Notes under the pieces: generated by a model
The model's database searches: none
What the model saw: the letters and a program-made list of their open reading frames with translations, nothing else
What the model was told of the DNA's origin: nothing
Translations under genes and position numbers: made by a program
From: an uncultured bacterium
GTDB taxonomy: Bacteria; Patescibacteriota; Minisyncoccia; Phycocordibacterales; PALSA-1337
Assembly: GCA_903864905.1 (NCBI GenBank)
Contig: CAIPHR010000054.1
Coordinates: forward strand, 1-46,346
Length of the DNA: 46,346 nt
Direction of reading: 5' to 3'
In this document: in pieces, positions 1-46,346 of the stretch
Layout of the letters: each line of letters starts with the position of its first letter
Numbering within the stretch: position 1 is the first letter of the stretch

Positions 1-268
1 ATACAGCTATCCAATTAGTAAATATATGATCTATATTTAGTCACGTTCTTATTTTATTTAATAAAAAATATATATAAAAACACTGCTTTTATAGGAAAGT
101 CAGGGTTATCATAGTTAATGAAAGTATCGGATTCTAATAATTCCAGATAGGAAAATATAGGAGTATCATACTGATAATGACTAGAATACTCACAAAGATC
201 ATTCCGACACTAAACACCTTTTTTGTTTTTTCATGAAATAACATGATAAATCTAGTATACTGTGTAGT

Positions 269-652
269 ATGAAAAACGGCAAACAGGGCACAATGAGAAA
301 ATTGCTTTCATCACCAATATCACTGATCATTGTTCTGTTTGCATTCGTAGTGCTTTGGAAAGCGAGTTCAAATATTTATGAGAAAGTTTTGATCAGCAGG
401 ACGAAACTCAATCAAGCTCAAGCCGAATTTTCTAAGCTAGAATTTCGCGAGAAAGATCTCGGTAGTCAAGTTAGTCGTCTTTCTACTGAACAGGGTATAG
501 ACGCTGAGATTCGATCCAAATACAAGGGTGTGAGACCTGGTGAGTTTGTAGCTGTTATCATCGGAGATAGTCAGGTAGCTTCTACAAGCAATGCTTCGTC
601 AACCGCTTCCGTAGGTTGGTTTGGGGCAGTGTTACAAAGATTTGGTTTTTGA
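269..652 (+). CDS. Septum formation initiator (FtsB/DivIC-like) protein
   Basis: N-terminal TM helix, coiled coil, then GIDAEIRSKYKGVRPGEFVAVI resembling the DivIC E..AR..LG...PGE motif. Confidence 0.65.
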   Translation: MKNGKQGTMRKLLSSPISLIIVLFAFVVLWKASSNIYEKVLISRTKLNQAQAEFSKLEFREKDLGSQVSRLSTEQGIDAEIRSKYKGVRPGEFVAVIIGDSQVASTSNASSTASVGWFGAVLQRFGF

Positions 653-666
653 TGTAAAATAAAAAT

Positions 667-700
667 GTCCTACTTCGCTCCTTGCGGAGCTACGAAGGAC
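667..700. repeat. REP-like hairpin upstream of tRNA-Gly
   Basis: gtcctacttcgc-tccttgcgga-gctacgaaggac; same flanking arms as hairpins at 19708, 21678 and 37859. Confidence 0.55.
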
Positions 701-703
701 CAA

Positions 704-774
704 GCGGGTATGGTTTAGTGGTAGAATGCGACCTTCCCAAGGTTGAGACGCGAGTTCGATTCTCGCTACCCGCA
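704..774 (+). tRNA. tRNA-Gly(CCC)
   Basis: Cloverleaf: GCGGGTA/TACCCGC acceptor stem, CGACC-TTCCCAA-GGTTG anticodon arm, GCGAG-TTCGATT-CTCGC T arm; CCA not encoded. Confidence 0.95.
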
Positions 775-947
775 CTATGATTCACGAAGACGCCTGAACG
801 GCGTCTGAGTGAAGCATCATAGAGACGAGGTGGCGAGAATCGAACGCCGGAACGTGCGAGCTCTAGCAAGAGCGAGCCGTGAGGCGGTGCCCAAGCCGAA
901 CGAGCGGGTAGCGAGTGAGAGCTGCGGGCGATTCTCGCTACCCGCAC
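757..947 (+). repeat. 19-bp direct repeat of the tRNA-Gly 3' end (757-775, 929-947) flanking a palindrome-rich mini-module
   Basis: cgattctcgctacccgcac occurs twice; inverted tRNA fragments at 833-845 and 904-915. Confidence 0.85.
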
Positions 948-2395
948 AGAGTTGTAAAATCAGCGTTTTTAGGTGTTTTTATCATCAGGTCGAAGGGACT
1001 TTTAAGGCTAGCTGTATAGATATTTTTCTCTTTGATCGAAAGGTTCCAACAGAGATTTTCTAGTACTTTACGTTTCTTGAAGTCATCACCGTCCAGAAAC
1101 TCATTTTTGGCTCTGCTTGCTTCTAGAAATACTTTTTTGGTCGGTTCCAACACGTTGACTGGTTGCTTGGATTTTGTTTCTTGGATCTGCTTTTCGATTG
1201 ATATTCTCTCGTTATGCAAAGCAAGAATTTTGGCATCGTATAAGTCCTTGGTAATTTGTTGAGCGAGGAAAGTATCGAGTAGCAGAGATTCTTTCGTCTT
1301 GAGCGAGTTTAGCTGGGTTTGGAGAGTGTTTAATATTTGCTCACTGTAAATATTATTGGAATGAGACTCCGACTTGGCAGCTTTGTACATCAATTCGATT
1401 TTTCTTTCTGAAAAAGCAATGCCATTCAGAATATCTGACACCTTGTCATACAGATAGATTTCTCTCATATAGCTTTTATGTTCATTGCAGCCTTCTCTAT
1501 TGCCGGTGCAGTAATAGTAATGATGGCCTTTCTTCAAAGAAGCCGTTAGAGCACAGCCGCAATTCTCGCACTTCATGAATCCACGGAGAGGGAAGAATAG
1601 TCGTTGTGGTCGTGGGTGTGATCGCCCGTTCATAACGTCTTGGGCTTTCTCGAATGTTTCCTTTGAGATGAGAGGTTGATGGATGCCTTGATAATATTTA
1701 CCTTCTCGCTCCATGATTCCTGTGTAAAAAATAGATGAGAGAATTCTTTGAATATAGCTTTTGTTTGCTATCTTGCCAGTTCTAGTTCTAAATCCTTCAT
1801 TGTAGAGAGTGTCCGATATTTCCTTGAAGCCATGAGAGCCGGTAAGATATAGCTCGAAAGCTCTTGGTATGTATTTTGCACGGGCAGGATCAATGATGAG
1901 AGTTCTGGTAGCCTTGTCGTTCAAGAATCCGAGAGGAGCACGATTTGGCCAACCTCCACGAGATAATTTTTCACGATTTCCTCTTTTGACATCGACGCTG
2001 AGATTCCTGCTGTATTGATTGGCCATGCCGAACTTTATAGCCATCAGCATGACATCATCACCTTGTTTGTGTACGCCTTCTGAAGTCTGTATTTCTTTAA
2101 TGACACCATTTTGAAGCATATCTATGATGAGTCCTCCGTCAATGAAGTTTCTGGCGAGACGGTCTAACTTCCAACAGACTATGCGATCAGCTTTACCTGA
2201 TTGAATAGTCTTCATCATCTCGTTGAATAATGGACGACCTGCTGATTTGGCGGACATGCTTTCCTTGAATGTTTTGGTGATGAGTAGGTTATGTTTTTCA
2301 GCAAGCGAAAGGGCTTCTCTTTCTTGTGAATCCAATGACAGAAGTTGTCTGTCTTCTGCTTCAGTAGATTTTCTGTAGTATGCGATGTATTTCAT
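938..2395 (-). CDS. Large serine recombinase (integrase 1), C-terminus truncated by the att junction
   Basis: Resolvase motifs YYRKS, ESMSAKSAGRPLF, KLDRLARN; recombinase domain; Zn-ribbon CENCG...YYYC...C; coiled coil; TAG stop lies in the tRNA-derived repeat. Confidence 0.93.
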   Translation of the reverse strand: MKYIAYYRKSTEAEDRQLLSLDSQEREALSLAEKHNLLITKTFKESMSAKSAGRPLFNEMMKTIQSGKADRIVCWKLDRLARNFIDGGLIIDMLQNGVIKEIQTSEGVHKQGDDVMLMAIKFGMANQYSRNLSVDVKRGNREKLSRGGWPNRAPLGFLNDKATRTLIIDPARAKYIPRAFELYLTGSHGFKEISDTLYNEGFRTRTGKIANKSYIQRILSSIFYTGIMEREGKYYQGIHQPLISKETFEKAQDVMNGRSHPRPQRLFFPLRGFMKCENCGCALTASLKKGHHYYYCTGNREGCNEHKSYMREIYLYDKVSDILNGIAFSERKIELMYKAAKSESHSNNIYSEQILNTLQTQLNSLKTKESLLLDTFLAQQITKDLYDAKILALHNERISIEKQIQETKSKQPVNVLEPTKKVFLEASRAKNEFLDGDDFKKRKVLENLCWNLSIKEKNIYTASLKSPFDLMIKTPKNADFTTLCG

Positions 2396-2406
2396 GATTG
2401 GTAATT

Positions 2407-3450
2407 TTATACCTGCTTCAGTGAATAATCAATCAAATCGAATCGAGAAGTTGGCGAAGGGATGATTAACTGCTCGATAATGTTCTGACTTGTCGGTGAT
2501 TTTTCAATGGAAATACCTATTCCAACTTGTTTCAAATCTTTTTTGTATCTATAAATCGTGCTCCTGTTCAAGCCTCCTCGCAGAAACATATTTTTCATCT
2601 CCTCATTGAAGTAATAATCCTTGTAGAATTGGTAAAGTCTGGTTGCTTTGGTCTTGGTGAAATTTTCGAATAGGATCTGCTTGATGTTTTCATCGGTCAT
2701 CGAGTTAGCGTTCACGTAAAAGAAGACTTTTTTCTCAAGAAAGTATTTAAGGACTTCAAATATCGTGTCGTCGTCGGTGACATCTTTCAGATATACCTTT
2801 TCGAGCTTGAAGAAATCTTGCAGATAGGTCTTCTTTAGATTGACTTCGAATCTGACTATTCGATCTGCCCACGCTTGCAAACTGTCCGCTCGATCAGGTT
2901 CAAGCTTTTTATAATCATGCGCCGTGAATTCAGCACCTTTGGCGTAAAACTTCACGGTATATGCACTTCCTTTGTACATGACTGAAGTATCGTAGGTGTA
3001 TTTCTTCTTTCTCGGATAATCAATTCTTCGTAGGAAGTCCATGGCGTACGTAGATTCATTTTGATTCTTGAAAAGCCAGTTGTAGCAAACATCAAGGCGA
3101 TATATTGGCCACAGGGAATAGTGAAGAAGTTTGTAATTCATATGGGTGCATAGTTCATCGTAAAGTCGCGCTATGATGTTTGGAAGCTCATGTGGGTAGA
3201 TCATTTCAACGTTGTTTCCTTTAGCGTATTTTGGGACGGAAAATTCAATGAAGAATCCTTGGGGAACATTTGTTGATTTTATAGCAACCGTCCTGTGATA
3301 CGAACCAAGCTCTATGTTGCTACTGAAGAATTCAAATTCCACCTTTCCGGTCTTTAGATCATCCTTACGAAACCGCATAAGGTTACCTTTTAACAGCTCA
3401 ATAAGGGTGCTGTCCTCCATCGGTATTAGAAATTTAATAGTGTCTATCAT
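2407..3450 (-). CDS. Phage/plasmid replication initiation protein, gene II/X (Rep_trans-like) family
   Basis: MIDTI start, RLDVCYN, VKFYAKGAE and RFEVNLK motifs, C-terminal HTH-like RSTIYRYKKDLKQVGI. Confidence 0.75.
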   Translation of the reverse strand: MIDTIKFLIPMEDSTLIELLKGNLMRFRKDDLKTGKVEFEFFSSNIELGSYHRTVAIKSTNVPQGFFIEFSVPKYAKGNNVEMIYPHELPNIIARLYDELCTHMNYKLLHYSLWPIYRLDVCYNWLFKNQNESTYAMDFLRRIDYPRKKKYTYDTSVMYKGSAYTVKFYAKGAEFTAHDYKKLEPDRADSLQAWADRIVRFEVNLKKTYLQDFFKLEKVYLKDVTDDDTIFEVLKYFLEKKVFFYVNANSMTDENIKQILFENFTKTKATRLYQFYKDYYFNEEMKNMFLRGGLNRSTIYRYKKDLKQVGIGISIEKSPTSQNIIEQLIIPSPTSRFDLIDYSLKQV

Positions 3451-3468
3451 GGTGCATATTGCAACGTA

Positions 3469-3567
3469 CCCTAGGTGTTACTAACACCTAGGGTTAAGTC
3501 ACCATGATTAGTGTCGACCGGAAGCGTCCCGCCCGCCGCTCTAGCGGTCGGGACGGGACGCCCTTCC
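3469..3567. other. Candidate double-strand origin hairpins of element 1
   Basis: Perfect 12-bp-arm palindrome ccctaggtgtta-c-taacacctaggg (3469-3493) and GC-rich hairpin 3520-3567 directly upstream of rep. Confidence 0.5.
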
Positions 3568-3707
3568 GCAAACGCCAAAAACAAACCAGCCATTGAGTGT
3601 AAATACTCATTAGCTTGTTCTCTGGACAATTCCAAACCATCTTCCTCTTTGAAGCATTGGATTGTCCGTTCTATTAAATTCTTGCTGAAGTTTTTCGATT
3701 CTTCCAT
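3471..3707 (-). CDS. Small conserved protein upstream of rep (paralogue of 13731-13946)
   Basis: FSKNLIERTIQCFKEEDGLELSREQANEYLHSMAGLFLAFA aligns with FSQNLIQDCIKSFKEENGVDISAETAIEYLDSFARLYLTFA. Confidence 0.75.
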   Translation of the reverse strand: MEESKNFSKNLIERTIQCFKEEDGLELSREQANEYLHSMAGLFLAFAEGRPVPTARAAGGTLPVDTNHGDLTLGVSNT

Positions 3708-3969
3708 ACCTTTTTAGGTACAGAAAACAGCTTGAAACAAAACAACATAAATAACCTCATAAATAGTGAGGTATAGTTGCTTTATTATCTAGCTGGAATC
3801 GGAGATCGGCGTGCCTTACCCGTTCCACAGATCTAGAACACCACGTAAATGCTGGTGTGCGACTGTGCGAGTTTCAAGGTGCGCCTGTACTGGTTACTAT
3901 TATCCTACTTTAGAAAACGAAGTCAATATTTACGATGTGTAAAAGTTATTTCAAAATAACAAAATGTGG

Positions 3970-4284
3970 CGCCTCCGCATTCTCCACCCCTTTCGAATCA
4001 CAGGAAAGTCATGCGCGGACGCTTGAGCGAGAGTACTTGGTCAGAAAGAGTTACGGGCGTGTAACCTCCGCCCTTATGACGACTGTGGCGCGCCTTTAAC
4101 GCGCATACCAGTATGGCTTCGCGCCTTTCCCCCCAATCGCTTCGCGATAGCGGGGGCACTATCGCCATACAGATTATGCGCTAGGCGCGAACAAGACGCG
4201 CAGTGACGGGCGGAGGTACCACGCCCTTATCTGCCAAGCGTCCCGCGCATCACTTTCCCGAAAGGGGTGGAGAATGCGGAGGCG
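3970..4284. other. 315-bp foldback (candidate single-strand origin or structured RNA)
   Basis: Perfect 26-bp terminal inverted repeat (3970-3995 / 4259-4284) with nested imperfect stems. Confidence 0.75.
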
Positions 4285-4311
4285 AAAAGATTATGATATT
4301 ATAGTTTCAAT

Positions 4312-5103
4312 ATGAAAAATATATCAGAAAATAGGAATTCCTACGACGCCAGATTTGCCGACACTCTCGGTGGTGAAGAATACGACGATTTGTTAATTGC
4401 CCTTGAGTTTTATGATGAATTTCAAGCAGAGACAGGTAAGGCTCTGAAAGAATATATTCAGGCTCGTTGTTCAAACCAAAAAGAGATTCGAGTATTGGAA
4501 GCAGGTCCCGGAACTGGAATAACGACATTTCAAATATTGAAGGCTGACCCTAGAGTGTTAGTAGTCTCTGTCGACAATGAAAAAAAGATGCTTGATGCTG
4601 TCAGAAATCGTTTCGCTGAAGTATCAGAATTGAAGGGAAGGGCCGATTTCATATTATCAGACATTCTTAAATTTCTAGAGTCATGTCCTGATGAAAGATT
4701 CGACGCGTTTGCGTCGGTTTACACTTTGCATAACTTTACGACAGATTTTCGAAAGAAGGTCATTGGGTTGATTGCAAAAAAACTCAAGAAAGGAGGTATA
4801 TTCATCAATGGAGACAAATATGCCGAGGCTGAAGATCCACACAAGAAAGATCTGGCTGCAGAGATTATGAATTATGACAAGTTTGACATTGCTGCTCTTA
4901 AGGCAGAAAAGGAAGGAAATATGAAACGAGCTGAACACTTGCGCACAATAAAGAAAGAATGGATCGCACACACATGGGAAGATGAGAAGAATAAAATCAC
5001 GGCTGAGGAACAGAATGAGATATTCAACGAGCTCGGCTTTATAGATGTGAAATGGATGAGGAGATTCGACCTTGTGACGACGGTGAGTGCGATCAAGAAG
5101 TAA
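4312..5103 (+). CDS. Class I SAM-dependent methyltransferase
   Basis: VLEAGPGTG motif I; FASVYTLHN; GGIFINGD. Confidence 0.85.
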   Translation: MKNISENRNSYDARFADTLGGEEYDDLLIALEFYDEFQAETGKALKEYIQARCSNQKEIRVLEAGPGTGITTFQILKADPRVLVVSVDNEKKMLDAVRNRFAEVSELKGRADFILSDILKFLESCPDERFDAFASVYTLHNFTTDFRKKVIGLIAKKLKKGGIFINGDKYAEAEDPHKKDLAAEIMNYDKFDIAALKAEKEGNMKRAEHLRTIKKEWIAHTWEDEKNKITAEEQNEIFNELGFIDVKWMRRFDLVTTVSAIKK

Positions 5104-5172
5104 AAGTTCCGATGTTTTAATCAAAAAATCCCGTCGCTGTCGACGGGACCGGGACGATACTAGAGTAAACGA

Positions 5173-5889
5173 TCATTCCGTGATGATTCGGGCCGAGAAC
5201 AACGCTTCCATGCGCCTGCGGAAGGTAAACCGGCAAGTCACATGGTTTAGTACGTCAACGTTCCGAAGCAAGTCGATCTGATCCTTCTCGGTGAAGCGGA
5301 TCTTCTCGTCCAGAAGATAGTGGACTGTCCACTTCAGCCGGTAAGCGGGATCGTCGTTGAAGACGTCGAAATGCAGAAGCTGATCGGCCAGGTCGGCGAG
5401 ATGCTTGGCTTCATTATTGCGAGCGTATTTATCGGCGTTGATGAACCAACCGCCGCGAATTCTGACGACGTTGCAGATGCCTTTGAATAGCATGCGCCTC
5501 TGCTCGGGTGTCAGATTGTGGATCATGAATGCGGAGACGACAGCATCATAATTGTTTGATATCGCCTTGCAGACGTATTCAGTCGCATCCGTATGCATCC
5601 ATGTTATGTTCTTGGAACGGACGCGTTTGCGAGCCTCGATAATCATCCGGCGCGAGGAATCGATTGCCACAAGATGACAGTTGGGCACATGCTTCATGAT
5701 CTTCTCAGTTGTGAGCCCCGTGCCACACCCGAGTTCCAATACTTGCGGATCCTTTATTCCCCTGAGCTTGGCTGCAAGGGTGGTTGCCAGCAGTTCCTCG
5801 ATTTCGTTGTACCATGGCATCGCTTGTTCAAAGCGATCGTAGTTTTTTCCCGCAAGGGGACCTGTTTTGAAGTCAGTTTGTTTGTTCAT
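5173..5889 (-). CDS. Class I SAM-dependent methyltransferase (paralogue of the convergent neighbour)
   Basis: VLELGCGTG, AVVSAFMIHN, GGWFINADKYA; start placed at MNKQ (5889). Confidence 0.85.
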   Translation of the reverse strand: MNKQTDFKTGPLAGKNYDRFEQAMPWYNEIEELLATTLAAKLRGIKDPQVLELGCGTGLTTEKIMKHVPNCHLVAIDSSRRMIIEARKRVRSKNITWMHTDATEYVCKAISNNYDAVVSAFMIHNLTPEQRRMLFKGICNVVRIRGGWFINADKYARNNEAKHLADLADQLLHFDVFNDDPAYRLKWTVHYLLDEKIRFTEKDQIDLLRNVDVLNHVTCRFTFRRRMEALFSARIITE

Positions 5890-6048
5890 TATCAATGTTT
5901 CTCCTTCATAATGAATAATACATGGATTTATGGTTGTGTCAATAAGTGAGTTGACAAGGAAGGTCAAATCTGCTATACTATAAGGAGAATTCGGAATAGG
6001 TCCAAAATACATTAACAATCAACCATTTGGAACAATTGGAGTCAAATT

Positions 6049-6840
6049 ATGAAGAGAATTCTGTGTCTTTTGGCGTGTCTGTCTGTAATCACTCTGCGCG
6101 CCTCTGACGACGCCCACTCCGACATTGAGACCGCCAAAATGGCGCCCAGTAGCGGATTGTCAGGTTTCGTTTCGACGGGTGTCGAGTCGAAGTACATCGG
6201 CCGTATCGGGGCCATCTTCTCCGATAAGCCGATCTCGGTCAACATTGTCGAGATTGACTACAAGGACTTCTACCTTGGCACATGGAATGCTACCGGCCTT
6301 ACGCCGCGCACCTATGGCACAACCTACGCCGATGAATGGGATGCCTACGGCGGTTGGGCTCACGACTTCGGTCCTGTGAAGGTCGACTTGTCCGGGTCTT
6401 ACTTCGGTCTTGCTCAACTCGATCAGTCGAAGGATGATATGTGGATCGCTGAGCAAGAAGTCAGCTTTCCAAAGTTTCCATTCGTCCAGCCCTATGTGCG
6501 GTCCAGGTACTTCGGCTCAGTTGCCGATGCTTGGAAGCCAGGTTGGTTCGTCTTCGGCGGTGTACGCAAGAGCATTGAGTTGGGTCATGGTGCGGCAAAG
6601 CGCCCATACATGATCAATCTCGATCTCTCGACAGCGTACTCCTTCGGAGCCCTGCACGATTATCACGGCTTTGTCTACGGCCGGCTCGGTGCCAGCCTCG
6701 ACATTCCGCTTTCAAAACGCTTCACCTTCAACCCGAACATGGTTTACCAAGTTCCGGTTCCAGGCGAACGCAGTGATCCAAATGGTTTTACCGACCGCAA
6801 CGAGTTTGTGTTCGGTGCAACACTCAAATGGATCTTTTGA
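6049..6840 (+). CDS. Secreted, outer-membrane beta-barrel-like protein
   Basis: Signal peptide, alternating aromatic/Gly strands, C-terminal FGATLKWIF ending in Phe. Confidence 0.55.
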   Translation: MKRILCLLACLSVITLRASDDAHSDIETAKMAPSSGLSGFVSTGVESKYIGRIGAIFSDKPISVNIVEIDYKDFYLGTWNATGLTPRTYGTTYADEWDAYGGWAHDFGPVKVDLSGSYFGLAQLDQSKDDMWIAEQEVSFPKFPFVQPYVRSRYFGSVADAWKPGWFVFGGVRKSIELGHGAAKRPYMINLDLSTAYSFGALHDYHGFVYGRLGASLDIPLSKRFTFNPNMVYQVPVPGERSDPNGFTDRNEFVFGATLKWIF

Positions 6841-6858
6841 CAGGTGTCAATTTACGCG

Positions 6859-6885
6859 AGGCGCATGAGCAATCATGCGCCTTTC
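6859..6885 (+). terminator. Intrinsic terminator
   Basis: aggcgcatga-gcaa-tcatgcgcct followed by T residues. Confidence 0.6.
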
Positions 6886-6963
6886 TGCATATATTAGTAG
6901 ATATTCTGTGCCCTTGATTTATTTCAAAAAAAATTATAAAATAGTCCCAATAATGTTCATTGG

Positions 6964-7182
6964 AATTCCTATTCTATAGTGCCTGCCGTGCAATACAAGG
7001 TATCACCTAAAGGGTCGTCGGTAGTAATGATAACCTGTTCACGCAGTTGTCGATAATGTCCGAGCTGCTATCGTTGAACGTTTACCCCCAACAAAGTCGA
7101 AAGACTTGAGCGGATAACTTCTTTAAGTGCACCGGACGCCAAGTGTATTGCAGCCTGAATCATGACCTATAGAATGGGAATT
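6964..7182 (+). ncRNA. Candidate structured ncRNA (~220 nt)
   Basis: 16-bp closing stem with one G-U pair, inner tgcaatac/gtattgca stem, GAAA-capped hairpin, TTGATT...TAAAAT promoter-like sequence upstream, no long ORF. Confidence 0.45.
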
Positions 7183-7209
7183 TTAGTGAGTGTTATTTAT
7201 TGCTATAGC

Positions 7210-7237
7210 GGTTCCAACTTCGTACCACAACCCGCAC
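7210..7237 (+). repeat. att-like junction site G1
   Basis: ggttccaacttcgtaccacaacccgcac. Confidence 0.9.
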
Positions 7238-7338
7238 AACCCAAGGCTGATGCTGAGGCATGGCTTAATTGAGCCATGTTACACATTTGGTAGGAGTCAA
7301 ATGTCGATTCTCGGATTCATCAAATACGAGATATGTTC

Positions 7339-9504
7339 CTACAGATCCAGAGATGCTGTATCCAAGTCTCCTTTTTGGTCTTCAATAACGAAATCGTTTT
7401 TGCGATAGTAAGCCGATCGTTTTTTCCACATTTTTTCGAGCACCGGTACCTTTTCATCTCGATAGTCATAGATCTTTTTGCTCCCACCATCTCTCCTAAT
7501 GCGACCGACATATTGAGATAGCTTTCCATGAAATGATACGGGGAATGCCAAAAATAGTACCTCGAGATTTTCAATGTCCGTACCTTCGCCAAGTATCTGT
7601 CCAGTTGTAATCAAGATGGAAAACCTGCCACTCTTTATCTTTTGCAAAGCAAACTTCTTTTGCCTCGCTGATAAATCTCCAGAAAAAGCTATAGTCTCAA
7701 AATCCTTTCTCAAATATGCCTGTAGCATTAACACATGCTCTTTTCTTTCTGTAAGGATAAGGCATTTTTTACCAGATCGCGCTTCGTGAACAACATCGGA
7801 AACAATAAGAGCATTTCTGCGACTATCATTTGATATGACTTTTGATACCAGGGGAAAATGACGGGGAGTCGTTCCGAAAGGTATTTCTATGTCTGTTTGG
7901 TGAACAATGACAACATCAATCGTTGCATTACTGCCTTCGTTCCGTCGTTCTGTAATCTCTTCTTTCGTTACCGTATGAATAATGGGTCCTAGATATGCCG
8001 AGATTAGCTTTTGATCGTTATATTTTCTATCTGGCGTTGCAGTCAGTCCGAACAGATATTTGCCTTTGAACTTTGAGATGACGCTTCTGAACATCTTTGC
8101 CGGCATGTGATGACACTCGTCAATGATTACTGTTCCGAATTTTTCAGATATTCTGCCCCAATCGTTCATTCGTGCGAGTGTTTGGACCATAGCAACAGTT
8201 ATGGGGAGTGCTTCATTTTTCTTCGTCGAACATATTTGACCAATCTTAGTCCTGGGAATACCAAGTGTTGATTCTATGCGGTCTAGCCACTGATCATATA
8301 TTTGTCTTCGGTGAGTGAGAATGATTGCAGGCTGTTTCTTTTGGGCTATAAGTCCGAGTCCCATAATCGTCTTTCCTGCTCCTGCGGGCGCGATTAGGAC
8401 TCCTTGGGTTTCTTTTGCGAAAGACTCCAACGCTTTCTCTTGGTATGGAAATAGTGTTGTCTTCAGCACAAATTTTACTGGTTCAGCTACGATACACTTA
8501 TCAATGACTGAGTAATGAATGCCCTTTGTATCTAACCACTTGCTCAAATCAAGTATAAATCCACGCGGTACAGAGACAAATTCACCCTCCACTTCGATAG
8601 TATTGATAAACCTCGGAGATCCATATATAGGCAAGCCTGCTCTTTCCTTAACAATATACTCGATGTTCAATAGATTGAGCTCCTCGCGCAAGAATGATAC
8701 AAGGGATGGCAAAAGTTCACCCCTGTAAATCTGGATGGTATTAGAGATTATGATATTTATCACACCTTTACCTTTCTTCAGTCGTTTTCTGATTCTCTTG
8801 TCGGCTGGAACAGGCGGGGGTGAAGCCAACTTTTCATGCAACTCATCCAATTCTTTTGAAGTCATCAGTCGTATGTCTTTCAAGAATGACCATTGATCGT
8901 CAATGACATGAAAATCATTTTCCGGATCAACGAATACACTATTGCCTTCCTTTCTCGATGTACCCTGAAGTGGCAGAGCGATAAGATTGCCAAGACCTTT
9001 ACCTGATAGATAATCCTGGTTAGGGAACAGGCGGTCAAAGCTCTCGTTTTTCTCAAATTCACCAATAGCATTTGCTTCTCGTAGAAGCGCGATAAAGATT
9101 TTCCGACTTTTGTAAGCGGAATAAGGTTCAGAGAAAAATAGCCATGCATGTGCGCCATTACCAGAGCGAGATCTCTCAACCGCAATCGGTACGTCATATT
9201 TTTTGCAAACAGCACAAAACGCACGCACTGATTCTTTCCAGCCCTCGCCGTCGAAATCGGCCGCGATGAAATGTGAAGCGTTGTCTTGTGACAACGGATA
9301 TAGTCCCAAAACGACACTTCCTAATAAGTGCTTCTCTGCCCATTCGGCCGTAAATGGTTCGTATGCTTTCTTCCTATAATCTGTATACACGGGAGCATAT
9401 CCAGAGATCGAGCCGTCCCATTTCTGCCATCTACGCGCAATAACGTCGCTTCTTCCTTTGAATCGAGTTAGAAATATATTCACCCTTTCTTCCCGAGAAA
9501 TCAT
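7339..9504 (-). CDS. Primase-like N-terminal domain fused to SF2 (DEAD/DEAH, type III restriction-like) helicase
   Basis: DFD...ERSRSGNGAHAWLFF and GLGNLIALPLQG (AEP/TOTE-like); Walker A APAGAGKT, DECHH, GLTATP, QYVGRIRR. Confidence 0.85.
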   Translation of the reverse strand: MISREERVNIFLTRFKGRSDVIARRWQKWDGSISGYAPVYTDYRKKAYEPFTAEWAEKHLLGSVVLGLYPLSQDNASHFIAADFDGEGWKESVRAFCAVCKKYDVPIAVERSRSGNGAHAWLFFSEPYSAYKSRKIFIALLREANAIGEFEKNESFDRLFPNQDYLSGKGLGNLIALPLQGTSRKEGNSVFVDPENDFHVIDDQWSFLKDIRLMTSKELDELHEKLASPPPVPADKRIRKRLKKGKGVINIIISNTIQIYRGELLPSLVSFLREELNLLNIEYIVKERAGLPIYGSPRFINTIEVEGEFVSVPRGFILDLSKWLDTKGIHYSVIDKCIVAEPVKFVLKTTLFPYQEKALESFAKETQGVLIAPAGAGKTIMGLGLIAQKKQPAIILTHRRQIYDQWLDRIESTLGIPRTKIGQICSTKKNEALPITVAMVQTLARMNDWGRISEKFGTVIIDECHHMPAKMFRSVISKFKGKYLFGLTATPDRKYNDQKLISAYLGPIIHTVTKEEITERRNEGSNATIDVVIVHQTDIEIPFGTTPRHFPLVSKVISNDSRRNALIVSDVVHEARSGKKCLILTERKEHVLMLQAYLRKDFETIAFSGDLSARQKKFALQKIKSGRFSILITTGQILGEGTDIENLEVLFLAFPVSFHGKLSQYVGRIRRDGGSKKIYDYRDEKVPVLEKMWKKRSAYYRKNDFVIEDQKGDLDTASLDL

Positions 9505-9560
9505 AAGCGGATATTACCCCTTACTTCAATTCATTACAAGAACATGAATGTGTAATCAAA

Positions 9561-10616
9561 TTACTTCGACTTTACATACCTCGTACTCCTTCCTAGACCA
9601 ATTCGTTCGATCAGTTTCAGCGATACGAGACGCGAGAAAGCTTGTTTAATAGTAACCTGCGGGATATGAACTAACCTAGCACTTACATCCATCACAGAGA
9701 GTGATTCCGTGCCATCAAAAAGCGTATATATCTCCGTCTGTCGTGGAGAAAGCAACTTGGTCGGATCATCGTTATCCATCAATTCTTTTGCCTTGGTTGC
9801 TTGTATCAGTAAAGCGTCAAGAAAGAAATTGACCCACGCGGTTAGATCTTCATTTTCTGTTTTATGAAGTTTTTGAGTCCGTCTCAAAGATGAATAGTAG
9901 TCATCCTTTCTTTCTTCGATGATTTCTTCTAATGAAACATATGGGGTGTATTCGTATCCAGCTTGCAGAAGCAACAGATTAGTGAGCGCACGAGAAAGTC
10001 GTCCGTTACCATCTGAAAATGGATGAATAGCGAGAAATTCAAAGATGAAATTAGCGATGATAAGCAACGGGTGCAATTTTTTTTCAGATATTGCTATGTT
10101 CGTCCAGTAGATGACATCGTCCATCTCTTTCTTTGTCAGCCATGCTTCGGTTGGTTTGAATATCACTGCTTGCTCACCTTGTCTATTCATAGCAACAACA
10201 AGATTTTCTCTAGTTTTGTATTTTCCTTTATGGAGATCATCCTTCCTTGAATAATGCAGTAGGATCTCATGGAATGAAAGGACAGTGGACTCAGAGAGTT
10301 TAAACTTTTTCCAGTTGTCGAACACTCTACCCAATAGATTGGCATATCCGGCCACTTCTTCTTCATCGCGATTCTCGGGAGGGTTTGACTTAAATGCGTT
10401 CAAAAAACGCTCAACTTCCTCATCTGTCATATTTGCACCCTCGATACGTGTAGAAGCACCCGTACTAGTAATAATGACGGATTTCTTTAGTCGACTGAGT
10501 ATCTGTGGATTGATATTCAAACCTCCACGCCAAAGACCCTTGAGCTCATCAATTTTGGTGATCTTTCCGAGGATTTCGGAAGTAAGTGGTATTCTTTTTT
10601 CATATCTTTCTTTCAT
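9561..10616 (-). CDS. Fic family protein with C-terminal winged helix
   Basis: HPFSDGNGRLSR Fic motif; STRIEG inhibitory-helix-like motif. Confidence 0.92.
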   Translation of the reverse strand: MKERYEKRIPLTSEILGKITKIDELKGLWRGGLNINPQILSRLKKSVIITSTGASTRIEGANMTDEEVERFLNAFKSNPPENRDEEEVAGYANLLGRVFDNWKKFKLSESTVLSFHEILLHYSRKDDLHKGKYKTRENLVVAMNRQGEQAVIFKPTEAWLTKKEMDDVIYWTNIAISEKKLHPLLIIANFIFEFLAIHPFSDGNGRLSRALTNLLLLQAGYEYTPYVSLEEIIEERKDDYYSSLRRTQKLHKTENEDLTAWVNFFLDALLIQATKAKELMDNDDPTKLLSPRQTEIYTLFDGTESLSVMDVSARLVHIPQVTIKQAFSRLVSLKLIERIGLGRSTRYVKSK

Positions 10617-10710
10617 AATATATTCATATAAATGTTATATATCCGATTGTATACGATTATATCCGAAAAGTCAAGCTTACTAGATTAATGCCATTAGTGA
10701 TGCTAATGCA

Positions 10711-10737
10711 GTTCCAACTTCGTACCACAACCCGCAC
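10711..10737 (+). repeat. att-like junction site G2
   Basis: gttccaacttcgtaccacaacccgcac. Confidence 0.9.
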
Positions 10738-10819
10738 AATTATATATGGCGTTCAGTTATACGAATATGTCGTACAACTGAGAGTTGTAAATTCATCGAT
10801 TTTGTGCAATAATTTGGAC

Positions 10820-11107
10820 ATGTCAATAGCAGAAATACAGAAAAAAATACATCCAGTTCTCAAGTCATATGGCGTTACCTATGCGGGTATTTTTGGCTCT
10901 ATCTCACGTGGTGAGGATCGACCAGACAGTGATGTTGATATCCTAGTTAAGCTCGGTAAACCGATGGGAATGTTTTCTTATATGAAATTGATCGGAGCTA
11001 TTGAAGGTCTCTTGGGGCGTAAAGTTGACATGGTTACAGAGCAAAGCTTGAGTAAATTTGTTCGACCATATGTAATGCCAGAATTAAAGACTATTTATGA
11101 AGGATGA
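10820..11107 (+). CDS. MNT nucleotidyltransferase antitoxin (copy 1)
   Basis: FGSISRGEDRPDSDVDILV; LLGRKVDMVT; start placed at MSIAE. Confidence 0.9.
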   Translation: MSIAEIQKKIHPVLKSYGVTYAGIFGSISRGEDRPDSDVDILVKLGKPMGMFSYMKLIGAIEGLLGRKVDMVTEQSLSKFVRPYVMPELKTIYEG

Positions 11108-11420
11108 GAAGGTCTACATAGAACAGATGTTGGATTCGGTCTCGAAGATCGAAGCGTTCACTCATGGCATGAAGAGGGAAGATTTCATGAATGATTCGAA
11201 AACGCAAAGTGCCGTCATCATGCAGTTGACTGTGATAGGTGAATTGGTCAAGAAGCTTTCTTCGAAGACAAAGGAGTCGAGTGATATACCATGGAAAGAG
11301 ATTGCCGGATTTAGAGATCGAGCGATTCATCACTATTTTGGAATGGATCTGAATGTGATCTGGGATACTGTGGTCTTAGATGTACCAGTTCTGAAGGTGG
11401 CACTTATGAAGTTGTCATAG
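11097..11420 (+). CDS. HEPN/DUF86 RNase toxin (copy 1)
   Basis: IPWKEIAGFRDRAIHHY (RxxxxH); overlaps the MNT gene. Confidence 0.9.
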   Translation: MKDEKVYIEQMLDSVSKIEAFTHGMKREDFMNDSKTQSAVIMQLTVIGELVKKLSSKTKESSDIPWKEIAGFRDRAIHHYFGMDLNVIWDTVVLDVPVLKVALMKLS

Positions 11421-12899
11421 GGTGGTTCCAACTTCGTACCACAACCCGCACTGAGTAAAAATATCACCATTTTTTGGAGCTTTTGCCAGTATGTCATAAG
11501 GACTTCTGTAGCTCACCTGAGCGATTTTTCTGTCTTTGACTGAAAGGTTCCAAAGTAATTCAGAGACGATATTTCGTTTTTCTTCATCCGGTGCCTTCAA
11601 GTAATCTGCAATGGCTCTACTGCCTTGCATAAATATCTTTTTGATCGGTTCCAAGGTAGAAACGGCCTGTTTGGATTTCATGTCAGCGATCTGTTTTTCC
11701 AGAGAAATGCGGTTGTTATGAATTTCCAAGATCTTAACATCGTAAATTTCTTTTGAGATTTGATCAGCTAGAAATGTATCGAGTAACTTGGATTCTTTCG
11801 TCTTGAGCGATTCTAGCTGTTTTACAAGGTTGTCTAATGAGCGATTGAGATATTCGGAATCGGCATCGATCCTTTCTTTGGCGGCACGATACATCAGATC
11901 GATTTTCTGTTCGCTGAATTGAAGCGGGCTTAATATTTCAGCTACTTTTTCATCGAGGTAAGTTTCTCGCATATATTTGGTATGTTCCTGACAGTTTCCC
12001 TTGGCATTGGTGCAGTAATAATACTGATGACCTTTTTTGAGTGATGCCGTTAATGAGCAACCGCAATTTTCGCATTTCAAGAATCCTCGTAATGGGAAGA
12101 AGTGAGTTTGTGGCCTTGGATGCAGTTTGCCTTGTAAGACCAGTTGAGCTTTGTCGAATAGGTCCTTGCTAATAAGTGGCTCATGGTTGCCCGGATAGTA
12201 TTTACCATCGCGGAGCATGAGACCGGAATAGAATGGATTGGTTATGATCCTGTGAATGTGACCACGATAGATTTTCTTGCCACAAGTGTTTCGCAGACCT
12301 TCGTTGTAGAGAATATTGGCGATCTCTGTGAAGCCGTGAATGCCGGCGGCGTATAGTTCAAACATGCGTAGAACGTATTTTGATCTTGAATGGTCGATTG
12401 TAATTGAGGCGGTAGCCTTGTCGTTTAGATATCCGAATGGGGCATGATTAGGCCAGCCACCTTTTTCTAGTTTGGCTCGATTGCCACGCTTTACATTCAC
12501 ACTCAGATCTCTGCTGAATTGATTAGCCATACCAAATTGCATAGCCATAATAAAGGCGCTTTCGTTTGGTAAATGTGTGGCTTCATAAGTCCGGATCTCT
12601 TTGATGACGCCTTTCTGAAGCATATCCATGATGAGTCCACCGTCTAGGAAATTACGAGCTAAACGATCTAGCTTCCAACAGAGAATTGCATCTGCTTTTC
12701 CGGTTGTAATCATTTGAATGACTTCATTGAATATGGGACGACCGGCTTCTTTGGCTGTACGGCTTTCTTTGAAGACTTTGATGACGTTCAGATTGGACTT
12801 GCCGGCTATATCGAGTAGCTCTTTTTCCTGTGAATCGAGTGACAGTACTTGCTTGTCTTCTGAATCGGTTGATTTTCTGCAGTAGAGAATATATTTCAT
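11415..12899 (-). CDS. Large serine recombinase (integrase 2)
   Basis: YCRKS, KLDRLARN, CENCG Zn ribbon; close paralogue of integrase 1; reads through site G3. Confidence 0.93.
   Translation of the reverse strand: MKYILYCRKSTDSEDKQVLSLDSQEKELLDIAGKSNLNVIKVFKESRTAKEAGRPIFNEVIQMITTGKADAILCWKLDRLARNFLDGGLIMDMLQKGVIKEIRTYEATHLPNESAFIMAMQFGMANQFSRDLSVNVKRGNRAKLEKGGWPNHAPFGYLNDKATASITIDHSRSKYVLRMFELYAAGIHGFTEIANILYNEGLRNTCGKKIYRGHIHRIITNPFYSGLMLRDGKYYPGNHEPLISKDLFDKAQLVLQGKLHPRPQTHFFPLRGFLKCENCGCSLTASLKKGHQYYYCTNAKGNCQEHTKYMRETYLDEKVAEILSPLQFSEQKIDLMYRAAKERIDADSEYLNRSLDNLVKQLESLKTKESKLLDTFLADQISKEIYDVKILEIHNNRISLEKQIADMKSKQAVSTLEPIKKIFMQGSRAIADYLKAPDEEKRNIVSELLWNLSVKDRKIAQVSYRSPYDILAKAPKNGDIFTQCGLWYEVGTTL
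11424..11451 (+). repeat. att-like junction site G3 (encodes the C-terminus of integrase 2)
   Basis: ggttccaacttcgtaccacaacccgcac, read as CGLWYEVGT on the minus strand. Confidence 0.92.
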
Positions 12900-12986
12900 G
12901 AATTTAATTAGTTATGGTTGATAATGAGATTAAAGTTGGTGACATTTTACTCCTCGAAAATGTTTTGCACAAATTTTGTAATATTT

Positions 12987-13724
12987 TCATGGTGATTTCT
13001 GATATGTTTTCTTGGTAATCTCTCCCATGAATATGCTTGGTCGTGTCCATTCTTTGATCGGCTTTTCTTTTTCATAACGGCGAGCCAATTCTTTTGCCAT
13101 ATCACCCCGGATGACGATCTCCTTTGGAAAGCTGTGCGATATCCGTAGCATTCTCATGGCGTTGAAGAGGATTTGGTTGCTCCCTTTGGTAATGTACTTG
13201 CTGATGTAATATGCCAAGCGTCCAGATCCATTAGTTTTTGTCGCATCCATAAAGCCCTCTCCCCATAATTTAGCGAGGGTACGATCTTTTCGTTCATCTC
13301 CATGCGAAATACACCGTTTACCTTGGCGCGTATCACCGAGAGACAACGGCACGTTAAAGAGTAAGCCATGAAAGTGGATCCTTCCTCTTGGGGAGAGTTC
13401 GGGAATAAATAATGACTGCGCAAGAGGATATTTAGCTCGCAACCGCACTTGGAAACTGCGTAAGGAATTATTTGCATAGGAGGCATCTGATGCGTCGCCG
13501 TGAAAGGTGAGTGTGACCAGAAGCGGGCATCCATACTCTTCAAGAGCAGAAAACACCCTCCGCACACATATCTGCCTTGTCCTTCGAATATTATCGGGTC
13601 GCCTAAGGCCGTATATGGGATTCCTTCGTCTCGCAAAGTATACGCGCACTTTGCGCGGGTGCGGTTCCTTCTCAATCTTGGTGATTTCGACGATTTCTCC
13701 ATATTTCTTGTAAATGAAGTGCAT
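12987..13724 (-). CDS. HUH-type rolling-circle replication initiator
   Basis: Motif I LVTLTF, motif II RGRIHFHGLL, W-G-x-G-F, motif III YYISKYITK. Confidence 0.85.
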   Translation of the reverse strand: MHFIYKKYGEIVEITKIEKEPHPRKVRVYFARRRNPIYGLRRPDNIRRTRQICVRRVFSALEEYGCPLLVTLTFHGDASDASYANNSLRSFQVRLRAKYPLAQSLFIPELSPRGRIHFHGLLFNVPLSLGDTRQGKRCISHGDERKDRTLAKLWGEGFMDATKTNGSGRLAYYISKYITKGSNQILFNAMRMLRISHSFPKEIVIRGDMAKELARRYEKEKPIKEWTRPSIFMGEITKKTYQKSP

Positions 13725-13730
13725 AGTGAG

Positions 13731-13946
13731 TTACTTACAACTATGAGGGGATATCAAGTCAGGCGAAGCGCCGCCCGGAGCTTCGCATACCGGGACGGCG
13801 CCTTCTATCCTCGCAAAGGTTAAATACAACCGAGCGAATGAGTCCAGATATTCAATTGCCGTTTCAGCAGAAATGTCGACCCCATTTTCCTCTTTGAAGC
13901 TTTTGATGCAGTCTTGTATTAAGTTTTGCGAAAAAGTTAATGGCAT
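13731..13946 (-). CDS. Small conserved protein upstream of rep
   Basis: Homologous to 3471-3707 and in the same position. Confidence 0.75.
   Translation of the reverse strand: MPLTFSQNLIQDCIKSFKEENGVDISAETAIEYLDSFARLYLTFARIEGAVPVCEAPGGASPDLISPHSCK
13751..13805 (-). other. Candidate double-strand origin of element 2
   Basis: ACTTGATAT on the minus strand (13751-13759) matches the phiX174/pC194-type CTTGATA nick motif; adjacent GC hairpin 13765-13805. Confidence 0.6.
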
Positions 13947-14013
13947 GAAAAAACCCGATATTGGGTCGGGTTCATTATCATTCCTTGGCGTTACGGGATT
14001 GTACGGGTACGGC

Positions 14014-14928
14014 TTACAGATACTCTTTGTTTACATGCGCATAACCGGTTTTACCGGATTTAATGAACAAGAAATTGCTCACGCCAGCCTGTTTGCTCAC
14101 TTTGGTGTTAACATCGTTGCAGGCTCTGTACATTGACCGCCAACCTTTGTCATCATTCTGGAACTTATCGTTCAGAATATCAGTGTAAAACGATTGGGCG
14201 TCCAAGCCTTCGTTATTTCCAAAGATATATTCAAGGACGAAATGAGAATTTGGCTTATCGTTCTTTTGCTTTATTTTCACTACTTTGCCACCGATCTTCA
14301 ATTCACTTCTATCTGAGTCAAAATCATCGCGATTAACCTTTAACTTTGCTTCATTGGCAGGCTGCATCGTTTCAGTAGATTCCAATTCAATCGGAGCTTT
14401 CAAAACTAAAGATTCCGGTGGCTTCGTCATGTTATCAAGCAATCCCTTAACCAAAGCCGTGTGCAATTTTTCCATGTAATCGGCAACGTCTCCCATTGAA
14501 AATGAATATCGAACTCTAATCCAGACCACCTTGAGAAATTGCCATGCAGTGCCATCGTTGCTGTACGCCAGAGCTTGACCGGTCGTACAATCTTCTGAGG
14601 AATGATCTGGTGATTCCCAATACACTTTCATGGGAGTAAATATGTTTCGCTTGAGAATGTCGTAACAGCCGGAAAGCGAATGCTTCTTGATCTTGTATAC
14701 CACTTTTTCCTTGTCTTTTGGAGCCAACTTACCTTCCCAATCAATGATCATTATCCTACCTTCAACATCCTTCTTGTCCTTGTCGATTAGATCTTGAACA
14801 TCCTTCCGGTTATCAATTAGATCGAAGTATTCATAAACCTTCTTAAAAGAGCTGTAAAGTCTCTTGTTATTTTTGACTTCAAGAAATTCATTGTATTTTA
14901 GATTAAGCTGTGAGATCACGAGATCCAT
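14014..14928 (-). CDS. Hypothetical protein, possible C-terminal winged-helix DNA-binding domain
   Basis: 304-aa ORF; C-terminal WRSMYRACNDVNTKV...G.A.VN pattern. Confidence 0.55.
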   Translation of the reverse strand: MDLVISQLNLKYNEFLEVKNNKRLYSSFKKVYEYFDLIDNRKDVQDLIDKDKKDVEGRIMIIDWEGKLAPKDKEKVVYKIKKHSLSGCYDILKRNIFTPMKVYWESPDHSSEDCTTGQALAYSNDGTAWQFLKVVWIRVRYSFSMGDVADYMEKLHTALVKGLLDNMTKPPESLVLKAPIELESTETMQPANEAKLKVNRDDFDSDRSELKIGGKVVKIKQKNDKPNSHFVLEYIFGNNEGLDAQSFYTDILNDKFQNDDKGWRSMYRACNDVNTKVSKQAGVSNFLFIKSGKTGYAHVNKEYL

Positions 14929-14977
14929 ACCAATAGTTTACCATTATCAAAACAGCAGTAAAAACGAGTGAAAGTGG

Positions 14978-15273
14978 CGCCACCCACCCACTGCCTTTTC
15001 CGTGCAGGAATGCGTGAGTCGCGACTAACCTTTGTGGCTAAAGAATGACTATGGAAGCGGTGATGTCGCTTCAAAGAGAGCCTGTGGCGCGCCTTTCGCA
15101 CACATCCGTATGTTTCCGCGCATTCCCCCAGTTGCTAGTCGCAACAGGGGTGCGCTCTCAACATACCGATGTGTGCGAGGCGCGAATTACACTCCGTGAG
15201 TGAAGCGACACACACCGCTTCCTCTGCGCGACATCACGCATACCTGCACTCCAAAGTCAGTCGGAGGGTGGCG
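14978..15273. other. 296-bp foldback homologous to 3970-4284
   Basis: Nested inverted repeats; shares gtggcgcc...ggcgaa ends and internal ctgtggcgcgccttt. Confidence 0.75.
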
Positions 15274-15336
15274 AAGAATCTCTGTTGCACATCGCCCACA
15301 TAAATCCGTTTTTCTGTTATAATAATAAGTACTTTT

Positions 15337-16113
15337 ATGAAACCACACCTTCTCTTGGTTCACTCATTTCCAACTAACAGTATATTGCTTCGTGGATTAG
15401 AAGAATTTCTAGCTGATTATTTTACCGTCCACTTTATAGACCTCCCGGGATTTCATAAAGATATTCCGCCCCTTCAGGGTTCCATAACCTTAAGGAAGTT
15501 CTCGAATTATTTTGATCAAAAAGTCCAGGAATTAGATGCGGATGAATATGTGGTCGGTGGTGTCTCATTTGGTTTTCTGGTTATTAATAACGCGAAACTA
15601 GACAAGAGATGCAAAGCCATTTTGGCTATGGAGCCGTTCATAAATAACCAGTGTCTAAATCTCTCTCTATGGACAAAAGAAAAATACATGGCGATCACCC
15701 AGATCTTGGGACTAATCCATACTCTTGGTCTGGAAACGCATATTTGGAAGTCCGACTGGTTCAATAAATATTTACAGGAAGAGTCAGATTATCCCAAGGA
15801 AAGAGTCGATACCATAATAAATCATATCGATCCCAGAACATTCTTCGCGGTCACAAAGCTTTTATTGAGTTACAAAGACAATCCTAAGTTTCACAAACTA
15901 CCGTACTTTTTGGTAGGAAATTTCGCCGATAAAACTATTAACTTCGACAAAGTTGTGGAGATTTTTATTAAGAACCTACATGAATTGCATATCACATCTG
16001 AACCGATTGATCATTACCCAAAAGATCTGACAAAGAATTATTTTAAGACAAGAATACCGAATGAGCACATAGGTCGAATGCTAGCCTGTATTAAGGGAGT
16101 TGAAACGGGATAG
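15337..16113 (+). CDS. Alpha/beta hydrolase fold protein
   Basis: LLLVHSF, IDLPGF, nucleophile elbow GVSFG. Confidence 0.8.
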   Translation: MKPHLLLVHSFPTNSILLRGLEEFLADYFTVHFIDLPGFHKDIPPLQGSITLRKFSNYFDQKVQELDADEYVVGGVSFGFLVINNAKLDKRCKAILAMEPFINNQCLNLSLWTKEKYMAITQILGLIHTLGLETHIWKSDWFNKYLQEESDYPKERVDTIINHIDPRTFFAVTKLLLSYKDNPKFHKLPYFLVGNFADKTINFDKVVEIFIKNLHELHITSEPIDHYPKDLTKNYFKTRIPNEHIGRMLACIKGVETG

Positions 16114-16214
16114 GTAAATACTATTCGGATGTCATGCAAAGATCTAGGGTTGTTGAGATTTATGACGATGTTATAATATGCATGAATTATTATTCACTTA
16201 TAATTTGTAAATAT

Positions 16215-16640
16215 ATGCACAATGAGCAAATACCAAAACAAGCGGATAAATATGAGAAAAAAGTAGAGGTAGTATCAGAAGGAGGAGGAGAAAAAGGACC
16301 AGAGGTTCAGAATAAATCTTTTTTTGTTAATGGCTGTGAGCTAAATGCAAAGGTCTCTGTTGATCCTAATAATAATATTTCTTTCGCGGAAGATATTGAC
16401 ATGGGAGGGGATGTTCCAAACTTTCTAAGTTCTTTTATGGATGAATTCGACTTGAGAGTGTTATTTGATGCTGGAATACTTAAGAAAGGCAATCCTGCGA
16501 GTTGTAAAAGTAAATATGGTCTGGGTGGAGATGGTTATAGCGGCTACATACTTATTAATAAGGATGAGATTAATGATGCAGTTAAAAGTGGAAAGTTAAA
16601 GATTAGGCTGGATGAGGATGGTAACATAGAGGTTTTGTAA
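16215..16640 (+). CDS. Hypothetical protein
   Basis: Open frame after TGTTATAAT; start uncertain. Confidence 0.45.
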   Translation: MHNEQIPKQADKYEKKVEVVSEGGGEKGPEVQNKSFFVNGCELNAKVSVDPNNNISFAEDIDMGGDVPNFLSSFMDEFDLRVLFDAGILKKGNPASCKSKYGLGGDGYSGYILINKDEINDAVKSGKLKIRLDEDGNIEVL

Positions 16641-16758
16641 AACAAAAATATTTCATACTATGAAGTGTGGTCTTCATAAAGTCGCACCTGCCATTAGTAT
16701 GTACCAATGGAGTCGAGACAGGACAATATTCAGTTTCGTTATATGATAGAATAATTCC

Positions 16759-17094
16759 ATGGTTATATTTACAATAATTCCTGCTTGGATATGGATAGCT
16801 ATATCAGCAATCTTTTTCGCCGTTGGAGAATTTATATCAAAAAAATTTGCCATTAGTCCTGGATGGACGCTGTTTTTGACATTTATTATTGTAGATATAA
16901 TCAGCGCCTCAGCTTGGATACCGGCAATTGTTCAAAAAAATCAACTATCAATAACAGGTGTTGTTTGGTCAATTGTTTCTCTGATAGCTACAGTATTGAT
17001 CGGGATACTTGTTTTCAATGAGAAATTTACATTGACTCAATCAATTGGCTTAGCGATAGGGTTTGTATCAGTCATTCTGTTGAGCATGAAATAG
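16759..17094 (+). CDS. SMR/EamA-like small four-TM transporter
   Basis: Four hydrophobic helices, GILVFNEK motif. Confidence 0.75.
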   Translation: MVIFTIIPAWIWIAISAIFFAVGEFISKKFAISPGWTLFLTFIIVDIISASAWIPAIVQKNQLSITGVVWSIVSLIATVLIGILVFNEKFTLTQSIGLAIGFVSVILLSMK

Positions 17095-17162
17095 GAATGG
17101 CTGATATAGCGATATTTGGCCATTATTCCTCATTTTGCTATCACTTGGTCATGTTCAATGCC

Positions 17163-17195
17163 AAAAAGGTTCCAACATTGTCCCAGACGGCGCAC
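17163..17195 (+). repeat. att-like junction site, variant type shared with the tRNA-Leu array
   Basis: aaaaaggttccaacattgtcccagacggcgcac; reverse complement of the sites at 34074, 36129 and 38108. Confidence 0.85.
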
Positions 17196-17282
17196 ATTAA
17201 AATTCGAGCTAATTCGGAATAGCGCACTAATTATATTCGTCGTCAATATTAATTTATTATTTTGGTGTGAGAAAATTGGAGC

Positions 17283-18116
17283 ATGAATAATCACGAAACA
17301 AAATCAATTGCATTATTTCAATCTCATGAGGTCAGGAGGACATGGCATAACGAGCGATGGTATTTTGTTGTGGAAGATGTTGTACTGGTTCTTACTGGTA
17401 GTCATAATGTGAAGGATTATATTACGAAGATGAAGGAACGTGATCCATTACTCAATCAAGGGTACGGACAATTTGTCAGTACCCTTCGTGTAGAGACGAG
17501 AGGTGGTCCACAAAAGATGAATTGTGCCGATGTACAAGGAATCTTACGTATTATCCAATCCATTCCATCTCCAAATGCTGAACCATTTAAACTCTGGCTT
17601 GCCCAGGTTGGTAGGGAGAGAATTGACGAGATTCGAGACCCTGAACTCGCTGTAAATCGTGCCAAGGCTATCTATGAGAAAAAGGGATACCCAAAAGATT
17701 GGATTGATAAAAGACTACGAGGTATCAATGTTCGTAATACTCTAACAGATGAATGGAAAGCTCGAGGGCTTAAGGAAGGAAAGGAGTTTGCTATTTTAAC
17801 GGATGAGATCTACAAAGGCACATTTGATTTTACAGCGCAGGAATACAAGAAGCACAAGTCGCTTTCAAAGGATAACAATCTTCGTGATCATATGGAAGAC
17901 TTGGAACTAATTCTAACTATGCTTGGAGAAGCCACAACTACGAGGCTAACCAAGGAAAGAGATTCTGACGAGTTCAGGAAGATGCACAAAGATGCCAAGG
18001 AAGGCGGTGAGGTTGCTGGTAAGACAAGATTTGATATAGAAGGCAGGATTGGGAAGAAGATAGTTAGTAAGAAGAATTTTCTTCCGAAGAATGGTGAAAA
18101 CAGCCTTATTGGGTGA
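17283..18116 (+). CDS. Bro-N domain (phage antirepressor-like) protein
   Basis: VRRTW..ERWYFVVEDVV, RIIQSIPSPNAEPFKLWLA, NLRDHM. Confidence 0.88.
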   Translation: MNNHETKSIALFQSHEVRRTWHNERWYFVVEDVVLVLTGSHNVKDYITKMKERDPLLNQGYGQFVSTLRVETRGGPQKMNCADVQGILRIIQSIPSPNAEPFKLWLAQVGRERIDEIRDPELAVNRAKAIYEKKGYPKDWIDKRLRGINVRNTLTDEWKARGLKEGKEFAILTDEIYKGTFDFTAQEYKKHKSLSKDNNLRDHMEDLELILTMLGEATTTRLTKERDSDEFRKMHKDAKEGGEVAGKTRFDIEGRIGKKIVSKKNFLPKNGENSLIG

Positions 18117-18122
18117 CGTTCT

Positions 18123-18165
18123 CGCGCATCACATTCCCGAAAGGGATGGAGAATGCGGAGGCGAA
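18123..18165 (+). repeat. Remnant right arm of the element-1-type foldback
   Basis: cgcgcatcacattcccgaaagggatggagaatgcggaggcgaa vs 4244-4286, 2 mismatches. Confidence 0.85.
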
Positions 18166-18209
18166 GAAAATCCCCCTTTTTTATCTAAAACGTGGTATAG
18201 TTTTGATAT

Positions 18210-19220
18210 ATGAAAAATACTCAAAAAGGTTTCGTCGTACCCTTAATTATTGCGGTGATAGTGATACTCGCAATCGGTGGTGGATTATATTATCAATCAC
18301 ATAAAAAATCAGTCGGTAGTGTTGTTATTAGTAATGTACCAGCGCCAACTGATAACTCATCATATACATATCCAACACCGACTAGGTATCAAGCTACAGG
18401 CGCAAGTGCGTCATGGCCACTATACACGAATGACCAATACGGGTTTCATGTAAAATATCCTGATAAAAATTGGTCAATAGCATCAAGTCCAAATAGAGTT
18501 TCGTTCACAAAAGATGGTTCTGGTTCTTTTATAGTTAATGCGCAGATTGAGCCTATCGATGCGATGATAGCAACTACCAAAAACAGCATTACAGGATCCT
18601 GTGTAGTCGATAGTGGACTAGTCGCGATTAATGAATTCCAGGCAAAAAAGATGACGTGTCAGGTCCGTTACTTTGATGCTAATTCGTCTGGCGACCAGAG
18701 GACATTCCTCTTTATTGAAAAGGGCGGCGTTTCATATGAGATTTCCTTTAGTTTAGGCACAGGACGAAACAAAAATGATACTACTTTAGAATCCAGTTAT
18801 ATCGAAATGGTTAGCACTTTTGGGTTTAATACGATAAAGGCTGCTCCTTTATCGTCATATTCAGATCCAAAGTATAAATACTCTTTTAAGTATCCGTCTA
18901 CATGGATTACTCATACCGGAGGAAATCAGCTATCATTAGAGTCTAGAGAAGGTGCCGATGGTATCGGAGATCGTCTAGATATTGTAGTTATTGGAAATTC
19001 CACATTTGAGGCAACACGACAATTCCAGGGCAGTCAGATAAGTAATTGTACGCCACAGAAAGTATATTTTATTAACAAAATACTAGGAACAAAATGTGAT
19101 TTCCTAGCAAAGGAGACCTATTTCTTTGAGAAAAATGGAAATCTTTACTATCTCAGTTTGGTACGAATAGTTAGTCCGAGGAGTGTTTTTGACGGTATTC
19201 TTAATAGTTTCAATCTTTAA
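18210..19220 (+). CDS. Membrane-anchored secreted protein with two PsbP-like domains
   Basis: Pilin-like KGF leader plus TM; Y.N..YGF.VKYP..W and Y.D.KY.YSFKYP.TW repeats. Confidence 0.65.
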   Translation: MKNTQKGFVVPLIIAVIVILAIGGGLYYQSHKKSVGSVVISNVPAPTDNSSYTYPTPTRYQATGASASWPLYTNDQYGFHVKYPDKNWSIASSPNRVSFTKDGSGSFIVNAQIEPIDAMIATTKNSITGSCVVDSGLVAINEFQAKKMTCQVRYFDANSSGDQRTFLFIEKGGVSYEISFSLGTGRNKNDTTLESSYIEMVSTFGFNTIKAAPLSSYSDPKYKYSFKYPSTWITHTGGNQLSLESREGADGIGDRLDIVVIGNSTFEATRQFQGSQISNCTPQKVYFINKILGTKCDFLAKETYFFEKNGNLYYLSLVRIVSPRSVFDGILNSFNL

Positions 19221-19311
19221 GGAAATTAGCATGGTATTGCAATCGAATATTATACATATGTATGTTTGTGGAGCGTGATATTAAAGCGGGGAGATAAATC
19301 TAATCAATCTT

Positions 19312-19650
19312 ATGAAGAAAAAATACTGGTTACGAGGAGGGATTATTGGATTTCTGATTCCGGTCATTATTATTGTTATCGTTACAGTGAGAAGTCTTAT
19401 AGTTACAGGTTATGTGCCATTTACCTTAGGAACACCGATGTGGGAACAAAATATCCTAAATATTGTTAGAACATTGTTTCACCTCCACACATTAATGTAC
19501 GGATCGATGCTTGGAACACAAACTACAGAATTAGGCGCAAAAATACTTGTCGCAATGTGGGTAATAATATTTATTGCTCCTATCCTGCTTGGATCTTTGT
19601 TGGGTTGGCTTTATCCAAAAGTAAAAAATATCTGCATGGTACCGCAATAA
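19312..19650 (+). CDS. Small membrane protein
   Basis: Two TM segments, YWLRGG...GSLLGWLY. Confidence 0.6.
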   Translation: MKKKYWLRGGIIGFLIPVIIIVIVTVRSLIVTGYVPFTLGTPMWEQNILNIVRTLFHLHTLMYGSMLGTQTTELGAKILVAMWVIIFIAPILLGSLLGWLYPKVKNICMVPQ

Positions 19651-19683
19651 AATCGGATTAGTTATTATTCAGCGTAATGGCGT

Positions 19684-19757
19684 TTCCAACTTCGTACCAC
19701 AACCCGCACTACTTCGCAATTTGTCTAAAAAGACAAATTGCTTCGAAGTGCAGGCAC
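19684..19757 (+). repeat. att-like site G4 plus REP-like hairpin
   Basis: 74 bp identical to 21654-21727. Confidence 0.9.
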
Positions 19758-19822
19758 TCTGCAAATCACAAATATCATTGAAATAGATCGCGTAGAAGGG
19801 CGGGTTTTGATACAATCCAAGT

Positions 19823-20071
19823 ATGTCCCACTATGTATATATATTAAAATGTTCAGATGCCTCATTCTATGTCGGCTCGTCAGACAATCTAAAGAATAGG
19901 ATCAAGTACCATGATAGAGGTCTGGTCACTTCTACACATAATCGTCGGCCAGTTAAGCTTGTTTGGTACTGTTGTTTTGAAAATAAGACTAAAGCTTTGC
20001 AATTTGAGAAATATCTTAAGAAAGGATCGGGTTTCGCATTTAGCAGGAAGAGTGAACCGTACCCTATTTAG
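19823..20071 (+). CDS. Small GIY-YIG nuclease, extreme C-terminus replaced by an IS end
   Basis: YVYIL...FYVG...RIKYH...ALQFEKYLKKGSG. Confidence 0.85.
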   Translation: MSHYVYILKCSDASFYVGSSDNLKNRIKYHDRGLVTSTHNRRPVKLVWYCCFENKTKALQFEKYLKKGSGFAFSRKSEPYPI

Positions 20072-20304
20072 TAGACACTTTGTGTTCCCGCCCTTCGGGC
20101 TAAAAGATGATTTCTGTATTCGACAGGAGTCATCTTTTTTCTTTCCCACTGATTTCTTTCGTAGTTGTAGTATCGCATATATTCTGTAATTACCAAACGC
20201 AATTCCTCGAAGGTTTTGCAGAACTTGTAATCAAGCTCGTCTTTGAGATGTCCGAACAAGGATTCAATTGGAGCATTGTCGATGCAACTTCCTTTGCCGG
20301 ACAT
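20053..20304 (-). pseudogene. IS3-family transposase C-terminal remnant with right inverted repeat
   Basis: GSCIDNAPIESLFGHLKDE...YYN.ER...TPVEYR; IR tgaaccgtaccctatttagtagacac at 20053-20078. Confidence 0.88.
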
Positions 20305-20418
20305 TGATTGGATTTATAACAAAATTAGAAGCCAAAAGTAGGTTGGTACTATAAAATGAATTTGGGGGTATACATATTGGTACTTTAGAAAATTCTAAAT
20401 GTGCGCTAAAATGAAAGT

Positions 20419-21324
20419 ATGGAAAAACCTGACGAATTCTTATTCGACCGTAAATCTGAATCAACTCCTTTTGACCAAGTCGTAGAATTGAGAGAAGAAA
20501 TGATAGATATTGCCAAGGAACAATTGGAGGTAATTGAACCTGCGTTATGTGACATTCTTTCTAAAATCATAGAGGAGAAACCAGATTATGTGATTTTCCT
20601 AGATAAGGGGGCTCGACTATTTGGGACACCTTTTAGACAGTACTTATCAAGTCTGCATCTGGATAAAAATCCAAAGATAGGATTTTATAATGATGACGCC
20701 GTAAAAGGAGCTTTTCTCAAAAATGAACCTCTGAAAGAAGTTGTCAATAGAGATTTCTCTCAATACAAAGGAAAGAAAGTTTTCTTTATTGACGAAACTT
20801 TTTCGAGTGGCAAAGGAGCCTTAGCCCTAAGATCGATTTTTGATATTGCAGACATTAATGGGAAGTATTTTTCTCTTTCCCAAGATTCAAGGAAGCCTGA
20901 ATTAGAACAAGGAGATAATTTCTACAATATTACTCGTGAAGAATATGACGAACAAATGGCAGTAATGCACAAGGATGAACGTTTTAAGATATATGGAAAC
21001 AAAATTGACATTCTCTTTTCCAAAGGAGCTTCGGAGCTATATGTGATAGATGATCAAAATTTGCCCGCAAACTCCCTATATCATCGAACTCTCCCTAGGT
21101 ATCAATCTTTGCCTAGTTCGGCTGAGAAGGAAGTTTATGATTATTCAAAAAACAGTGGAGAAGCTCCTTCTCCTAGAAAATACACAGAGTTGCCCGAAGG
21201 AATGACTTGGCGACAATATGATGATCAAGTTCGTCAAATAAATTTTGAAACTATTAAAAAATTAAAGGGGATGATTTATAAGACTTTGCTAAAAATTAAA
21301 CTTAGTCGAGATGTTTCGATTTAG
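20419..21324 (+). CDS. Hypothetical protein with PRTase-like motif
   Basis: VIFLDKGAR and VFFIDETFSSGKG resemble a PRPP-binding loop. Confidence 0.55.
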   Translation: MEKPDEFLFDRKSESTPFDQVVELREEMIDIAKEQLEVIEPALCDILSKIIEEKPDYVIFLDKGARLFGTPFRQYLSSLHLDKNPKIGFYNDDAVKGAFLKNEPLKEVVNRDFSQYKGKKVFFIDETFSSGKGALALRSIFDIADINGKYFSLSQDSRKPELEQGDNFYNITREEYDEQMAVMHKDERFKIYGNKIDILFSKGASELYVIDDQNLPANSLYHRTLPRYQSLPSSAEKEVYDYSKNSGEAPSPRKYTELPEGMTWRQYDDQVRQINFETIKKLKGMIYKTLLKIKLSRDVSI

Positions 21325-21368
21325 AATGAATCTGGTCTTTTGTTTCTTTTCAAGTTATACTTTTTGCC

Positions 21369-21632
21369 ATGAAACCAGACGAGCCAAAGCTAGCATTTGA
21401 ACTTCCTCCTAAACCAAAGGTAGGTTTGTATGTTGATGATAGTAATTTATACAAGCGAGGAAAAGCCGCTGGTTGGATGACTGATTACAAGAAGCTTTAC
21501 AAATGGGTTGCGCAACTCAATACGGTAATTCATGCACGTATATATATGGGTAGGCCAAAATATGAACCTGCTAAATCTATCAATGAAGCATTGGCAAAAT
21601 ATTTCACCAAGATGTGGATAATGGTCAAATAG
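21369..21632 (+). pseudogene. Truncated NYN (PIN-like) domain protein
   Basis: VGLYVDDSNLY...DYKKLY; ends at the att arm after only 87 aa. Confidence 0.65.
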
Positions 21633-21651
21633 CCGTATTTAACGCAAGAAA

Positions 21652-21727
21652 GGTTCCAACTTCGTACCACAACCCGCACTACTTCGCAATTTGTCTAAAA
21701 AGACAAATTGCTTCGAAGTGCAGGCAC
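21652..21727 (+). repeat. att-like site G5 plus REP-like hairpin
   Basis: ggttccaacttcgtaccacaacccgcac followed by tacttcgcaatttgtctaaaaagacaaattgcttcgaagtgcaggcac. Confidence 0.9.
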
Positions 21728-21804
21728 AATGATTTGCATTGAGACCAAAAGGTTACAAATTGTCACCAGTTGAAAGTGTGGTGATTTTGTGCAATAATTC
21801 GGAC

Positions 21805-22092
21805 ATGTCAATAGCGGAAATACAAAAGAAAATACATCCGGTTCTCAAGTCATATGGCGTCACCTATGCGGGTATTTTTGGTTCGGTTTCTCGCGGTGAG
21901 GATCGTCCCGATAGTGATGTTGATATCCTAGTTAAGCTCGGTAAACCGATGGGAATGTTTTCCTATATGAAATTGATCGGGGCTATTGAAGGTCTCTTGG
22001 GGCGTAAAGTTGACATGGTTACTGAGCAAAGCTTGAGCAAATTTGTTAAGCCGTATGTTATGCCAGAATTAAAGACTATTTATGAAGGATGA
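21805..22092 (+). CDS. MNT antitoxin (copy 2)
   Basis: Differs from copy 1 by 2 residues. Confidence 0.9.
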   Translation: MSIAEIQKKIHPVLKSYGVTYAGIFGSVSRGEDRPDSDVDILVKLGKPMGMFSYMKLIGAIEGLLGRKVDMVTEQSLSKFVKPYVMPELKTIYEG

Positions 22093-22405
22093 GAAAGTCT
22101 ACATAGAATAGATGTTGGATTCGGTCTCGAAGATCGAAGCCTTTACTCCTGGCATGAAGAAGGAAGATTTCATGAAAGATTCGAAAACGCAAAGTGCCGT
22201 TATCATGCAGTTAACTGTGATAGGTGAATTGGTCAAGAAGATTTCTCCGAAGACAAAAGAGTCGAGTGATATACCATGGAAAGAGATAGCTGGGTTTAGA
22301 GATCGAGCGATTCATCACTATTTTGGAATGGATCTGAATGTGATCTGGGATACCGTGGTATTAGATGTGCCAGTTTTGAAGATCGCCCTCAAAAAATTGT
22401 TATGA
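22082..22405 (+). pseudogene. HEPN/DUF86 toxin copy 2 with nonsense mutation
   Basis: CAG in copy 1 is TAG at 22109-22111 (codon 10). Confidence 0.8.
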
Positions 22406-22566
22406 AGCGTAGATCTAGGGAAGTCGTTTTGAGTTTCAGGGGCGGCCCCACCTGTCGAAGGTGAGAAGTCATTCTATAGCTCGATCAATAAAGCTATTGC
22501 GCGTGGCGATAATGTAGATGCGCTCAAAGATATCATCTATATGCTAAAGTATTCTATGCCAAAAAA

Positions 22567-22587
22567 GGTTCCAACTTCGTATCACAA
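22567..22587 (+). repeat. Degenerate terminal att-like site G6
   Basis: ggttccaacttcgtatcacaa; ACCCGCAC core lost. Confidence 0.75.
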
Positions 22588-22597
22588 ACATTAATAC

Positions 22598-22630
22598 AAA
22601 AAAAGAGTCACATTAGTGACTCTTTTTTTT
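22598..22630. terminator. Bidirectional intrinsic terminator
   Basis: A-tract gagtcac-atta-gtgactc T-tract. Confidence 0.75.
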
Positions 22631-22641
22631 CGCGCATTTCA

Positions 22642-22878
22642 TTATTTTATATCTAGAGCAATTTTGAGTTTTGTTTCATCAAAGCCTACCACTACTTCAT
22701 TACCTACTTTGATAACAGGAACACCCATTTGACCTGTCATATCTATCATCTCTCTTCTTTTCTCAAGATCAGATGATACATTGAACTCCTTGAAAGTCAT
22801 GTTGTATGACTTGAAGAAGGTTTTTGCCATATTGCAATAAACGCAAGTTGGCGTTGAATATATTGAAATTTCTTTCAT
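22642..22878 (-). CDS. Glutaredoxin-like (NrdH-redoxin) protein
   Basis: YSTPTCVYC, GQMGVPVI, VVGFD. Confidence 0.9.
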   Translation of the reverse strand: MKEISIYSTPTCVYCNMAKTFFKSYNMTFKEFNVSSDLEKRREMIDMTGQMGVPVIKVGNEVVVGFDETKLKIALDIK

Positions 22879-22978
22879 AAATATTTTTTATCTTTTTAAC
22901 CGTTTCTAGTAATTCTTATTATTATCAACCTATGGATTTTGATTATAACATAATGCTATTATAAAGACACTACATTTT

Positions 22979-24253
22979 ATGCCTTATCTTAATTTCTTTT
23001 TTGATTTGTCTAGAAACATAGAAAATATCGTCATAGCTGGCGGGTATCCTTTTTTATTCATAATCGTTGTATTGGAAGGTGTACCATTACTGGGCACTGC
23101 AGTACCAGGTCATATATCTATAATATTGGCAGGATTCCTCGCAAGACTCGGAATTTTCAATCTATATTGGGTTTTGATAATAGTTATGATCGCAGCATTA
23201 CTCGGTGATTTCATTGGATTCTGGCTCGGAAGAAAATATGGTATGTCTCTCATCACACGTCTCAGTCCATATTTTTTTATAAAACAGTCACATATAGAGA
23301 AAGCAAAGAAAATGTTAGATAGTCATACAGGTAAAGCATTGATAATAGGACGCTTTAGTCCTGTTACTAGGGCACTCATGCCGTTTCTAGTAGGTACAGG
23401 TGAGATAAAGGCTGGCAAGTTCTGGGTGTTCAATATTGTTGGTGGAGGCTGTTGGGTTATTTTATCTGTTTTATTGGGTTATGTTTTTGGAGAAGGCTTT
23501 CATATTATTTCTGGCTATTTTGGAAAGTTTGCTGTTGTATCTATCATAGTATCTCTACTTATAATATGGGCTTATAAGTTTATAAATTCTAGGTTTCATA
23601 TATTCGCGAAATATGAATTATTCAATTTGGGATTGAATATAGCGTCCATAATTTTATTAGCCAAAACGATACAGGACGCTTGGGCGTCTCAGTCATTCAT
23701 GGCAAATTTTGACGTAGTAGTGAATCTTTTTATGAATAAGATCAATCATGCATATCCTATAATTACATATATTGCTACTTTCATAACCAATATTGGTGGC
23801 ATGGTCGTCCTGATGGTTTTGGGAATAGTATTTGGAATTGTTTTATTATTTAGGCAAAAGTGGCGTATCGGTATCATATTCTTATTATCTACAACTACGA
23901 CCGCCTTTTCTTTGGGGATACTCAAGGAATTCTTCATACGACTCAGACCTGACAATGCTCTCATAACGATAGTCAATGATCCTAGTTTTCCTAGTGGACA
24001 TGCCGCTATGGCTGCAACATTCTTCGTTGTATTCATGTATATGGCTGTACCAAAAATAAAGTCTTTGTTTAAAAGGGAATTACTCATAATATTCTGTACA
24101 TTGTCTGTGATATTTATAGGTTTGAGCCGTGTAGTTCTCAATGTTCATTGGGCTTCAGATGTGATAGGTGGTTGGTCACTTGGTGTATTCATCGCTACAA
24201 GTTCTATACTATTGGTAAGATATATAGGTGTATTGGTTGTTAGGAAAAAATAG
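22979..24253 (+). CDS. DedA/VTT plus PAP2 phosphatase fusion
   Basis: GDFIGFWLGRKYG, GRF.PVTR; K...RLRP, SFPSGH, SRVVLNVHWASDV. Confidence 0.9.
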   Translation: MPYLNFFFDLSRNIENIVIAGGYPFLFIIVVLEGVPLLGTAVPGHISIILAGFLARLGIFNLYWVLIIVMIAALLGDFIGFWLGRKYGMSLITRLSPYFFIKQSHIEKAKKMLDSHTGKALIIGRFSPVTRALMPFLVGTGEIKAGKFWVFNIVGGGCWVILSVLLGYVFGEGFHIISGYFGKFAVVSIIVSLLIIWAYKFINSRFHIFAKYELFNLGLNIASIILLAKTIQDAWASQSFMANFDVVVNLFMNKINHAYPIITYIATFITNIGGMVVLMVLGIVFGIVLLFRQKWRIGIIFLLSTTTTAFSLGILKEFFIRLRPDNALITIVNDPSFPSGHAAMAATFFVVFMYMAVPKIKSLFKRELLIIFCTLSVIFIGLSRVVLNVHWASDVIGGWSLGVFIATSSILLVRYIGVLVVRKK

Positions 24254-24327
24254 TTACGTGGCTTTCATATCTTCTCAGTTCGTATTTTCTACTTTATCAT
24301 GTGGTTTTTTCGTGTATAATTGTATTT

Positions 24328-25077
24328 ATGTATAAAATAATATTATTGCGTCATGGTGAGAGCGTGTGGAATAAGGAGAATCGTTTTACAGGTTGGACAG
24401 ATGTAGATCTATCAGAAAAAGGTATAACTGAGGCTCATATGGCTGGTAGAACATTGAAGAAGCTTGGCTATAGCTTTGATCTAGCTTTTCAGAATCCTTT
24501 GAAAAGGGTTACCAAGACTCTAGGAATAGTTCTTCAGGAACTGGGAGAACAAAATATTGATATACGCACAGCATGGCAGTTAAATGAACGCCATTATGGT
24601 GCATTGCAAGGTTTGAATAAAGCAGAAACTGCCGAAAAGTATGGTGAAGATCAAGTAAAGATTTGGAGAAGGGGATATGATGTTGCTATACCACCTATAA
24701 CAAAAGATAGTCCTATGTATCCAGGAAAAGATCCTATGTATGCGAGTCTAAAGGAATCTGACATACCTCTATCTGAAAATTTGAAAGATGTAGTTGCTCG
24801 TGTAGTTCCGTATTGGAATAATGAGATAGTTAGAGAATTGAAGAATGGACGTAAGATCATAGTAGCAGCTTCCGGGAATAGTTTGAGGGCAATGGTCAAG
24901 TATATAGAGAAAATATCTGATGAAGCTATTACGGAATTGAATATTCCTACAGCTATACCTCTATCATATGAATTTGATGCAGATCTCAATGTGATCAATA
25001 AAACTTTCTTGGGTGACCTAGAAGAGATAAAAAAAGCCATTGATAAAGTAGCTAGTCAAGGATTAATGAAGAAATGA
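24328..25077 (+). CDS. gpmA: 2,3-bisphosphoglycerate-dependent phosphoglycerate mutase
   Basis: LLRHGESVWNKENRFTGWTDV, LNERHYGALQGLNK. Confidence 0.95.
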   Translation: MYKIILLRHGESVWNKENRFTGWTDVDLSEKGITEAHMAGRTLKKLGYSFDLAFQNPLKRVTKTLGIVLQELGEQNIDIRTAWQLNERHYGALQGLNKAETAEKYGEDQVKIWRRGYDVAIPPITKDSPMYPGKDPMYASLKESDIPLSENLKDVVARVVPYWNNEIVRELKNGRKIIVAASGNSLRAMVKYIEKISDEAITELNIPTAIPLSYEFDADLNVINKTFLGDLEEIKKAIDKVASQGLMKK

Positions 25078-25279
25078 CGTATTGAGTGAAGTTTATTTCA
25101 CAAAGATAGAAAATTGTTGTCTAATATTAAGTAAAATTACATCATACTGAGGGAGCTATATTATAGGGCATTATTTCATACAATACTTTGACGACTAGTC
25201 AAGTTGATGAGGAAAAAGAGATCACTCTTGCCGGTCGAGTATAATTTGTACACGGGAGTTAACCAACCCGTACAATAAT

Positions 25280-25351
25280 ATGGCAAGGACAAAGAAGCCG
25301 GAGCCTCAGGCTCCTCAGACTCCTCCTCCAGCACCAGCCCCACAGGCATAA
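25280..25351 (+). CDS. Possible 23-aa Pro-rich peptide
   Basis: MARTKKPEPQAPQTPPPAPAPQA; TATAAT upstream and terminator downstream. Confidence 0.3.
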   Translation: MARTKKPEPQAPQTPPPAPAPQA

Positions 25352-25367
25352 GGTGATGAGTCGAGTT

Positions 25368-25399
25368 AAAAGAAAACCCTGTAAAAGGGTTTTTCTTTT
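25368..25399. terminator. Intrinsic terminator
   Basis: aaaagaaaaccct-gtaaa-agggtttttctttt. Confidence 0.65.
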
Positions 25400-25461
25400 G
25401 TTTACTCAGTGTTAATGATCACATTGAAGACTATACTATTCTTCAATAAATTCACTAGCAA

Positions 25462-26757
<1,296 letters not shown>

Positions 26758-27062
26758 TTAATAGATTATTTGCCAATTATAGTCGTTTTATCATTATTTC
26801 ACAAATATTATTAAACTTTAATAATATTGAATTACAACACACTTTTCAGTTCCGATATGAGGCTACTAAATGTATGCAATAATCAGAATACCACCTCTCA
26901 CTAGCCGATTGGAGGAAGTAAAAAGTGTGTTGTAATGACCTAGCATAGTATCTCGATGGTTCGAGGACTGGAGTTAGCGAAAGCGCCCGCAGAACCGGAG
27001 AGATATTTATAGCGGGGTTATTCAATCTTCACAATTCATAAAAACTGTGTTATTCTATATTA

Positions 27063-27929
27063 ATGATAGAAAAAAATACTTCATGGGGCCCAATTGCAGA
27101 TTGGTATGATGGTTTAGTTGAAGATACGAGTGATTCGTACCAAAAGAACGTACTTATGCCCAACTTGATCCGACTCATAGTGCCAAAAGCTGGCATGACT
27201 ATTTTGGACGTTGCTTGTGGTCAAGGGTATTTTTCTAGAGCTTTTGCAAATAATGGTGCTGAAGTTATTGGTTCTGATGTCTCTATAGAACTCATCGAAT
27301 TGGCGAATAAGCATATAATTGGTAAAGGTAGGGGAATAGGATCACTAAATTATCATGTGTCAGAATCACATAAGCTTTCATTTGTCGCTGATCTAACTGT
27401 CGATATTGTTGTTATAGTTCTAGCACTACAAAATATTGATAAAATGATGGAAACGATTCAGGAATGCAGTAGAACATTGAAGGTTGGTGGAAAATTGATA
27501 TTGGTTTTGAATCACCCAGCATTTCGCATACCCAAGAATTCTTCTTGGAGATGGGCTTCCTCGATAGCCGCTCCCGCAGGCGAAAATGTTCTCACGACTT
27601 GCGAAGCAACGAAGGGAGGAACATTGTCGCAGAGAGGGATCGGGGACGAAAAGATGTACAGACGCATTGATAGCTATATGTCGGACGCACAGATCAAGGT
27701 TGATATGACGCCAGGTGAAAAGTCGGCTGATAAAAAGAAATTTACAGTTTCATTCCATAGACCACTACAGTCCTATTTCAAAGCATTGACTAAAGGAGGC
27801 CTAGTGATTACTCGCTTCGAAGAGTGGATATCACATAAGAAGAGTCAGATAGGACCACGATCTACAGAAGAAGACCGTATGAGGAAAGAGATACCTATGT
27901 TCTTGATGATTGAAAGTAAGAAAGTATGA
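27063..27929 (+). CDS. Class I SAM-dependent methyltransferase with probable in-frame insertion
   Basis: ILDVACGQG, NHPAFRIP, FHRPLQ. Confidence 0.85.
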   Translation: MIEKNTSWGPIADWYDGLVEDTSDSYQKNVLMPNLIRLIVPKAGMTILDVACGQGYFSRAFANNGAEVIGSDVSIELIELANKHIIGKGRGIGSLNYHVSESHKLSFVADLTVDIVVIVLALQNIDKMMETIQECSRTLKVGGKLILVLNHPAFRIPKNSSWRWASSIAAPAGENVLTTCEATKGGTLSQRGIGDEKMYRRIDSYMSDAQIKVDMTPGEKSADKKKFTVSFHRPLQSYFKALTKGGLVITRFEEWISHKKSQIGPRSTEEDRMRKEIPMFLMIESKKV

Positions 27930-29123
27930 TCAGGTTCTAGCTTCTTTGATACCAATAATTGGTATCAAAGCTATTAAACATATAAACCCTACGATTGCGA
28001 AAATATTTTCATTGGTAGTAAAATATAGGCCTATCAAGGTTATTGCTGGAGCGATGAAATATGATAGAGGTCTAGTTATCCTAAATATACCCAACGCTGC
28101 CGAATCTCGTACAGAAATAGTTTTGAAAAAAGATGTTTCTATCATGATCTCTGCTGCTGCTGCACCTATACGAGTTATGAACAATAGGGTAGCCCAGAGA
28201 ATAACGCTTTTTTCTGTAAACAGTGATAGTGAAATAGTGGAAATTCCCATGATTATGAATCCTATTGCCATGATCCATTTTTGGCCATATTTGTGGCCGC
28301 CATATCCACCATCAGATAATTTACCCAATGGGTATTGAATAAGTGGAAAAGGTATGAGCATTATGACCAGTATTATACCTATATCTTCCCAACTAAAACC
28401 GATATTTTTATTTAAATAAATAGGACTATACACCACCATCCATGAATAAAATACTTGCAATATTATATTTGCAAAAAATAGGCGTACCCAGTTTGCATTT
28501 TTAAATATATGTTTTAAGAGCTGATGTGGAGATAGGTGTATATAGTTCGGATCTTTGAATTTTGGGAAATTTCTATAAACGAGATATAGAAGTGGGAATA
28601 ACATTGCTAGAGCTGCGACGTATGTATTGCGATAATTATCTGTTCCACTGATCAGCATTGTTCCTATGAGTGGAGCTACTACCCATGATGCATTTAATGT
28701 AGCTGTATATAGCCCTCTTACTCTTCCTACATTTGAGCCTTCTGTATAAACCTCCAGAAATATATCTAGACATAGACTGATGAGTGCTATGATAGCGGTC
28801 TGTATAATAAATATAGTTGTCAATGCTATCTCTGAAGTCACGGTGATCATCCCCCAGAATAGTGCGATCTGTATGATGATGAGTGCTATCGTTGTTTTAT
28901 AATTTCCAAAATAACGTATTATTGCTGGTGCAATTAAATATCCAAATATTGATAATGCTGCTCCAGCCATGTATATGTAGCTCAATGTTGTTTCGTCTGC
29001 GAATATACTGAGAAAACTTGAGTTTGAATACATCGGTATCACTAGGTGCAGTGTATAGATGAAACCGATCACCGCTATTGTGTAAATGATATGTGATCGA
29101 GGAGGTGTTTGTAATGACATCAT
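27930..29123 (-). CDS. MFS transporter
   Basis: About 12 hydrophobic segments, GKLSD loop motif. Confidence 0.85.
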   Translation of the reverse strand: MMSLQTPPRSHIIYTIAVIGFIYTLHLVIPMYSNSSFLSIFADETTLSYIYMAGAALSIFGYLIAPAIIRYFGNYKTTIALIIIQIALFWGMITVTSEIALTTIFIIQTAIIALISLCLDIFLEVYTEGSNVGRVRGLYTATLNASWVVAPLIGTMLISGTDNYRNTYVAALAMLFPLLYLVYRNFPKFKDPNYIHLSPHQLLKHIFKNANWVRLFFANIILQVFYSWMVVYSPIYLNKNIGFSWEDIGIILVIMLIPFPLIQYPLGKLSDGGYGGHKYGQKWIMAIGFIIMGISTISLSLFTEKSVILWATLLFITRIGAAAAEIMIETSFFKTISVRDSAALGIFRITRPLSYFIAPAITLIGLYFTTNENIFAIVGFICLIALIPIIGIKEART

Positions 29124-29224
29124 AGTATTATATCAAAGATAATAGATGGTTGCACAAGAATATTGGTTTCTTGAGTATATTTGTAGAATTGAAAATATGA
29201 TGTATGTAGTGCTATAATTGTTGT

Positions 29225-30475
29225 ATGAAAAATACCAATGAAGGTAAGTATCTCTTGGTTGTTTGTGCAGCATTCTGTTTGTTAGTGACATTGGTGATAG
29301 CAAACAAAAGTTTATTTCAACAAATAAACTTTTCATTTATTGCGGCGCCTTTACAAAGCATACCGATGGTTGCACAAAATTCTACATTAAATCTAAAACA
29401 ATCTATTACAAAAGATTTTATATCGTTAACTCCAGAAGATGTTATATGGCCAAATCCAGAATTTCATTTGACTCACTTTGACTCAATTTCAAGTTCAACT
29501 CTAGGATCTGCATCAGATATATCATCAAAAGCTATATATGAAGTATGGAACTGGATGCCACTGGTTGGAATTGGAGGTAATACAAAGAATTCTTCTTTGA
29601 AGACTATTACGGTCTTTGCAAATCCTCCAAGTTTGACTTGTACACAGACATTTACATATTCTGGAGTAACAAATCCTAAAGGTGGACTGCAGACAAACGC
29701 TTGTAGTGATGGAACATCAGATTCTAAACCAAACTATTACAATATGGTAGTTGGTTATGATACATATATAGGTAGTGATAGTTTTACGGACACCGTTTCA
29801 GGAAAGACCTTATATAGCGCGCAAAATGGAAGGACAACTTTGATATTGAAAGGGGATTCTAGCTTCTATTATAGTATGGGGATATATTTCAATGTTTACA
29901 GGGTACGACTAACTAATGCGGATGGAAGTATAGAAACCTTAGAAAAGTTATCTTGTTCGCAAACTTCTGTACAAGGTCAAGTTATGAATGATCTAGGAAA
30001 TGGTCATTGTTATGCGACGGTTGTAGGTAGAGGTAATTCGACTGTAGATATAACTCCTTCATCAGTAGCAAAGTATTATTGGTATGGCATGACTTTTGAT
30101 TCTGGAACTGCTATGGAAGCAACGTCGGTAGCTCCTAGTGATAGAAATAGTCCATCTATTTCATATGCTCATCCTTTAGTAGTTTCTGCTGGATCAAGTA
30201 TGAGTATATTTGGAGGAAATTTTGATAACAATGATACTGTTAGATTGATGAGCGGCAAAACAAAATCATTGTATATTATTTATGGTCAGACTACTGATCG
30301 ATCACAGTTCAATGTGATGATTCCTGGTAATGTTCCATCTGGCTCCTATAATGTTCAGGTAAGTAATTCGAAGGGTGATATGTCCAGTGTCATTTCGGTC
30401 ACTATCGTTGGTAGATCTACGAAGCCAGTTCCGAGTAAGCCTTTACCAGCGATCAAGGCACCTAGTCTATTTTAG
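29225..30475 (+). CDS. Secreted Ser/Thr-rich protein with C-terminal IPT/TIG-like domain
   Basis: N-terminal TM; PSIS...GSSMSIFGGNF...IPGNVPSGSYNVQVSN. Confidence 0.65.
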   Translation: MKNTNEGKYLLVVCAAFCLLVTLVIANKSLFQQINFSFIAAPLQSIPMVAQNSTLNLKQSITKDFISLTPEDVIWPNPEFHLTHFDSISSSTLGSASDISSKAIYEVWNWMPLVGIGGNTKNSSLKTITVFANPPSLTCTQTFTYSGVTNPKGGLQTNACSDGTSDSKPNYYNMVVGYDTYIGSDSFTDTVSGKTLYSAQNGRTTLILKGDSSFYYSMGIYFNVYRVRLTNADGSIETLEKLSCSQTSVQGQVMNDLGNGHCYATVVGRGNSTVDITPSSVAKYYWYGMTFDSGTAMEATSVAPSDRNSPSISYAHPLVVSAGSSMSIFGGNFDNNDTVRLMSGKTKSLYIIYGQTTDRSQFNVMIPGNVPSGSYNVQVSNSKGDMSSVISVTIVGRSTKPVPSKPLPAIKAPSLF

Positions 30476-30547
30476 TATCTGTAATATCAATGATTCTGTA
30501 AATCATTCTTGCTTTTATCAATTCTGTATGTTACATTATCTCCACTT

Positions 30548-30805
30548 ATGAAAAAGGATATTCACCCAAAAAACTACAGACAGGTCATATTTGCTGATAA
30601 TTCGAGCGATATTAAGTTTCTCATTCCTTCAACAATTGAGACAAAAGCTACTGAAAAGTGGACAGATGGTAAGGAGTATCCTATTCATCATGTTGAAATT
30701 TCTAGTGCATCTCATCCTTTCTATACCAATCAAGAGAAGACTATCGATACTGCTGGTCGCGTTGAGAAGTTCAAGACTCGTCTATCAAAGGCAGCGAAGA
30801 AGTAA
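30548..30805 (+). CDS. rpmE2: 50S ribosomal protein L31 type B
   Basis: [27 protein letters not shown]; no Cys. Confidence 0.93.
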
Positions 30806-30811
30806 TGTATC

Positions 30812-30885
30812 TCGTCCTTTTGGCTACGCCAGTTTCCCCTTCGTGGCTACCGCCAGTCGGGAAAATGGCTTTGCCAAGCGGACGA
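30812..30885. repeat. Palindromic element (family with 40451 and 43783)
   Basis: tcgtccttttggc...gccaagcggacga. Confidence 0.75.
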
Positions 30886-30916
30886 TATTTGCATTATACT
30901 TAATTCACTTATTATC

Positions 30917-31903
30917 ATGAATTTAGAAATCTACAAAGCAAATCCAAAGACAGCATTTCTAGCGAGTACATATGAGAAGCTTGTTCGTGATGAGAATGAA
31001 GTGCGTAGTATGATGGAGAAAGATCCGTCGCTAAAAGAGATGGCTGAAGGTGATCTTGTTTCTATATTGGAGCAGAAGAATAGCCTAGAAGATCAGATGA
31101 AGTCTATTATTGAAAATGACGTGCAAGAAGAAGAGAAACCAAATGAAATTATATTAGAAGTTAGAGCTGGTGCTGGTGGAGATGAAGCTGCGTTGTTTGC
31201 TGCAGAGCTTCTCGATATGTATAGACGATATGCAGAGAATCGTGGATGGAGTACAAAGATCATCGATGAATCATCCAATGATATCGGTGGTTACAAGGAA
31301 GCTTCTATGGAGATAAAGGGTAAAGGCATATATGATGATCTGCGTTGGGAAACTGGAGTTCATCGTGTTCAGCGTGTTCCGGAAACTGAGAAGTCTGGTC
31401 GTATCCACACATCTACAGCATCGATCGCTATCATGCCTATACGCAAGAAATCAAAGTTTATTATCAATCCTGCTGATATAGAGATAGAGACATCTCGCGC
31501 AGGTGGAAAGGGTGGTCAAAATGTTAATAAAGTAGAAACTGCTGCGCGCGTTATCCACATACCTACTGGTATGGCTGTTAGATCTGTTGCGGAACGCAGT
31601 CAGTCTGCAAACAAAGAAAAAGCTATGCAGATCCTTACCGCTCGTCTAGAAGCTATGCAAGAAGAAGCAGAAGCCAAGAAATTCTCTGCTAACCGCAAGG
31701 GTCAGATCGGTACAGGTGACCGTTCAGAGAAAATCCGTACTTACAATTTTCCACAGGATCGTCTAACTGATCACCGCATCAAGGAATCGTGGCATACATT
31801 GCCACTTATATTGAAAGGGAATATTCAGCCTATTATCGATGCTCTGCATGAGTTTGAAAAAAGTGGGAAGGAGAGTAGTACGGCGGCAGTAGAGGAGGAG
31901 TAA
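30917..31903 (+). CDS. prfA: Peptide chain release factor 1
   Basis: EVRAGAGGDEA, GVHRVQRVPET, GGQ, RSEKIRTYNFPQ. Confidence 0.95.
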   Translation: MNLEIYKANPKTAFLASTYEKLVRDENEVRSMMEKDPSLKEMAEGDLVSILEQKNSLEDQMKSIIENDVQEEEKPNEIILEVRAGAGGDEAALFAAELLDMYRRYAENRGWSTKIIDESSNDIGGYKEASMEIKGKGIYDDLRWETGVHRVQRVPETEKSGRIHTSTASIAIMPIRKKSKFIINPADIEIETSRAGGKGGQNVNKVETAARVIHIPTGMAVRSVAERSQSANKEKAMQILTARLEAMQEEAEAKKFSANRKGQIGTGDRSEKIRTYNFPQDRLTDHRIKESWHTLPLILKGNIQPIIDALHEFEKSGKESSTAAVEEE

Positions 31904-32017
31904 AATTTTTATGAAACTTTGTTGGAAACATACACAGTCTGGGAATTTATGGTATAGTTTGACAATGAGTTTGATTTCTAGTAAAATAATTAGATTAATA
32001 ATTTAATAAAGTTAAGT

Positions 32018-32857
32018 ATGATGAAAAAATACATATTTGCGTTGTCCATATTTATATTGCCACTATCCGTTCTTGCGTCCACTGTAGATAGTAGTACAGC
32101 TGTAGACCAATCCTCAGTGACTAATTCAAAGGCTATCGGTACTGGTGGTACTGTACCAGCGAGTGAATTGGTAGATTATAGTAAGAAGAAGCTTGAAACT
32201 CAAACTACTCAGACTAGTGAAACAGTAGAGATGCCTCCAAAGGTTAGGTCTGGAGGAACGGTAGATGTGAGTGAAGTGATAAATTTCAAAAAGATTACAG
32301 CCGAGACTTCGCAAGGAGAGACAGTCGATGTGTCTCCAAAGACCAAATCCGGTGGAACAGTATCTACAAGTGAGATAAGAGATTATCAGACGATAAAATT
32401 CGAGACAGAGATGGGGAAGAAAATGGAATTTATAAGGGCTTTGGGAGCTGGTGAGATGACTTCGACTGTTTCAGCTTCATCGAGTAATTCTATCGATACA
32501 ACCATCGTCAATGAGTCAGTAGATTACAAGAAAAACATCGTCGTTGGTACGGATGAAAAGATAAGTATGCAAGATAAGAAGGTCTATGTTGGTGGTGACG
32601 AAGTGAAAGTGATGCCAGACAAAGCCATTGATTCTGTTACAGCACAGACAGGAAATAGTGAAATAACAAAGGTAGAATTAAAAAAGGATACAACGAGCGC
32701 TAATGATCAGTATGTGAAGTATGAAGTTTCCTCAAATCAAGATGTGAAAATATTGGGTTTATTCTCAAAAAACATGGAGGTCAAATCTACTGTCGATGCT
32801 CAAACAGGCAGTGTTACGAAGGTCGAAAAGCCTTGGTGGAAATTCCTCGCTTTCTAA
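32018..32857 (+). CDS. Secreted protein with three GGTV repeats and PepSY-like C-terminus
   Basis: Signal peptide; GGTV..SE three times; KILGLF...VDAQTG...KPWWKFLAF. Confidence 0.6.
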   Translation: MMKKYIFALSIFILPLSVLASTVDSSTAVDQSSVTNSKAIGTGGTVPASELVDYSKKKLETQTTQTSETVEMPPKVRSGGTVDVSEVINFKKITAETSQGETVDVSPKTKSGGTVSTSEIRDYQTIKFETEMGKKMEFIRALGAGEMTSTVSASSSNSIDTTIVNESVDYKKNIVVGTDEKISMQDKKVYVGGDEVKVMPDKAIDSVTAQTGNSEITKVELKKDTTSANDQYVKYEVSSNQDVKILGLFSKNMEVKSTVDAQTGSVTKVEKPWWKFLAF

Positions 32858-32989
32858 TCTCTATTATAGATAAAAACGGCTTCGGCCCTCCCCGAAAGGG
32901 GTATAAACTAGAAAGACTCAGGCGAGCAATTGCTTGAGTTTTTCTTTTATCTCGTCAAAATCCCCCTCGTTGATCTCGGCAAATTTTTC

Positions 32990-33022
32990 TGTGCCCGGGG
33001 TGGGACAATGTTGGAACCTTTT
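32990..33022 (-). repeat. att-like distal site L1
   Basis: tgtgcccggggtgggacaatgttggaaccttttt. Confidence 0.88.
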
Positions 33023-33055
33023 TGATGTCAAATATGGCTATTTGACCATTATCCC

Positions 33056-33322
33056 CTAGATTATAGTGAGTTTCAAACCCAATCCAGAAGTAATTTTCTG
33101 GAGAAAAGAAAGGGTGGGATTCGTTCTACCAGATTCAAAACGTGCCAAGTTTGACTGGGTAATGCCCAATTTCATTGCCAACTCTTTTTGTGTAAGTTTC
33201 TTTTCAATCCGAGCTTTGACTAGCGCGTCATGAATCTTGAATTCAACCTCAAGACTATCGTATGCCTTTTTTTTGGCTGGATCCTTCAGAAATTCTTCCT
33301 CAAATTGTTTGAATGTTTTCAT
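33056..33322 (-). CDS. XRE HTH antitoxin (HigA-like)
   Basis: LTQKELAMKLGITQSNLARFESGRTNPTL. Confidence 0.88.
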   Translation of the reverse strand: MKTFKQFEEEFLKDPAKKKAYDSLEVEFKIHDALVKARIEKKLTQKELAMKLGITQSNLARFESGRTNPTLSFLQKITSGLGLKLTII

Positions 33323-33351
33323 ATTATTACCAGTATATCATATATGATATA

Positions 33352-33833
33352 CTATGCAAGCTCCATGACCTCTTTTTGCATTCGACGAGCGTAATTAATG
33401 TCTTTTAAGCTTATCTTCCAAGCCTTTTTTACAAAACCATGGATCACATATGCCTTATTTTTATGAAAAATATATAAAATTCTGACTCTTATCCTGCCCT
33501 GAGTCCTAAGAGCCCATCCACCATCTTCCCCCTGCCATATAAAGCCTTATTTTTGGCTACAAAACCGCGCTTCGTTCTCGCCATAATTCATTATGACTCG
33601 AACTCCAGCTTGTTTTTCGCCTAAAAATAAAGCTTTCCTGGTAGGGTACCACGAGATGGTGGATGGGCTCTAAGTTCAAACAAACCCTTACCTAAACTTT
33701 TAGAATCTGGCATATCTAACAGATGGCCATATTCTCCAAGAAGATGTAAACAATGTCTGACACGAGAAATCGCCAAATCATCAAGATTATTGATAAACTT
33801 ATCAACTTTTTCATTCCAAAAAATTATTTCCAT
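33352..33833 (-). pseudogene. RelE/HigB (Gp49-like) toxin interrupted by a MITE
   Basis: Removing the insert restores ...GLFELR-TQGRIRVRILYIF...HGFVKK...ELA*. Confidence 0.85.
33510..33670. mobile_element. 161-bp MITE
   Basis: Perfect 17-bp TIR gagcccatccaccatct; 3-bp TAA target duplication. Confidence 0.88.
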
Positions 33834-33884
33834 ATCTGCATGATACATCACACATCATAAAATGCAAAAAAGCACTGAATAATG

Positions 33885-33910
33885 GTGTCCACTTTATGGG
33901 GTACATATCA
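33885..33910 (+). repeat. Solo IS3-family terminal repeat
   Basis: gtgtccactttatggggtacatatca, similar to the IR at 20053. Confidence 0.7.
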
Positions 33911-34073
33911 GTACCCTTGGGTCTGGAATCTTTCCTTACAGTAACGGTACAGGTCTCACATTTTCTCGGAGCAGAGCTCCTCAAAAATATGTTCGACCTT
34001 TTCGATTCCCACTCGCAAAGCGAGCAGTCGCTTTGCTCCCGGAAAAATAGATGTATTTCATTTCGAATTTTTG

Positions 34074-34104
34074 GTGCGCCGTCTGAGACAATGTTGGAAC
34101 CTTT
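34074..34104 (-). repeat. att-like site L2
   Basis: gtgcgccgtctgagacaatgttggaaccttt. Confidence 0.85.
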
Positions 34105-34224
34105 CTTGCTATGAATATAGCATAAATTGGTAGAAGATGACCATTTTCCGGTATTTTGATCAAATTGCTGATTATCCAGAAATGAGTATAATTAGACTAT
34201 TATCATAAACATTCAACAAATTAT

Positions 34225-34839
34225 ATGACTATGGAAAAATTTCACCAAGGTGACCAAGTATTGGATAAGTATGACCGTCCGGAGGATGAACTTGAGACAC
34301 CTGAAGGTGCAGCTATAAACAAAAGGGATCGTGCGTTTAATGCAGAAGGTGGTTTTAGAAATCTATTGAGGTTGAAGATTGTTATTGAGGATTTGGTACA
34401 AGAAAATGGTTTCTTGGGCATACGATCTAAGCCAGATTTTATACAGGAGGTAATTGATGATCCAAAAGCACATGCCTATAGCGCCCTAGGTTTTGATATT
34501 CTTAAGAAAGAAATATCTGAGGAAGAATTACAGACAGCACTTAAGAAATTTTTGGAAGAAAGCAAAATTCCCAGAGCAGCTGAAATTGATGGATATTTAC
34601 CTACAATCATTGATTATGAAAGTACCACACAGTCGGAAGCTCTCAATGGATTAAGATCGATGCTTGAGGAGTGTAAGAAGTCTGCTTTAAGTGGAGACTG
34701 GGGATCATATTGTGAACAAGCAACTAAAGCAAAGTCGTATCTTCGAGGAATAGGGGACATGGTCGAGCTATGTTGTGGTACTGCTGTTGAAAATGACAGC
34801 ACGAGAAGTCTTCTCAAGGTTAATAAAAAGGGAGTATAA
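34225..34839 (+). CDS. Hypothetical protein
   Basis: 204-aa ORF with TATAAT upstream. Confidence 0.55.
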   Translation: MTMEKFHQGDQVLDKYDRPEDELETPEGAAINKRDRAFNAEGGFRNLLRLKIVIEDLVQENGFLGIRSKPDFIQEVIDDPKAHAYSALGFDILKKEISEEELQTALKKFLEESKIPRAAEIDGYLPTIIDYESTTQSEALNGLRSMLEECKKSALSGDWGSYCEQATKAKSYLRGIGDMVELCCGTAVENDSTRSLLKVNKKGV

Positions 34840-34880
34840 ACAGAAACTCGCAACCATATTTCAGATTGCGAGGGTAAATT

Positions 34881-34935
34881 GTGAAAGTTTCGAGCTTACG
34901 CTCCGGTTACTTCGCCGAGTGGACTGACCACTATT
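34881..34935 (+). repeat. 55-bp imperfect direct repeat (copy 1; copy 2 at 37181-37235)
   Basis: gtgaaagtttYgagcttRcgctccggttacttcRccgagtgg...gaccactatt. Confidence 0.75.
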
Positions 34936-35380
34936 AGCTTGCGAGCTTGCCGCAAAGCACCTTCTGGAGAGCCCCGGTGTTGGATTCCATGAATCCTTTC
35001 GACAAGCATTGTGAAGATCAATTCGAAATCATCCATATGATCACGCAAGTTTTGTCGCTTCAATCCCTTTAGTTTTTTGTAATCATCCGGAGTAATGCCA
35101 AACGTCGCTTTAGAAATTTCTACCGTTAAAATCTCATAATCTATCTGGTCTTGTGCACCTCGTTTTTTCCATTCATCGGTCAATTCTTCGCGAATAGCGG
35201 TATTGATTGAATAATACGTAACATACCTTCAGTATCAGCACAGTCGGTCTCATACATTTTTCCGTCTAGCGACTCTAATTTCAGTTGTCTACAAATTGTA
35301 GATAACTGAACATCACTTTCATTTTTTACCCTAGCCTTCATTGCAGTCCAATAAGCACTAGGTCTGAACATTATCCCCAC
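34896..35380 (-). pseudogene. Fragmented Bro-N family gene
   Basis: LRIIQSIP and TDEW...NLRDHM..ELIFTML fragments homologous to 17283-18116. Confidence 0.8.
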
Positions 35381-35392
35381 TTTTCCTTGACT

Positions 35393-35527
35393 TTAGTAGA
35401 GCTTTTTGCAATCAGTCATCCAGCCGGCGGCTTTTCCTCGCTTATATAAATTACTGTCATCAATGTAAATACCCACCTTTGGTTTAGGAGGAAGTTCAAA
35501 TGCTAGCTTTGGTTCGTCTGGTTTCAT
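35393..35527 (-). pseudogene. NYN-domain fragment, near copy of the start of 21369-21632
   Basis: MKPDEPKLAFELPPKPKVGIYIDDSNLYKRGKAAGWMTDCKKLY*. Confidence 0.8.
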
Positions 35528-35686
35528 TGGATTACATTTTCCAACTTATAAAAAAGAAATCAATCTTCTGTTAAGAATAGAACTGTGTCGTTGTGTACCA
35601 TAATACGATTTCCTGAACAGGACAGGATGTATTTGTCGGCAAAAAAGCCTGTCTCGTGACAGGCTTGTAGACCAACAGACATGGAG

Positions 35687-36016
35687 TCAATCGCCGCAAG
35701 TTACTGCGGGTGAAGGATTGTCAATAATGACTACTTCAACTCCACGATCTCGCAATAGTTCCAGGACGTCGTCGCCGACTCGGTTCATGCTCGACACGTG
35801 ATTTCTAACAGGATCACGGCGAGATATCATGGGTGTTTGATCGGCGGCGTTGTATCCTGTAGGGGTCGGTATGACGGGAAAAGTGATGTGATCCCAGACT
35901 AGCTCTCCTTTTTCAGTATCGACGGCGCACCATTTAAAATCATAAAGAAAGTTTGTGCCTTCGATCGTATCCTCGTAGTCGACGGGACCTTCGACGACAA
36001 TAACATTTTGTGACAT
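35687..36016 (-). CDS. Hypothetical protein
   Basis: 109-aa ORF with AAGGA upstream and hairpin downstream. Confidence 0.5.
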   Translation of the reverse strand: MSQNVIVVEGPVDYEDTIEGTNFLYDFKWCAVDTEKGELVWDHITFPVIPTPTGYNAADQTPMISRRDPVRNHVSSMNRVGDDVLELLRDRGVEVVIIDNPSPAVTCGD

Positions 36017-36100
36017 ATTAAATCCTTTTGAGAAGTTTGGGTTTTATCATTGCTACGGAATCTATGATAAACACTACTTTCATTTAGTTGTTTGTAAAGT

Positions 36101-36159
36101 GTGCCCACTTTATGGGCTACAGATCACAGTGCGCCGTCTGACAATGTTGGAACCTTTTT
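36101..36159. repeat. Solo IS3 end (36101-36126) abutting att-like site L3 (36129-36159)
   Basis: gtgcccactttatgggctacagatca-ca-gtgcgccgtctgacaatgttggaaccttttt. Confidence 0.8.
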
Positions 36160-36206
36160 AGCGTTAAACGCTTTCCAAAATAACTGATTTATGGGAATAT
36201 AGTAGC

Positions 36207-37184
36207 ATGAATACACTTGAAGGGTCGGTTATAGATATTAAACAGGAGGAAGATAAATCAGGACAAGCAGATCGTTTGGCAAAATTCGAAGATGTCCATG
36301 GCTTAAAACAGGCTGATTTTGAAGCATTTCTAAAAAATATTGGTCCATTTTGTGACCCAGACGGCAGACCTTTTACTATTCTCGATGGTATGGGCGGATA
36401 TGGAGATGTAACTTCGCATATTCTTGCGGAAGCAGGTAAACAAGGCGTAACACCAGATATCTATATTGCCGATGAAAGCATTAATCAATTGAATCGCGGT
36501 ATTTCAAGCAATACATTACCGGAAGATTTTCCTAAGGATCATCTTGTACTAACCGATATTCGCAAAACCCCATTTACCGATGAGACGTTTGATACCGTAG
36601 TCATAAAAATGGGAATTCACGAAGTGCAGTTGGAAGAGCAGACGAAAATCTTGCAGGAAGTTTTTAGGGTTCTCAAAGAGGGTGGTAAATTTGTTACATG
36701 GGAATTAGCATTTAGTAACAAAGAATCACAAAAAATATTTCAAGATATTATCCGCAAAAAAGATGAGATCGCTGGATTTACACAAATGGTAGAGAAAAGG
36801 TGGTTTCCGACCGAGGCAGAAATATTTGATTCGTTTGAAAAAGCTGGATTTGTAGATGTGAGTTCGCCGCATACGCTTGAACCAACTGTAAATTTAAGAA
36901 AGCGAGAATTTGAGCTAGCTTCAATCGAACGATCAAAAATAATGCACGAGAGAGGTGTTGTGACCCCGGAAGAAGAAGTTCAACTGGTAGAATTAGGTAA
37001 ACAAAGATGCAGTCAGCTAGTCGCATTCACGAAACAATATATGGCTTCAGTATCTAAGGAAATGAAAGAAGCTATGAATTATCGCGAGACTGAAGATAAT
37101 GTGATTTTTGAGCCTGAAAAGAAAATATTCGTTGGATATAAACAGAAACCCGCGATCATTGCTGACCGCGGGGAAAATCAGTGA
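36207..37184 (+). CDS. Class I SAM-dependent methyltransferase
   Basis: ILDGMGGYG, PFTDETFDTVV, EVFRVLKEGGKF. Confidence 0.85.
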   Translation: MNTLEGSVIDIKQEEDKSGQADRLAKFEDVHGLKQADFEAFLKNIGPFCDPDGRPFTILDGMGGYGDVTSHILAEAGKQGVTPDIYIADESINQLNRGISSNTLPEDFPKDHLVLTDIRKTPFTDETFDTVVIKMGIHEVQLEEQTKILQEVFRVLKEGGKFVTWELAFSNKESQKIFQDIIRKKDEIAGFTQMVEKRWFPTEAEIFDSFEKAGFVDVSSPHTLEPTVNLRKREFELASIERSKIMHERGVVTPEEEVQLVELGKQRCSQLVAFTKQYMASVSKEMKEAMNYRETEDNVIFEPEKKIFVGYKQKPAIIADRGENQ

Positions 37185-37230
37185 AAGTTTTGAGCTTGCG
37201 CTCCGGTTACTTCACCGAGTGGGAGGACCA

Positions 37231-37743
37231 CTATTCACATCTCCACAGCATTCCTGAACCTTGAATCGTCGGAGCCATATTGCATGAATCACCCGAGAAT
37301 CCCGACAGGTCACGGAATGAGGATTGGTCACCACTACAAACTGTGACGCAGACCATCTCTTTCAATAGTTTCGTAATGAAGACGACAGAATCGACATGAA
37401 ATGTCGCCTTCAGGAAGGAAACGACTTCTTCTAAATTCGGAATGGTTTGTTCACCGATTAGTTTGCATATGCAGTGTGTCCCCGATATTTTGTCGATGTT
37501 GACAAGGACAGCCCCGTCCTTTGTTTGAAGGATCGAATTTGTGAGCAAATGAACAATGTTGAGTTTCATCCGCTCAACACCATTAACATTTGTCAGAACA
37601 CCATTAACACGTATCTCAGTAATCACAAGTTTCTCCTGTTGTTTGTTTTGGTTAAATCTAGCTCTCAAAAGGCAATTTTCTACCTTTTCGGAGCTAGACT
37701 TAGCCGTTTCAATGTCCTTGACCTTCTGGAATAAGTATAGCAT
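37231..37743 (-). CDS. Hypothetical protein
   Basis: 170-aa ORF, no recognisable motif, start uncertain. Confidence 0.35.
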   Translation of the reverse strand: MLYLFQKVKDIETAKSSSEKVENCLLRARFNQNKQQEKLVITEIRVNGVLTNVNGVERMKLNIVHLLTNSILQTKDGAVLVNIDKISGTHCICKLIGEQTIPNLEEVVSFLKATFHVDSVVFITKLLKEMVCVTVCSGDQSSFRDLSGFSGDSCNMAPTIQGSGMLWRCE

Positions 37744-37922
37744 AGTGCAGTCTACTTGTCAATACTTTGACGATTCCGTCAACTATATGTCGCAGTATGG
37801 CTATGTTAAGCCGTTTCTCACGGGGGTTATTCGCGACAAGCGGTTCACGGTCGCGGCACCCTCCTTTGCTAAAGCTACGGAGGGCAAAGGAGGAAGCGTG
37901 TGTATGTCGGCCACGAATCCCA

Positions 37923-37964
37923 TGTCCACTTTATGGGGTACAGATCACAGTACCCGGGGTGGGA
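37923..37964. repeat. Solo IS3 end abutting a degenerate tRNA-Leu 3' copy
   Basis: tgtccactttatggggtacagatca-ca-gtacccggggtggga. Confidence 0.75.
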
Positions 37965-38003
37965 TCTTTCCCTACGGGAACGGTACAGTCTTCGCATTTT
38001 CAG

Positions 38004-38138
38004 CCATAAAAATGTCTGAAAATATGCTCAGACTTTTCGATTTCCACACGCAAAGCGCGCAGGCGCTTTGCTCCCGTAATATGATCTGAATTCCATTTCG
38101 ATTTTTTGTGCGCCGTCTGACAATGTTGGAACCTTTTT
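38004..38138 (-). repeat. 108-bp exact repeat (38004-38111 = 39621-39728) plus att-like site L4 (38108-38138)
   Basis: Direct comparison of the two copies; diverged third copy near 33911-34077. Confidence 0.9.
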
Positions 38139-38156
38139 GACAGCAAATGGTACGAA

Positions 38157-38720
38157 TTACAATAACTGATTAATATCCGCTGCAATTAAACGCAAATTTT
38201 TCTCGTCAATAGTATACCCCATTTCTTTAAAAACAACCTGTCTCACCCAACTTGCTTTTGGGTTATGTGAACCACAATAAACTAGCTCTTTATTTATTAA
38301 ATCATTATCAAATCTATTATGAATAATAATAGCATTGTTATAATATGCTACTTTAGATATTGTAAAATCAAATGTTTCTAATATATCAAAAACATTCGTT
38401 GAATTAGGCATCCAACAAATATCTATTTCCAGAGTCGATTTTTTATATTTGCAGAAATTTATATCGTGAATCTTTTCTGCATATCCTTCGCTTAACAATA
38501 TCCTGCCACATTGATTAAATATATTGTTATCAAAAATAAAAAAATCTAAATCCCGTGGTTCTTTGTTCTCAAAACAATTTCTAATTGCACCACCGGCTAA
38601 AATAATTAAATTATTTTTCCAAAGATCAACTATATCTTTGGGCAAATTGGATACAAATTTTGAAATCCGTTCAGTAAATAGTTGGTCATTTCTTAAAACA
38701 TAGTTTTGCATATTCAACAC
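38157..38720 (-). CDS. Nucleotidyltransferase (poly(A) polymerase/CCA head-like) protein
   Basis: LAGGAIRN...PRDLDFF...FDFTISK. Confidence 0.7.
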   Translation of the reverse strand: MLNMQNYVLRNDQLFTERISKFVSNLPKDIVDLWKNNLIILAGGAIRNCFENKEPRDLDFFIFDNNIFNQCGRILLSEGYAEKIHDINFCKYKKSTLEIDICWMPNSTNVFDILETFDFTISKVAYYNNAIIIHNRFDNDLINKELVYCGSHNPKASWVRQVVFKEMGYTIDEKNLRLIAADINQLL

Positions 38721-38735
38721 CCTACCAATTTGATA

Positions 38736-39125
38736 CTACTTGCTAGGAGTTTCTAATTTTTCAACTCCAACAGGAGTTAATTTATACTGACAGGTTATTA
38801 CATTCTTTGATTGGGAATGGTATTCATTTAGGATTTTAGCTTGAAACTTAACCGCGTATAAGTCGCCATTAAATAAATAGACACCTTCTGGATTTTCGAC
38901 AAAATTTTCTTTCCGTACTGAATTTATTGATACGTCATACAAACCCGAAGTAAAAGAATATTCGCCTAGCATTGAAAGTTTGCTTTCTGAGCATTCTAAT
39001 AATTGACCATTCCGGCAAATTATTTCCGCAAATTGTTCTACAGAAAGTTCTCTTTTTTCAACTTTCTCTGCATTATTTTCTGTCTTTATTTCTTGATTCG
39101 GAGTCAAACCTTCTTGATTTTTCAT
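38736..39125 (-). CDS. Hypothetical protein
   Basis: 129-aa ORF co-oriented with the downstream gene. Confidence 0.5.
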   Translation of the reverse strand: MKNQEGLTPNQEIKTENNAEKVEKRELSVEQFAEIICRNGQLLECSESKLSMLGEYSFTSGLYDVSINSVRKENFVENPEGVYLFNGDLYAVKFQAKILNEYHSQSKNVITCQYKLTPVGVEKLETPSK

Positions 39126-39451
39126 ATGATTTACTTTTTTAAGTGTTAATTTAATAATGACTTATATACCTTGGTAAAATTGTACATCCTAATGTTTTTT
39201 TGCGCAAGGTACGATATACACAGCTTTCTATCAACAAGTATACAACCATTCTGTCAAAAGAAAAAGCGCCGTACCCGAAGGTCGTGCGCTTGTTTAAAGA
39301 TTTGATAACCATGGGTATCTTCACCCATGAGTGATTTTTACGGAATCACACAACGTCTTTGGTTCACACGATTTTGGAAACCAAGTGGCGATAGACAAAC
39401 GCGGCAACAGCCGAGTCATAGAGCGGATTGTGCGTCCTGCCTTCGAACTCG

Positions 39452-39573
39452 CCGACGGACTTTGGAGTGCAGGTATGCGTGATGTCGCGCAGAGGAAGCG
39501 GTGTGTGTCGCTTCATTCACAGAATGTCATTCGCGCCTCGCACACATTGAACTGTACCCCATAAAGTGGACAC
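39452..39573 (-). repeat. Remnant of the element-2-type foldback (39452-39547) cut by an IS3 left end (39548-39573)
   Basis: Reverse complement is near identical to ~15169-15264; tgaactgtaccccataaagtggacac follows immediately. Confidence 0.85.
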
Positions 39574-39725
39574 GGAACAATCCCGCCCCCCAGTTTCATT
39601 TGGTAGAATTAAAAGACTAACCATAAAAATGTCTGAAAATATGCTCAGACTTTTCGATTTCCACACGCAAAGCGCGCAGGCGCTTTGCTCCCGTAATATG
39701 ATCTGAATTCCATTTCGATTTTTTG

Positions 39726-39809
39726 TGCCCGGGGTGGGAATCGAACCCACACTGCCTTACGGCAACAAAATTTTAAGTCTTGCGCGTATACCAATTTCGC
39801 CACCCGGGC
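39726..39809 (-). tRNA. tRNA-Leu(TAA)
   Basis: GCCCGGG acceptor stem, CAAGA-CTTAAAA-TTTTG anticodon arm, long variable arm, GTGGG-TTCGATT-CCCAC T arm. Confidence 0.93.
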
Positions 39810-39966
39810 GGGTGTAGTAAATGTAAATATTAAAAATCAAAATGGAAAATATACGAGTACGACATTTACAATTTTTCATTTTGACTTTTACATTTTCAAT
39901 TCACAATGAGCCCCATAAAGGGACTGCGATTTGTATCCAATCGCTATCGCTTTTGGACAAATCGGG

Positions 39967-40038
39967 AGGCCACGGCGAGAATCGAACTCGCGTATAGCTC
40001 TTTTGCAGAGAGCCGAATTACCACTTTTCTACGTGGCC
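39967..40038 (-). tRNA. tRNA-Cys(GCA)
   Basis: GGCCACG acceptor stem, GCTCT-CTGCAAA-AGAGC anticodon arm, U73 discriminator. Confidence 0.93.
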
Positions 40039-40103
40039 ATATAATATTTTAAATATCTATTACGATATTCATATTAGCATGTAAATTCAAAGACATTAAG
40101 TAC

Positions 40104-40436
40104 TTAATTTTTTATAGTAGAACTTGTGATCTCATCCAATCTCTGTCTATTCTTCTCTCCAATATCGATTCCAACTTCAAAGAAGGGTATTCTCTGTATC
40201 TTTGAATGAGTTCTCACATATTCTTTGAAATCAGTAAGTTGTCTATGCATAAATTCTACCGCATCATTCTCCTGATTTTCTGGTAATACTGTAACCAATA
40301 TAGTTGCAGTTCCTCCATGACTACGTGTCTCGACTTTGGTAACGGTGATCATCGAAAGTCTATTGGATTCACGAGAAAAGAAGTCAGCAGCTAGCTCACG
40401 TAGTATCTCTTGAATTTTGGAGTCTCTTTGGTTCAT
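40104..40436 (-). CDS. rbfA: Ribosome-binding factor A
   Basis: Downstream of infB; ITVTKVE...RIPFFEVGID; start placed at MNQRD. Confidence 0.8.
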   Translation of the reverse strand: MNQRDSKIQEILRELAADFFSRESNRLSMITVTKVETRSHGGTATILVTVLPENQENDAVEFMHRQLTDFKEYVRTHSKIQRIPFFEVGIDIGEKNRQRLDEITSSTIKN

Positions 40437-40450
40437 GATTGTGGACACAT

Positions 40451-40531
40451 ATTTGCGCCCTTTTGGCTCCGCCGTTTTCCTCTTCGTTCTTCGAAGTCGA
40501 GGAAACAGCTTTGCCAATCTGGCGGACAAAT
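40451..40531. repeat. Palindromic element between infB and rbfA
   Basis: Near reverse complement of 43783-43852. Confidence 0.8.
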
Positions 40532-42075
40532 TACTTCTTTTCAACCATCCTCACCACCTCTACCTTATCTCCTGCAGCTATCTCGAACTTCGCATCTATA
40601 AGACTACCAAATTCGAAACCTTCACGCACCTCCGTAACTCGTTTCTTTTGCTGCTGTAGTTCACGAATAAATCCGCGCCCAATCTCTGCTTCACGTCGAA
40701 CAATCTTGACTGCTGCTCCAGTCTCTAGTTGTCCTTCCTGAACTTTACCACCAACAACTTGACGGTCTTTGTCCTTCGAAAATACTGCCATGATCTTTGC
40801 TTTGCCAGTGACTTCTTCTACATACTCTTTCGGAATCATCGATAATAATGTCTCACGTACGAATTGTGATAACTCATATATGATAGAGAAATTCTTCATT
40901 TGTATCGGCACAGCGGCACGTTCGATCAGAGTCGCAGCTTTCTTATCTGGTTCTGCATTGAAACCAATAATGATGATATTTGGGTCACCCTGGGCGCTCT
41001 TTATGTCATTTTCATTGATGGCACCGATACCTTCAGAAACAATCTTTATATGTACTCGGTCATGTCGGATCTTTGCTAGTTCAAATTTTATTCCTTCCAA
41101 GGAACCTATGACGTCAGCCTTGAGTACAAGTGGCAGGGAAACGATAGCATTAGAAGTTAGTTCCACTGTAGGATGTGTAGATGGAACATTCAGAACTGAC
41201 TTTGAATTCCTGACTTTCGTCTGGTATTCCTCTATAGATTTTTCTGCCAGTTTTTTTGTCTTCACAGTCCCAAATAGTGCTCCGCATGGTGGCATAGAAG
41301 TCCATCCTAGAACTATGACTGGCATCGATGCTCCTGCTGTTTCTATCTTTTCACCTTTGAAGTTTTCTATGAAGCGAACTGGGGCATAAGCACCTTCGGC
41401 GAATACGAATGTTCCGATCTTCAATGTTCCATTATCTATAAGTAATGTTGCTGATACACCTTTGCGTGTATCTAGGGTTGACTCTATTACCGTTCCAGTT
41501 GCATCAGTATTTGGATCTGATCTCAAATCCTCGAGTTCTGCCTGAAGCATGAGTAGGTCCAGCAATTCTGGTATACCTTCTCCAGTTATAGAAGAAATCG
41601 CTACACATGGTATATTACCACCCCATCCTTCCACGTATATTTCATTTTCACCTAAACTTTGTTTTGTTCTTTCTATATTGGCGTTTGGTTTGTCTATTTT
41701 CGTAATTGCCACAATGTATGGCATTTTTTGTTCGGTTATATTTGCAAATGCTTCCAATGTTTGTGGTTTTACACCGTCCTCTGCAGAAACTATGAGAATA
41801 GCTATATCGGCCGCTTTCGCACCACGTTCACGTATATTACAGAAAGCTTCATGGCCAGGCGTATCTAGAAAAGTTATTTGATACTTTTTTCCATCACTTG
41901 CTATATGTTCAGCCTGGTAAGCACCTACATGCTGGGTTATACCACCAGCCTCTCCTGCAACGATATTAGTTTTTCTTATATAGTCGAGAAGTGTAGATTT
42001 GCCATGGTCAATATGGCCCATGATGACAACCACGGGAGGACGAGGAACCAGGTTTTGCTGGTCTTTGTTAGGCAT
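40531..42075 (-). CDS. infB: Translation initiation factor IF-2 (short form)
   Basis: RPPVVVIMGHIDHGKS, DTPGHEAF, TKID; start placed at MPNKD. Confidence 0.95.
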   Translation of the reverse strand: MPNKDQQNLVPRPPVVVIMGHIDHGKSTLLDYIRKTNIVAGEAGGITQHVGAYQAEHIASDGKKYQITFLDTPGHEAFCNIRERGAKAADIAILIVSAEDGVKPQTLEAFANITEQKMPYIVAITKIDKPNANIERTKQSLGENEIYVEGWGGNIPCVAISSITGEGIPELLDLLMLQAELEDLRSDPNTDATGTVIESTLDTRKGVSATLLIDNGTLKIGTFVFAEGAYAPVRFIENFKGEKIETAGASMPVIVLGWTSMPPCGALFGTVKTKKLAEKSIEEYQTKVRNSKSVLNVPSTHPTVELTSNAIVSLPLVLKADVIGSLEGIKFELAKIRHDRVHIKIVSEGIGAINENDIKSAQGDPNIIIIGFNAEPDKKAATLIERAAVPIQMKNFSIIYELSQFVRETLLSMIPKEYVEEVTGKAKIMAVFSKDKDRQVVGGKVQEGQLETGAAVKIVRREAEIGRGFIRELQQQKKRVTEVREGFEFGSLIDAKFEIAAGDKVEVVRMVEKK

Positions 42076-42159
42076 ATTAATGATTGATTCTAGCATGCAG
42101 AATGGATATTGACAATCGTTTTTATCAATGATATTTTTTATATGGAAGGAGTACATTAT

Positions 42160-42456
42160 ATGAAATTGATCATTCAAGGTTTTGGAGAAAATTTTAGAAT
42201 AGATATTGCAGAGTCTATTCAAAGTTATATTGAACAGTCTGGTGCTTCGGTCGAAATAATATACGTCGATGGAATAATAAGAAATCCATTTTTTCGGATT
42301 GAGGATATACAATCATCTGAAATAACCGTAGCAATGCTAGCTTTCTGTTTTATTGAATCGTATATGTCAAAATATTTGATTCCAGACGGACGGCGATCAA
42401 ATAAACCCAGACTTTCAATACAGTGCGCGTATTCAAACTCAGAATGTGAGAGTTGA
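42160..42456 (+). CDS. Hypothetical protein
   Basis: Fills an intergenic gap, AGGAG upstream; no motif. Confidence 0.3.
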   Translation: MKLIIQGFGENFRIDIAESIQSYIEQSGASVEIIYVDGIIRNPFFRIEDIQSSEITVAMLAFCFIESYMSKYLIPDGRRSNKPRLSIQCAYSNSECES

Positions 42457-42505
42457 ATAAACTAGGTGTTTAGTGCGAGAGGGAATATTAAAAATCCCTC
42501 TCTTT

Positions 42506-42991
42506 TTATTGTTTCAATCCATCCCTGGCGCTGTCTATAGCTTCTTTTTCTTCAGTTGATAATTCATGTTCACTTCCGTAACTCTTGATAGGTTTCGAAT
42601 ATATGCTCACATGTTCTCTGGAGTATAGACTTGATAGTACTACACCATCACCTTGTTCATTTAGGAATGCTGTAGCAAAACTTTGATTGCCACCACCGCC
42701 TGTACCATGAAATGGATTGAATCTAACTGTATGCACTGATCGTACACTTTTACGCAGTCTATTCTCAACACTAGCTAAGTATACGGTCATCTCTTTTTCA
42801 AAGTTCTGTAATACCTTGACTTCTTCGGTTATGTGAGTCAATGAGTCCCCAATATTTTTTGCATCGATATGTACTAGGAATTTTTTCAATTTGCTCTGCA
42901 TAGACACTACCATCACTAAAAGTATGATAGTTATTATTGCGAGAATGATGAGACCGATAAATAGTGGGTTTGAAATGAGTGTTGTTAACAT
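42506..42991 (-). CDS. DUF4446-like membrane-anchored protein
   Basis: TM plus VRFNPF..GGNQSFATAFL...GVVLSSLYSRE..SIYSKPI. Confidence 0.8.
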   Translation of the reverse strand: MLTTLISNPLFIGLIILAIITIILLVMVVSMQSKLKKFLVHIDAKNIGDSLTHITEEVKVLQNFEKEMTVYLASVENRLRKSVRSVHTVRFNPFHGTGGGGNQSFATAFLNEQGDGVVLSSLYSREHVSIYSKPIKSYGSEHELSTEEKEAIDSARDGLKQ

Positions 42992-43013
42992 GATGATTGA
43001 TTATAGCGACAAG

Positions 43014-43158
43014 TGAGGAATTATGAAAGCTTTGCTTTCATATATTCCGAACGCCGTCGATTCAGCAGAATCGTGTCGTATGGACCGATATATGAGCGAA
43101 GCGATTATGGCGATCAATGAGGAATTATGAAAGCTTTGCTTTCATATATTCCGAACGC
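43014..43158. repeat. Two identical 41-bp hairpin repeats (43014-43054, 43118-43158)
   Basis: tgaggaattatgaaagctttgctttcatatattccgaacgc twice. Confidence 0.85.
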
Positions 43159-43207
43159 ATCTATTATAACCCTTCACATCGAAAGGATTTGATGTTATAT
43201 TTTGGAT

Positions 43208-44524
43208 ATGTGGAAAAGTAGAATATATCTAGATTACGCTTCACTTACACCTATAGATCCTCGTGTTTTACATGAGGTAAAGAAATTTTCTGCAATAAAA
43301 TATGGGAATCCTTCTTCTTGGTACAGAGAAGGTGTAGATGCAAAGAAATCTCTTGATTCCGCTAGAAAGTCTATAGCAGACCATATCCATGCGCACTCCG
43401 ATGAAATAGTTTTTACATCAGGTGGTACTGAAGCAAACAATTTGGCAATACTTGGTGCGTATAATTCATACATATCATATTTATCTAAAAACTCGGGTAT
43501 AAAGGATAGTAGTGAAGGTGTATTGAAACCGCATCTCATAATCTCATGCATCGAACATTCTTCTATAATAGAGGTTGCTAAACACTTGGAAAAAAATGGT
43601 TGTGAAATTACAAGATTGAGTGTTGATGAAAAAGGTATTGTTTCAATAGAAGAATTGAAAAAATCTATCAAACCAAATACTTTCATGGTTTCTATTATGA
43701 CTGTGAATAATGAGATCGGTACGGTACAACCTATAAGGGAGATTGCAAAGATTATGAGAAAAGCTAGGAATGAATTTATTAGCGTCCGCTTGGCGGAGGC
43801 CGTTTCCTCGACTTCGAAGAACGAAGAGGAAAACGGCGTAGCCAAAAGGACGAATCATGAAATTTCGAATAGGTTTGATGTAGATGGCTACTACCCCCAA
43901 GCGGGCGATACAAAATTACTCTATCCACTTTTTCACACAGATGGCGCACAAGCAGCGCTTTGCAATGAACTATATGTAGAAAAGCTTGGAGTCGATCTAT
44001 TATCTTTGGATAGCAGTAAAGTTTATGGTCCAAGAGGTGTTGGGGCACTTTATGTGAAGAGAAATACACCTATCGAACCTATCATTTTTGGTGGTGGGCA
44101 AGAGGCTGGTATGAGGTCTGGTACAGAGAATTTGTCAGGAGTTGCTGGTTTCGCTAAAGCACTCAGTATTCAAGATTCAAAAATTTCAGAATTCCGAGAA
44201 ATGATGATATATGGATTGAGATCGATTCGCAATGACATCGTTGTGAATGGGCCAGAAAATGGCGATAGTGTTTCTCCACACATCTTGAATGTTTCTATTC
44301 CGGGGGTTGATAATGAATTCCTCGTACTTCAACTCGATGCAAATGGTATAGCGTGTTCAACGAAGAGTTCATGTTTGAGAGATGAAAAAGAGTCTTATGT
44401 TTTGAAAGCTATTGGTGCGAATAGTAATGAATCAGTCAGGTTCTCATTTGGTAGATGGACAAAAAAGAGGGATATTAATAAAGCACTGAAGGTCATAGGT
44501 ATGTTGCTCAGTAAAGATTTGTAG
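43208..44524 (+). CDS. iscS: Cysteine desulfurase (IscS/NifS family) with in-frame insertion
   Basis: IYLDYASLTP, FTSGGTEANN, HTDGAQ, SSKVYGPRGVG, RSGTEN, STKSSC. Confidence 0.88.
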   Translation: MWKSRIYLDYASLTPIDPRVLHEVKKFSAIKYGNPSSWYREGVDAKKSLDSARKSIADHIHAHSDEIVFTSGGTEANNLAILGAYNSYISYLSKNSGIKDSSEGVLKPHLIISCIEHSSIIEVAKHLEKNGCEITRLSVDEKGIVSIEELKKSIKPNTFMVSIMTVNNEIGTVQPIREIAKIMRKARNEFISVRLAEAVSSTSKNEEENGVAKRTNHEISNRFDVDGYYPQAGDTKLLYPLFHTDGAQAALCNELYVEKLGVDLLSLDSSKVYGPRGVGALYVKRNTPIEPIIFGGGQEAGMRSGTENLSGVAGFAKALSIQDSKISEFREMMIYGLRSIRNDIVVNGPENGDSVSPHILNVSIPGVDNEFLVLQLDANGIACSTKSSCLRDEKESYVLKAIGANSNESVRFSFGRWTKKRDINKALKVIGMLLSKDL

Positions 44525-44542
44525 ATATGATATAATTTCTGT

Positions 44543-46346
44543 ATGAAAAATAAAACTCTTGCATATGCACTCGCAGCAGCGATCGCTTCATGCTCATTAT
44601 TGATGTTCGTTGTCATTGGTCAAAATTTATCAGTTGTATCTGGAAAAGATTCTGTTGCGCAGGTAGTAACTGGTGGTAATAGTGCTAGTGACCCAAAAAT
44701 AAGAGTTTTTCAGGATTATTTCGGTGGTAAGGATTACATTTATTATTCGAAAAGGGCATGTGAAGACTGTGAGACATGGAGCAATGTAGTTGAAGTGTTC
44801 GATGTCCCGCTTGATGTCATGTACAAATATGCGAATCATGAGAAACTTATTGATGTTTATGGCCAAGAGGTGAGCTACAATAATATTTTTGTGGAGTCCA
44901 CTACGAATGATATGGCTAAAAGATATAATTGTACTAGGAAAACTACTCAGACATATAAATATACACAAACAATACCATATACACGTACAGGTCCTTGTCC
45001 AGTTAATGAACCTGAGAGATCTTGGCGGGAACCTGCATTGCGGATGAAACAAGAGGAGGTGGGTAGTATATCATATCTTGATCTTAGTAATTTCGAAGTA
45101 GATGGCAAGGTAATTACCAAAGCAAGAAAGTCAATATCATCATTGGTTTTTTGGGGTGGAGATAATAAAAAGAAATATACAACTACAATTACTGGACATT
45201 TGGCTACAAAAACAGAGACAGGTTTGGATAATTCAAGGGTTGCATATGTCCCATGTGACACCATAGCAGCTGGTTTTTATTATCGTCTCAGTGCAGATTG
45301 TAAAACGAAGCTTTTGATTGAAAATACGTCTCAATTTTATCTTGATGTTACTATAAATAAAGCTGAGGGGTCATATTGGTATTATGATTATGACGTAACA
45401 GCTAGTCAGCCAGTCATAGCAGAGGATGCACCATCTATTTCAATACCAGAGACAACTACTCCGACTACTCCAATTATTCCTGAAATCAAACGTCTAGCAC
45501 GATTCACTGCCGCTCTCGGTGGGGTTGTAACTTTGACTGGGTCAAAGCTCGGTGTACAAGGCGACAACTGGGTTACCATGACCAGTGCTGTCGGTAGTAG
45601 TTCATATTCACTATCTCTATCTGATGTAGTAGTAAATGGCAATACTCTATCTATCACACTGCCAAATAGTGGTAATCTACCCGCAGGTGATTATTTCCTA
45701 CAAGTCGGAAGAACAGATAGCGATTGGTCAAACAAAATCCCTATAAAGATCACAGCAGGTAGTAGCAAACCAACTGTCAATCTCATAGCAACTCCAGATC
45801 TGATCACTCAAGATCAATCAAGCACGATATCCTGGACCACTAGAAATGCTACTAGTTGTTCATCTGTACCACCTTCAACATCAGGCTCGTTTAGCCTACC
45901 TGCATTTTCTATCACGAAAACAGGGCAGGTAAGTAAGACCATATATATCTCGTGCACTGGCCCAGGAGGAACAGCTTCTACTAGTGTGAGAGTAAATATT
46001 TTGCCAACTATTCCACTACAGACTCCAGCAGAAATTCAAGCTGCTGCACAAGCTTTAGCAGCTTCACAAGCAAGAGCTCTAGCTTTAGCCCAATCCAAAG
46101 TACAACCAAACCAGCAGCAAACCAACTACACTCTCGCTCCAGTACAAACAGCAGCAGACATTGCAGCTCTAGCAGCAGCAGAGGCCGAGGCAGCGAGAGA
46201 TACTCAAACAGCAGCCCAAGCACAGGCAGCAATTCAAGCCGCCATCCAAGCAAGAGTAGTTAAACCAGCAGTCCTATACGCAGCAGCAGTACCAGGTGAC
46301 AAGAACGGCACAGTCTCCATATCAGGTAACAACATCACCATCACAT
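44543..46346 (+). CDS. Large secreted/surface protein with IPT/TIG-like domains and Ala/Gln-rich linker (runs off the window)
   Basis: MKNKTLAYALAAAIASCSLLMFVVIG leader; PEIKR...GGVVTLTGSKLG; frame read at the start and in parts, not codon by codon. Confidence 0.65.
   Translation, partial: MKNKTLAYALAAAIASCSLLMFVVIGQNLSVVSGKDSVAQVVTGGNSASDPKIRVFQDYFGGKDYIYYSKRACEDCETWSNVVEVFDVPLDVMYKYANHEKLIDVYGQEVSYNNIFVESTTNDMAKRYNCTRKTTQTYKYTQTIPYTRTGPCPVNEPERSWREPALRMKQEEVGSISYLDLSNFEVDGKVITKARKSISSLVFWGGDNKKKYTTTITGHLATKTETGLDNSRVAYVPCDTIAAGFYYRLSADCKTKLLIENTSQFYLDVTINKAEGSYWYYDYDVTASQPVIAEDAPSISIPETTTPTTPIIPEIKRLARFTAALGGVVTLTGSKLGVQGDNWVTMTSAVGSSSYSLSLSDVVVNGNTLSITLPNSGNLPAGDYFLQVGRTDSDWSNKIPIKITAGSSKPTVNLIATPDLITQDQSSTISWTTRNATSCSSVPPSTSGSFSLPAFSITKTGQVSKTIYISCTGPGGTASTSVRVNILPTIPLQTPAEIQAAAQALAASQARALALAQSKVQPNQQQTNYTLAPVQTAADIAALAAAEAEAARDTQTAAQAQAAIQAAIQARVVKPAVLYAAAVPGDKNGTVSISGNNITIT

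Follow-up and report, generated by a model that had tools for sequence, protein, structure and literature searches.

Cassette arrays anchored at tRNA genes and linked to large serine recombinase elements in a Patescibacteria genome

We analyzed a window of 46,346 nt, the whole stretch of DNA presented here, from an uncultured bacterium of the Patescibacteriota. The window contains two arrays of units, each unit ending in a copy of one repeat family, referred to below as the site. Across both arrays, two units (A and D) encode a large serine recombinase (LSR) and a rolling-circle Rep, and nine carry cargo only. The left array has seven co-oriented plus-strand sites of about 45 nt each, downstream of tRNA-Gly(ccc). 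Its features are as follows.

704..775, +, tRNA-Gly(ccc), anchor of the left array (ARAGORN; Rfam tRNA, 68.3 bits)
776..947, +, 172-nt spacer, closing with a pseudo-tRNA-Gly 3' end (916-947)
948..7237, +, unit A, autonomous element, terminal G-type site 7194-7237 (Pfam)
938-2395, -, unit A LSR, stop within the tRNA-end copy (Pfam)
2407-3450, -, unit A rolling-circle Rep, G2P/Phage_CRI (Pfam)
4312-5103, +, and 5173-6018, -, unit A SAM methyltransferases (Pfam)
7238..10737, +, unit B, cargo only, terminal site 10694-10737 (Pfam, repeat family)
7339-9504, -, unit B AEP-TOTE primase and SF2 helicase (Pfam)
9561-10616, -, unit B Fic (Pfam)
10738..11451, +, unit C, cargo only, MNT nucleotidyltransferase and HepT pair, terminal site 11408-11451 (Pfam)
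11452..17195, +, unit D, autonomous element, terminal L2-type site 17152-17195 (Pfam)
11415-12899, -, unit D LSR (Pfam)
12987-13724, -, unit D rolling-circle Rep (Pfam)
17196..19709, +, unit E, cargo only, Bro-N, PsbP-like protein and 112-aa ORF, terminal site 19666-19709 (Pfam)
19710..21679, +, unit F, cargo only, GIY-YIG, 301-aa protein and NYN fragment, terminal site 21636-21679 (Pfam)
21680..22597, +, unit H, cargo only, second MNT and HepT pair, degenerate terminal site 22551-22597 (Pfam)
7194-7240, 10694-10740, 11408-11454 and 17152-17198, +, site copies 1-4 (repeat family)
19666-19712, 21636-21682 and 22551-22597, +, site copies 5-7 (repeat family)

A sequence-only reading had proposed the seven co-oriented sites, and all were found on the plus strand; the one listed at 17163 starts at 17168 (GGTTCC). 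Pfam confirmed the two LSR-bearing units and most of the proposed cargo, namely the helicase (AEP-TOTE), Fic, both MNT and HepT pairs, Bro-N, the PsbP-like protein and GIY-YIG. In unit F, NYN was retained as a weak fragment, and a "PRTase-like" label (20419-21324) found no Pfam support. Units A and D also hold ORFs without assigned function, and unit D encodes an alpha/beta hydrolase and an SMR-like protein (Pfam). Both LSRs contain Resolvase, Recombinase and Zn_ribbon_recom domains (Pfam), residues R8 and S10 are invariant in 8 homologues, and a Rep gene neighbors each. As claimed earlier, IntI is absent: no tyrosine integrase domain was detected among the 50 ORFs scanned in the window. The LSR frames cross junctions, with stops at 938-940 (unit A) and 11415-11417 (unit D, running through the unit C terminal site). 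The first LSR element adjoins the pseudo-tRNA-Gly end, not the real tRNA-Gly; within that end, positions 930-947 are an 18-nt exact copy of the real end (758-775). The spacer is also present in a related genome (G018), there with an inserted 37-nt hairpin. The MNT and HepT pairs of units H and C share 90% identity over 300 nt, a 48-nt hairpin module opens both unit F and unit H, and core genes resume beyond unit H with a glutaredoxin (22642-22878).

The second array comprises four minus-strand sites of the same family (32991-38148) downstream of tRNA-Leu(taa).

39725..39809, -, tRNA-Leu(taa), anchor (ARAGORN, Rfam)
38108..39724, -, unit R1, terminal L2-type site 38108-38148
38736-39125, -, and 38157-38720, -, unit R1 ORFs without assigned function
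36129..38107, -, unit R2, 170-aa ORF and methyltransferase (36207-37184, +), terminal site 36129-36169
34074..36128, -, unit R3, ORFs without assigned function and NYN-like fragment, terminal site 34074-34116
32991..34073, -, unit R4, Gp49/HigB-like ORF and HTH (HigA-like) pair, terminal site 32991-33033 (Pfam)
32865..32959, -, remnant past the last site, 3' end of a cassette gene
33018, 34101, 36154 and 38133, -, the four sites (same repeat family)

Unit R1 opens with a 104-nt module (module F) of which a 100% identical copy follows its own site. The NYN-like fragment of R3 (35393-35527) is 90% identical to 21369-21503, and the tail of the R4 site equals the last 14 nt of tRNA-Leu(taa). A 97% identical copy of the 95-nt remnant lies just upstream of the site in a tRNA-Leu unit of G025, and its counterpart closes a cassette ORF at tRNA-Gly(ccc) in G089. 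The right array, the 930-947 copy, the two Reps, the aberrant tails at 17168 and 22567 and the LSR frames across junctions had not featured in the sequence-only reading.

Each site combines a conserved left arm (containing AAAAAGGTTCCAAC) with a tail whose final bases, GCAC, are also those of the tRNA. Conservation ends exactly at GCAC: among 44 distinct sites (15 genomes), information content stayed high between -8 and +27, counted from GGTTC, and dropped to about 0 at +28, right after GCAC. The pattern GGTTCCAAC-N(10-20)-GCAC gave 8 matches against 0.01 expected, a count reached by 0 of 100 shuffles. The core ACCCGCAC matched 7 times, always on the plus strand, against 0.30 expected; the proposal that five sites share it with the tRNA-Gly 3' end was borne out (five copies in sites, one at 768-775), and the seventh copy lies within 930-947. 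The last bases of tRNA-Gly(ccc) (..CTACCCGCAC) are found again in the tails of G-type sites. The tail is divergent at 17168 (..CCCAGACGGCGCAC) and degenerate at 22567, the last left-array site; further variants are AGTTCCAAC at 10694-10737 (unit B) and GTTTCCAAC at 19666-19709 (unit E). From GGTTC to the end there are 23 nt in the site and 18 nt in the tRNA T-loop. This 5-bp shift is the same as that between attP and attB half-sites of LSRs in the account of Rutherford et al. 2013 (PMC3783163), where the zinc-ribbon motif lies 5 bp closer to the center in attB than in attP. Moreover, tails co-vary with the anchoring tRNA in related loci. At 23 loci, the site that comes first after the LSR matched the anchoring tRNA, over its final 13 nt, at 8.5 of 13 positions (23-nt versus 18-nt register), compared to 6.8 (sd 0.28) for shuffled pairs, and 0 of 2000 shuffles scored as high.

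Located at gene boundaries, the sites resemble the T-loop and 3' end of a tRNA, as would RNA or regulatory elements at gene ends (terminators, tRNA-end mimics). That the repeats are such elements, or mis-assemblies, and not recombination sites is already disfavored and hardly credible to us. A Rfam search matched no family apart from tRNAs, no stable fold was obtained for the sites, and homology between genomes breaks exactly at them. Attempts to fold the sites into attC-like hairpins failed (z of about +0.5 in 6 of 7 folds), in agreement with the earlier claim that attC is lacking. Arrays occur on long independent contigs (404 kb in G086, 94 kb in G117 and 876 kb in G017), and independent Logan contigs bridge two of the window's junctions (X3 record 20, 7038-7488; X2 record 12, 10344-10794).

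Linkage to tRNAs and LSRs upheld the view of a tRNA-anchored array tied to serine recombinases. Wherever a site group is preceded by more than 3 kb of sequence, that sequence includes a co-oriented tRNA (8/8 metagenome contigs and 11/11 long genus loci); the motif is thus tied to tRNAs. Among 86 LSR hits from 80 related loci, 57 adjoin a tRNA 3' end (-22 to +21 nt), covering 20 tRNA species, and LSR homologues elsewhere in the same genome (C41, C7 and C6) also abut tRNA 3' ends. The left 2.5 kb of unit D is 88% identical to a single 4.2-kb element in G031, where the order behind tRNA-Leu(taa) is an LSR (sharing 96% identity with that of unit D), a Rep, one site and the usual flank.

Arrays recur in related genomes and contigs (also L097, L100, L117, L129 and L157). 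Nine sites follow tRNA-Gln(ctg) in G086, where tblastn detected no LSR or Rep, nor a remnant of either, in 19 kb; the sole LSR homologue of this genome lies about 335 kb from the array. In G117, 16 sites follow an LSR and Rep element with cassettes of 227-995 bp, and tblastn revealed no LSR or Rep remnant in the 15 cassettes behind that element. Because most LSRs are accompanied by a Rep gene, and because the sites, in their one-sidedness and shared orientation, recall the origin and terminus ends of rolling-circle transposons, the Rep (G2P/HUH-type) might nick the sites and copy out site-to-site segments in the manner of IS91/ISCR or Helitron, leaving the LSR to integrate complete elements only. 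We consider this very improbable, since the sites lack hairpins, their geometry and tail/tRNA co-variation fit LSR half-sites, and the LSR-less array of G086 is without Rep too.

The alternative raised by the sequence-only reading was decay: each cargo-only unit would be the remnant of a complete, self-integrated LSR element that later lost recombinase and Rep, with no mobilization in trans. This holds for some units elsewhere, as three metagenome units (L187, L197 and L208) retain, of the LSR, just the final ~46-57 codons beside the tRNA, together with a site. The degenerate site 22567, the gene fragment past the last right-array site and a 265-nt internal deletion in the G090 copy of R4 also favor it, and the first two indicate that decay also shapes the arrays. 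As the sole explanation, however, decay appears quite unlikely. It does not fit the arrays of 9 to 16 small cassettes devoid of LSR and Rep remnants (G086, G117); the left ends of units in these genomes and in the window are unlike the LSR-side arm, and every deletion would need the exact junction base as its starting point. Single-ORF cassettes of 227-600 bp are, moreover, far below the complete elements seen (4.2-6.3 kb).

Across relatives, gene content behind the same tRNAs varied. MNT(-HepT) cassettes occur at tRNA-Gly here, at tRNA-Lys(ctt) in L193 and at tRNA-Leu(tag) in G004. The HigBA-like R4 cassette is fourth in the array here and lies directly behind tRNA-Leu(taa) in G090; the two copies are ~98-100% identical, and their homology begins exactly at GCAC. 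It stops within the site, where GGTTCCAACAT gives way to the tail, and 6/17 tail positions differ. Inheritance of the tail together with the cassette is therefore not strict, an outcome that one crossover at GCAC would not lead us to expect and that counts against the explanation we favor below. In addition, one upstream module is paired with at least four tail types. Re-assorted tails and multiple tail types per module could stem from exchange between two sites inside the conserved core. An LSR might accordingly join a cassette circle (a P-arm site with any right half) to a tRNA end or another P-arm site, analogous to attC x attI and attC x attC. No neighboring LSR element would be needed, as befits arrays without a nearby LSR (G086 and the window's right array). 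We regard such autonomous recombination as unlikely: this site pairing is not among the LSR reactions described in the part of the literature used here (PMC3783163), no dyad symmetry is apparent by eye around the site core, and shallow contigs contained no circles. More broadly, these short contigs (2-5x) showed no circular or deletion junctions, excision products, empty-site variants or alternative joints.

Our preferred reading, to which we assign a probability of roughly two in three, is that LSR elements accrete at tRNA anchors and that LSR-less cassettes are moved in trans. The repeated sites would be the right-end (P-type) half-sites of a family of Patescibacteria integrative elements encoding an LSR and usually also a rolling-circle Rep. 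The LSR would recombine the element attP with the 3' end of a tRNA gene, exchange presumably taking place at or next to the last tRNA bases (GCAC here). Integration would leave the tRNA intact, the LSR gene abutting it and the right arm joined to the former downstream sequence; repeated insertion at one tRNA end would push older material outward into a co-oriented array. Most array units are small cargo-only cassettes that keep the P-type arm without a recombinase; they probably travel as passengers. The tRNA-side LSR element may excise through a more distal P-arm junction used as attR, taking cassettes to another tRNA, where the cassettes would stay if the element subsequently excised at its own arm. 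Site anatomy with its abrupt boundary, linkage to tRNAs and to LSRs, tail/tRNA co-variation and the placement of one cassette at differing positions are direct observations; we infer the crossover position, this use of alternative junctions and the present-day mobility of LSR-less cassettes. The cargo is typical of accessory islands: toxin-antitoxin systems, TOTE-type primase-helicase, Fic, methyltransferases and small enzymes. Each junction had been expected to stay attP-like, but both element arms meet at one only (11424-11451 plus the LSR-side arm of unit D). The remaining junctions join an element right arm to unrelated sequence and are attR-like.

Several observations count against accretion. 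Canonical LSRs, as described in PMC3783163, recombine attP x attB only, or attL x attR when a directionality factor is present; we identified none here. A cassette left behind puts an arbitrary right half at the tRNA junction, so the LSR must tolerate variable right half-sites. The reconstructed attP has weak dyad symmetry (best 0.34 versus a background of ~0.2-0.3), and its center is thus not fixed by the dyad. Finally, some unit starts copy the sequence behind their own site (104 nt in R1, 48 nt in F and ~110 nt in G004), which the model does not require.

The nearest known systems are SCC composite islands, tycheposons and integrons. As described for SCC, large serine recombinases (Ccr) use the 3' end of a single conserved gene to insert elements, tandem arrays with a repeated site at every junction arise as insertions follow one another, and some units lack recombinase genes (pseudo-SCC). 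SCC elements are excised in trans by CcrAB. Whereas SCC targets rlmH, the elements here target tRNA 3' ends (20 tRNA species across the family). Units here are much smaller (0.23-6 kb, in many cases a single ORF), each autonomous element has a rolling-circle Rep and one LSR instead of a CcrA/CcrB pair, and the hosts are Patescibacteria. In streptococcal CIME/ICE accretion-mobilization, recombinase-less att-flanked units lie in tandem with an autonomous element and are co-excised with it through alternative att sites, which is the mechanism proposed here. Those systems use tyrosine integrases and are conjugative with large units; here, a serine recombinase and many small cassettes per array are found, without conjugation genes. 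Prochlorococcus tycheposons, as presented in the preprint (bioRxiv 10.1101/2020.12.28.424599), are likewise tRNA-targeting integrative elements with replication genes and cargo, in which each new integration at a given tRNA displaces older elements into the island and degenerate remnants accumulate. According to that source, 910/937 have tyrosine recombinases and the junctions are ~40-nt partial tRNA copies. By comparison, the junction repeat here is an element-borne half-site with only 4-14 nt in common with the tRNA, and long arrays of single-gene recombinase-less cassettes are the rule. Integrons (IntI, attI, attC) share the co-oriented small cassettes, mostly single-ORF with a conserved 3'-side recombination site, the toxin-antitoxin, defense and accessory cargo, and anchoring at one fixed site. 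They differ in their tyrosine recombinase, hairpin sites and attI beside the integrase gene; here, the anchor is a tRNA 3' end, the recombinase resides on a mobile element inside or outside the array, and the mobility of the cassettes is putative. The arrays look like a serine-recombinase counterpart of the integron, and they recur across related ultra-small bacteria.

The window is one entire 46-kb contig of a source genome of 1.04 Mb (95 contigs, 97% complete). ARAGORN located three tRNA genes in it, and an Rfam search of the window gave no match beyond tRNAs.

704-775, plus strand: tRNA-Gly(ccc)
39725-39809, minus strand: tRNA-Leu(taa)
39965-40038, minus strand: tRNA-Cys

The seven co-oriented sites claimed by the sequence-only reading (repeats of about 45 nt, each closing one unit) were recovered as a single plus-strand repeat family, with copies at 7194, 10694, 11408, 17152, 19666, 21636, and 22551. 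Screening the window for GGTTCCAAC-N10-20-GCAC returned 8 matches, compared to 0.01 expected. Four of the eight lie on the minus strand (32991-38133) in the same orientation as tRNA-Leu(taa), and the contig therefore carries two mirror arrays, with 7 + 4 sites, each set in one orientation. Between the arrays lie approximately 10 kb of core genes (glutaredoxin, PAP2, enolase, L31, and release factor), and remnants and a degenerate site are found at the outer ends of both. An exact 18-nt copy of the tRNA-Gly 3' end is found at 930-947, and the first element adjoins that copy. The spacer after tRNA-Gly(ccc) (776-947) ends in a second, partial tRNA-Gly 3' end, the actual junction, for which an old att duplication and a decoy site are candidate origins. 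The spacer also holds an antisense T-arm-like stretch and is kept in a related genome, G018 (L020, 5602-5760), with an inserted 37-nt GC-rich hairpin.

Only units A and D of the left array are autonomous. As the same reading had proposed, both encode a large serine recombinase (LSR), each matching PF00239, PF07508, and PF13408 (resolvase, recombinase, and zinc-ribbon domains); residue R8 and the catalytic serine, S10, do not vary among 8 aligned homologues. Each of the two units also holds a G2P/Phage_CRI rolling-circle Rep, and the reading frames of both LSRs end across the junction. No tyrosine-recombinase Pfam domain was present in any of the 50 ORFs scanned across the window, and six of seven sites folded no more stably than their shuffles (z, +0.46 to +0.74; the remaining one, -2.3). 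These two results agree with the description of the array as lacking IntI and attC.

An alignment of 44 distinct sites, drawn from the window and 14 further genomes, was numbered from the first G of GGTTC. It showed high information content at -8 to +27, a moderate level at -20 to -9, and close to none at +28. Since positions 0 to 13 are set by the search pattern itself, what is informative about the site lies in its left shoulder, its tail, and its sharp right edge. Members of this LSR family share a conserved site core, GTTCCAAC..TCGT.CCA, and the tail ends with the same bases as the tRNA (GCAC in the window). The stretch shared with the anchoring tRNA amounts to 8 nt in sites with a G-type tail, 4 nt in those with an L2-type tail, and 14 nt in the last site of the right array (tRNA-Leu). 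The common L2 tail (..CCCAGACGGCGCAC) had no match among the 42 tRNAs of the genome, which indicates that the tail is element-borne. Dyad symmetry of the reconstructed attP sites was weak; the best score, 5 nt to the left of the tail end, was 0.34, close to the background of approximately 0.2 to 0.3.

The relation of site to element is clearest in genome G031, where tRNA-Leu(taa) has a solitary LSR with 96% identity to the unit D enzyme. The tRNA is followed by the LSR 3' end, Rep, a single L2 site after 4.2 kb, and then the usual flank. This layout identifies the site as the right arm of the element and would put the exchange at or beside GCAC. Comparison of filled with differently filled sites would likewise place the crossover only to within these last bases. 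A crossover in the site core beside GGTTCCAAC was considered and rejected for complete elements: it predicts that the right junction would retain the 3' end of the tRNA itself, and the site downstream of tRNA-Leu(taa) bears a non-tRNA tail in at least six genomes. In site x site events, such a core crossover is possible.

We scanned species-representative genomes and found at least 561 LSR relatives. Among the 86 LSR matches in the best 80 loci of these relatives, 57 adjoin a tRNA 3' end (-22 to +21 nt); 20 tRNA species are targeted, most commonly Gln and Ser. GGTTC is trailed by 23 nt in sites and by 18 nt in the T-loop of the tRNA. When sites and tRNAs are set in that register, the final 13 nt of the first site after the LSR agree with the anchoring tRNA at 8.5 of 13 positions (23 loci), while shuffled site/tRNA pairs give 6.8 ± 0.28 and none of 2000 shuffles reached 8.5. 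In the work of Rutherford et al. (2013, PMC3783163), the zinc-ribbon motif lies 5 bp nearer the center in attB than in attP (positions 11-19 versus 16-24). With the center put in GCAC, GGTTCCAAC falls at approximately 17-25 and the T-loop GGTTCGAWT at approximately 12-20. On that placement, read from sequence, the 5-bp offset between site and tRNA matches the published attP/attB half-site rule exactly.

The source genome itself (~1 Mb) encodes at least 12 LSR homologues. At least 10 are outside the window (contigs C82, C41, C7, C6, C65, C93, C91, C13, C63, and C85), several of them at contig ends or adjoining tRNAs Gln(ctg), Leu(gag), and Leu(tag); LSR elements probably cause much of the fragmentation of the assembly. 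Site matches elsewhere in this genome include a one-mismatch copy on C21 and a lone match, lacking the tail, on C5. IMG/VR gave no close LSR relatives (best 22 to 35% identity over parts), so nothing marks these elements as catalogued viruses.

Nine of the 11 units in the window are cargo-only, with the following contents.

AEP-TOTE primase-helicase and Fic
MNT+HepT, two copies, 90% identical over 300 nt
Bro-N and a PsbP-like protein
GIY-YIG and a NYN fragment
HigB/HigA-like pair
methyltransferases and unknown ORFs

Cargo-only arrays are not peculiar to the source genome. In the genus, 16 of 92 other genomes carried the site word, as did 15 of 300 others in a sample taken across the class, with zero control matches in both sets; four of the latter 15 have two to three co-oriented copies on one contig. 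In G086, a related genome, nine co-oriented sites follow tRNA-Gln(ctg) on a 404-kb contig. No LSR or Rep was present in the 19 kb examined, the sole LSR homologue being about 335 kb away, and the cargo, mostly single ORFs, includes HD, ASCH, GDSL-like, racemase, SET, methyltransferase, and START-like proteins. In a second genome, G117, an LSR+Rep element is followed by 16 sites over 13.6 kb, anchored at a 23-nt tRNA-3'-like fragment instead of a whole tRNA. Its cassettes measure 227 to 995 bp, except for one 6.2-kb unit with AsnB and RarA, and in both genomes units mostly hold one ORF each. The 6.2-kb unit (L167/L168, G117:C1; 14798-20998 of the oriented array) encodes a housekeeping-type asparagine synthase and a RarA/MgsA ATPase; this reflects either capture of chromosomal genes between sites or a rearrangement that split the array. 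Wherever the sequence upstream of a site group exceeds 3 kb, it contains a co-oriented tRNA (8/8 metagenome contigs and 11/11 long genus loci), the other groups (18 metagenome, 5 genus) ending at a contig or locus edge within 2.8 kb.

In our most far-reaching reading, to which we assign a probability of roughly 0.45, less than even yet substantial, these arrays would be a serine-recombinase counterpart of the integron in Patescibacteria. The tRNA 3' end would be the fixed acquisition site and a double-stranded P-type half-site of ~36 to 45 bp the cassette tag, while LSRs from small integrative replicons would capture, stack, carry off, and drop single-gene cassettes. Under our proposed mechanism, which we consider more probable than this reading, LSR elements would integrate at the tRNA end by attP x attB, and the right junctions throughout an array would all be attR-like. 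An element excising via a more distal junction would carry the intervening cassettes along, and subsequent excision at its own junction would drop them at a new tRNA. This would require known LSR chemistry and a tolerance for variable right half-sites. It would account for the exact boundaries, the LSR-less arrays, and the position of LSR elements on the tRNA side of the cassettes. LSR elements recombine at a 2-bp crossover. Canonical LSRs pair attP with attB only, or attL with attR given a directionality factor (PMC3783163), a restriction that the mechanism fits poorly; we identified no such factor here.

Related cassettes do occupy different places. R4, the fourth unit from tRNA-Leu, matches at ~98 to 100% identity the unit next to tRNA-Leu(taa) in G090; the exceptions are a divergent patch of ~90 nt and a 265-nt deletion in G090. 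The match opens precisely at GCAC, with a site just before it in the window and the tRNA just before it in G090. The homology stops within the closing site, ahead of the tail; of 17 tail positions, 6 are different between the two. Cassettes with MNT or MNT+HepT occur at three locations.

window: tRNA-Gly array
contig L193: 393-bp unit between tRNA-Lys(ctt) and tRNA-Leu(tag), which are 27 nt apart in G004
G004: at tRNA-Leu(tag)

Across 27 genomes of the genus, at least four unrelated classes of sequence flank tRNA-Leu(taa). The R4 tail mismatch fits the proposed mechanism poorly, as do the direct repeats (GCAC plus 48 to 125 nt) that bracket some units (R1, unit F, and the G004 unit); the repeats may have arisen by gene conversion or because like modules happened to lie side by side. 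One main rival is direct, integron-like recombination of cassettes. In four sequencing runs of one study (X1-X4; contigs at 2-5x, too shallow to speak for or against excision), no joint or loose end pointed to circles or deletions at sites, the loose ends at 17165 and 17195 corresponding to the homologous site at 34101. The other main rival is pure decay of full elements. Three metagenome units are plain deletion derivatives that kept only the last LSR codons; these, and the remnants and degenerate site at the outer ends, are further misfits with the proposed mechanism.

We also considered whether the sequence after each site is the native tRNA flank. This was only partly true. In many genomes, both tRNAs and sites are followed by recurrent left-end modules (F-like, 'TGATCTGTACCCCATAAAG', and a 48-nt hairpin), which are better interpreted as shared cassette 5' modules. 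Module F (39621-39724 and 38004-38107; ~100 nt, two hairpins), which opens R1, follows tRNA-Leu(taa) and several sites and contains a stretch resembling the tRNA-Leu variable arm and T-arm. It is also on contigs C7, C43, and C52 of the same genome, and tRNA-Arg(gcg), tRNA-Ile(gat), and tRNA-Arg(tcg) are followed by parts of it. An F-like piece in G004 forms an insertion of ~80 nt flanked by a 9- to 10-nt direct repeat, so module F may be a small mobile repeat. A module of ~28 nt (..TGATCTGTACCCCATAAAGTGGAC..; 36102-36130, 37923-37951, 33886-33914, and, inverted, 39548-39573) directly follows tRNA 3' ends and sites, including tRNA-Arg(cct) on C56 and C85 and tRNA-Leu(taa) in 8 of 27 genus genomes; it may be the end of another element.

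Further repeats were noted. Unit A has a perfect 26-nt inverted repeat (3970-3995 and 4259-4284; 100%) around ~263 nt, with a related copy in unit E at 18138-18163 (4241-4286 versus 18120-18165, 93%); a miniature inverted-repeat element and a shared terminator are candidate identities. The interior of unit D and the start of R1 share 101 nt (15169-15269 versus 39447-39547, inverted, 93%), and past 13945, unit D and the 4.2-kb G031 element differ; LSR elements thus appear mosaic in their cargo part. A ~54-nt repeat (40456-40509; 43799-43852, inverted, 94%; 30812-30844) lies near infB, an aminotransferase gene, and rpmE, in core-gene parts of the contig, and is unrelated to the cassette sites. 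Two 56-nt direct repeats (42999-43054 and 43103-43158; 93% identical, 104 nt apart), each with a small palindrome, lie upstream of a class-V aminotransferase gene (43202-44524) and may be regulatory.

Among systems that stack single-gene cassettes, only integrons are, to our knowledge, well understood; these rely on a tyrosine recombinase and on sites that fold as single strands. If our far-reaching reading is true, a serine recombinase, double-stranded half-sites, and a tRNA anchor would form a second, mechanistically different path to that architecture. Genomes of ~1 Mb would gain an exchangeable store of defense, toxin-antitoxin, and accessory genes, which would help explain the exchange of such genes in ultra-small, host-dependent bacteria. 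By mimicking the T-loop, the half-site would open many different tRNAs to a single recombinase family. The family provides a natural set of LSRs whose attB is the tRNA T-arm and acceptor end, with tails tracking the target tRNA, which is relevant to how LSRs choose their sites and, possibly, to retargeting them.

Several known systems invite comparison. In IS91/ISCR and Helitron-like elements, an HUH Rep nicks the element ends, which act as origin and terminus; here, a G2P/Phage_CRI-type Rep occurs in both autonomous units, we identified no nick site, and the LSR-less arrays also lack a Rep. SCC composite islands parallel the present architecture, with serine recombinases acting at the 3' end of one gene and some units lacking a recombinase. 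SCC integrates at the rlmH 3' end via CcrAB or CcrC, whereas here tRNA 3' ends are used and each element has a single LSR. Tycheposons, as described in bioRxiv 10.1101/2020.12.28.424599, accrete at tRNAs mostly by tyrosine recombinases, with partial-tRNA junctions of ~40 nt. They share the tRNA-anchored accretion, but sites here have only 4 to 8 nt (14 nt once) in common with the anchoring tRNA. The literature searched in full text contained no description of LSR-tagged cassette arrays at tRNAs, and no paper found in the search treated tRNA-targeting LSRs as a class. The hallmarks of integrons are an IntI-type tyrosine recombinase beside the array and attC sites that fold as single-strand imperfect hairpins. 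The present arrays, with no IntI and no attC hairpins, resemble them in form only: small cassettes in one orientation, each closed by a recombination site (7 + 4 sites in the window, 9 in G086, and 16 in G117).

Follow-up and report, generated by a model that had tools for sequence, protein, structure and literature searches.

Probable inovirus-related integrative replicons with rolling-circle initiators in a tandem array behind a tRNA-Gly gene of a Patescibacteria genome

Gene content and boundaries of the tandem array

The window (the whole stretch of DNA analysed, 46,346 nucleotides) carries a tRNA-Gly(CCC) gene at positions 704–775 (plus strand; ARAGORN, Rfam tRNA score 68.3 bits) that is the target of a 21.8-kb insertion (776–22590). 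This insertion is absent from the same-genus genome G417, where a DivIC-like gene and tRNA-Gly(CCC) are followed after 58 nt by the orthologue of 22642–22878 and then by PAP2; on account of this empty site, the stretch from 776 to about 22590 is regarded as inserted, the chromosome picking up again at the 78-aa ORF 22642–22878. The insertion is made up of two elements and no fewer than five cassettes devoid of an integrase, arranged in tandem: ACCCGCAC, the last 8 nt of tRNA-Gly(CCC), is present at each segment boundary (seven exact copies in the window versus 0.30 expected), and a conserved 28-nt arm closes each segment (five copies with up to three mismatches allowed versus 0 expected; degenerate copies at 17167 and 22568). 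That both elements lie in one such array with integrase-less defence cassettes had escaped the preliminary description.

The array begins with spacer S0 (776–947, 172 bp; delimited by repeat analysis), the 3' part of which is a shortened tRNA-Gly copy (about 904–947) consisting only of acceptor and T arm and abutting the first integrase gene. Element 1 (948–7237) measures 6290 bp between its att-like repeats and ends on the right with the 28-nt arm GGTTCCAACTTCGTACCACAACCCGCAC (7210–7237, plus strand). Its int1 gene (938–2395, minus strand) encodes a 485-aa large serine recombinase (PF00239, PF07508 and PF13408), the stop codon of which lies inside the tRNA-like repeat; rep1 (2407–3450, minus strand) encodes a rolling-circle initiator of the gpII/X family, and small ORF 1 (3471–3707, minus strand) a 78-aa protein composed of two helices and a disordered tail. 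A small hairpin with a 12-bp stem and a 3-nt loop (3468–3494) is situated between the end of small ORF 1 and the start of rep1; its 27-nt self-complementary match is retained in both other gpII-type copies (L188 and L197), and it is a candidate nick site. A giant hairpin of ~315 nt follows (3970–4284), with its best fold on the minus, i.e. rep-sense, strand, and then a cargo region (4312–6840) of three ORFs: two SAM methyltransferase genes (4312–5103, plus; 5173–6018, minus) and a 263-aa ORF matching no family (6049–6840, plus).

Element 2 (11452–17195; 5744 bp between att-like repeats) is composed of int2 (11415–12899, minus; large serine recombinase, 494 aa), the final 9 codons of which (LWYEVGTTL) are encoded by the 28-nt arm, rep2 (12987–13724, minus; HUH rolling-circle initiator, PF23343, phrog_3419), small ORF 2 (13731–13946, minus; 71 aa), a 304-aa ORF (14014–14928, minus), giant hairpin 2 (about 14974–15272, minus), and cargo (15337–17094, plus) for an alpha/beta hydrolase, a 168-aa ORF and a 111-aa membrane ORF. 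The ~6-kb size proposed earlier agrees with both elements. The proposed order, with the integrase gene followed by rep, a 71–78-aa ORF, the foldback and cargo, holds for the placement of these ORFs but not for the additional 304-aa ORF between small ORF 2 and the foldback, which is absent from element 1 and matches no known family. Likewise, the view of a single chassis is borne out by the shared integrase, small ORF and hairpin, but overlooks an ORF of ~300 aa that is conserved in most element copies.

Cassette genes across the array comprise SoFic, a TOTE primase-helicase, two MNT/HepT pairs and Bro-N. Cassette S2 (7238–10737) contains a TOTE AEP primase-helicase gene (7339–9504, minus; PrimPol 1.3e-59) and a Fic/SoFic gene (9561–10616, minus; SoFic 1.9e-43) and closes with the arm at 10710–10737. 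Cassette S3 (10738–11451) carries an MNT/HepT pair (about 10760–11107 and 11097–11420, both plus), its arm (11424–11451) directly abutting int2 in an attP-like junction. The degenerate arm copy GGTTCCAACATTGTCCCAGACGGCGCAC (17167–17195, plus) is considered to mark the right boundary of element 2. Cassette S4b (17196–19709, plus; arm 19682–19709) follows with genes for a Bro-N protein (17283–18116, plus; PDC-S13 1.4e-106), a PsbP-like protein and a 112-aa ORF; in genome G418, the Bro-N gene occurs by itself between two arms. Cassette S5 (19710–21679, plus) comprises ORFs of 92 and 301 aa together with a short NYN-like fragment and is bordered on both sides by a duplication of 76 nt made up of the arm and 48 further nt, and S6 (21680–22590, plus) holds the second MNT/HepT pair and the degenerate arm at 22568–22590. 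Individual contigs in four runs part precisely where arms end, at 7239 and at 17165/17195, which suggests differing neighbours within the population. Since serine integrases normally recombine attP with attB only, the tandem array and its cassettes without integrase remnant are not explained by the textbook reaction.

Integrases, initiators and the small protein

The two integrases (59% identity over 485 aa) and the two small ORFs (52% identity over 60 aa, E 2e-17) are paralogous, as had been proposed. The top NCBIfam matches of int1 are CcrA, CcrB and CcrC, far under the Ccr equivalog cut-offs (92 versus 700 bits). For 25 of 30 complete integrases from genomes and 15 of 20 from metagenomes, the 3' end of the gene overlaps or adjoins a tRNA in antisense orientation, and likewise on four more contigs of the own genome; repeats of the tRNA 3' end (10–22 nt) are present in 10 listed related loci, in nine of them 5–8 kb downstream and in L078 just 166 nt downstream. 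Judged by sequence, the integrases are large serine recombinases evidently aimed at tRNA 3' ends, a feature missed by the preliminary description; its claim of an integrative nature is substantiated by the empty site in G417 and by the direct repeats 5–8 kb apart.

The initiators proved to be of two kinds, in line with the earlier assignment. Rep1 matches PF05144 (2.3e-17), phrog_702 (1.8e-29) and TIGR01629 rep_II_X (39.2 bits, cut-off 29), and its predicted model (pLDDT 88.5) matches Rep_trans structures in Foldseek (4cwe_A, E 1.6e-6). Rep2 matches PF23343 (44.5 bits versus a cut-off of 27.8), and the HUH and YxxKY signatures are present in the alignment (motifs LLVTLTF, HFHGLLF and YYISKYITKG); it is highly divergent (terminal branch 5.85 in the Rep tree), and the HUH Reps considered here show weak local matches to the RepSA profile. 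The unrelatedness of the two Reps is confirmed by the lack of pairwise similarity (best E 0.6) and by profile comparison (probability 0.1%).

The slot between small ORF and integrase is occupied differently among 28 same-genus loci: an HUH Rep is found in 14, a gpII-type Rep in two (G405, G844), a distant HUH-like ORF of 350 aa in two, and no Rep in four. From these four Rep-less copies it follows that replication is unneeded for persistence. HUH Reps are adjoined by a large serine recombinase in 32/33 and 20/21 loci with enough sequence; gpII-type Reps lie beside distant serine recombinases and tRNAs in three of four loci fetched, from three other genomes, the contig of the fourth stopping after an integrase fragment with no tRNA in view. 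At the level of sequence, the anticipated exchangeability is supported: the Rep gene would represent a module on a constant core of integrase, small protein and hairpin.

The small ORF is retained in element 1 despite the differing Rep. Its homologues are linked to integrase and rep genes, as the preliminary description had implied: loci with a close-clade integrase have an adjacent small ORF in 41 of 43 cases, those with a distant one in 2 of 10, a contrast that overstates the link because related loci are not independent. Complex prediction for small protein and integrase gave a score of 0.58 versus 0.00 for the best of three controls (runs sharing at least 49% of contacts; partner pLDDT at least 59); of 80 solved complexes, 58 attain the mark applied, and so do 2 among 110 mismatched pairs, scores at or below 0.60 including just 7 of the 80 and both passing mismatches. 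The prediction hints at a contact between the two proteins, and the small ORF product is a candidate directionality factor.

Consistent with the earlier description, Pfam and PHROGs searches of the scanned window ORFs revealed no capsid, Zot or conjugation family. Elements combining an integrase with a Rep-related relaxase, some with serine integrases and tandem accretion, figure among the integrative mobilizable elements treated in the consulted parts of two reviews (PMC5704250, PMC5357655), and Rep might accordingly act as relaxase and the hairpin as oriT, with the pore supplied by a conjugative element, after the manner of streptococcal IMEs whose relaxases are Rep-related. This is regarded as highly improbable: the scanned window ORFs yielded no match to coupling-protein, FtsK-like or type IV secretion families, and the nearest Rep relatives of known lifestyle are inoviruses, not plasmids.

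The giant hairpin, the element family and its kinship to filamentous phages

The giant hairpins are homologous to one another (~320 nt) and more stable than shuffled sequences (z −15.4 for hairpin 1 and −12.2 for hairpin 2; 0 of 100 shuffles as good). The hairpin is present in 37 of 85 loci, the rep-sense match being by far the stronger in all but one: the exception is a second, minus-strand-only match 4 kb upstream in a locus represented twice. Compensatory changes occur at 39 of 66 consensus pairs, and in all 22 copies compared the rep-sense strand is the more stable one. A near-perfect hairpin of ~320 nt by a rolling-circle Rep has the classical look of the single-strand origin of rolling-circle plasmids, and the giant hairpin is a candidate for this function. 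Strand bias and covariation fit RNA equally well, as neither separates ssDNA from RNA; the hairpin might instead be a structured non-coding RNA transcribed in rep direction, acting as operon regulator or leader, with which its G-U pairs would agree, as would a minus-strand promoter-like site (4327–4298; 10 of 12) that precedes hairpin 1. The absence of any Rfam family at E up to 0.1, the better-placed promoter-like sites between hairpin and operon in both elements (weak consensus matches) and the origin-like appearance beside a rolling-circle Rep make the RNA alternative rather doubtful.

The core of small ORF, Rep, integrase and tRNA was found again in 72 loci, which derive from genomes of Patescibacteria and from metagenomes, and the family is apparently widespread in Patescibacteria and undescribed. 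The own genome (1.04 Mb) contains 13 recombinase matches, seven small-ORF copies and six PF23343 Reps in addition to rep1; the distribution within the genus is patchy (20 of 92 other genomes), with up to six small-ORF copies in same-genus genomes. These figures bear on the possibility that the region is a fixed genomic island, i.e. a depot of defence genes with decayed phage or plasmid remnants, its Reps and hairpins being immobile relics. At least five segments without integrase, two degenerate arms, defence-like cargo and a split recombinase in one element on contig C85 would suit such a relic; likewise, no terminal overlap indicative of a circular form was detected in 37 metagenome loci, and no circle junction in the examined contigs, which are short, 2–5x deep and thus little informative. 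Against it stand the intactness of every core ORF in both elements, the copy numbers and patchy occurrence, the empty site in G417, near-identical Reps in other assemblies (branch lengths 0.02–0.05), hairpin pairs preserved by compensatory change, and the contigs diverging exactly at arm ends; a fixed island is hence considered improbable.

True inoviruses also possess HUH Reps of this kind, an observation missing from the preliminary description. In the Rep tree, the HUH Reps of the family interleave with those of Zot-bearing inoviruses, and the Zot label requires at least three changes; the sister group of L109 (small ORF, rep, int, tRNA) is formed by the inoviruses L126/L127 (support 100/97). 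Zot is encoded on five of seven IMG/VR contigs with a related Rep, one contig being a circle of 4958 nt, and L127 from IMG/VR represents an integrated inovirus with the gene order Zot, Rep, small-like ORF and serine recombinase.

We consider it probable that elements 1 and 2 belong to a Patescibacteria-wide family of small (5–8 kb) integrative replicons that lack a capsid, are related to inoviruses, replicate by rolling circle and possess a single-strand origin. In such replicons, the element's own large serine recombinase would insert a circular double-stranded form into a particular tRNA gene at its 3' end, in this case that of tRNA-Gly(CCC), the att site of the element overlapping the end of its integrase gene on the 3' side. 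Once the element is excised, a step in which the ~75-aa protein might assist by acting on the integrase, Rep would nick one strand and initiate rolling-circle replication; the displaced rep-sense strand would carry the ~320-nt hairpin, which would prime complementary-strand synthesis and might double as a packaging signal. The Rep gene would be swapped on the otherwise constant core, and repeated insertions at one tRNA, combined with parts being lost or moving on their own, may have produced the 21.8-kb array, in which two complete elements are accompanied by five or more cassettes that lack an integrase and bear defence-type genes.

RS1 and TLC in Vibrio are satellites packaged by a helper filamentous phage, and the present elements might be satellites of this kind, with Rep, origin, integrase and packaging hairpin of their own and their ssDNA packaged by coat and Zot of a helper inovirus; this differs from the preferred reading in the route of spread alone. 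The interleaved Reps, the position of L109, the same kind of Rep and serine recombinase in L127 and a large strand-specific hairpin resembling the expected packaging signal would fit a satellite, as would the inoviruses reported in Candidate Phyla Radiation genomes (PMC6813254, in the part consulted). On the other hand, the own genome (97% complete) gave no match to Zot, nor did its ORFs to inovirus Zot and pIII-like queries, and any helper might be exogenous; Zot and pIII-like proteins occur in just one of 41 related loci (35 genome records, six others), the integrase-less L106; and because the hairpin model matches nothing in the seven viral contigs or L106, no shared packaging signal is visible. 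A satellite lifestyle is in consequence judged unlikely.

Comparison with known integrative elements

Staphylococcal cassette chromosome (SCC) elements share with the capsid-less replicons proposed here a large serine recombinase at one end (of the Ccr families nearest to int1), insertion into a single housekeeping gene at its 3' end, units delimited by short direct repeats, tandem arrays including recombinase-less units (composite islands, as described in parts of PMC3900703), replication genes beside the recombinase (PMC7581432, part consulted), and the lack of capsid or conjugation genes. They differ in their target (rlmH versus tRNA), in a primase-helicase pair instead of rolling-circle Reps and in host phylum, the present elements possessing one recombinase that scores far below the Ccr equivalog level. 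To our knowledge, the giant hairpin and the small ORF have no SCC counterpart.

The ssrA islands of Dehalococcoides, as far as the consulted sections of PMC3146451 describe them, have a CcrB-like serine recombinase adjoining attL and insert into the tmRNA gene, which is tRNA-like, in its T-loop region; islands in tandem are delimited by a repeated copy of the 3' end of this gene with a conserved non-matching motif just upstream, and some islands lack integration modules, which was read as accretion. According to the same sections, they carry two serine recombinases and lack a replication gene. They are much larger than the elements described here, without Rep or hairpin.

Ralstonia phiRSM likewise combines a rolling-circle Rep with a serine recombinase inserting into a tRNA gene 3' end, a rare combination of which phiRSM1 was the sole case known to the authors besides Mycobacterium AICEs (PMC3218068, in part); it represents a complete virus, coat and Zot genes included, and has, going by a reference title in that paper, a small resolvase-like recombinase, in contrast to the large serine recombinases and missing structural genes of the present elements. 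AICEs of the pSAM2 type are also small and tRNA-integrating and undergo rolling-circle replication after excision (PMC3218068, PMC2440964, parts consulted); serine recombinases are reported in 19 of 144, eight Mycobacterium ones targeting tRNA-Leu (PMC3218068, same part). Unlike the elements here, AICEs use an FtsK-like Tra gene for transfer and have other Rep families and another host phylum. The tycheposons of Prochlorococcus, in the portion of 10.1101/2020.12.28.424599 consulted, resemble the present elements as small, cargo-bearing, tRNA-targeting elements of streamlined genomes, with an inward-facing integrase, an adjoining small replication module and islands with tandem junctions, but rely on tyrosine recombinases (910 of 937) and on primase, helicase or polymerase modules instead of rolling-circle Reps.

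Organization of the insertion at tRNA-Gly(CCC)

The gene positions and gene order proposed for both elements in the preliminary description agreed with the ORF map. Element 1 comprises the minus-strand genes int1 (938-2395), rep1 (2407-3450) and a small ORF of 78 aa (3471-3707), followed by a foldback (3970-4284) and plus-strand cargo; element 2 comprises, on the minus strand as well, int2 (11415-12899), rep2 (12987-13724) and a small ORF of 71 aa (13731-13946), an extra 304-aa ORF (14014-14928) being positioned between the latter and the foldback (about 14974-15272), with cargo beyond. The suggested paralogy of the integrases and of the small ORFs was borne out by identities of 59% (int1/int2) and 52%, respectively. 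Both integrases matched PF00239, PF07508 and PF13408 above cut-off (resolvase, recombinase and zinc-ribbon domains) and are by this domain content predicted to be large serine recombinases; R8, K9 and S10 were invariant across 25 aligned integrases. Large serine recombinases join attP to attB, both short sites, through a 2-bp crossover, which in the junction sequences would fall within or beside ACCCGCAC.

The final eight bases of the tRNA-Gly(CCC) gene (704-775), ACCCGCAC, occur seven times in the window versus 0.30 copies expected, and one copy sits exactly at the int1 stop codon. A 28-nt arm, GGTTCCAACTTCGTACCACAACCCGCAC, is present at 7210, 10710, 11424, 19682 and 21652, each of these five copies ending in ACCCGCAC; degenerate arm copies at 17167 and 22568 are read by us as element ends. 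The arm was also considered as a displaced tRNA 3' end, an explanation that was rejected, the arm beyond ACCCGCAC being devoid of T-arm complementarity. In a single-contig genome of the same genus (G417), the tRNA gene is succeeded by 58 nt and then by the orthologue of the window ORF 22642-22878 and the PAP2 gene; since tRNA and right flank are 58 nt apart there, window 776 to about 22590 (21.8 kb) represents an insertion. It is a chain of segments with the 28-nt arm at the end of each: element 1 (6290 bp; int1, rep1, small ORF, hairpin and cargo), cassette S2 (3.5 kb; TOTE primase-helicase and SoFic-like Fic protein), cassette S3 (0.7 kb; MNT/HepT), element 2 (5744 bp; int2, rep2, small ORF, 304-aa ORF, hairpin and cargo), and the cassettes S4b (2.5 kb; Bro-N and two further ORFs), S5 (2.0 kb; two ORFs and an NYN-like fragment) and S6 (0.9 kb; MNT/HepT).

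Read in reverse, the arm encodes CGLWYEVGT in frame with the integrase, and the int2 C-terminus LWYEVGTTL is supplied by the arm of the preceding segment; therefore, the att site of the element and the 3' end of its integrase gene share sequence. In the integrase-less cassettes the arm directly abuts the cargo with no integrase remnant, and a comparison of these segments revealed no conserved sequence right of the arms. One possible origin would be recombination between arm-bearing sites, as Ccr enzymes are said to carry out. The same arm grammar as in the window array is found in two relatives, one with a 1.6-kb insert bearing an arm at its end (G409) and one with a lone Bro-N gene flanked by two arms (G418).

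Cassette S5 is flanked by a 76-nt direct duplication (19682-19757 / 21652-21727; the arm and 48 nt with a terminator-like hairpin), the outcome expected if a circle had recombined with an identical site by one crossover, unlike the conservative insertion by a serine recombinase. The int1 gene abuts a shortened second copy of the tRNA 3' part, ~170 nt downstream, and not the full tRNA; the spacer (776-947) also contains an inverted T-arm-like piece (829-845). An integrase abutting such a second copy was likewise seen in the loci L078 (22-nt tRNA-Tyr repeat 166 nt downstream) and L144/L145. Within the 3.5-kb integrase-less S2, a 721-aa protein (7339-9504), in which a TOTE-type archaeo-eukaryotic primase domain (6.7e-73) is fused to a ResIII/DEAD helicase, adjoins the SoFic-like protein. 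Contigs of one MNT/HepT cassette map to the other at 95% (10738-11451 and 21680-22590); the existence of a second MNT/HepT copy accounts for a joint of 19757 to 10798 in these contigs. The gene for release factor 2 (30509-31903) appears as two overlapping frames (30509-30805/30591-30920 and 30917-31903), which looks like the usual programmed +1 frameshift.

The element family and its replication initiators

The genome holding the window (1.04 Mb, 95 contigs, 97% complete) contains 13 matches to int1, five of them besides int1 with an identity of 44% or more across 400 or more residues, seven small-ORF copies and six PF23343 Reps, and harbors seven Rep-bearing copies of the element family. On contigs C82, C41, C7 and C13 the HUH Rep is located between small ORF and integrase (four of four), and on C82, C13 and C78 a ~300-aa homologue of the 14014-14928 ORF precedes the small ORF. 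On C41 (Gln), C7 (Leu), C6 (Leu) and C65 (Gln) the integrase gene runs at its 3' end into an antisense tRNA gene, and the encoded tails have DSN, the T loop read in antisense. A further copy (C85:165-4580) consists of an HUH Rep followed by a serine recombinase in pieces (1070-1702 and 3795-4568) with an insert between them, the last piece overlapping tRNA-Glu.

Relatives gathered with a profile of four closer HUH Reps comprised 35 loci from species-representative genomes, named at source as Saccharibacteria, Paceibacterota, Taylorbacteria, Nomurabacteria, Zambryskiibacteria and Parcubacteria MAGs, and 37 loci from metagenomes; these loci are related to one another, so that the following counts are not independent events. 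Where enough downstream sequence was available, a serine recombinase adjoins the Rep in 32 of 33 genome and 20 of 21 metagenome loci; an antisense tRNA overlaps or abuts the integrase in 25/30 (genomes) and 15/20 (metagenomes) loci with a complete integrase, and the small ORF lies directly upstream of the Rep in 25/33 and 26/32 loci, respectively. Among the tRNA targets are Ile, Leu, Tyr, Gln, Glu, Ser and Pro. Ten loci possess tRNA 3'-end repeats of 10-22 nt, nine of which are situated 5-8 kb downstream, as expected for the other end of an element, the tenth being the L078 repeat at 166 nt.

The small ORF, suggested earlier as bait for related gene neighbourhoods, matched strongly in two of 400 genomes of an even phylum sample (G376, G347), and both showed int, an HUH rep and the small ORF. 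Most other small-ORF "matches" among 43 phylum genomes (E <= 0.01, including that of the window) were spurious, confined to residues 4-30 in ~640-aa frames, and those of G187 and G298 were set aside as no Rep was nearby. Within the genus, 20 of 92 other genomes carry one to six copies. A small-ORF profile (27 sequences) retrieved 765 cluster representatives (E <= 0.001) among 1.8 billion proteins; the 150 of these that were listed were all short (45-138 aa). No family of Pfam, PHROGs or NCBIfam covers the small ORFs, and a search of the ESM Atlas with the small ORF and the 304-aa ORF returned unnamed clusters only.

Rep1 matched PF05144 (64 bits; cut-off 21.7), TIGR01629 (39.2 bits; cut-off 29) and, over its full length (residues 1-320), phrog_702 (1.8e-29), on the basis of which it is assigned to the gpII/X family; Y169 was invariant in 25 sequences. 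Its AlphaFold model (pLDDT 88.5) gave six Foldseek matches at E <= 0.001, all of the RepD type, the best being 4cwe_A (E 1.6e-6, probability 1.00, with a moderate TM of 0.44/0.54); as modeled, Rep1 would share the fold of the solved Rep_trans initiators RepDE and RepSTK1. Rep2 exceeded the PF23343 cut-off and displays clear HUH and YxxKY motifs, and H134 and H136 (HFH) as well as Y179, K182 and Y183 (YxxKY) were invariant in an alignment of seven Reps; it is, judged from motifs 2 and 3, a putative HUH rolling-circle initiator. PF23343 was above cut-off in rep2 and four Reps of the genome scanned singly; a family search of the whole genome placed all six above it. Pairwise comparison of Rep1 and Rep2 revealed no similarity, and profile-profile comparison of their families yielded a probability of 0.1%. 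Sequence searches of the PDB with both Reps produced chance-level matches only. The contrast drawn beforehand between a Rep_trans-like and an HUH initiator thus holds on family matches, the Rep1 fold match and the profile-profile probability, and the HMM searches placed both proteins in replicative families (gpII/X and PF23343 HUH).

The postulated exchangeability of the replication module was supported by 28 same-genus small-ORF loci, in which the slot is occupied by an HUH Rep, a gpII Rep, a weak-HUH ORF or no Rep. The order small ORF, HUH Rep, integrase is present in 14 and small ORF, gpII Rep, integrase in two (G405, G844; Reps versus rep1 at E about 1e-206 to 1e-215); two loci contain a ~350-aa ORF with a weak HUH match, four have the small ORF followed directly by the integrase, three the small ORF and HUH Rep on opposite strands, and three are cut or partial. 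In the same-genus loci L183, L193, L194 and L195, a ~300-aa ORF and the small ORF precede the integrase without a Rep gene. In the Rep tree, branch lengths of only 0.02-0.05 separate Reps of the window's genome from Reps in assemblies titled Taylorbacteria and "uncultured bacterium", a near-identity that reflects either close kin or recent transfer between lineages.

Homologues of Rep1 formed 185 clusters, some named at source as Patescibacteria or Taylorbacteria. The Rep1 search detected gpII-type Reps in four of 400 other genomes of the phylum sample and gave no match at E <= 1e-20 among 400 other genomes of the same class; the single-query search of viral contigs found nothing. At four gpII loci fetched from three genomes the Rep adjoins a more distant serine recombinase, which ends on a tRNA in three (the contig stops earlier in the fourth), and none of the four has the small ORF. 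A 12-bp hairpin (3468-3494) directly upstream of rep1 is kept in both other gpII-type copies and may be a candidate origin that travelled with the Rep.

Small protein, giant hairpin and putative activity

The small ORF is adjacent in 41 of 43 loci with close-clade integrases versus two of ten with distant integrases (the loci are not independent) and is retained in gpII-type and Rep-less copies: The small protein follows the integrase, not the Rep. Its model consists of two helices (residues 9-23 and 29-49) and a disordered tail. The predicted complex of integrase and small protein scored 0.58 (best of three controls 0.00), which is weak support. Of 80 solved complexes 58 passed the mark, as did two of 110 mismatches; seven of the 80 and both of these mismatches passed it at 0.60 or under. 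The prediction runs agreed in at least 49% of contacts with a partner pLDDT of at least 59. The small protein is a reasonable, albeit slightly disfavored, candidate for a recombination directionality factor.

The two foldbacks are mutually homologous, imperfect hairpins of about 315-320 nt (z -15.4 in element 1, -12.2 in element 2), with homologous copies on contigs C13, C78, C21 and C23. The nhmmer profile located the hairpin upstream of the operon in 37 of 85 loci, the rep-sense match being far stronger than the reverse one except at a single locus, present twice in the set (L087, L148), which has an extra minus-strand-only match about 4 kb further upstream. According to RNAalifold, 22 full copies share 66 pairs, 39 of them kept by changes on both sides, and in all 22 the rep-sense strand is the more stable by 8-30 kcal/mol. 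Covariation and strand bias show that the hairpin is under selection as the single-stranded form of the rep-sense strand, with which ssDNA and RNA are both compatible. An RNA function in place of a DNA origin is unlikely: in both elements the interval separating hairpin and operon contains promoter-like sites, by which a DNA role is weakly favored, and an Rfam scan (E <= 0.01) matched only tRNA. Single-strand origins are long imperfect palindromes near Rep and origin that are active in one orientation; the structure, covariation and strand bias of the hairpin would fit such an origin.

The insertion and anatomy are best explained by an integrative rolling-circle replicon with a tRNA-aimed serine integrase, a swappable Rep and an origin hairpin, for which we infer activity: The serine integrase would insert the element at the tRNA 3' end, the swappable Rep would drive its rolling-circle replication, and the giant hairpin would serve as single-strand origin. 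A fixed relic island, by comparison, is quite improbable. Four sequencing runs of one study (lake water metagenome) covered the stretch as short contigs at a depth of about 2-5; these contigs contained neither a 7237-948 or 17195-11452 joint nor an empty site, which at such cover is no evidence either way, and terminal overlap indicating circles was seen in none of 37 metagenome loci. Single contigs leave the window exactly at the arm ends 7239, 17165 and 17195 (one contig per departure), as would fit a population in which the neighbours at cassette boundaries differ. Conjugative mobilization, for which the Rep could double as relaxase, is the least probable alternative; Pfam families of coupling proteins, FtsK-like translocases and relaxases were absent from the window ORFs scanned.

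Relationship to filamentous phages and known systems

Seven IMG/VR contigs carry related HUH Reps. Five of these contigs have a Zot domain adjoining a ~540-570-aa ORF, and one contig, with a terminal overlap of 121 nt, is a circle of 4958 nt. A microvirus origin of the HUH Rep, first suspected from the ~550-aa ORFs, was dropped because the contigs carry Zot and these ORFs match no Pfam family (no microvirus capsid). The 13.5-kb IMG/VR contig L127 encodes a D12 methyltransferase, a 537-aa ORF, Zot, the HUH Rep and then a large serine recombinase, with a small-ORF-like frame (8e-8) between the latter two; this integrated inovirus-like sequence is possibly an intermediate between phage and capsid-less element. 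One locus from a genome (L106) combines Zot with a pIII-like ORF and lacks an integrase. In the maximum-likelihood tree of 47 Reps, the Zot-bearing rows do not form one group (at least three changes, forced by starred branches), and some capsid-less elements are sister to inoviruses, with long branches flagged and details of placement uncertain. If active, the elements would link capsid-less elements to inoviruses via repeated Rep exchange.

Inoviruses are defined by the Zot/pI morphogenesis ATPase and coat proteins, and no gene for Zot or a pIII-like protein is apparent in the elements: Zot was absent from the window ORFs, PF05707 had no match across the whole genome, and Zot and pIII-like proteins of related viral contigs as queries found no match in the elements. 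That the elements are satellites of an inovirus, which would be compatible with the integrative replicon proposed here, is a minor possibility. The nearest literature match, a report of inoviruses in CPR genomes, detected them through Zot (PMC6813254), an approach by which Zot-less elements would be missed.

A joint reading, rather improbable as a whole, would regard the elements as a phylum-wide, undescribed class of capsid-less filamentous-phage descendants in Patescibacteria, whose Ccr-like serine recombinases, with att sites overlapping their own 3' ends, insert at many tRNA genes and shuffle 28-nt-arm-tagged integrase-less defence cassettes into integron-like arrays; the elements would copy themselves as single strands by means of a swappable Rep together with an origin hairpin of 320 nt common to all, and spread would occur as naked ssDNA or dsDNA via host natural competence. 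If true, the elements would rank among the main vehicles by which genes and defences are exchanged in the group.

Patescibacteria, whose genomes measure ~1 Mb, are for the most part uncultured; to our knowledge, few mobile elements or genetic tools exist for them. Several candidate lineages contain the element family, which delivers defence genes to tRNA loci. If active, it would provide serine integrases with ready-made tRNA targets in Patescibacteria, small replicons and an origin hairpin usable as vectors, and a natural case of one integrase/small-protein/hairpin core accepting initiators of two unrelated folds. The papers searched on mobile elements of Patescibacteria, CPR and Saccharibacteria contained no description of the family, although supplements could list such loci. 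The ingredients taken singly are all known; what appears to be new is that, in Patescibacteria, a constant core is combined with two folds of Rep, with many tRNA targets and with cassette arrays.

According to PMC3218068, it is rare for serine recombinases to insert into tRNA genes. The CcrA, CcrB and CcrC models match int1 at 92, 80 and 68 bits versus cut-offs of 700-900, and SCC inserts in rlmH, whereas the target in the window is tRNA-Gly, which places the elements outside SCC. For the Dehalococcoides ssrA islands, PMC3146451 describes a conserved non-matching motif just upstream of the repeat as well as integrase-less islands. By analogy, the array resembles the accretion of SCC composite islands and of the Dehalococcoides ssrA islands, and the elements, if active, would be a second example, after these two systems, of cassette arrays built by serine recombinases.

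Follow-up and report, generated by a model that had tools for sequence, protein, structure and literature searches.

Organisation of the locus

The window, meaning the whole stretch of 46,346 nt that was analysed (GCA_903864905.1 CAIPHR010000054.1:1-46346), belongs to an uncultured bacterium with a genome of ~1 Mb and of the Patescibacteria type. Judged from its sequence, the region 776-22594 appears to be a stack of seven small units, inserted in tandem at the 3' end of a tRNA-Gly(CCC) gene (Table 1), and a chromosomal glutaredoxin gene comes next after unit 6. Five of the seven units, unit 2 (cargo 7339-10616) among them, lack an integrase, while 948-7237 and 11452-19709 read as self-contained integrative replicons, each carrying a large serine recombinase (Int1 and Int2, respectively) and a rolling-circle Rep. 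The nucleotidyltransferase/HepT pair of unit 3 is 92% identical across 621 nt (BLASTN) to a pair at 21783-22403. Unit 5 contains a GIY-YIG gene, an IS3-type transposase fragment and a 301-aa ORF, and opens with a 48-nt hairpin flank, as found after the empty tRNA-Gly sites of relatives. In unit 6 the arm is degenerate (from 22567) and the core has been lost.

Table 1. Features of the stack behind tRNA-Gly(CCC)
Feature	Position	Strand	Evidence or remarks
tRNA-Gly(CCC)	704-775	+	ARAGORN; Rfam tRNA 68.3 bits, placed at 704-774
GC-rich (61%) mini-insert, 154 nt, between tRNA and integrase element	776-929		
18-nt direct copy of tRNA 3' end	930-947	+	Core at 940-947; gives Int1 Gly485 and TAG stop
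Int1, large serine recombinase, 485 aa	938-2395	-	Pfam, translation
Rolling-circle replication initiator, unit 1 (Phage_CRI / G2P N-terminal domain)	2407-3450	-	Pfam 2.3e-17; PHROG 702 replication protein 1.8e-29
Two SAM-dependent methyltransferase genes, unit 1 cargo	4312-5103; 5173-6018	+; -	Pfam
Unit 1 right end	7183-7237	-	Arm and core 7210-7237 on +
AEP-TOTE primase-helicase fusion, unit 2 cargo	7339-9504	-	Pfam
Fic-domain protein, unit 2 cargo	9561-10616	-	Pfam
Arm and core, unit 2 right end	10710-10737	+	
Unit 3, nucleotidyltransferase/HepT toxin-antitoxin pair	10738-11423	+	Pfam; HepT 11097-11420
Arm and core, unit 3 right end	11424-11451	+	Read through by Int2
Int2, large serine recombinase, 494 aa	11415-12899	-	Pfam, translation
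Rolling-circle replication protein, unit 4 (REP_ORF2-G2P)	12987-13724	-	Pfam 2e-11; PHROG 3419
Arm and core, right end of unit 4 (Int2 element, 11452-19709)	19682-19709	+	
Unit 5, without integrase	19710-21679	+	Arm and core at end, 21652-21679
Unit 6	21680-22594	+	48-nt hairpin flank as in unit 5, then second nucleotidyltransferase/HepT pair, 21739-22092 and 22112-22405

Identity of the integrases

Int1 and Int2 are large serine recombinases. Int2 is 59% identical to Int1, and in both proteins the Pfam Resolvase, Recombinase and Zn_ribbon_recom domains scored above cut-off (PF00239 at 1.6e-19 for Int1 and 2.1e-18 for Int2, together with PF07508 and PF13408). Residues R8 and S10, as well as Cys276, 279, 281, 296 and 303, are invariant in an alignment of 71 integrase sequences. 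The AlphaFold2 model (mean pLDDT 83) predicted long helices at 330-448 between zinc-ribbon strands. The best Foldseek matches of the model were full-length serine-integrase/att complexes with E values of 1e-22 to 1e-12 (9dxh_A, 1.1e-22; Bxb1 9iu2_A, 6.3e-16; PhiC31 9tep_A, 1.7e-15; 4kis_B, 1.3e-12); owing to a different arrangement of the domains, the TM-scores were low (0.24-0.48).

A Pfam scan of 54 island ORFs found no tyrosine recombinase (Phage_integrase). The 54 comprised 20 of the 23 proteins of a first scan, which also covered three chromosomal ORFs, and, from 47 further ORFs with a length of 60 aa or more, all but 13 short ones, making 34; 32 of these 34 were in a second scan, whose 33rd protein was the flanking glutaredoxin gene, and two were only in the first.

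Core, arm and half-sites

The 8-bp core ACCCGCAC occurs seven times, always on the + strand (768, 940, 7230, 10730, 11444, 19702 and 21672), against 0.30 occurrences in shuffled sequences, none of 100 of which reached seven. The copy at 768-775 forms the last bases of tRNA-Gly(CCC), whose T-loop motif GTTCGA lies 22 nt from the core end. An 18-mer that includes the core, GATTCTCGCTACCCGCAC, is present at 758 and 930 (0.01 expected). Both flanks of the core diverge at once among the sites, and the right flank of sites 19702 and 21672 matches the sequence after empty tRNA-Gly sites in two other genomes (G002 and G004). The far ends of the units carry the 8-bp core only, with no tRNA fragment, and the 18-nt repeat is found only around the 154-nt insert. 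A classical tRNA-gene island with a tyrosine integrase was considered and rejected, given these far ends and the lack of a Phage_integrase match in the 54 ORFs.

In the Gly-type arm the motif GTTCCA lies 27 nt from the core end, as against 22 nt for GTTCGA in the tRNA, a difference of 5 bp in which the motif assignment is a guess. According to PMC3783163, the zinc-domain motif of serine integrases is closer to the centre in attB than in attP, by 5 bp. In the Gln-type arm of G068 the GTTC-N-A distance, assigned by the same kind of guess, is 23 nt against 22 nt, only 1 bp further out; this disparity between the two arm types counts against the explanation of the stack that we favour below.

Integration and the integrase C-terminus

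The preliminary description of this DNA placed the att site inside the integrase gene, so that integration would rewrite the integrase C-terminus, and this layout is borne out at both integrases. Int1 ends ...DFTTLCG*, its TAG being the complement of 938-940 within the 18-nt copy of the tRNA 3' end. The stop donor is thus tRNA-derived as proposed, although it is this duplicate, 154 nt away (776-929), and not the tRNA itself. Int2 passes through site 11444 and ends ...DIFTQCGLWYEVGTTL (CGLWYEVGTTL), so that the tRNA-proximal copy, ending CG*, differs from the internal one. If unit 1 were closed on itself, Int1 would take its tail from site 7230 on the minus strand and end CGLWYEVGTAIAINNTH*, 15 residues longer. 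The free and integrated forms would therefore encode different C-termini, as in the Mx8 and BPs-type systems discussed below.

We propose the following mechanism. The element-side attachment site would straddle the end of the integrase gene, the last ~9 codons of Int1 (PKNxDxxT-L/Q-C) doubling as one half-site, P', and the P arm (GGTTCCAACTTCGTACCACA), at the far end of the element, supplying the other. Exchange would take place in GCAC, which corresponds to the third base of codon 483 plus Cys484, and recombination with the 3' end of a tRNA gene (T-arm, acceptor strand, GCAC) would restore the tRNA. After Cys484 the antisense reading of the tRNA would take over, giving G-stop in the case of tRNA-Gly(CCC). 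Units without an integrase may be carried along or moved in trans. The overlap of site and gene would be mainly a compact arrangement, tolerated by the enzyme since the last residues of its C-terminus form an appendage without structure, and the tail swap would be a by-product with a modulating effect at most. We consider this explanation as a whole (tandem stack, att site at the integrase end and tail swap as by-product) to be on balance the probable one; within it, the sites and the junction logic are directly shown, as are the family of the enzyme and the use of the same junction at 11 tRNA kinds. A search of runs turned up neither an excised circle nor an empty site, which counts against this explanation.

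Recurrence of the junction in related genomes

A search for relatives yielded at least 561 integrases of the clade; 80 loci were kept, and 77 of them contain the integrase 3' end. In 56 of the 77, codon 484 of the integrase has the 3' end of an antisense tRNA no more than 12 nt away, and in 50 the junction falls at an offset of exactly -3, the same base of codon 483/484, the junctions recurring at 11 kinds of tRNA. The end-of-integrase att layout is a trait of a large clade in many related uncultured bacteria. Paralogues in the genome of the window read into tRNA-Gln(CTG), tRNA-Leu(GAG) and tRNA-Leu(TAG), and for a further paralogue, 33% identical (contig C65), tRNA-Gln(TTG) lies only ~120 nt past the matched end. 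Relatives of Int1 with 86% identity are found at tRNA-Lys(TTT), and relatives of Int2 with 96% identity at tRNA-Leu(TAA) in other genomes. These junctions have (C)GCAC alone in common with the Gly sites, which would place the crossover there. By this sequence logic the strand exchange, located in the preliminary description within the 8-bp core, does lie in the core and can be narrowed to its last 4-5 bases.

The 26-28-nt arm and the core might instead be the repeat of some other system (the att site of a tyrosine recombinase, a REP element or a site of the integron kind), with a coincidental overlap with the integrase ends. Five units are indeed without an integrase, and the 18-nt direct repeat that brackets the 154-nt insert looks like the signature of a tyrosine integrase. 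We regard such a coincidence as very improbable in view of the single base of codon 483/484 shared by the 50 loci across 11 tRNA kinds, the lack of a tyrosine recombinase among the 54 ORFs of the Pfam scan, and the distribution of the arm, which turned up in 15 of the 93 genomes that represent the genus, with one orientation relative to the core throughout.

The 154-nt insert

The mini-insert between the tRNA and the Int1 element starts with a hairpin, in whose inner stem both strands vary from copy to copy, and also contains inverted copies of the tRNA 3' end. An Rfam scan of 776-929 returned no family match. Homologues are present elsewhere in the same genome (C13:12416-12564), after a tRNA-Gly (G018) and between tRNA-Leu(GAG) and the integrase at locus L072, where the insert is 73% identical over 115 nt.

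Such an insert could have made Int1 a stranded relic, by parting the junction from the tRNA with loss of the T-loop half of the tRNA-side arm; unit 1 would then no longer be able to excise, and the short tail would have no regulatory meaning. The sequence 5' of the 18-nt copy reads GCGGGC where the tRNA reads GAGTTC, and like inserts lie between integrase and tRNA at L069 and L072, where the two are 162 and 165 nt apart, respectively. At the orthologous locus of a genus relative (G006), free of the insert, the integrase directly adjoins the tRNA. This integrase ends ...KTMCG*, so the truncation at CG was not caused by the insert. The Int1 ORF itself is intact at 485 aa, with all domains and all residues invariant in the 71-sequence alignment, and we think it improbable that Int1 is such a relic.

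Is the tail functional?

Under the explanation that we favour the tail is a by-product. It could alternatively be a working part of the free integrase, in the manner of an integration-dependent switch. The arm-encoded tail, LWYEVGT followed by ~8 hydrophobic residues and often Ala-ended, could act as a degradation or autoinhibition signal, and once integration had removed or replaced it, the enzyme would differ in stability, activity or direction. Among 23 Gly-type arms, the tail frame shows one stop in 161 codons against 10.3 in within-sequence shuffles, with none of 5000 shuffles as low, a significance that is overstated in that the arms are related to one another; the other frames and the opposite strand contain 10-26 stops. 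The frame is open through codon 16 in 20 of the 23 arms (13.2 in shuffles), and 15 of the 23 have their first stop at codon 17 or 18. It stays open past the invariant 26-nt arm, where mean pairwise identity is only 0.47. These features hint at translation of the tail and at a constraint on its length, neither of which would be required of a mere by-product. Eight of the 23 tails are Ala-ended after a hydrophobic stretch, making a degradation signal conceivable, and the genome encodes ClpP and a tmRNA tag with a hydrophobic end, ...DFAFALV.

Against a switch, the tail is not common to the family. Free-type tails include LYCTKLEPIFKTK and TFSINVRTFFAANPEG, and the arm DNA that encodes WYEVGT in the Gly type encodes (C/G)T(K/M)LEP in two sister types (C82 and Gln subtypes), in another frame. 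Integrated tails are arbitrary antisense-tRNA peptides whose end points range from 2 residues before codon 483 to 104 after it (median 19), and the integrated enzymes are full-length ORFs despite them. The pN/pS of the tail frame (0.70) is no lower than that of the +1 control frame (0.67), and AlphaFold2 predicted the tail to be disordered, with pLDDT <50 for residues 485-494. A switch therefore seems to us possible, though rather doubtful.

A wider and more speculative reading, which we hold to be unlikely, is that this Patescibacteria serine-integrase clade reads the universal T-arm of tRNA genes and exchanges at the discriminator (GCAC). The hydrophobic, Ala-terminated tail of the free circle would mark the integrase for rapid turnover or autoinhibition, and the integrated form, tail-less or junk-tailed, would have another stability or direction. 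With the right half of the target hardly mattering, the junction next to the tRNA would continue to be hit, and defence and toxin-antitoxin cassettes would pile up in an integron-like manner.

Comparison with known systems

Known large serine integrases (Listeria A118/LI, Bxb1, PhiC31, SPbeta) share the resolvase, recombinase and coiled-coil-bearing zinc-ribbon build of the enzymes described here, their DNA complexes are the best structural matches, and their att sites are likewise short with a small common core. Unlike in those systems, the enzymes here target tRNA genes at their 3' end, the site on the element runs into the final codons of the integrase gene itself, near-identical enzymes occupy different tRNAs, and elements stack in tandem. 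Our literature searches found no paper describing tRNA-targeting, self-overlapping serine integrases, an absence that is no proof.

Parallels for the overlap come from tyrosine recombinases. The Int of Myxococcus phage Mx8 is such an enzyme; its attP lies inside the integrase coding sequence and, as here, integration makes a new 3' end (IntP to IntX). Integration of Mx8 replaces a substantial C-terminal part of Int, whereas here only residues after 484 change. As described in PMC6070905, it shifts the specificity of the enzyme without inactivating it, a precedent that speaks for a functional tail. The archaeal SSV-type 'suicidal' integrases also have the att site within the integrase gene in a compact module, according to PMC8371274; they are tyrosine recombinases whose gene is split, and so disrupted, by integration, whereas here the ORF stays whole and the tail alone changes. 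The analogy drawn earlier was with mycobacteriophage BPs. In BPs and its relatives, Broussard et al. in 2013 reportedly found attP inside a gene, with C-termini that differ between the free and integrated forms and a degradation tag on the free form. The analogy stands in form, attP lying inside a gene, and departs in that the BPs gene is the repressor and its integrase a tyrosine recombinase, whereas the gene here is the integrase itself and a tag role is putative; Mx8 is the closer precedent. Integration-dependent immunity of the BPs type is mentioned in PMC4929511.

In appearance the stack resembles streptococcal CIMEs, with autonomous and integrase-less units in tandem. Streptococcal accretion at one site builds arrays that mix autonomous units with units bearing att sites only, using tyrosine integrases with identical attL and attR cores. 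Serine integrases exchange strands at a 2-bp staggered cut, and they need a helper factor for excision; without one, recombination with a hybrid site is not expected of them. Canonical serine integrases are reported to recombine attP with attB only (PMC3783163), and the tandem stacks count against our favoured explanation in this respect.

Significance

Serine integrases are valued for their short sites and their independence of host factors. The targeting of tRNA genes has so far been treated as a property of tyrosine integrases, serine integrases being described in 2014 as not known to target them (PMC4383910). The clade reported here, with its 561 or more relatives, appears to target tRNA genes of 11 kinds. 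Should the wider reading given above be true, no earlier lineage of serine integrases would have been known to specialise on tRNA genes, and a crossover two codons before its own stop would let the enzyme sense its state. If the tail swap is regulatory, integration-dependent control would be extended from tyrosine to serine recombinases, and the window already offers a natural experiment in containing tailed and untailed forms of the enzyme for comparison. As a lead for tools, a useful start would be enzymes that recognise a feature common to nearly all tRNAs and that accept any extension of the C-terminus. For the organisms themselves, the locus suggests how ~1 Mb genomes of uncultured bacteria gather replicons, defence genes and toxin-antitoxin cassettes behind their tRNA genes.

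Organisation of the stack behind tRNA-Gly(CCC)

Seven units, extending from 776 to about 22594, are stacked behind tRNA-Gly(CCC). Here the core is the 8-nt tRNA 3' end, and the arm is the conserved DNA to the left of the core at the far ends of elements.

Features of the tRNA-Gly(CCC) stack, with the structure found at the right end of each unit
Feature	Position	Content	Right end
tRNA-Gly(CCC)	704-775		
Unit 0	776-947	154-nt GC-rich insert and 18-nt tRNA copy	18-nt tRNA copy and core
Unit 1	948-7237	Int1, rolling-circle Rep, two methyltransferases	arm and core
Unit 2	7238-10737	AEP-TOTE primase-helicase, Fic	arm and core
Unit 3	10738-11451	nucleotidyltransferase/HepT pair	arm and core
Unit 4	11452-19709	Int2, Rep, Bro-N, other genes	arm and core
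Unit 5	19710-21679	GIY-YIG gene, transposase fragment, 301-aa ORF	arm and core
Unit 6	21680-22594	second nucleotidyltransferase/HepT pair (92% identical), degenerate arm	degenerate arm without core
Int1 gene	938-2395	minus strand	
Int2 gene	11415-12899	minus strand	

The core, ACCCGCAC, comprises the final 8 bases of tRNA-Gly(CCC) and was found six further times, on the plus strand only, at 940, 7230, 10730, 11444, 19702 and 21672; these seven matches in the window compare with 0.30 expected, and none of 100 shuffles reached seven. The final 18 nt of the tRNA are common to sites 768 and 940 (2 matches against 0.01 expected), and the remaining five sites have another left arm in common, (G)GTTCCAACTTCGTACCACA. 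The right flanks differ at all sites except 19702 and 21672, where 48 nt are common to both. Empty tRNA-Gly sites in two relatives (G002 and G004) carry a hairpin and then GTGCAGGCAC 3' of the tRNA, and this hairpin flank with GTGCAGGCAC was also found after the window cores at 19702 and 21672.

Int1 ends in ...DFTTLCG, its TAG stop being the complement of 938-940, and Int2 ends in ...DIFTQCGLWYEVGTTL and a stop, while the minus-strand reading at site 7230 is CGLWYEVGTAIAINNTH and a stop. Translation of the window reproduced all three C-termini quoted in the preliminary description, so the observation made there is correct. The short TTL tail of Int2 arises because the gene runs into the arm of unit 3.

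The two nucleotidyltransferase/HepT pairs (10798-11418 and 21783-22403) each have a right-end arm, their identity extending over 621 nt, and unit 3 lacks the approximately 160 nt that its paralogue, unit 6, retains between HepT and the arm. Unit 2 is bounded by two arm and core sites and has no integrase; its primase is fused to the helicase (721 aa, Pfam 6.7e-73) with a Fic-domain protein alongside (7339-10616), a pair that looks conflict-related or replicon-like. The GIY-YIG nuclease gene of unit 5 (8.8e-18) overlaps, on the opposite strand, an IS3-type transposase C-terminal fragment (rve_2, 3.4e-21) at 19823-20304, a decayed insertion sequence within the stack.

Canonically, recombination is restricted to attP with attB (PMC3783163), and this rule does not account for tandem stacks. 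A target whose right half is of little importance would allow repeated insertion beside the tRNA. At a tRNA-Gln(TTG) element of a genus relative (L156, G068:C2), two identical arms, GGTTCCAACATCGTACCACGCAGC, occur at 4951 and 6769 in tRNA-first orientation, 1.8 kb apart, and therefore tandem stacking is not confined to the tRNA-Gly site. A motif search of the Gln-type elements gave two arms, in G068 only, and the far ends of three Gln-type elements were not found by core repeats of at least 7 nt.

Int1 and Int2 are large serine recombinases

The Resolvase, Recombinase and Zn_ribbon_recom domains were all above the Pfam cut-offs in both Int1 and Int2, which are 59% identical. In an AlphaFold2 model of Int2 from a 71-sequence alignment (mean pLDDT 83), long helices interrupt the zinc-ribbon region, as expected for the family. 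Its top Foldseek matches were full-length serine integrase/att complexes (9dxh, 1.1e-22; Bxb1 9iu2, 6.3e-16; PhiC31 9tep, 1.7e-15; 4kis, 1.3e-12). No tyrosine recombinase was detected among the 54 island ORFs scanned. Twenty of these formed, with three chromosomal ORFs, a first set of 23 proteins; the other 34 were drawn from the 47 remaining island ORFs of at least 60 aa, 32 of them in a second scan (its 33rd protein being from the flanking glutaredoxin gene) and two in the first scan only. The 13 island ORFs outside the scans are short and overlap known genes.

Integrase genes ending at tRNA genes in the same genome and in relatives

The genome to which the window belongs, G000 (1.04 Mb, 95 contigs, 97% complete), contains 13 matches to Int2. 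Three full-length paralogues run directly into an antisense tRNA 3' end, at tRNA-Gln(CTG) on contig C41, tRNA-Leu(GAG) on C7 and tRNA-Leu(TAG) on C6. A fourth (C65, 33% identical) neighbours tRNA-Gln(TTG), about 120 nt separating its matched end from the tRNA, and the paralogue on C82 runs into arm-type sequence, not tRNA, its C-terminus being ...STLCLYCTKLEPIFKTK. Several matches are at contig ends (C82, C41, C6, C13, C63 and C93), and the elements therefore probably break up the G000 assembly.

A scan across species, with one genome each, yielded 561 relatives, from which 80 loci were kept, mostly filed as Patescibacteria-type MAGs, ten being under other names such as Gammaproteobacteria and Bdellovibrionales. 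The integrase 3' end is present in 77 of the 80. An antisense tRNA 3' end was located at most 12 nt from codon 484 in 56 of these 77, at an offset of exactly -3 in 50; five more have a tRNA 30-165 nt beyond the integrase, and in 16 no tRNA was called within 200 nt of it. The earlier claim that the att site lies inside the integrase gene, so that integration alters the C-terminus, was right and has a wider scope than its author supposed. The tRNAs at the 56 junctions are Gln (19), Ser (18), Leu, Lys, Gly and Ile (3 each), Trp and Tyr (2 each), and Arg, Pro and Asp (1 each).

Within the genus, 45 of 93 genomes have integrase homologues (E <= 1e-60), as many as eight in one genome, and 15 of the 93 have the Gly-type arm; besides the window's own genome, the C82-type arm was present in one of 92 searched. 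In 2014 serine integrases were described as not known to target tRNA genes (PMC4383910). No later account of this system was found in the literature searched, which does not prove absence; the inovirus paper of Roux et al., in its pertinent passages, names CPR hosts and serine recombinases, not the present system.

Position of the crossover

The left flank of the core is tRNA or arm and its right flank is integrase or other DNA; this pattern places the exchange inside the core. An integrase 86% identical to Int1, in the relative G005, sits at tRNA-Lys(TTT), and its contig also has a Gly-type arm and ACCCGCAC core about 4 kb off in matching orientation. In other genomes, the tRNA-Leu(TAA) gene of a tRNA-Leu(TAA)/tRNA-Cys pair is occupied by integrases 96% identical to Int2 (loci L043, L045 and L129). 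The Lys and Leu junctions have only (C)GCAC in common with the Gly sites, namely the acceptor-strand end, the discriminator A and an additional C, and from this comparison of sequences the putative exchange can be narrowed to (C)GCAC within the core. Within the integrase gene, GCAC covers the last base of codon 483 and the codon for Cys484. It also ends 16 of the 42 tRNA genes of G000, which are potential targets. The window's own tRNA-Leu(TAA)/tRNA-Cys pair (39725-40038) is unoccupied.

The T-loop box GTTCGA is 22 nt from the GCAC end in all targets examined, and its putative counterpart in the Gly-type arm, GTTCCA, is 27 nt from it, or 5 bp further out; the same offset is reported between attP and attB of the Listeria integrase in a passage of PMC3783163. 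In the Gln-type element of G068 this arm motif is only 23 nt out. Among 110 loci scanned (L043 onward without L123, L001-L042 being outside the set) there was no genuine match to the outer arm motif, the single match being spurious and inside an integrase gene.

Search for excised forms and rearrangements

The region was present in four lake-water runs of one study, as low-depth Logan contigs only, in which neither a circle junction nor an empty site was seen; at such depth nothing follows from this. A joint 19757>10798 is accounted for by the presence of the second nucleotidyltransferase/HepT copy. In run X4, one contig matches unit 1 as far as 7239, two bases beyond the core, where it passes into unrelated DNA. 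This break, in a single contig, fits site-specific reshuffling and suggests that other unit arrangements exist in the population.

Viral contigs gave no match to the arm. A metagenome scan for the arm-core-P' junction, P' being the last ~9 integrase codons and the element-side half-site, returned one locus, L123, which was rejected as a free-form integrase, being a decayed stump, though it still reads ...KTLCGLWYEVGTLLALNNISRT and a stop. Viral, metagenome and protein searches turned up no natural integrase of full length that has the whole 16-17-residue tail (residues after Cys484), and a word-index protein search with residues 430-494 gave four matches, none with the Gly-type tail.

Other repeats beside tRNA genes

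A GC-rich (61%) mini-element of about 154 nt (776-929) lies directly 3' of the tRNA-Gly GCAC, with further copies at G000:C13:12416-12564, L072:3962-4122 and L016 from 1572. After it comes an 18-nt direct repeat of the adjoining tRNA 3' end, from tRNA-Gly in the window and from tRNA-Leu(GAG) in L072. The mini-element starts with a hairpin of ~45 nt, and between copies the inner stem of this hairpin varies on both sides. Rfam on 600-1100 returned tRNA only and no family for the mini-element; a non-autonomous element and an RNA or processing signal are two possible readings of it. A motif resembling GTACCCCATAAAGTGGAC recurs beside tRNA ends or element junctions in the same genome and one relative (G000:C13 ~12400, C56 ~200 and C85 ~37950; a loose end at 4203 in X4; L156 ~6800) and possibly marks where another repeat or mobile element ends.

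Significance of the C-terminal tail

It had been suggested that the exchange of tails on integration may control the integrase. The tails of integrated enzymes are whatever the antisense tRNA encodes, typically reading ...LLRDLDSNQ... at tRNA-Gln and ...GEDSN... at tRNA-Leu, which argues against such a switch. Their end points lie between 2 residues before codon 483 and 104 residues past it, with a median of 19. The arm encodes W-Y-E-V-G-T in the Gly type, but in the C82 type (tail LYCTKLEP...) and the Gln type of G068 (LRGTMLEP..., translated by hand) its reading frame is shifted by one base; with frames differing across subtypes, it is the DNA site that is conserved, not the peptide. Residues 485-494 of the Int2 model also have pLDDT below 50. 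Over tail codons 10-16, pN/pS is 0.70, against 0.67 and 1.01 in the +1 and +2 frames, and by this codon-substitution test the tail frame was not distinguishable from the control frame.

The openness of the tail reading frame, on the other side, speaks for a function. Of 23 distinct Gly-type arms compared, the window supplied 5, the genus 17 and a metagenome 1. Their tail codons 10-16 contain one stop in 161 codons, against 10-26 in the remaining five frames and 10.3 in within-sequence shuffles, none of 5000 shuffles reaching so low a number; the arms share on average only 0.47 pairwise identity over these codons, and the shuffle test overstates the case because the arms are related. In 15 of the 23 arms the frame first closes at codon 17 or 18, and eight of the 23 tails end in Ala. 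G000 encodes ClpP and a tmRNA with a tag ending ...DFAFALV, so that the tail may be a degradation signal. The tmRNA tag, on C26, is AKSTVSPYFGQKDFAFALV; its last residues are Leu-Val where Ala-Ala is usual, and it was flagged by ARAGORN as 'tag not identified'.

The closest precedents are phage Mx8, whose Int is a tyrosine recombinase, and the SSV-type integrases of archaea. The int gene of Mx8 contains attP; on integration it acquires a new 3' end, and the enzyme is altered (PMC6070905). The SSV-type integrases, described in PMC8371274, are tyrosine recombinases, whereas Int1 and Int2 are serine recombinases. Control of the integrase by its tail is a reasonable hypothesis with mixed support; that the swap is a real integration-dependent switch seems rather doubtful, and we lean towards its being a tolerated by-product of the compact overlap between att and int.

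Follow-up and report, generated by a model that had tools for sequence, protein, structure and literature searches.

Organization of the tRNA-Leu array

The analysed stretch of DNA (46,346 nucleotides, in the following called the window) carries an array of ~6.7 kb at a tRNA-Leu(taa) gene, consisting of four units (E1 to E4) which are bounded by a 16-bp duplication of tRNA-Leu 3' sequence (32990-33005) and by four sites of one family (L1 to L4; Table 1). This 16-mer, TGTGCCCGGGGTGGGA, occurs in the window only at 32990 and 39724, with a chance expectation of 2e-5. The sequence common to the sites, CAATGTTGGAACCTTT, is found exactly five times in the window, on the plus strand at 33006, 34089, 36142 and 38121 and on the minus strand at 17165, the latter copy falling within a further array at a tRNA-Gly. 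With up to three mismatches allowed, eight matches are obtained versus 0.71 expected, a number reached in none of 100 shuffles. Read in the orientation of the tRNA, the Leu sites take the form GGTTCCAAC...GCAC, with a length of 28 nt for L1 and L2 and of 26 nt for L3 and L4. The sites of the Gly array (7211, 10711, 11425, 19684 and 21653) are oriented to their tRNA as in the Leu array, 20 of the 21 nt in the arm at 33030-33050 agree with reverse-complemented 21620-21640, and GCAC forms the genomic end of both tRNAs. Hence, the first-pass annotation was correct in describing a tRNA-Leu duplication around four site-separated units, a 2-bp shortening of L3 and L4, a shared site orientation, two nearly identical arms and GCAC ends on both tRNAs, as well as in assigning both arrays to one site family. 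The four units, however, really form three sub-blocks; the live tRNA-Leu serves as anchor for one of them and pseudo-tRNA-Leu copies for the other two.

Also present in the array and, like these two pseudo-tRNA-Leu fragments, missing from the first-pass annotation are four solo IS3-type terminal repeats and a 108-bp module repeated at 100% identity (D at 39621-39728, D' at 38004-38111). Moreover, the 31 bp at 38108-38138, which include L4, are identical to 36129-36159, which include L3; an IS3-type repeat directly follows L3, which is thus the same as the L4 region without the 157-bp D'/pseudo-tRNA module. As the arm common to E1, E2 and E3 is an IS3-family terminal repeat, another mobile element helped to shape the unit ends. 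Towards the chromosomal flank, L1 can be read as an attR-like junction. Genes occur in both orientations within the array, and a promoter-like hexamer pair, read by eye from the sequence, is located ahead of one of them. Some cargo fragments are common to the Leu and Gly arrays, while E1 shares 90% nucleotide identity with positions 4539-5085 of a related locus, L069.

Table 1 Features of the tRNA-Leu array, listed from the tRNA outward, and recombinase-related features elsewhere in the window
Feature	Position	Strand	Remarks
tRNA-Leu(taa)	39725-39809	-	last ~20 nt: B-type left half-site
Proposed crossover zone GCAC at tRNA-Leu end	39725-39728 (+ strand coordinates)
Unit E4	38112-39724	-	module D, LSR2-element-like block, inverted IS3-type repeat, two ORFs, L4 P arm
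Module D in E4	39621-39724
Inverted IS3-type terminal repeat, E4	39554-39571
Block in E4	39452-39547		95% identical to LSR2 element
Two ORFs of unknown family, E4	38736-39125; 38157-38720
L4 P arm	38108-38133	-	26 nt; without CC of conserved CCA
Module D' + pseudo-tRNA-Leu 1	37950-38111	-	D' = 38004-38111
Pseudo-tRNA-Leu 1	37950-38003	-	junction GTAC at 37950-37953
Unit E3	36133-37949	-	IS3-type repeat, conserved GC-rich block, two genes, L3 P arm
IS3-type terminal repeat, E3	37923-37949
170-aa ORF, E3	37231-37743	-
SAM methyltransferase, E3	36207-37184	+
L3 P arm	36129-36154	-	26 nt
Unit E2	34078-36128	-	IS3-type repeat, ORFs, gene remnants, L2 P arm
IS3-type repeat, E2	36102-36128
109-aa ORF, E2
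NYN-gene fragment, E2	35393-35527
Broken Bro-N/PDC-S13 gene, E2	34896-35380
204-aa ORF, E2	34225-34839	+
L2 P arm	34074-34101	-	28 nt; TCA replaces consensus CCA
Module D'' + pseudo-tRNA-Leu 2	33911-34073	-	D'' = about 33969-34073
Pseudo-tRNA-Leu 2	33911-33968	-	junction GTAC at 33911-33914
Unit E1	32995-33910	-	IS3-type repeat, split toxin gene, antitoxin gene
IS3-type repeat, E1	33886-33910
HigB/Gp49-like toxin gene, E1	33355-33546 + 33624-33854		split by ~165-bp palindromic insert
HigA-like HTH antitoxin gene, E1	33056-33322
L1 P arm	32991-33018	-	canonical 28 nt; inner 14 nt = tRNA-Leu 3' end
LSR2	11415-12899	-	Resolvase, Recombinase, Zn_ribbon_recom; inside tRNA-Gly array, outside Leu array
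Leu-type P arm closing LSR2 element (11452-17195)	17168-17195	+	28/28 identical to P arms of L003 and L049 mini-cassette
LSR1	938-2395		Resolvase, Recombinase, Zn_ribbon_recom

Recombinases of the window

The Leu array had been described as integrase-less, and this is borne out: recombinase Pfam domains are absent from its main ORFs, the 89 stop-to-stop frames of 40 aa or more between 32950 and 39830 contain no recombinase, and tblastn of the two large serine recombinases (LSRs) of the window, LSR1 and LSR2, and of both associated Rep proteins against the array gave best E values of 3.3 (Rep2) and, for the LSRs, 4.4. With no LSR located inside 32990-39809, the Leu array forms a dependent component of an LSR system and is not complete in itself. 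Two LSRs, sharing 59% identity, are encoded elsewhere in the window, each adjoined by a G2P-type Rep. The end of the LSR1 gene (...CG-stop) falls within an 18-nt copy of the tRNA-Gly end, and a Gly-type P arm encodes the last 11 residues of LSR2. LSR2 matches the integrase of SPbeta only at E = 6e-11. A Phage_integrase or other tyrosine recombinase domain was not found in the window ORFs scanned; instead of the tyrosine integrase considered in the first-pass annotation, the enzymes of the window are LSRs.

Anatomy of the attachment sites

The repeated sites each represent the conserved left half (P arm) of an LSR attachment site. Its 28-nt consensus, RGTTCCAAC-N6-CCA-N6-GCAC, which in complete elements ends in N71 N72 N73 C, resembles the T-loop/acceptor end of a tRNA, except that GGTTC is displaced outward by 5 bp: counted in the left half-site only, the span between GGTTC and the junction measures 28 nt in P arms vs 23 nt in tRNAs. 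According to excerpts of PMC3783163, attB, which is ~10 bp shorter than attP, has its zinc-ribbon-domain motif 5 bp nearer the centre. In this spacing, the difference between P arm and tRNA is the attP-versus-attB offset known for LSRs.

Two inverted half-sites, the P arm and an LSR-encoded P' arm, are present in complete elements and absent at the junctions of the Leu array. An nhmmer profile built from 58 LSR-side P' arms gave no match at any cassette junction in the window, where it hits only the arms of LSR1 and LSR2 (E = 2e-6 and 5e-8). In addition, only one of the four Leu P arms, L1, conforms to the consensus, as L3 and L4 lack 2 bp and L2 has TCA for CCA, and the 26-nt form has no instance among the arms of 80 related loci. 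Folding five sites as single-stranded DNA left the conserved 28 nt unpaired, with z-scores of -1.96 to +0.75; the sites do not behave like attC sites of integrons and read instead as half of a double-stranded LSR attachment site.

The element family in related loci

In 58 of these 80 related loci, a tRNA on the opposite strand begins -40 to +60 nt from where the LSR match ends. By type, these tRNAs are Gln 34, Ser 8, Leu 4, Tyr 3, Lys 3, Ile 3, Val 1, Pro 1 and Trp 1, and at least 15 anticodon types are targeted across the loci. When P arms are defined by the core motif together with CCA, 49 are obtained, spread over 30 of the 80 loci and with none on the other strand; the core motif alone gives 84 matches in tRNA orientation vs 25 in the opposite one. 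The final 4 nt of the adjoining tRNA recur as P-arm positions 25-28 in 30 of 35 cases, covering six different 4-mers, and the arm is situated on the LSR side in 34 of 35. In 120 LSR homologues, the C-terminal tail corresponds to a reverse-translated tRNA end or P arm.

At least two P arms occur in nine loci and at least three in three. Tandem att-bounded units, some without an LSR, are seen in both arrays of the window and in L024, L016 and L011; L024 displays eight full P arms at 360-1400 bp spacing, with 1-3 small ORFs per cassette. The sister of LSR1 in L020 uses a GCAC-ending tRNA-Lys(ttt) together with a Gly-type arm. The IS3-type repeat recurs as well: L051 harbours an intact IS with rve-type OrfB at exactly the junction that bears this repeat in the Leu array, and in L010 the repeat adjoins the LSR at the contig end.

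Probable assignment of LSR2 to the Leu array

LSR2 is the likely candidate for the cognate enzyme of the Leu array, as suggested by sequence comparison with its homologues. LSRs 96% identical to LSR2 directly adjoin tRNA-Leu(taa) plus tRNA-Cys in L002 and L003, the latter being syntenic with the window beyond tRNA-Cys, and homology between the L003 element and the LSR2 element of the window ends at GCAC on both sides. The LSR of L001 (94% identical to LSR2) adjoins the same pseudo-tRNA-Leu/D module as found at 37950-38067, the whole D'/pseudo-tRNA-Leu 1 module being 97% identical to L001 2349-2467. In a tree of the LSRs from 71 of the 80 loci and the two window LSRs, LSR2 and the enzymes of L001 to L003 form one clade. 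Translation of 39726-39752 yields CPGWESNPH, the tRNA-Leu-encoded C-terminal tail of the LSR2 relatives L003 and P0002 (85% identical to LSR2), while 37968-38006 encodes the tail of P0001. Finally, three cases combine a Leu-type P arm with an LSR2-type P' arm, namely the window element, L003 and, in L049, a ~950-bp mini-cassette without an LSR. LSR2 itself resides on a Gly-type junction instead of tRNA-Leu, and it is through these homologues that it is assigned to the Leu array.

With regard to the first-pass annotation, the term orphan array is therefore accurate only in that no recombinase lies inside the array: 22 kb away, LSR2 ends its element with a Leu-type arm. Relatives do in substance keep an integrase at this island, on tRNA-Leu(taa) plus tRNA-Cys in L002 and L003, a result which the first-pass annotation, for a tyrosine integrase, had named as a refutation. 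It is a serine and not a tyrosine enzyme, and since it belongs to the same system, the idea of a shared system is confirmed instead of refuted.

Origin of the array and alternative explanations

A Patescibacterial family of LSRs probably assembled the region at the tRNA-Leu(taa) 3' end, as a composite island whose units lack an integrase. The anatomy and family of the sites, the LSR2 link and the exact element boundaries are direct observations. A complete element comprises, in order, the P' right arm, the LSR gene, a rolling-circle Rep gene, cargo and the 28-nt P arm, with P' being the final ~40 nt of the element's own LSR gene. The enzyme would recombine the P arm/P' site with the terminal ~20 nt of the tRNA gene, crossing over within 4 nt common to both partners, here presumably GCAC (discriminator A plus C), and such a crossover inside shared nucleotides would keep the tRNA whole. 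Newcomers may insert at the tRNA-proximal junction and shift older elements outward, so that at internal junctions a P arm would border on the next unit. Loss of the LSR-Rep head and P' could then have left the four Leu units as tails (cargo plus P arm). The matching enzyme would come from the LSR2 clade, whose element resides in the tRNA-Gly array here and on tRNA-Leu(taa) in relatives. The tRNA-Gly hosting the LSR2 element also ends in GCAC. Several points count against this reading. The Leu units lack an LSR-type right arm, and according to PMC3783163 canonical LSRs require two half-sites and pair attP with attB only, so that insertion beside an occupied tRNA junction is not standard LSR behaviour. 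The deviant L2, L3 and L4 arms, the Gly-type junction of LSR2, the IS3-family repeats and the identity of D and D' speak against it as well.

Alternatively, the array could be an active integron-like cassette platform, in which the P arm alone is a functional site, the sequence across the crossover is arbitrary, and LSR2 or LSR1 captures, excises and reshuffles single cassettes in trans. Junctions are indeed exact to the 4-nt zone despite diverse right-hand sequences, the same arm types reappear with different cargo, a Leu-type arm sits inside the Gly array, and the arms and small-ORF cassettes of L024 as well as the tRNA-Lys(ttt) site of L020 would fit, as would the intact LSR1 and LSR2 in the same window and the recent events suggested by the L3/L4 identity and by D = D'. 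We nevertheless consider this unlikely, given that no cassette is found twice with both ends alike: two MNT/HepT copies share the coding part only (10798-11418 vs 21783-22403), and the higBA copy in L069 lacks a P arm. Three deviant Leu P arms, mixed gene orientations and the hexamer pair before one gene, both unlike integron cassettes, argue in the same direction. Furthermore, known LSRs require two half-sites (PMC3783163).

Rather improbable, too, is that an LSR made the outer junctions only, while the inner repeats and unit boundaries arose when IS3-family elements inserted close to the att junction, through adjacent deletions and tandem duplication, and through homologous recombination of modules held in common. 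Such events would explain the IS3-family repeat after pseudo-tRNA 1, L3 and pseudo-tRNA 2 and its fourth, inverted copy in E4, the intact IS of L051 and the LSR-adjoining repeat of L010, the complete identity of D and D', the relation of L3 to the L4 region and the cargo fragments in common between both arrays. Yet all four P arms stop exactly at GCAC and the kept IS repeat always spans the same ~25-27 nt, a uniformity not expected from random deletions, and arrays of full P arms occur without the IS repeat elsewhere, e.g. in L024 and L016. That the sites belong to a tyrosine integrase or Xer-type enzyme encoded outside the window, with nearby LSRs being coincidental, is already disfavoured and scarcely credible: although the window covers only 46 kb of the genome and the first bases of L2 (GGTGCGC) bear what we take to be a resemblance to a dif arm, no tyrosine recombinase domain occurs in the window, LSR genes overlap the junction here and in 58 of 80 loci, and P arms keep to the LSR side and to tRNA orientation.

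Returning to the composite island, an LSR-type right arm is lacking, three of four P arms are deviant and two genes are broken; we read it as partly decayed and as similar to islands of the staphylococcal cassette chromosome (SCC), not to integrons. The Leu array looks largely decayed, a view of its present activity that we infer from sequence, and the previously offered alternatives, decayed or served in trans, are the right pair. If movement occurs, LSR2 supplied in trans would more likely mobilize whole blocks, delimited by L1 and the junction of a tRNA or pseudo-tRNA, than single cassettes. The identity of D and D' over 108 bp points to recent duplication or homologous exchange and not to site-specific insertion.

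Comparison with known systems and implications

The proposed arrangement is analogous to SCC islands (CcrAB/CcrC), where an LSR inserts at the 3' end of a conserved gene and tandem att-bounded units, some recombinase-less, result. As far as described in excerpts of PMC13739063, SCC elements form tandem stacks in which the oldest lies at the outside and internal att boundaries are kept, and att-bounded units without recombinase exist. While SCC targets the rlmH 3' end, the elements described here use tRNA 3' ends, and they further differ in a site mimicking the tRNA T-arm shifted by 5 bp, an LSR gene spanning the crossover, a linked rolling-circle Rep and Patescibacteria as hosts. Tycheposons of Prochlorococcus likewise feature tRNA-adjacent integration, tandem arrays, partial tRNA copies, degenerate remnants, replication genes and genomic islands; 910 of 937 use tyrosine recombinases and a minority carry an LSR (bioRxiv 10.1101/2020.12.28.424599). 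They differ in integrase family, Rep type and host phylum, and their junctions are partial tRNAs, whereas here a dedicated 28-nt P arm sharing 4-14 nt with the tRNA prevails. In the Leu array, partial-tRNA content amounts to two pseudo-tRNA-Leu fragments and one 16-bp copy, and L2 to L4 have only GCAC in common with tRNA-Leu.

The likeness to CALINs, i.e. short gene units each ending in a conserved site, no recombinase nearby and a related recombinase-bearing array elsewhere, is one of analogy only: an IntI tyrosine recombinase and attC-like hairpins are missing here, gene orientation is mixed, and the array is anchored on a tRNA instead of attI. Phage serine integrases (LI/A118, Bxb1, phiC31, SPbeta) have the same domain set as LSR1 and LSR2 and, in the passages of PMC3783163 cited above, the same 5-bp outer-motif offset between attP- and attB-type left arms; P' plus P arm of complete elements likewise gives an attP of ~55-60 bp. 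In contrast to them, the present elements form tandem arrays with one conserved half-site at internal junctions, integrate at the extreme tRNA 3' end and possess a C-terminal LSR tail that varies with integration state. Tiny Patescibacteria host a widespread family of mobile elements, apparently not described so far, whose LSRs insert at the extreme 3' end of tRNA genes.

Sites, junctions and cargo of the Leu array

The first-pass annotation had described a 16-bp copy of the tRNA-Leu 3' end and four sites, two of them (L3 and L4) 2 bp shorter than the others, and this description proved accurate. The 16-mer has its sole second copy within the window at 32990 (chance expectation 2e-5). Exact copies of CAATGTTGGAACCTTT are found at 33006, 34089, 36142 and 38121, with one inverted copy at 17165 in the Gly array, the related stack behind tRNA-Gly; allowing for up to three mismatches, eight matches are obtained versus 0.71 expected. 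Read in tRNA orientation, the Leu-array sites correspond to GGTTCCAAC...GCAC, and the Gly array displays a like architecture with another middle part. The claimed near-identity of the arm beyond L1 to a Gly-array arm holds as well, as 20 of 21 positions match that of Gly site 21653. The Leu-array finding is real, and it is of more interest than a lone orphan array.

Features of the two arrays and their surroundings (junctions in tRNA orientation)
Feature	Position	Strand	Remark
tRNA-Gly(ccc)	704-775	+	ARAGORN
LSR1 gene	938-2395
LSR1 element	955-7237
Gly-array sites	7211, 10711, 11425, 19684, 21653
LSR2 gene	11415-12899
LSR2 element	11452-17195
Gly-array cargo	7339-10616, 10688-11420, 21739-22405
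Release-factor gene	30591-31903
L1	32991-33018		28 nt
L2	34074-34101		28 nt
L3	36129-36154		26 nt
L4	38108-38133		26 nt
Palindromic insert	33506-33674		inverted self-match 70%
100-bp module	34835-34935, 37137-37235		81% identity
IS3-family repeats	33886-33910, 36102-36128, 37923-37949, 39554-39571		solo
GC-rich, hairpin-rich blocks	4241-4286, 14960-15330, 18120-18165, 37780-37925, 39340-39550		non-coding
tRNA-Leu(taa)	39725-39809	-	ARAGORN
tRNA-Cys	39965-40038	-	ARAGORN
Junction 1			tRNA / D
Junction 2			L4 / D'
Junction 3			pseudo-tRNA 1 / IS repeat
Junction 4			L3 / IS repeat
Junction 5			L2 / D''
Junction 6			pseudo-tRNA 2 / IS repeat
Junction 7			L1 / chromosome

No recombinase or transposase domain was detected by Pfam in the 89 stop-to-stop frames of at least 40 aa of the Leu array, and tblastn searches of the array with both large serine recombinases (LSRs) and both rolling-circle Rep proteins of the window gave no match to an integrase remnant. 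According to Pfam, its ORFs encode an HTH antitoxin, a split Gp49/HigB toxin, a SAM methyltransferase and several proteins without family. Scanned for defence systems, the cargo gave nothing beyond HTH matches, one weak match to the mad2 methyltransferase (E = 1.8e-5) and two PDC-S13/Bro-N pieces. Each copy of the 100-bp module is located at the 3' end of a plus-strand gene; the two genes, a 204-aa ORF and the methyltransferase, are unrelated.

The junctions contain repeated modules, in which no known RNA family beyond the three tRNAs was found. Modules D and D' are 100% identical across 108 bp, the 31 bp at 36129-36159 (including L3) equal those at 38108-38138 (including L4), and the L3 junction corresponds to the L4 region without the 157-bp D'/pseudo-tRNA module. 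The D/pseudo-tRNA modules might derive from tandem ancestral tRNA copies, from a mini-cassette bearing an attB-like site or from the terminal part of a lost element. The arm following the pseudo-tRNAs and L3, whose GTACCCCATAAAGTGGAC core occurs four times in the window versus 0.01 expected, is the terminal inverted repeat of an IS3-family element; no transposase gene accompanies the window copies. At related locus L051, an IS with an rve-type OrfB, called intact, lies exactly between the tRNA side and the LSR (11470-12372), and at L010 (6420-6548) all that precedes the contig end is the IS repeat and the 3' part of a similar coding region. Both of these contigs break within the IS. The repeat was also found behind a P arm, the conserved 28-nt left half-site, in L018 and behind a pseudo-tRNA in L003. 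An assignment of this arm as an LSR 3' end, suggested by roughly 60% likeness by eye, was unsupported by the profile of P' arms, the right half-sites formed by LSR gene ends.

Recombinases and element boundaries of the Gly array

LSR1 and LSR2, both encoded in the Gly array, are large serine recombinases comprising Resolvase, Recombinase and Zn_ribbon_recom domains. They are 59% identical, each is followed by a G2P-type rolling-circle Rep gene, and the closest solved structure to LSR2 is the SPbeta integrase (E = 6e-11). The C-terminus of LSR1 (...TTLCG-stop) falls within 937-954, where 18 nt of the tRNA-Gly end are copied, and the Gly-type arm at 11425-11451 encodes the final 11 residues of LSR2. 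As the LSR genes read across the junction, unit boundaries fall at GCAC. The closing arm of the LSR2 element (17168-17195) is of the Leu-array type.

Behind tRNA-Gly (776-954), a spacer is followed by a direct copy of the tRNA 3' end, and LSR1 is joined to this copy and not to the live tRNA. Such a module, with a spacer of 130-180 bp, often containing an inverted partial tRNA copy, and a direct repeat of the final 16-18 nt of the tRNA, recurs behind 5 of 120 tRNAs of the related loci at 131-168 nt (L017 Leu, e.g. 1700-1930; L034 Tyr; L035 Thr and Met; L036 Leu); it may represent a landing pad or be what is left at the end of a lost element. Cargo genes of the Gly array encode, among others, an AEP-TOTE primase/helicase fusion, a Fic protein and, twice, an MNT/HepT toxin-antitoxin pair. 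The two pairs are 92% identical, with similarity confined to the coding part, so that they were dismissed as evidence of cassette-level mobility. GC-rich, hairpin-rich non-coding blocks are common to elements and cassettes (39452-39547 and 15169-15264 share 95% identity), with further such blocks in L049 (6102-6226) and L003 (1-60). They match no Rfam family and could be rolling-circle Rep origins or small RNAs. Outside the arrays, the release-factor gene (PCRF and RF-1 domains) begins at position 42 of the profile and has an overlap with an upstream ORF read in a different frame, an arrangement that looks like the usual programmed frameshift of prfB.

A tRNA-linked family of large serine recombinases

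Among 8,000 scored candidates, 2,628 relatives of LSR2 were found at E <= 1e-20, and those carrying a name belong to Patescibacteria, Parcubacteria or Zambryskibacteria. The C-terminal tails of homologues P0001-P0120 are reverse translations of tRNA 3' ends (DSNP, DSNQ, ESNP) or of P arms (xVWxxVGT). The LSR gene extends through the crossover point, so that its final 2-40 residues are encoded by the adjoining tRNA, pseudo-tRNA or P arm; hence, the protein C-terminus differs between integration states.

An alignment of 13 LSRs, used to scan genomes, yielded 567 confirmed loci, the best 80 of which (L001-L080) were analysed; nearly all are Patescibacterial MAGs. Four (L002, L047, L060 and L063) are labelled Chlorobiaceae, Chitinophagaceae, Bdellovibrionales or Bathyarchaeia, labels that could reflect binning contamination or transfer beyond Patescibacteria; L047 is part of a 4.7-Mb chromosome and has two P-arm-like sites. 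In 58 of these best 80 loci, an opposite-strand tRNA starts between -40 and +60 nt from where the LSR match ends (Gln 34, Ser 8, Leu 4, Tyr, Lys and Ile 3 each, Val, Pro and Trp 1 each). Of the remaining 22 loci, several adjoin degenerate tRNA ends, sequences resembling P arms or the end of an IS, and seven (L022, L064, L068, L071, L075, L001 and L010) have at most 134 nt of contig past the LSR match. The literature search, of main articles with few subscription journals covered, gave no description of this LSR family, nor did any paper in it mention "Patescibacteria" together with "large serine recombinase".

Geometry of the attachment sites

Outside LSR ORFs, the arm core [AGT]GTTCCAA[CT] occurs 84 times in tRNA orientation versus 25 times on the other strand of the 80 loci; when CCA at positions 16-18 is also demanded, 49 arms in 30 loci are retained and none on the other strand. 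In loci with an adjacent tRNA, arm positions 25-28 equal the last four nucleotides of that tRNA in 30 of 35 arms, the shared 4-mers being GCAC, CAGC, CCGC, CGAC, CCAC and CAAC. The five mismatching arms comprise a degenerate one, three length or sequence variants of L016 and a false match past the tRNA. This agreement places the crossover within the 4-nt zone, at the discriminator base. The crossover leaves the tRNA complete, and by symmetry arguments its dinucleotide would lie inside GCAC or one base past it.

Counted from GGTTC, the junction lies 28 nt away in P arms versus 23 nt in any tRNA, where the distance runs from T-loop G52 to the base following N73. For LSRs, the available text of PMC3783163 describes a zinc-ribbon-domain motif lying 5 bp nearer the centre in attB than in attP, an attB about 10 bp shorter than attP, and synapsis between attP and attB only. 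On this reading of the sequences, the P arm would be the attP-type and the tRNA end the attB-type half-site of one enzyme. Of the tRNA, pseudo-tRNA arms within the arrays retain just the final 18-22 nt, a length in keeping with an attB half-site. Within the window, a profile of 58 P' arms matches the arms of LSR1 and LSR2 only and none at cassette junctions, so that the retention of a complete attP by the cassettes was rejected.

Candidate enzyme for the Leu array

The array had been proposed to be either decayed or served in trans, and a comparison with relatives keeping an integrase at this position, as advised there, identified two (L002 and L003) with a serine integrase 96% identical to LSR2, both adjoining tRNA-Leu(taa) and tRNA-Cys. 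L003 is syntenic with the window past tRNA-Cys (infB, DUF4446, aminotransferase; 66-73% nucleotide identity), its LSR-Rep module shares 88% identity with window 11448-13945, and its closing arm matches 17168-17195 in 28 of 28 positions. Since the homology between L003 and the LSR2 element ends at GCAC on both sides, a discrete unit in two attachment contexts is indicated. Behind the L003 element follow the same D/pseudo-tRNA/IS-repeat module as in the window and then an intact Bro-N gene, the counterpart of which is broken in unit E2 of the Leu array. The LSR of L001 (protein record P0001) is 94% identical to LSR2 and adjoins a pseudo-tRNA-Leu/D module 97% identical to window 37950-38067, and P0002, 85% identical to LSR2, ends in CPGWESNPH, a translated tRNA-Leu end. 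All four relatives of at least 85% identity are therefore attached to tRNA-Leu-type arms. In a FastTree phylogeny of 71 of the 80 loci and the two window LSRs (nine loci being left out for stops, Ns or short matches), LSR2 and L001-L003 form one clade.

Judged from these contexts, LSR2, encoded within the same window, is likely the trans-acting enzyme of the Leu array. At L049, a distant LSR (49%) resides on tRNA-Leu(taa), and the LSR-less mini-cassette of about 950 bp behind its element opens with 41 nt of an LSR2-type 3' end and closes with an identical Leu-type arm; non-autonomous derivatives with both half-sites thus exist. The sister of LSR1, at L020, is found on a GCAC-ending tRNA-Lys(ttt) with a Gly-type arm, which makes cross-use among GCAC-ending tRNAs plausible. 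Such cross-use could explain the place of the LSR2 element in the Gly array.

Several signs of decay are present in the Leu array. L2 carries TCA for CCA, L3 and L4 are 2 bp short, higB is split by a palindromic insert of about 165 bp, the Bro-N/PDC-S13 gene lies in two pieces, and zero Leu junctions have an LSR-type P' arm. The 26-nt form was absent among 35 core matches without CCA, of which about three resemble degenerate arms. In L069, the gene homologous to higB is without the insert; the higBA unit of L069 was discarded as a parallel because it lies behind tRNA-Arg(gcg) with no P arm and is uninformative. Signs of activity are the canonical L1 and the full-length LSR2, and the identical D/D' and L3/L4 copies point to recent events. 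We infer the origin of the LSR-less units, as well as any continued movement.

Relation to known systems and implications

An analogy to integron CALINs, drawn in the first-pass annotation, stands as a likeness only: the sites are not attC-like, attC-type hairpins at P-arm sites having been rejected by folding, and no IntI is present. The nearest working analogues are SCC composite islands and tycheposons. The former, in the accessible text of PMC13739063, share a serine recombinase, tandem stacking, with the oldest unit outermost, and ccr-less att-bounded units; the latter, as far as described in the available part of bioRxiv 10.1101/2020.12.28.424599, share tandem arrays beside tRNAs and a minority (27 of 937) without tyrosine recombinase, described with a large serine recombinase.

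It seems rather unlikely that a Patescibacterial serine-recombinase counterpart of the integron is at hand, in which a lone 28-nt mimic of the tRNA T-arm/acceptor (in attP register) would mark the cassette while the crossover-side 4-14 nt, matching the acceptor end, would pick the tRNA, making up a naturally retargetable LSR system. If this stretch picks the tRNA, related enzymes, or even one, could serve several tRNA loci and integrase-less arrays in trans. The integrase-less arrays pose the question whether a serine integrase can act with one conserved half-site, or on several tRNA loci via a common 4-nt core. Serine integrases are sought-after genome-engineering tools, and the family offers natural attP/attB pairs, readable by computation, for a large set of them. 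Its site logic is unusual: the tRNA end is mimicked in a shifted register, the crossover falls at the discriminator base, and the integrase gene extends across its own crossover.

Patescibacteria (candidate phyla radiation) have tiny genomes, and to our knowledge few mobile elements have been described in them. The Leu array exposes a large LSR family with readable att logic, which appears to be a main builder of Patescibacterial genomic islands, seeded at many tRNA genes.
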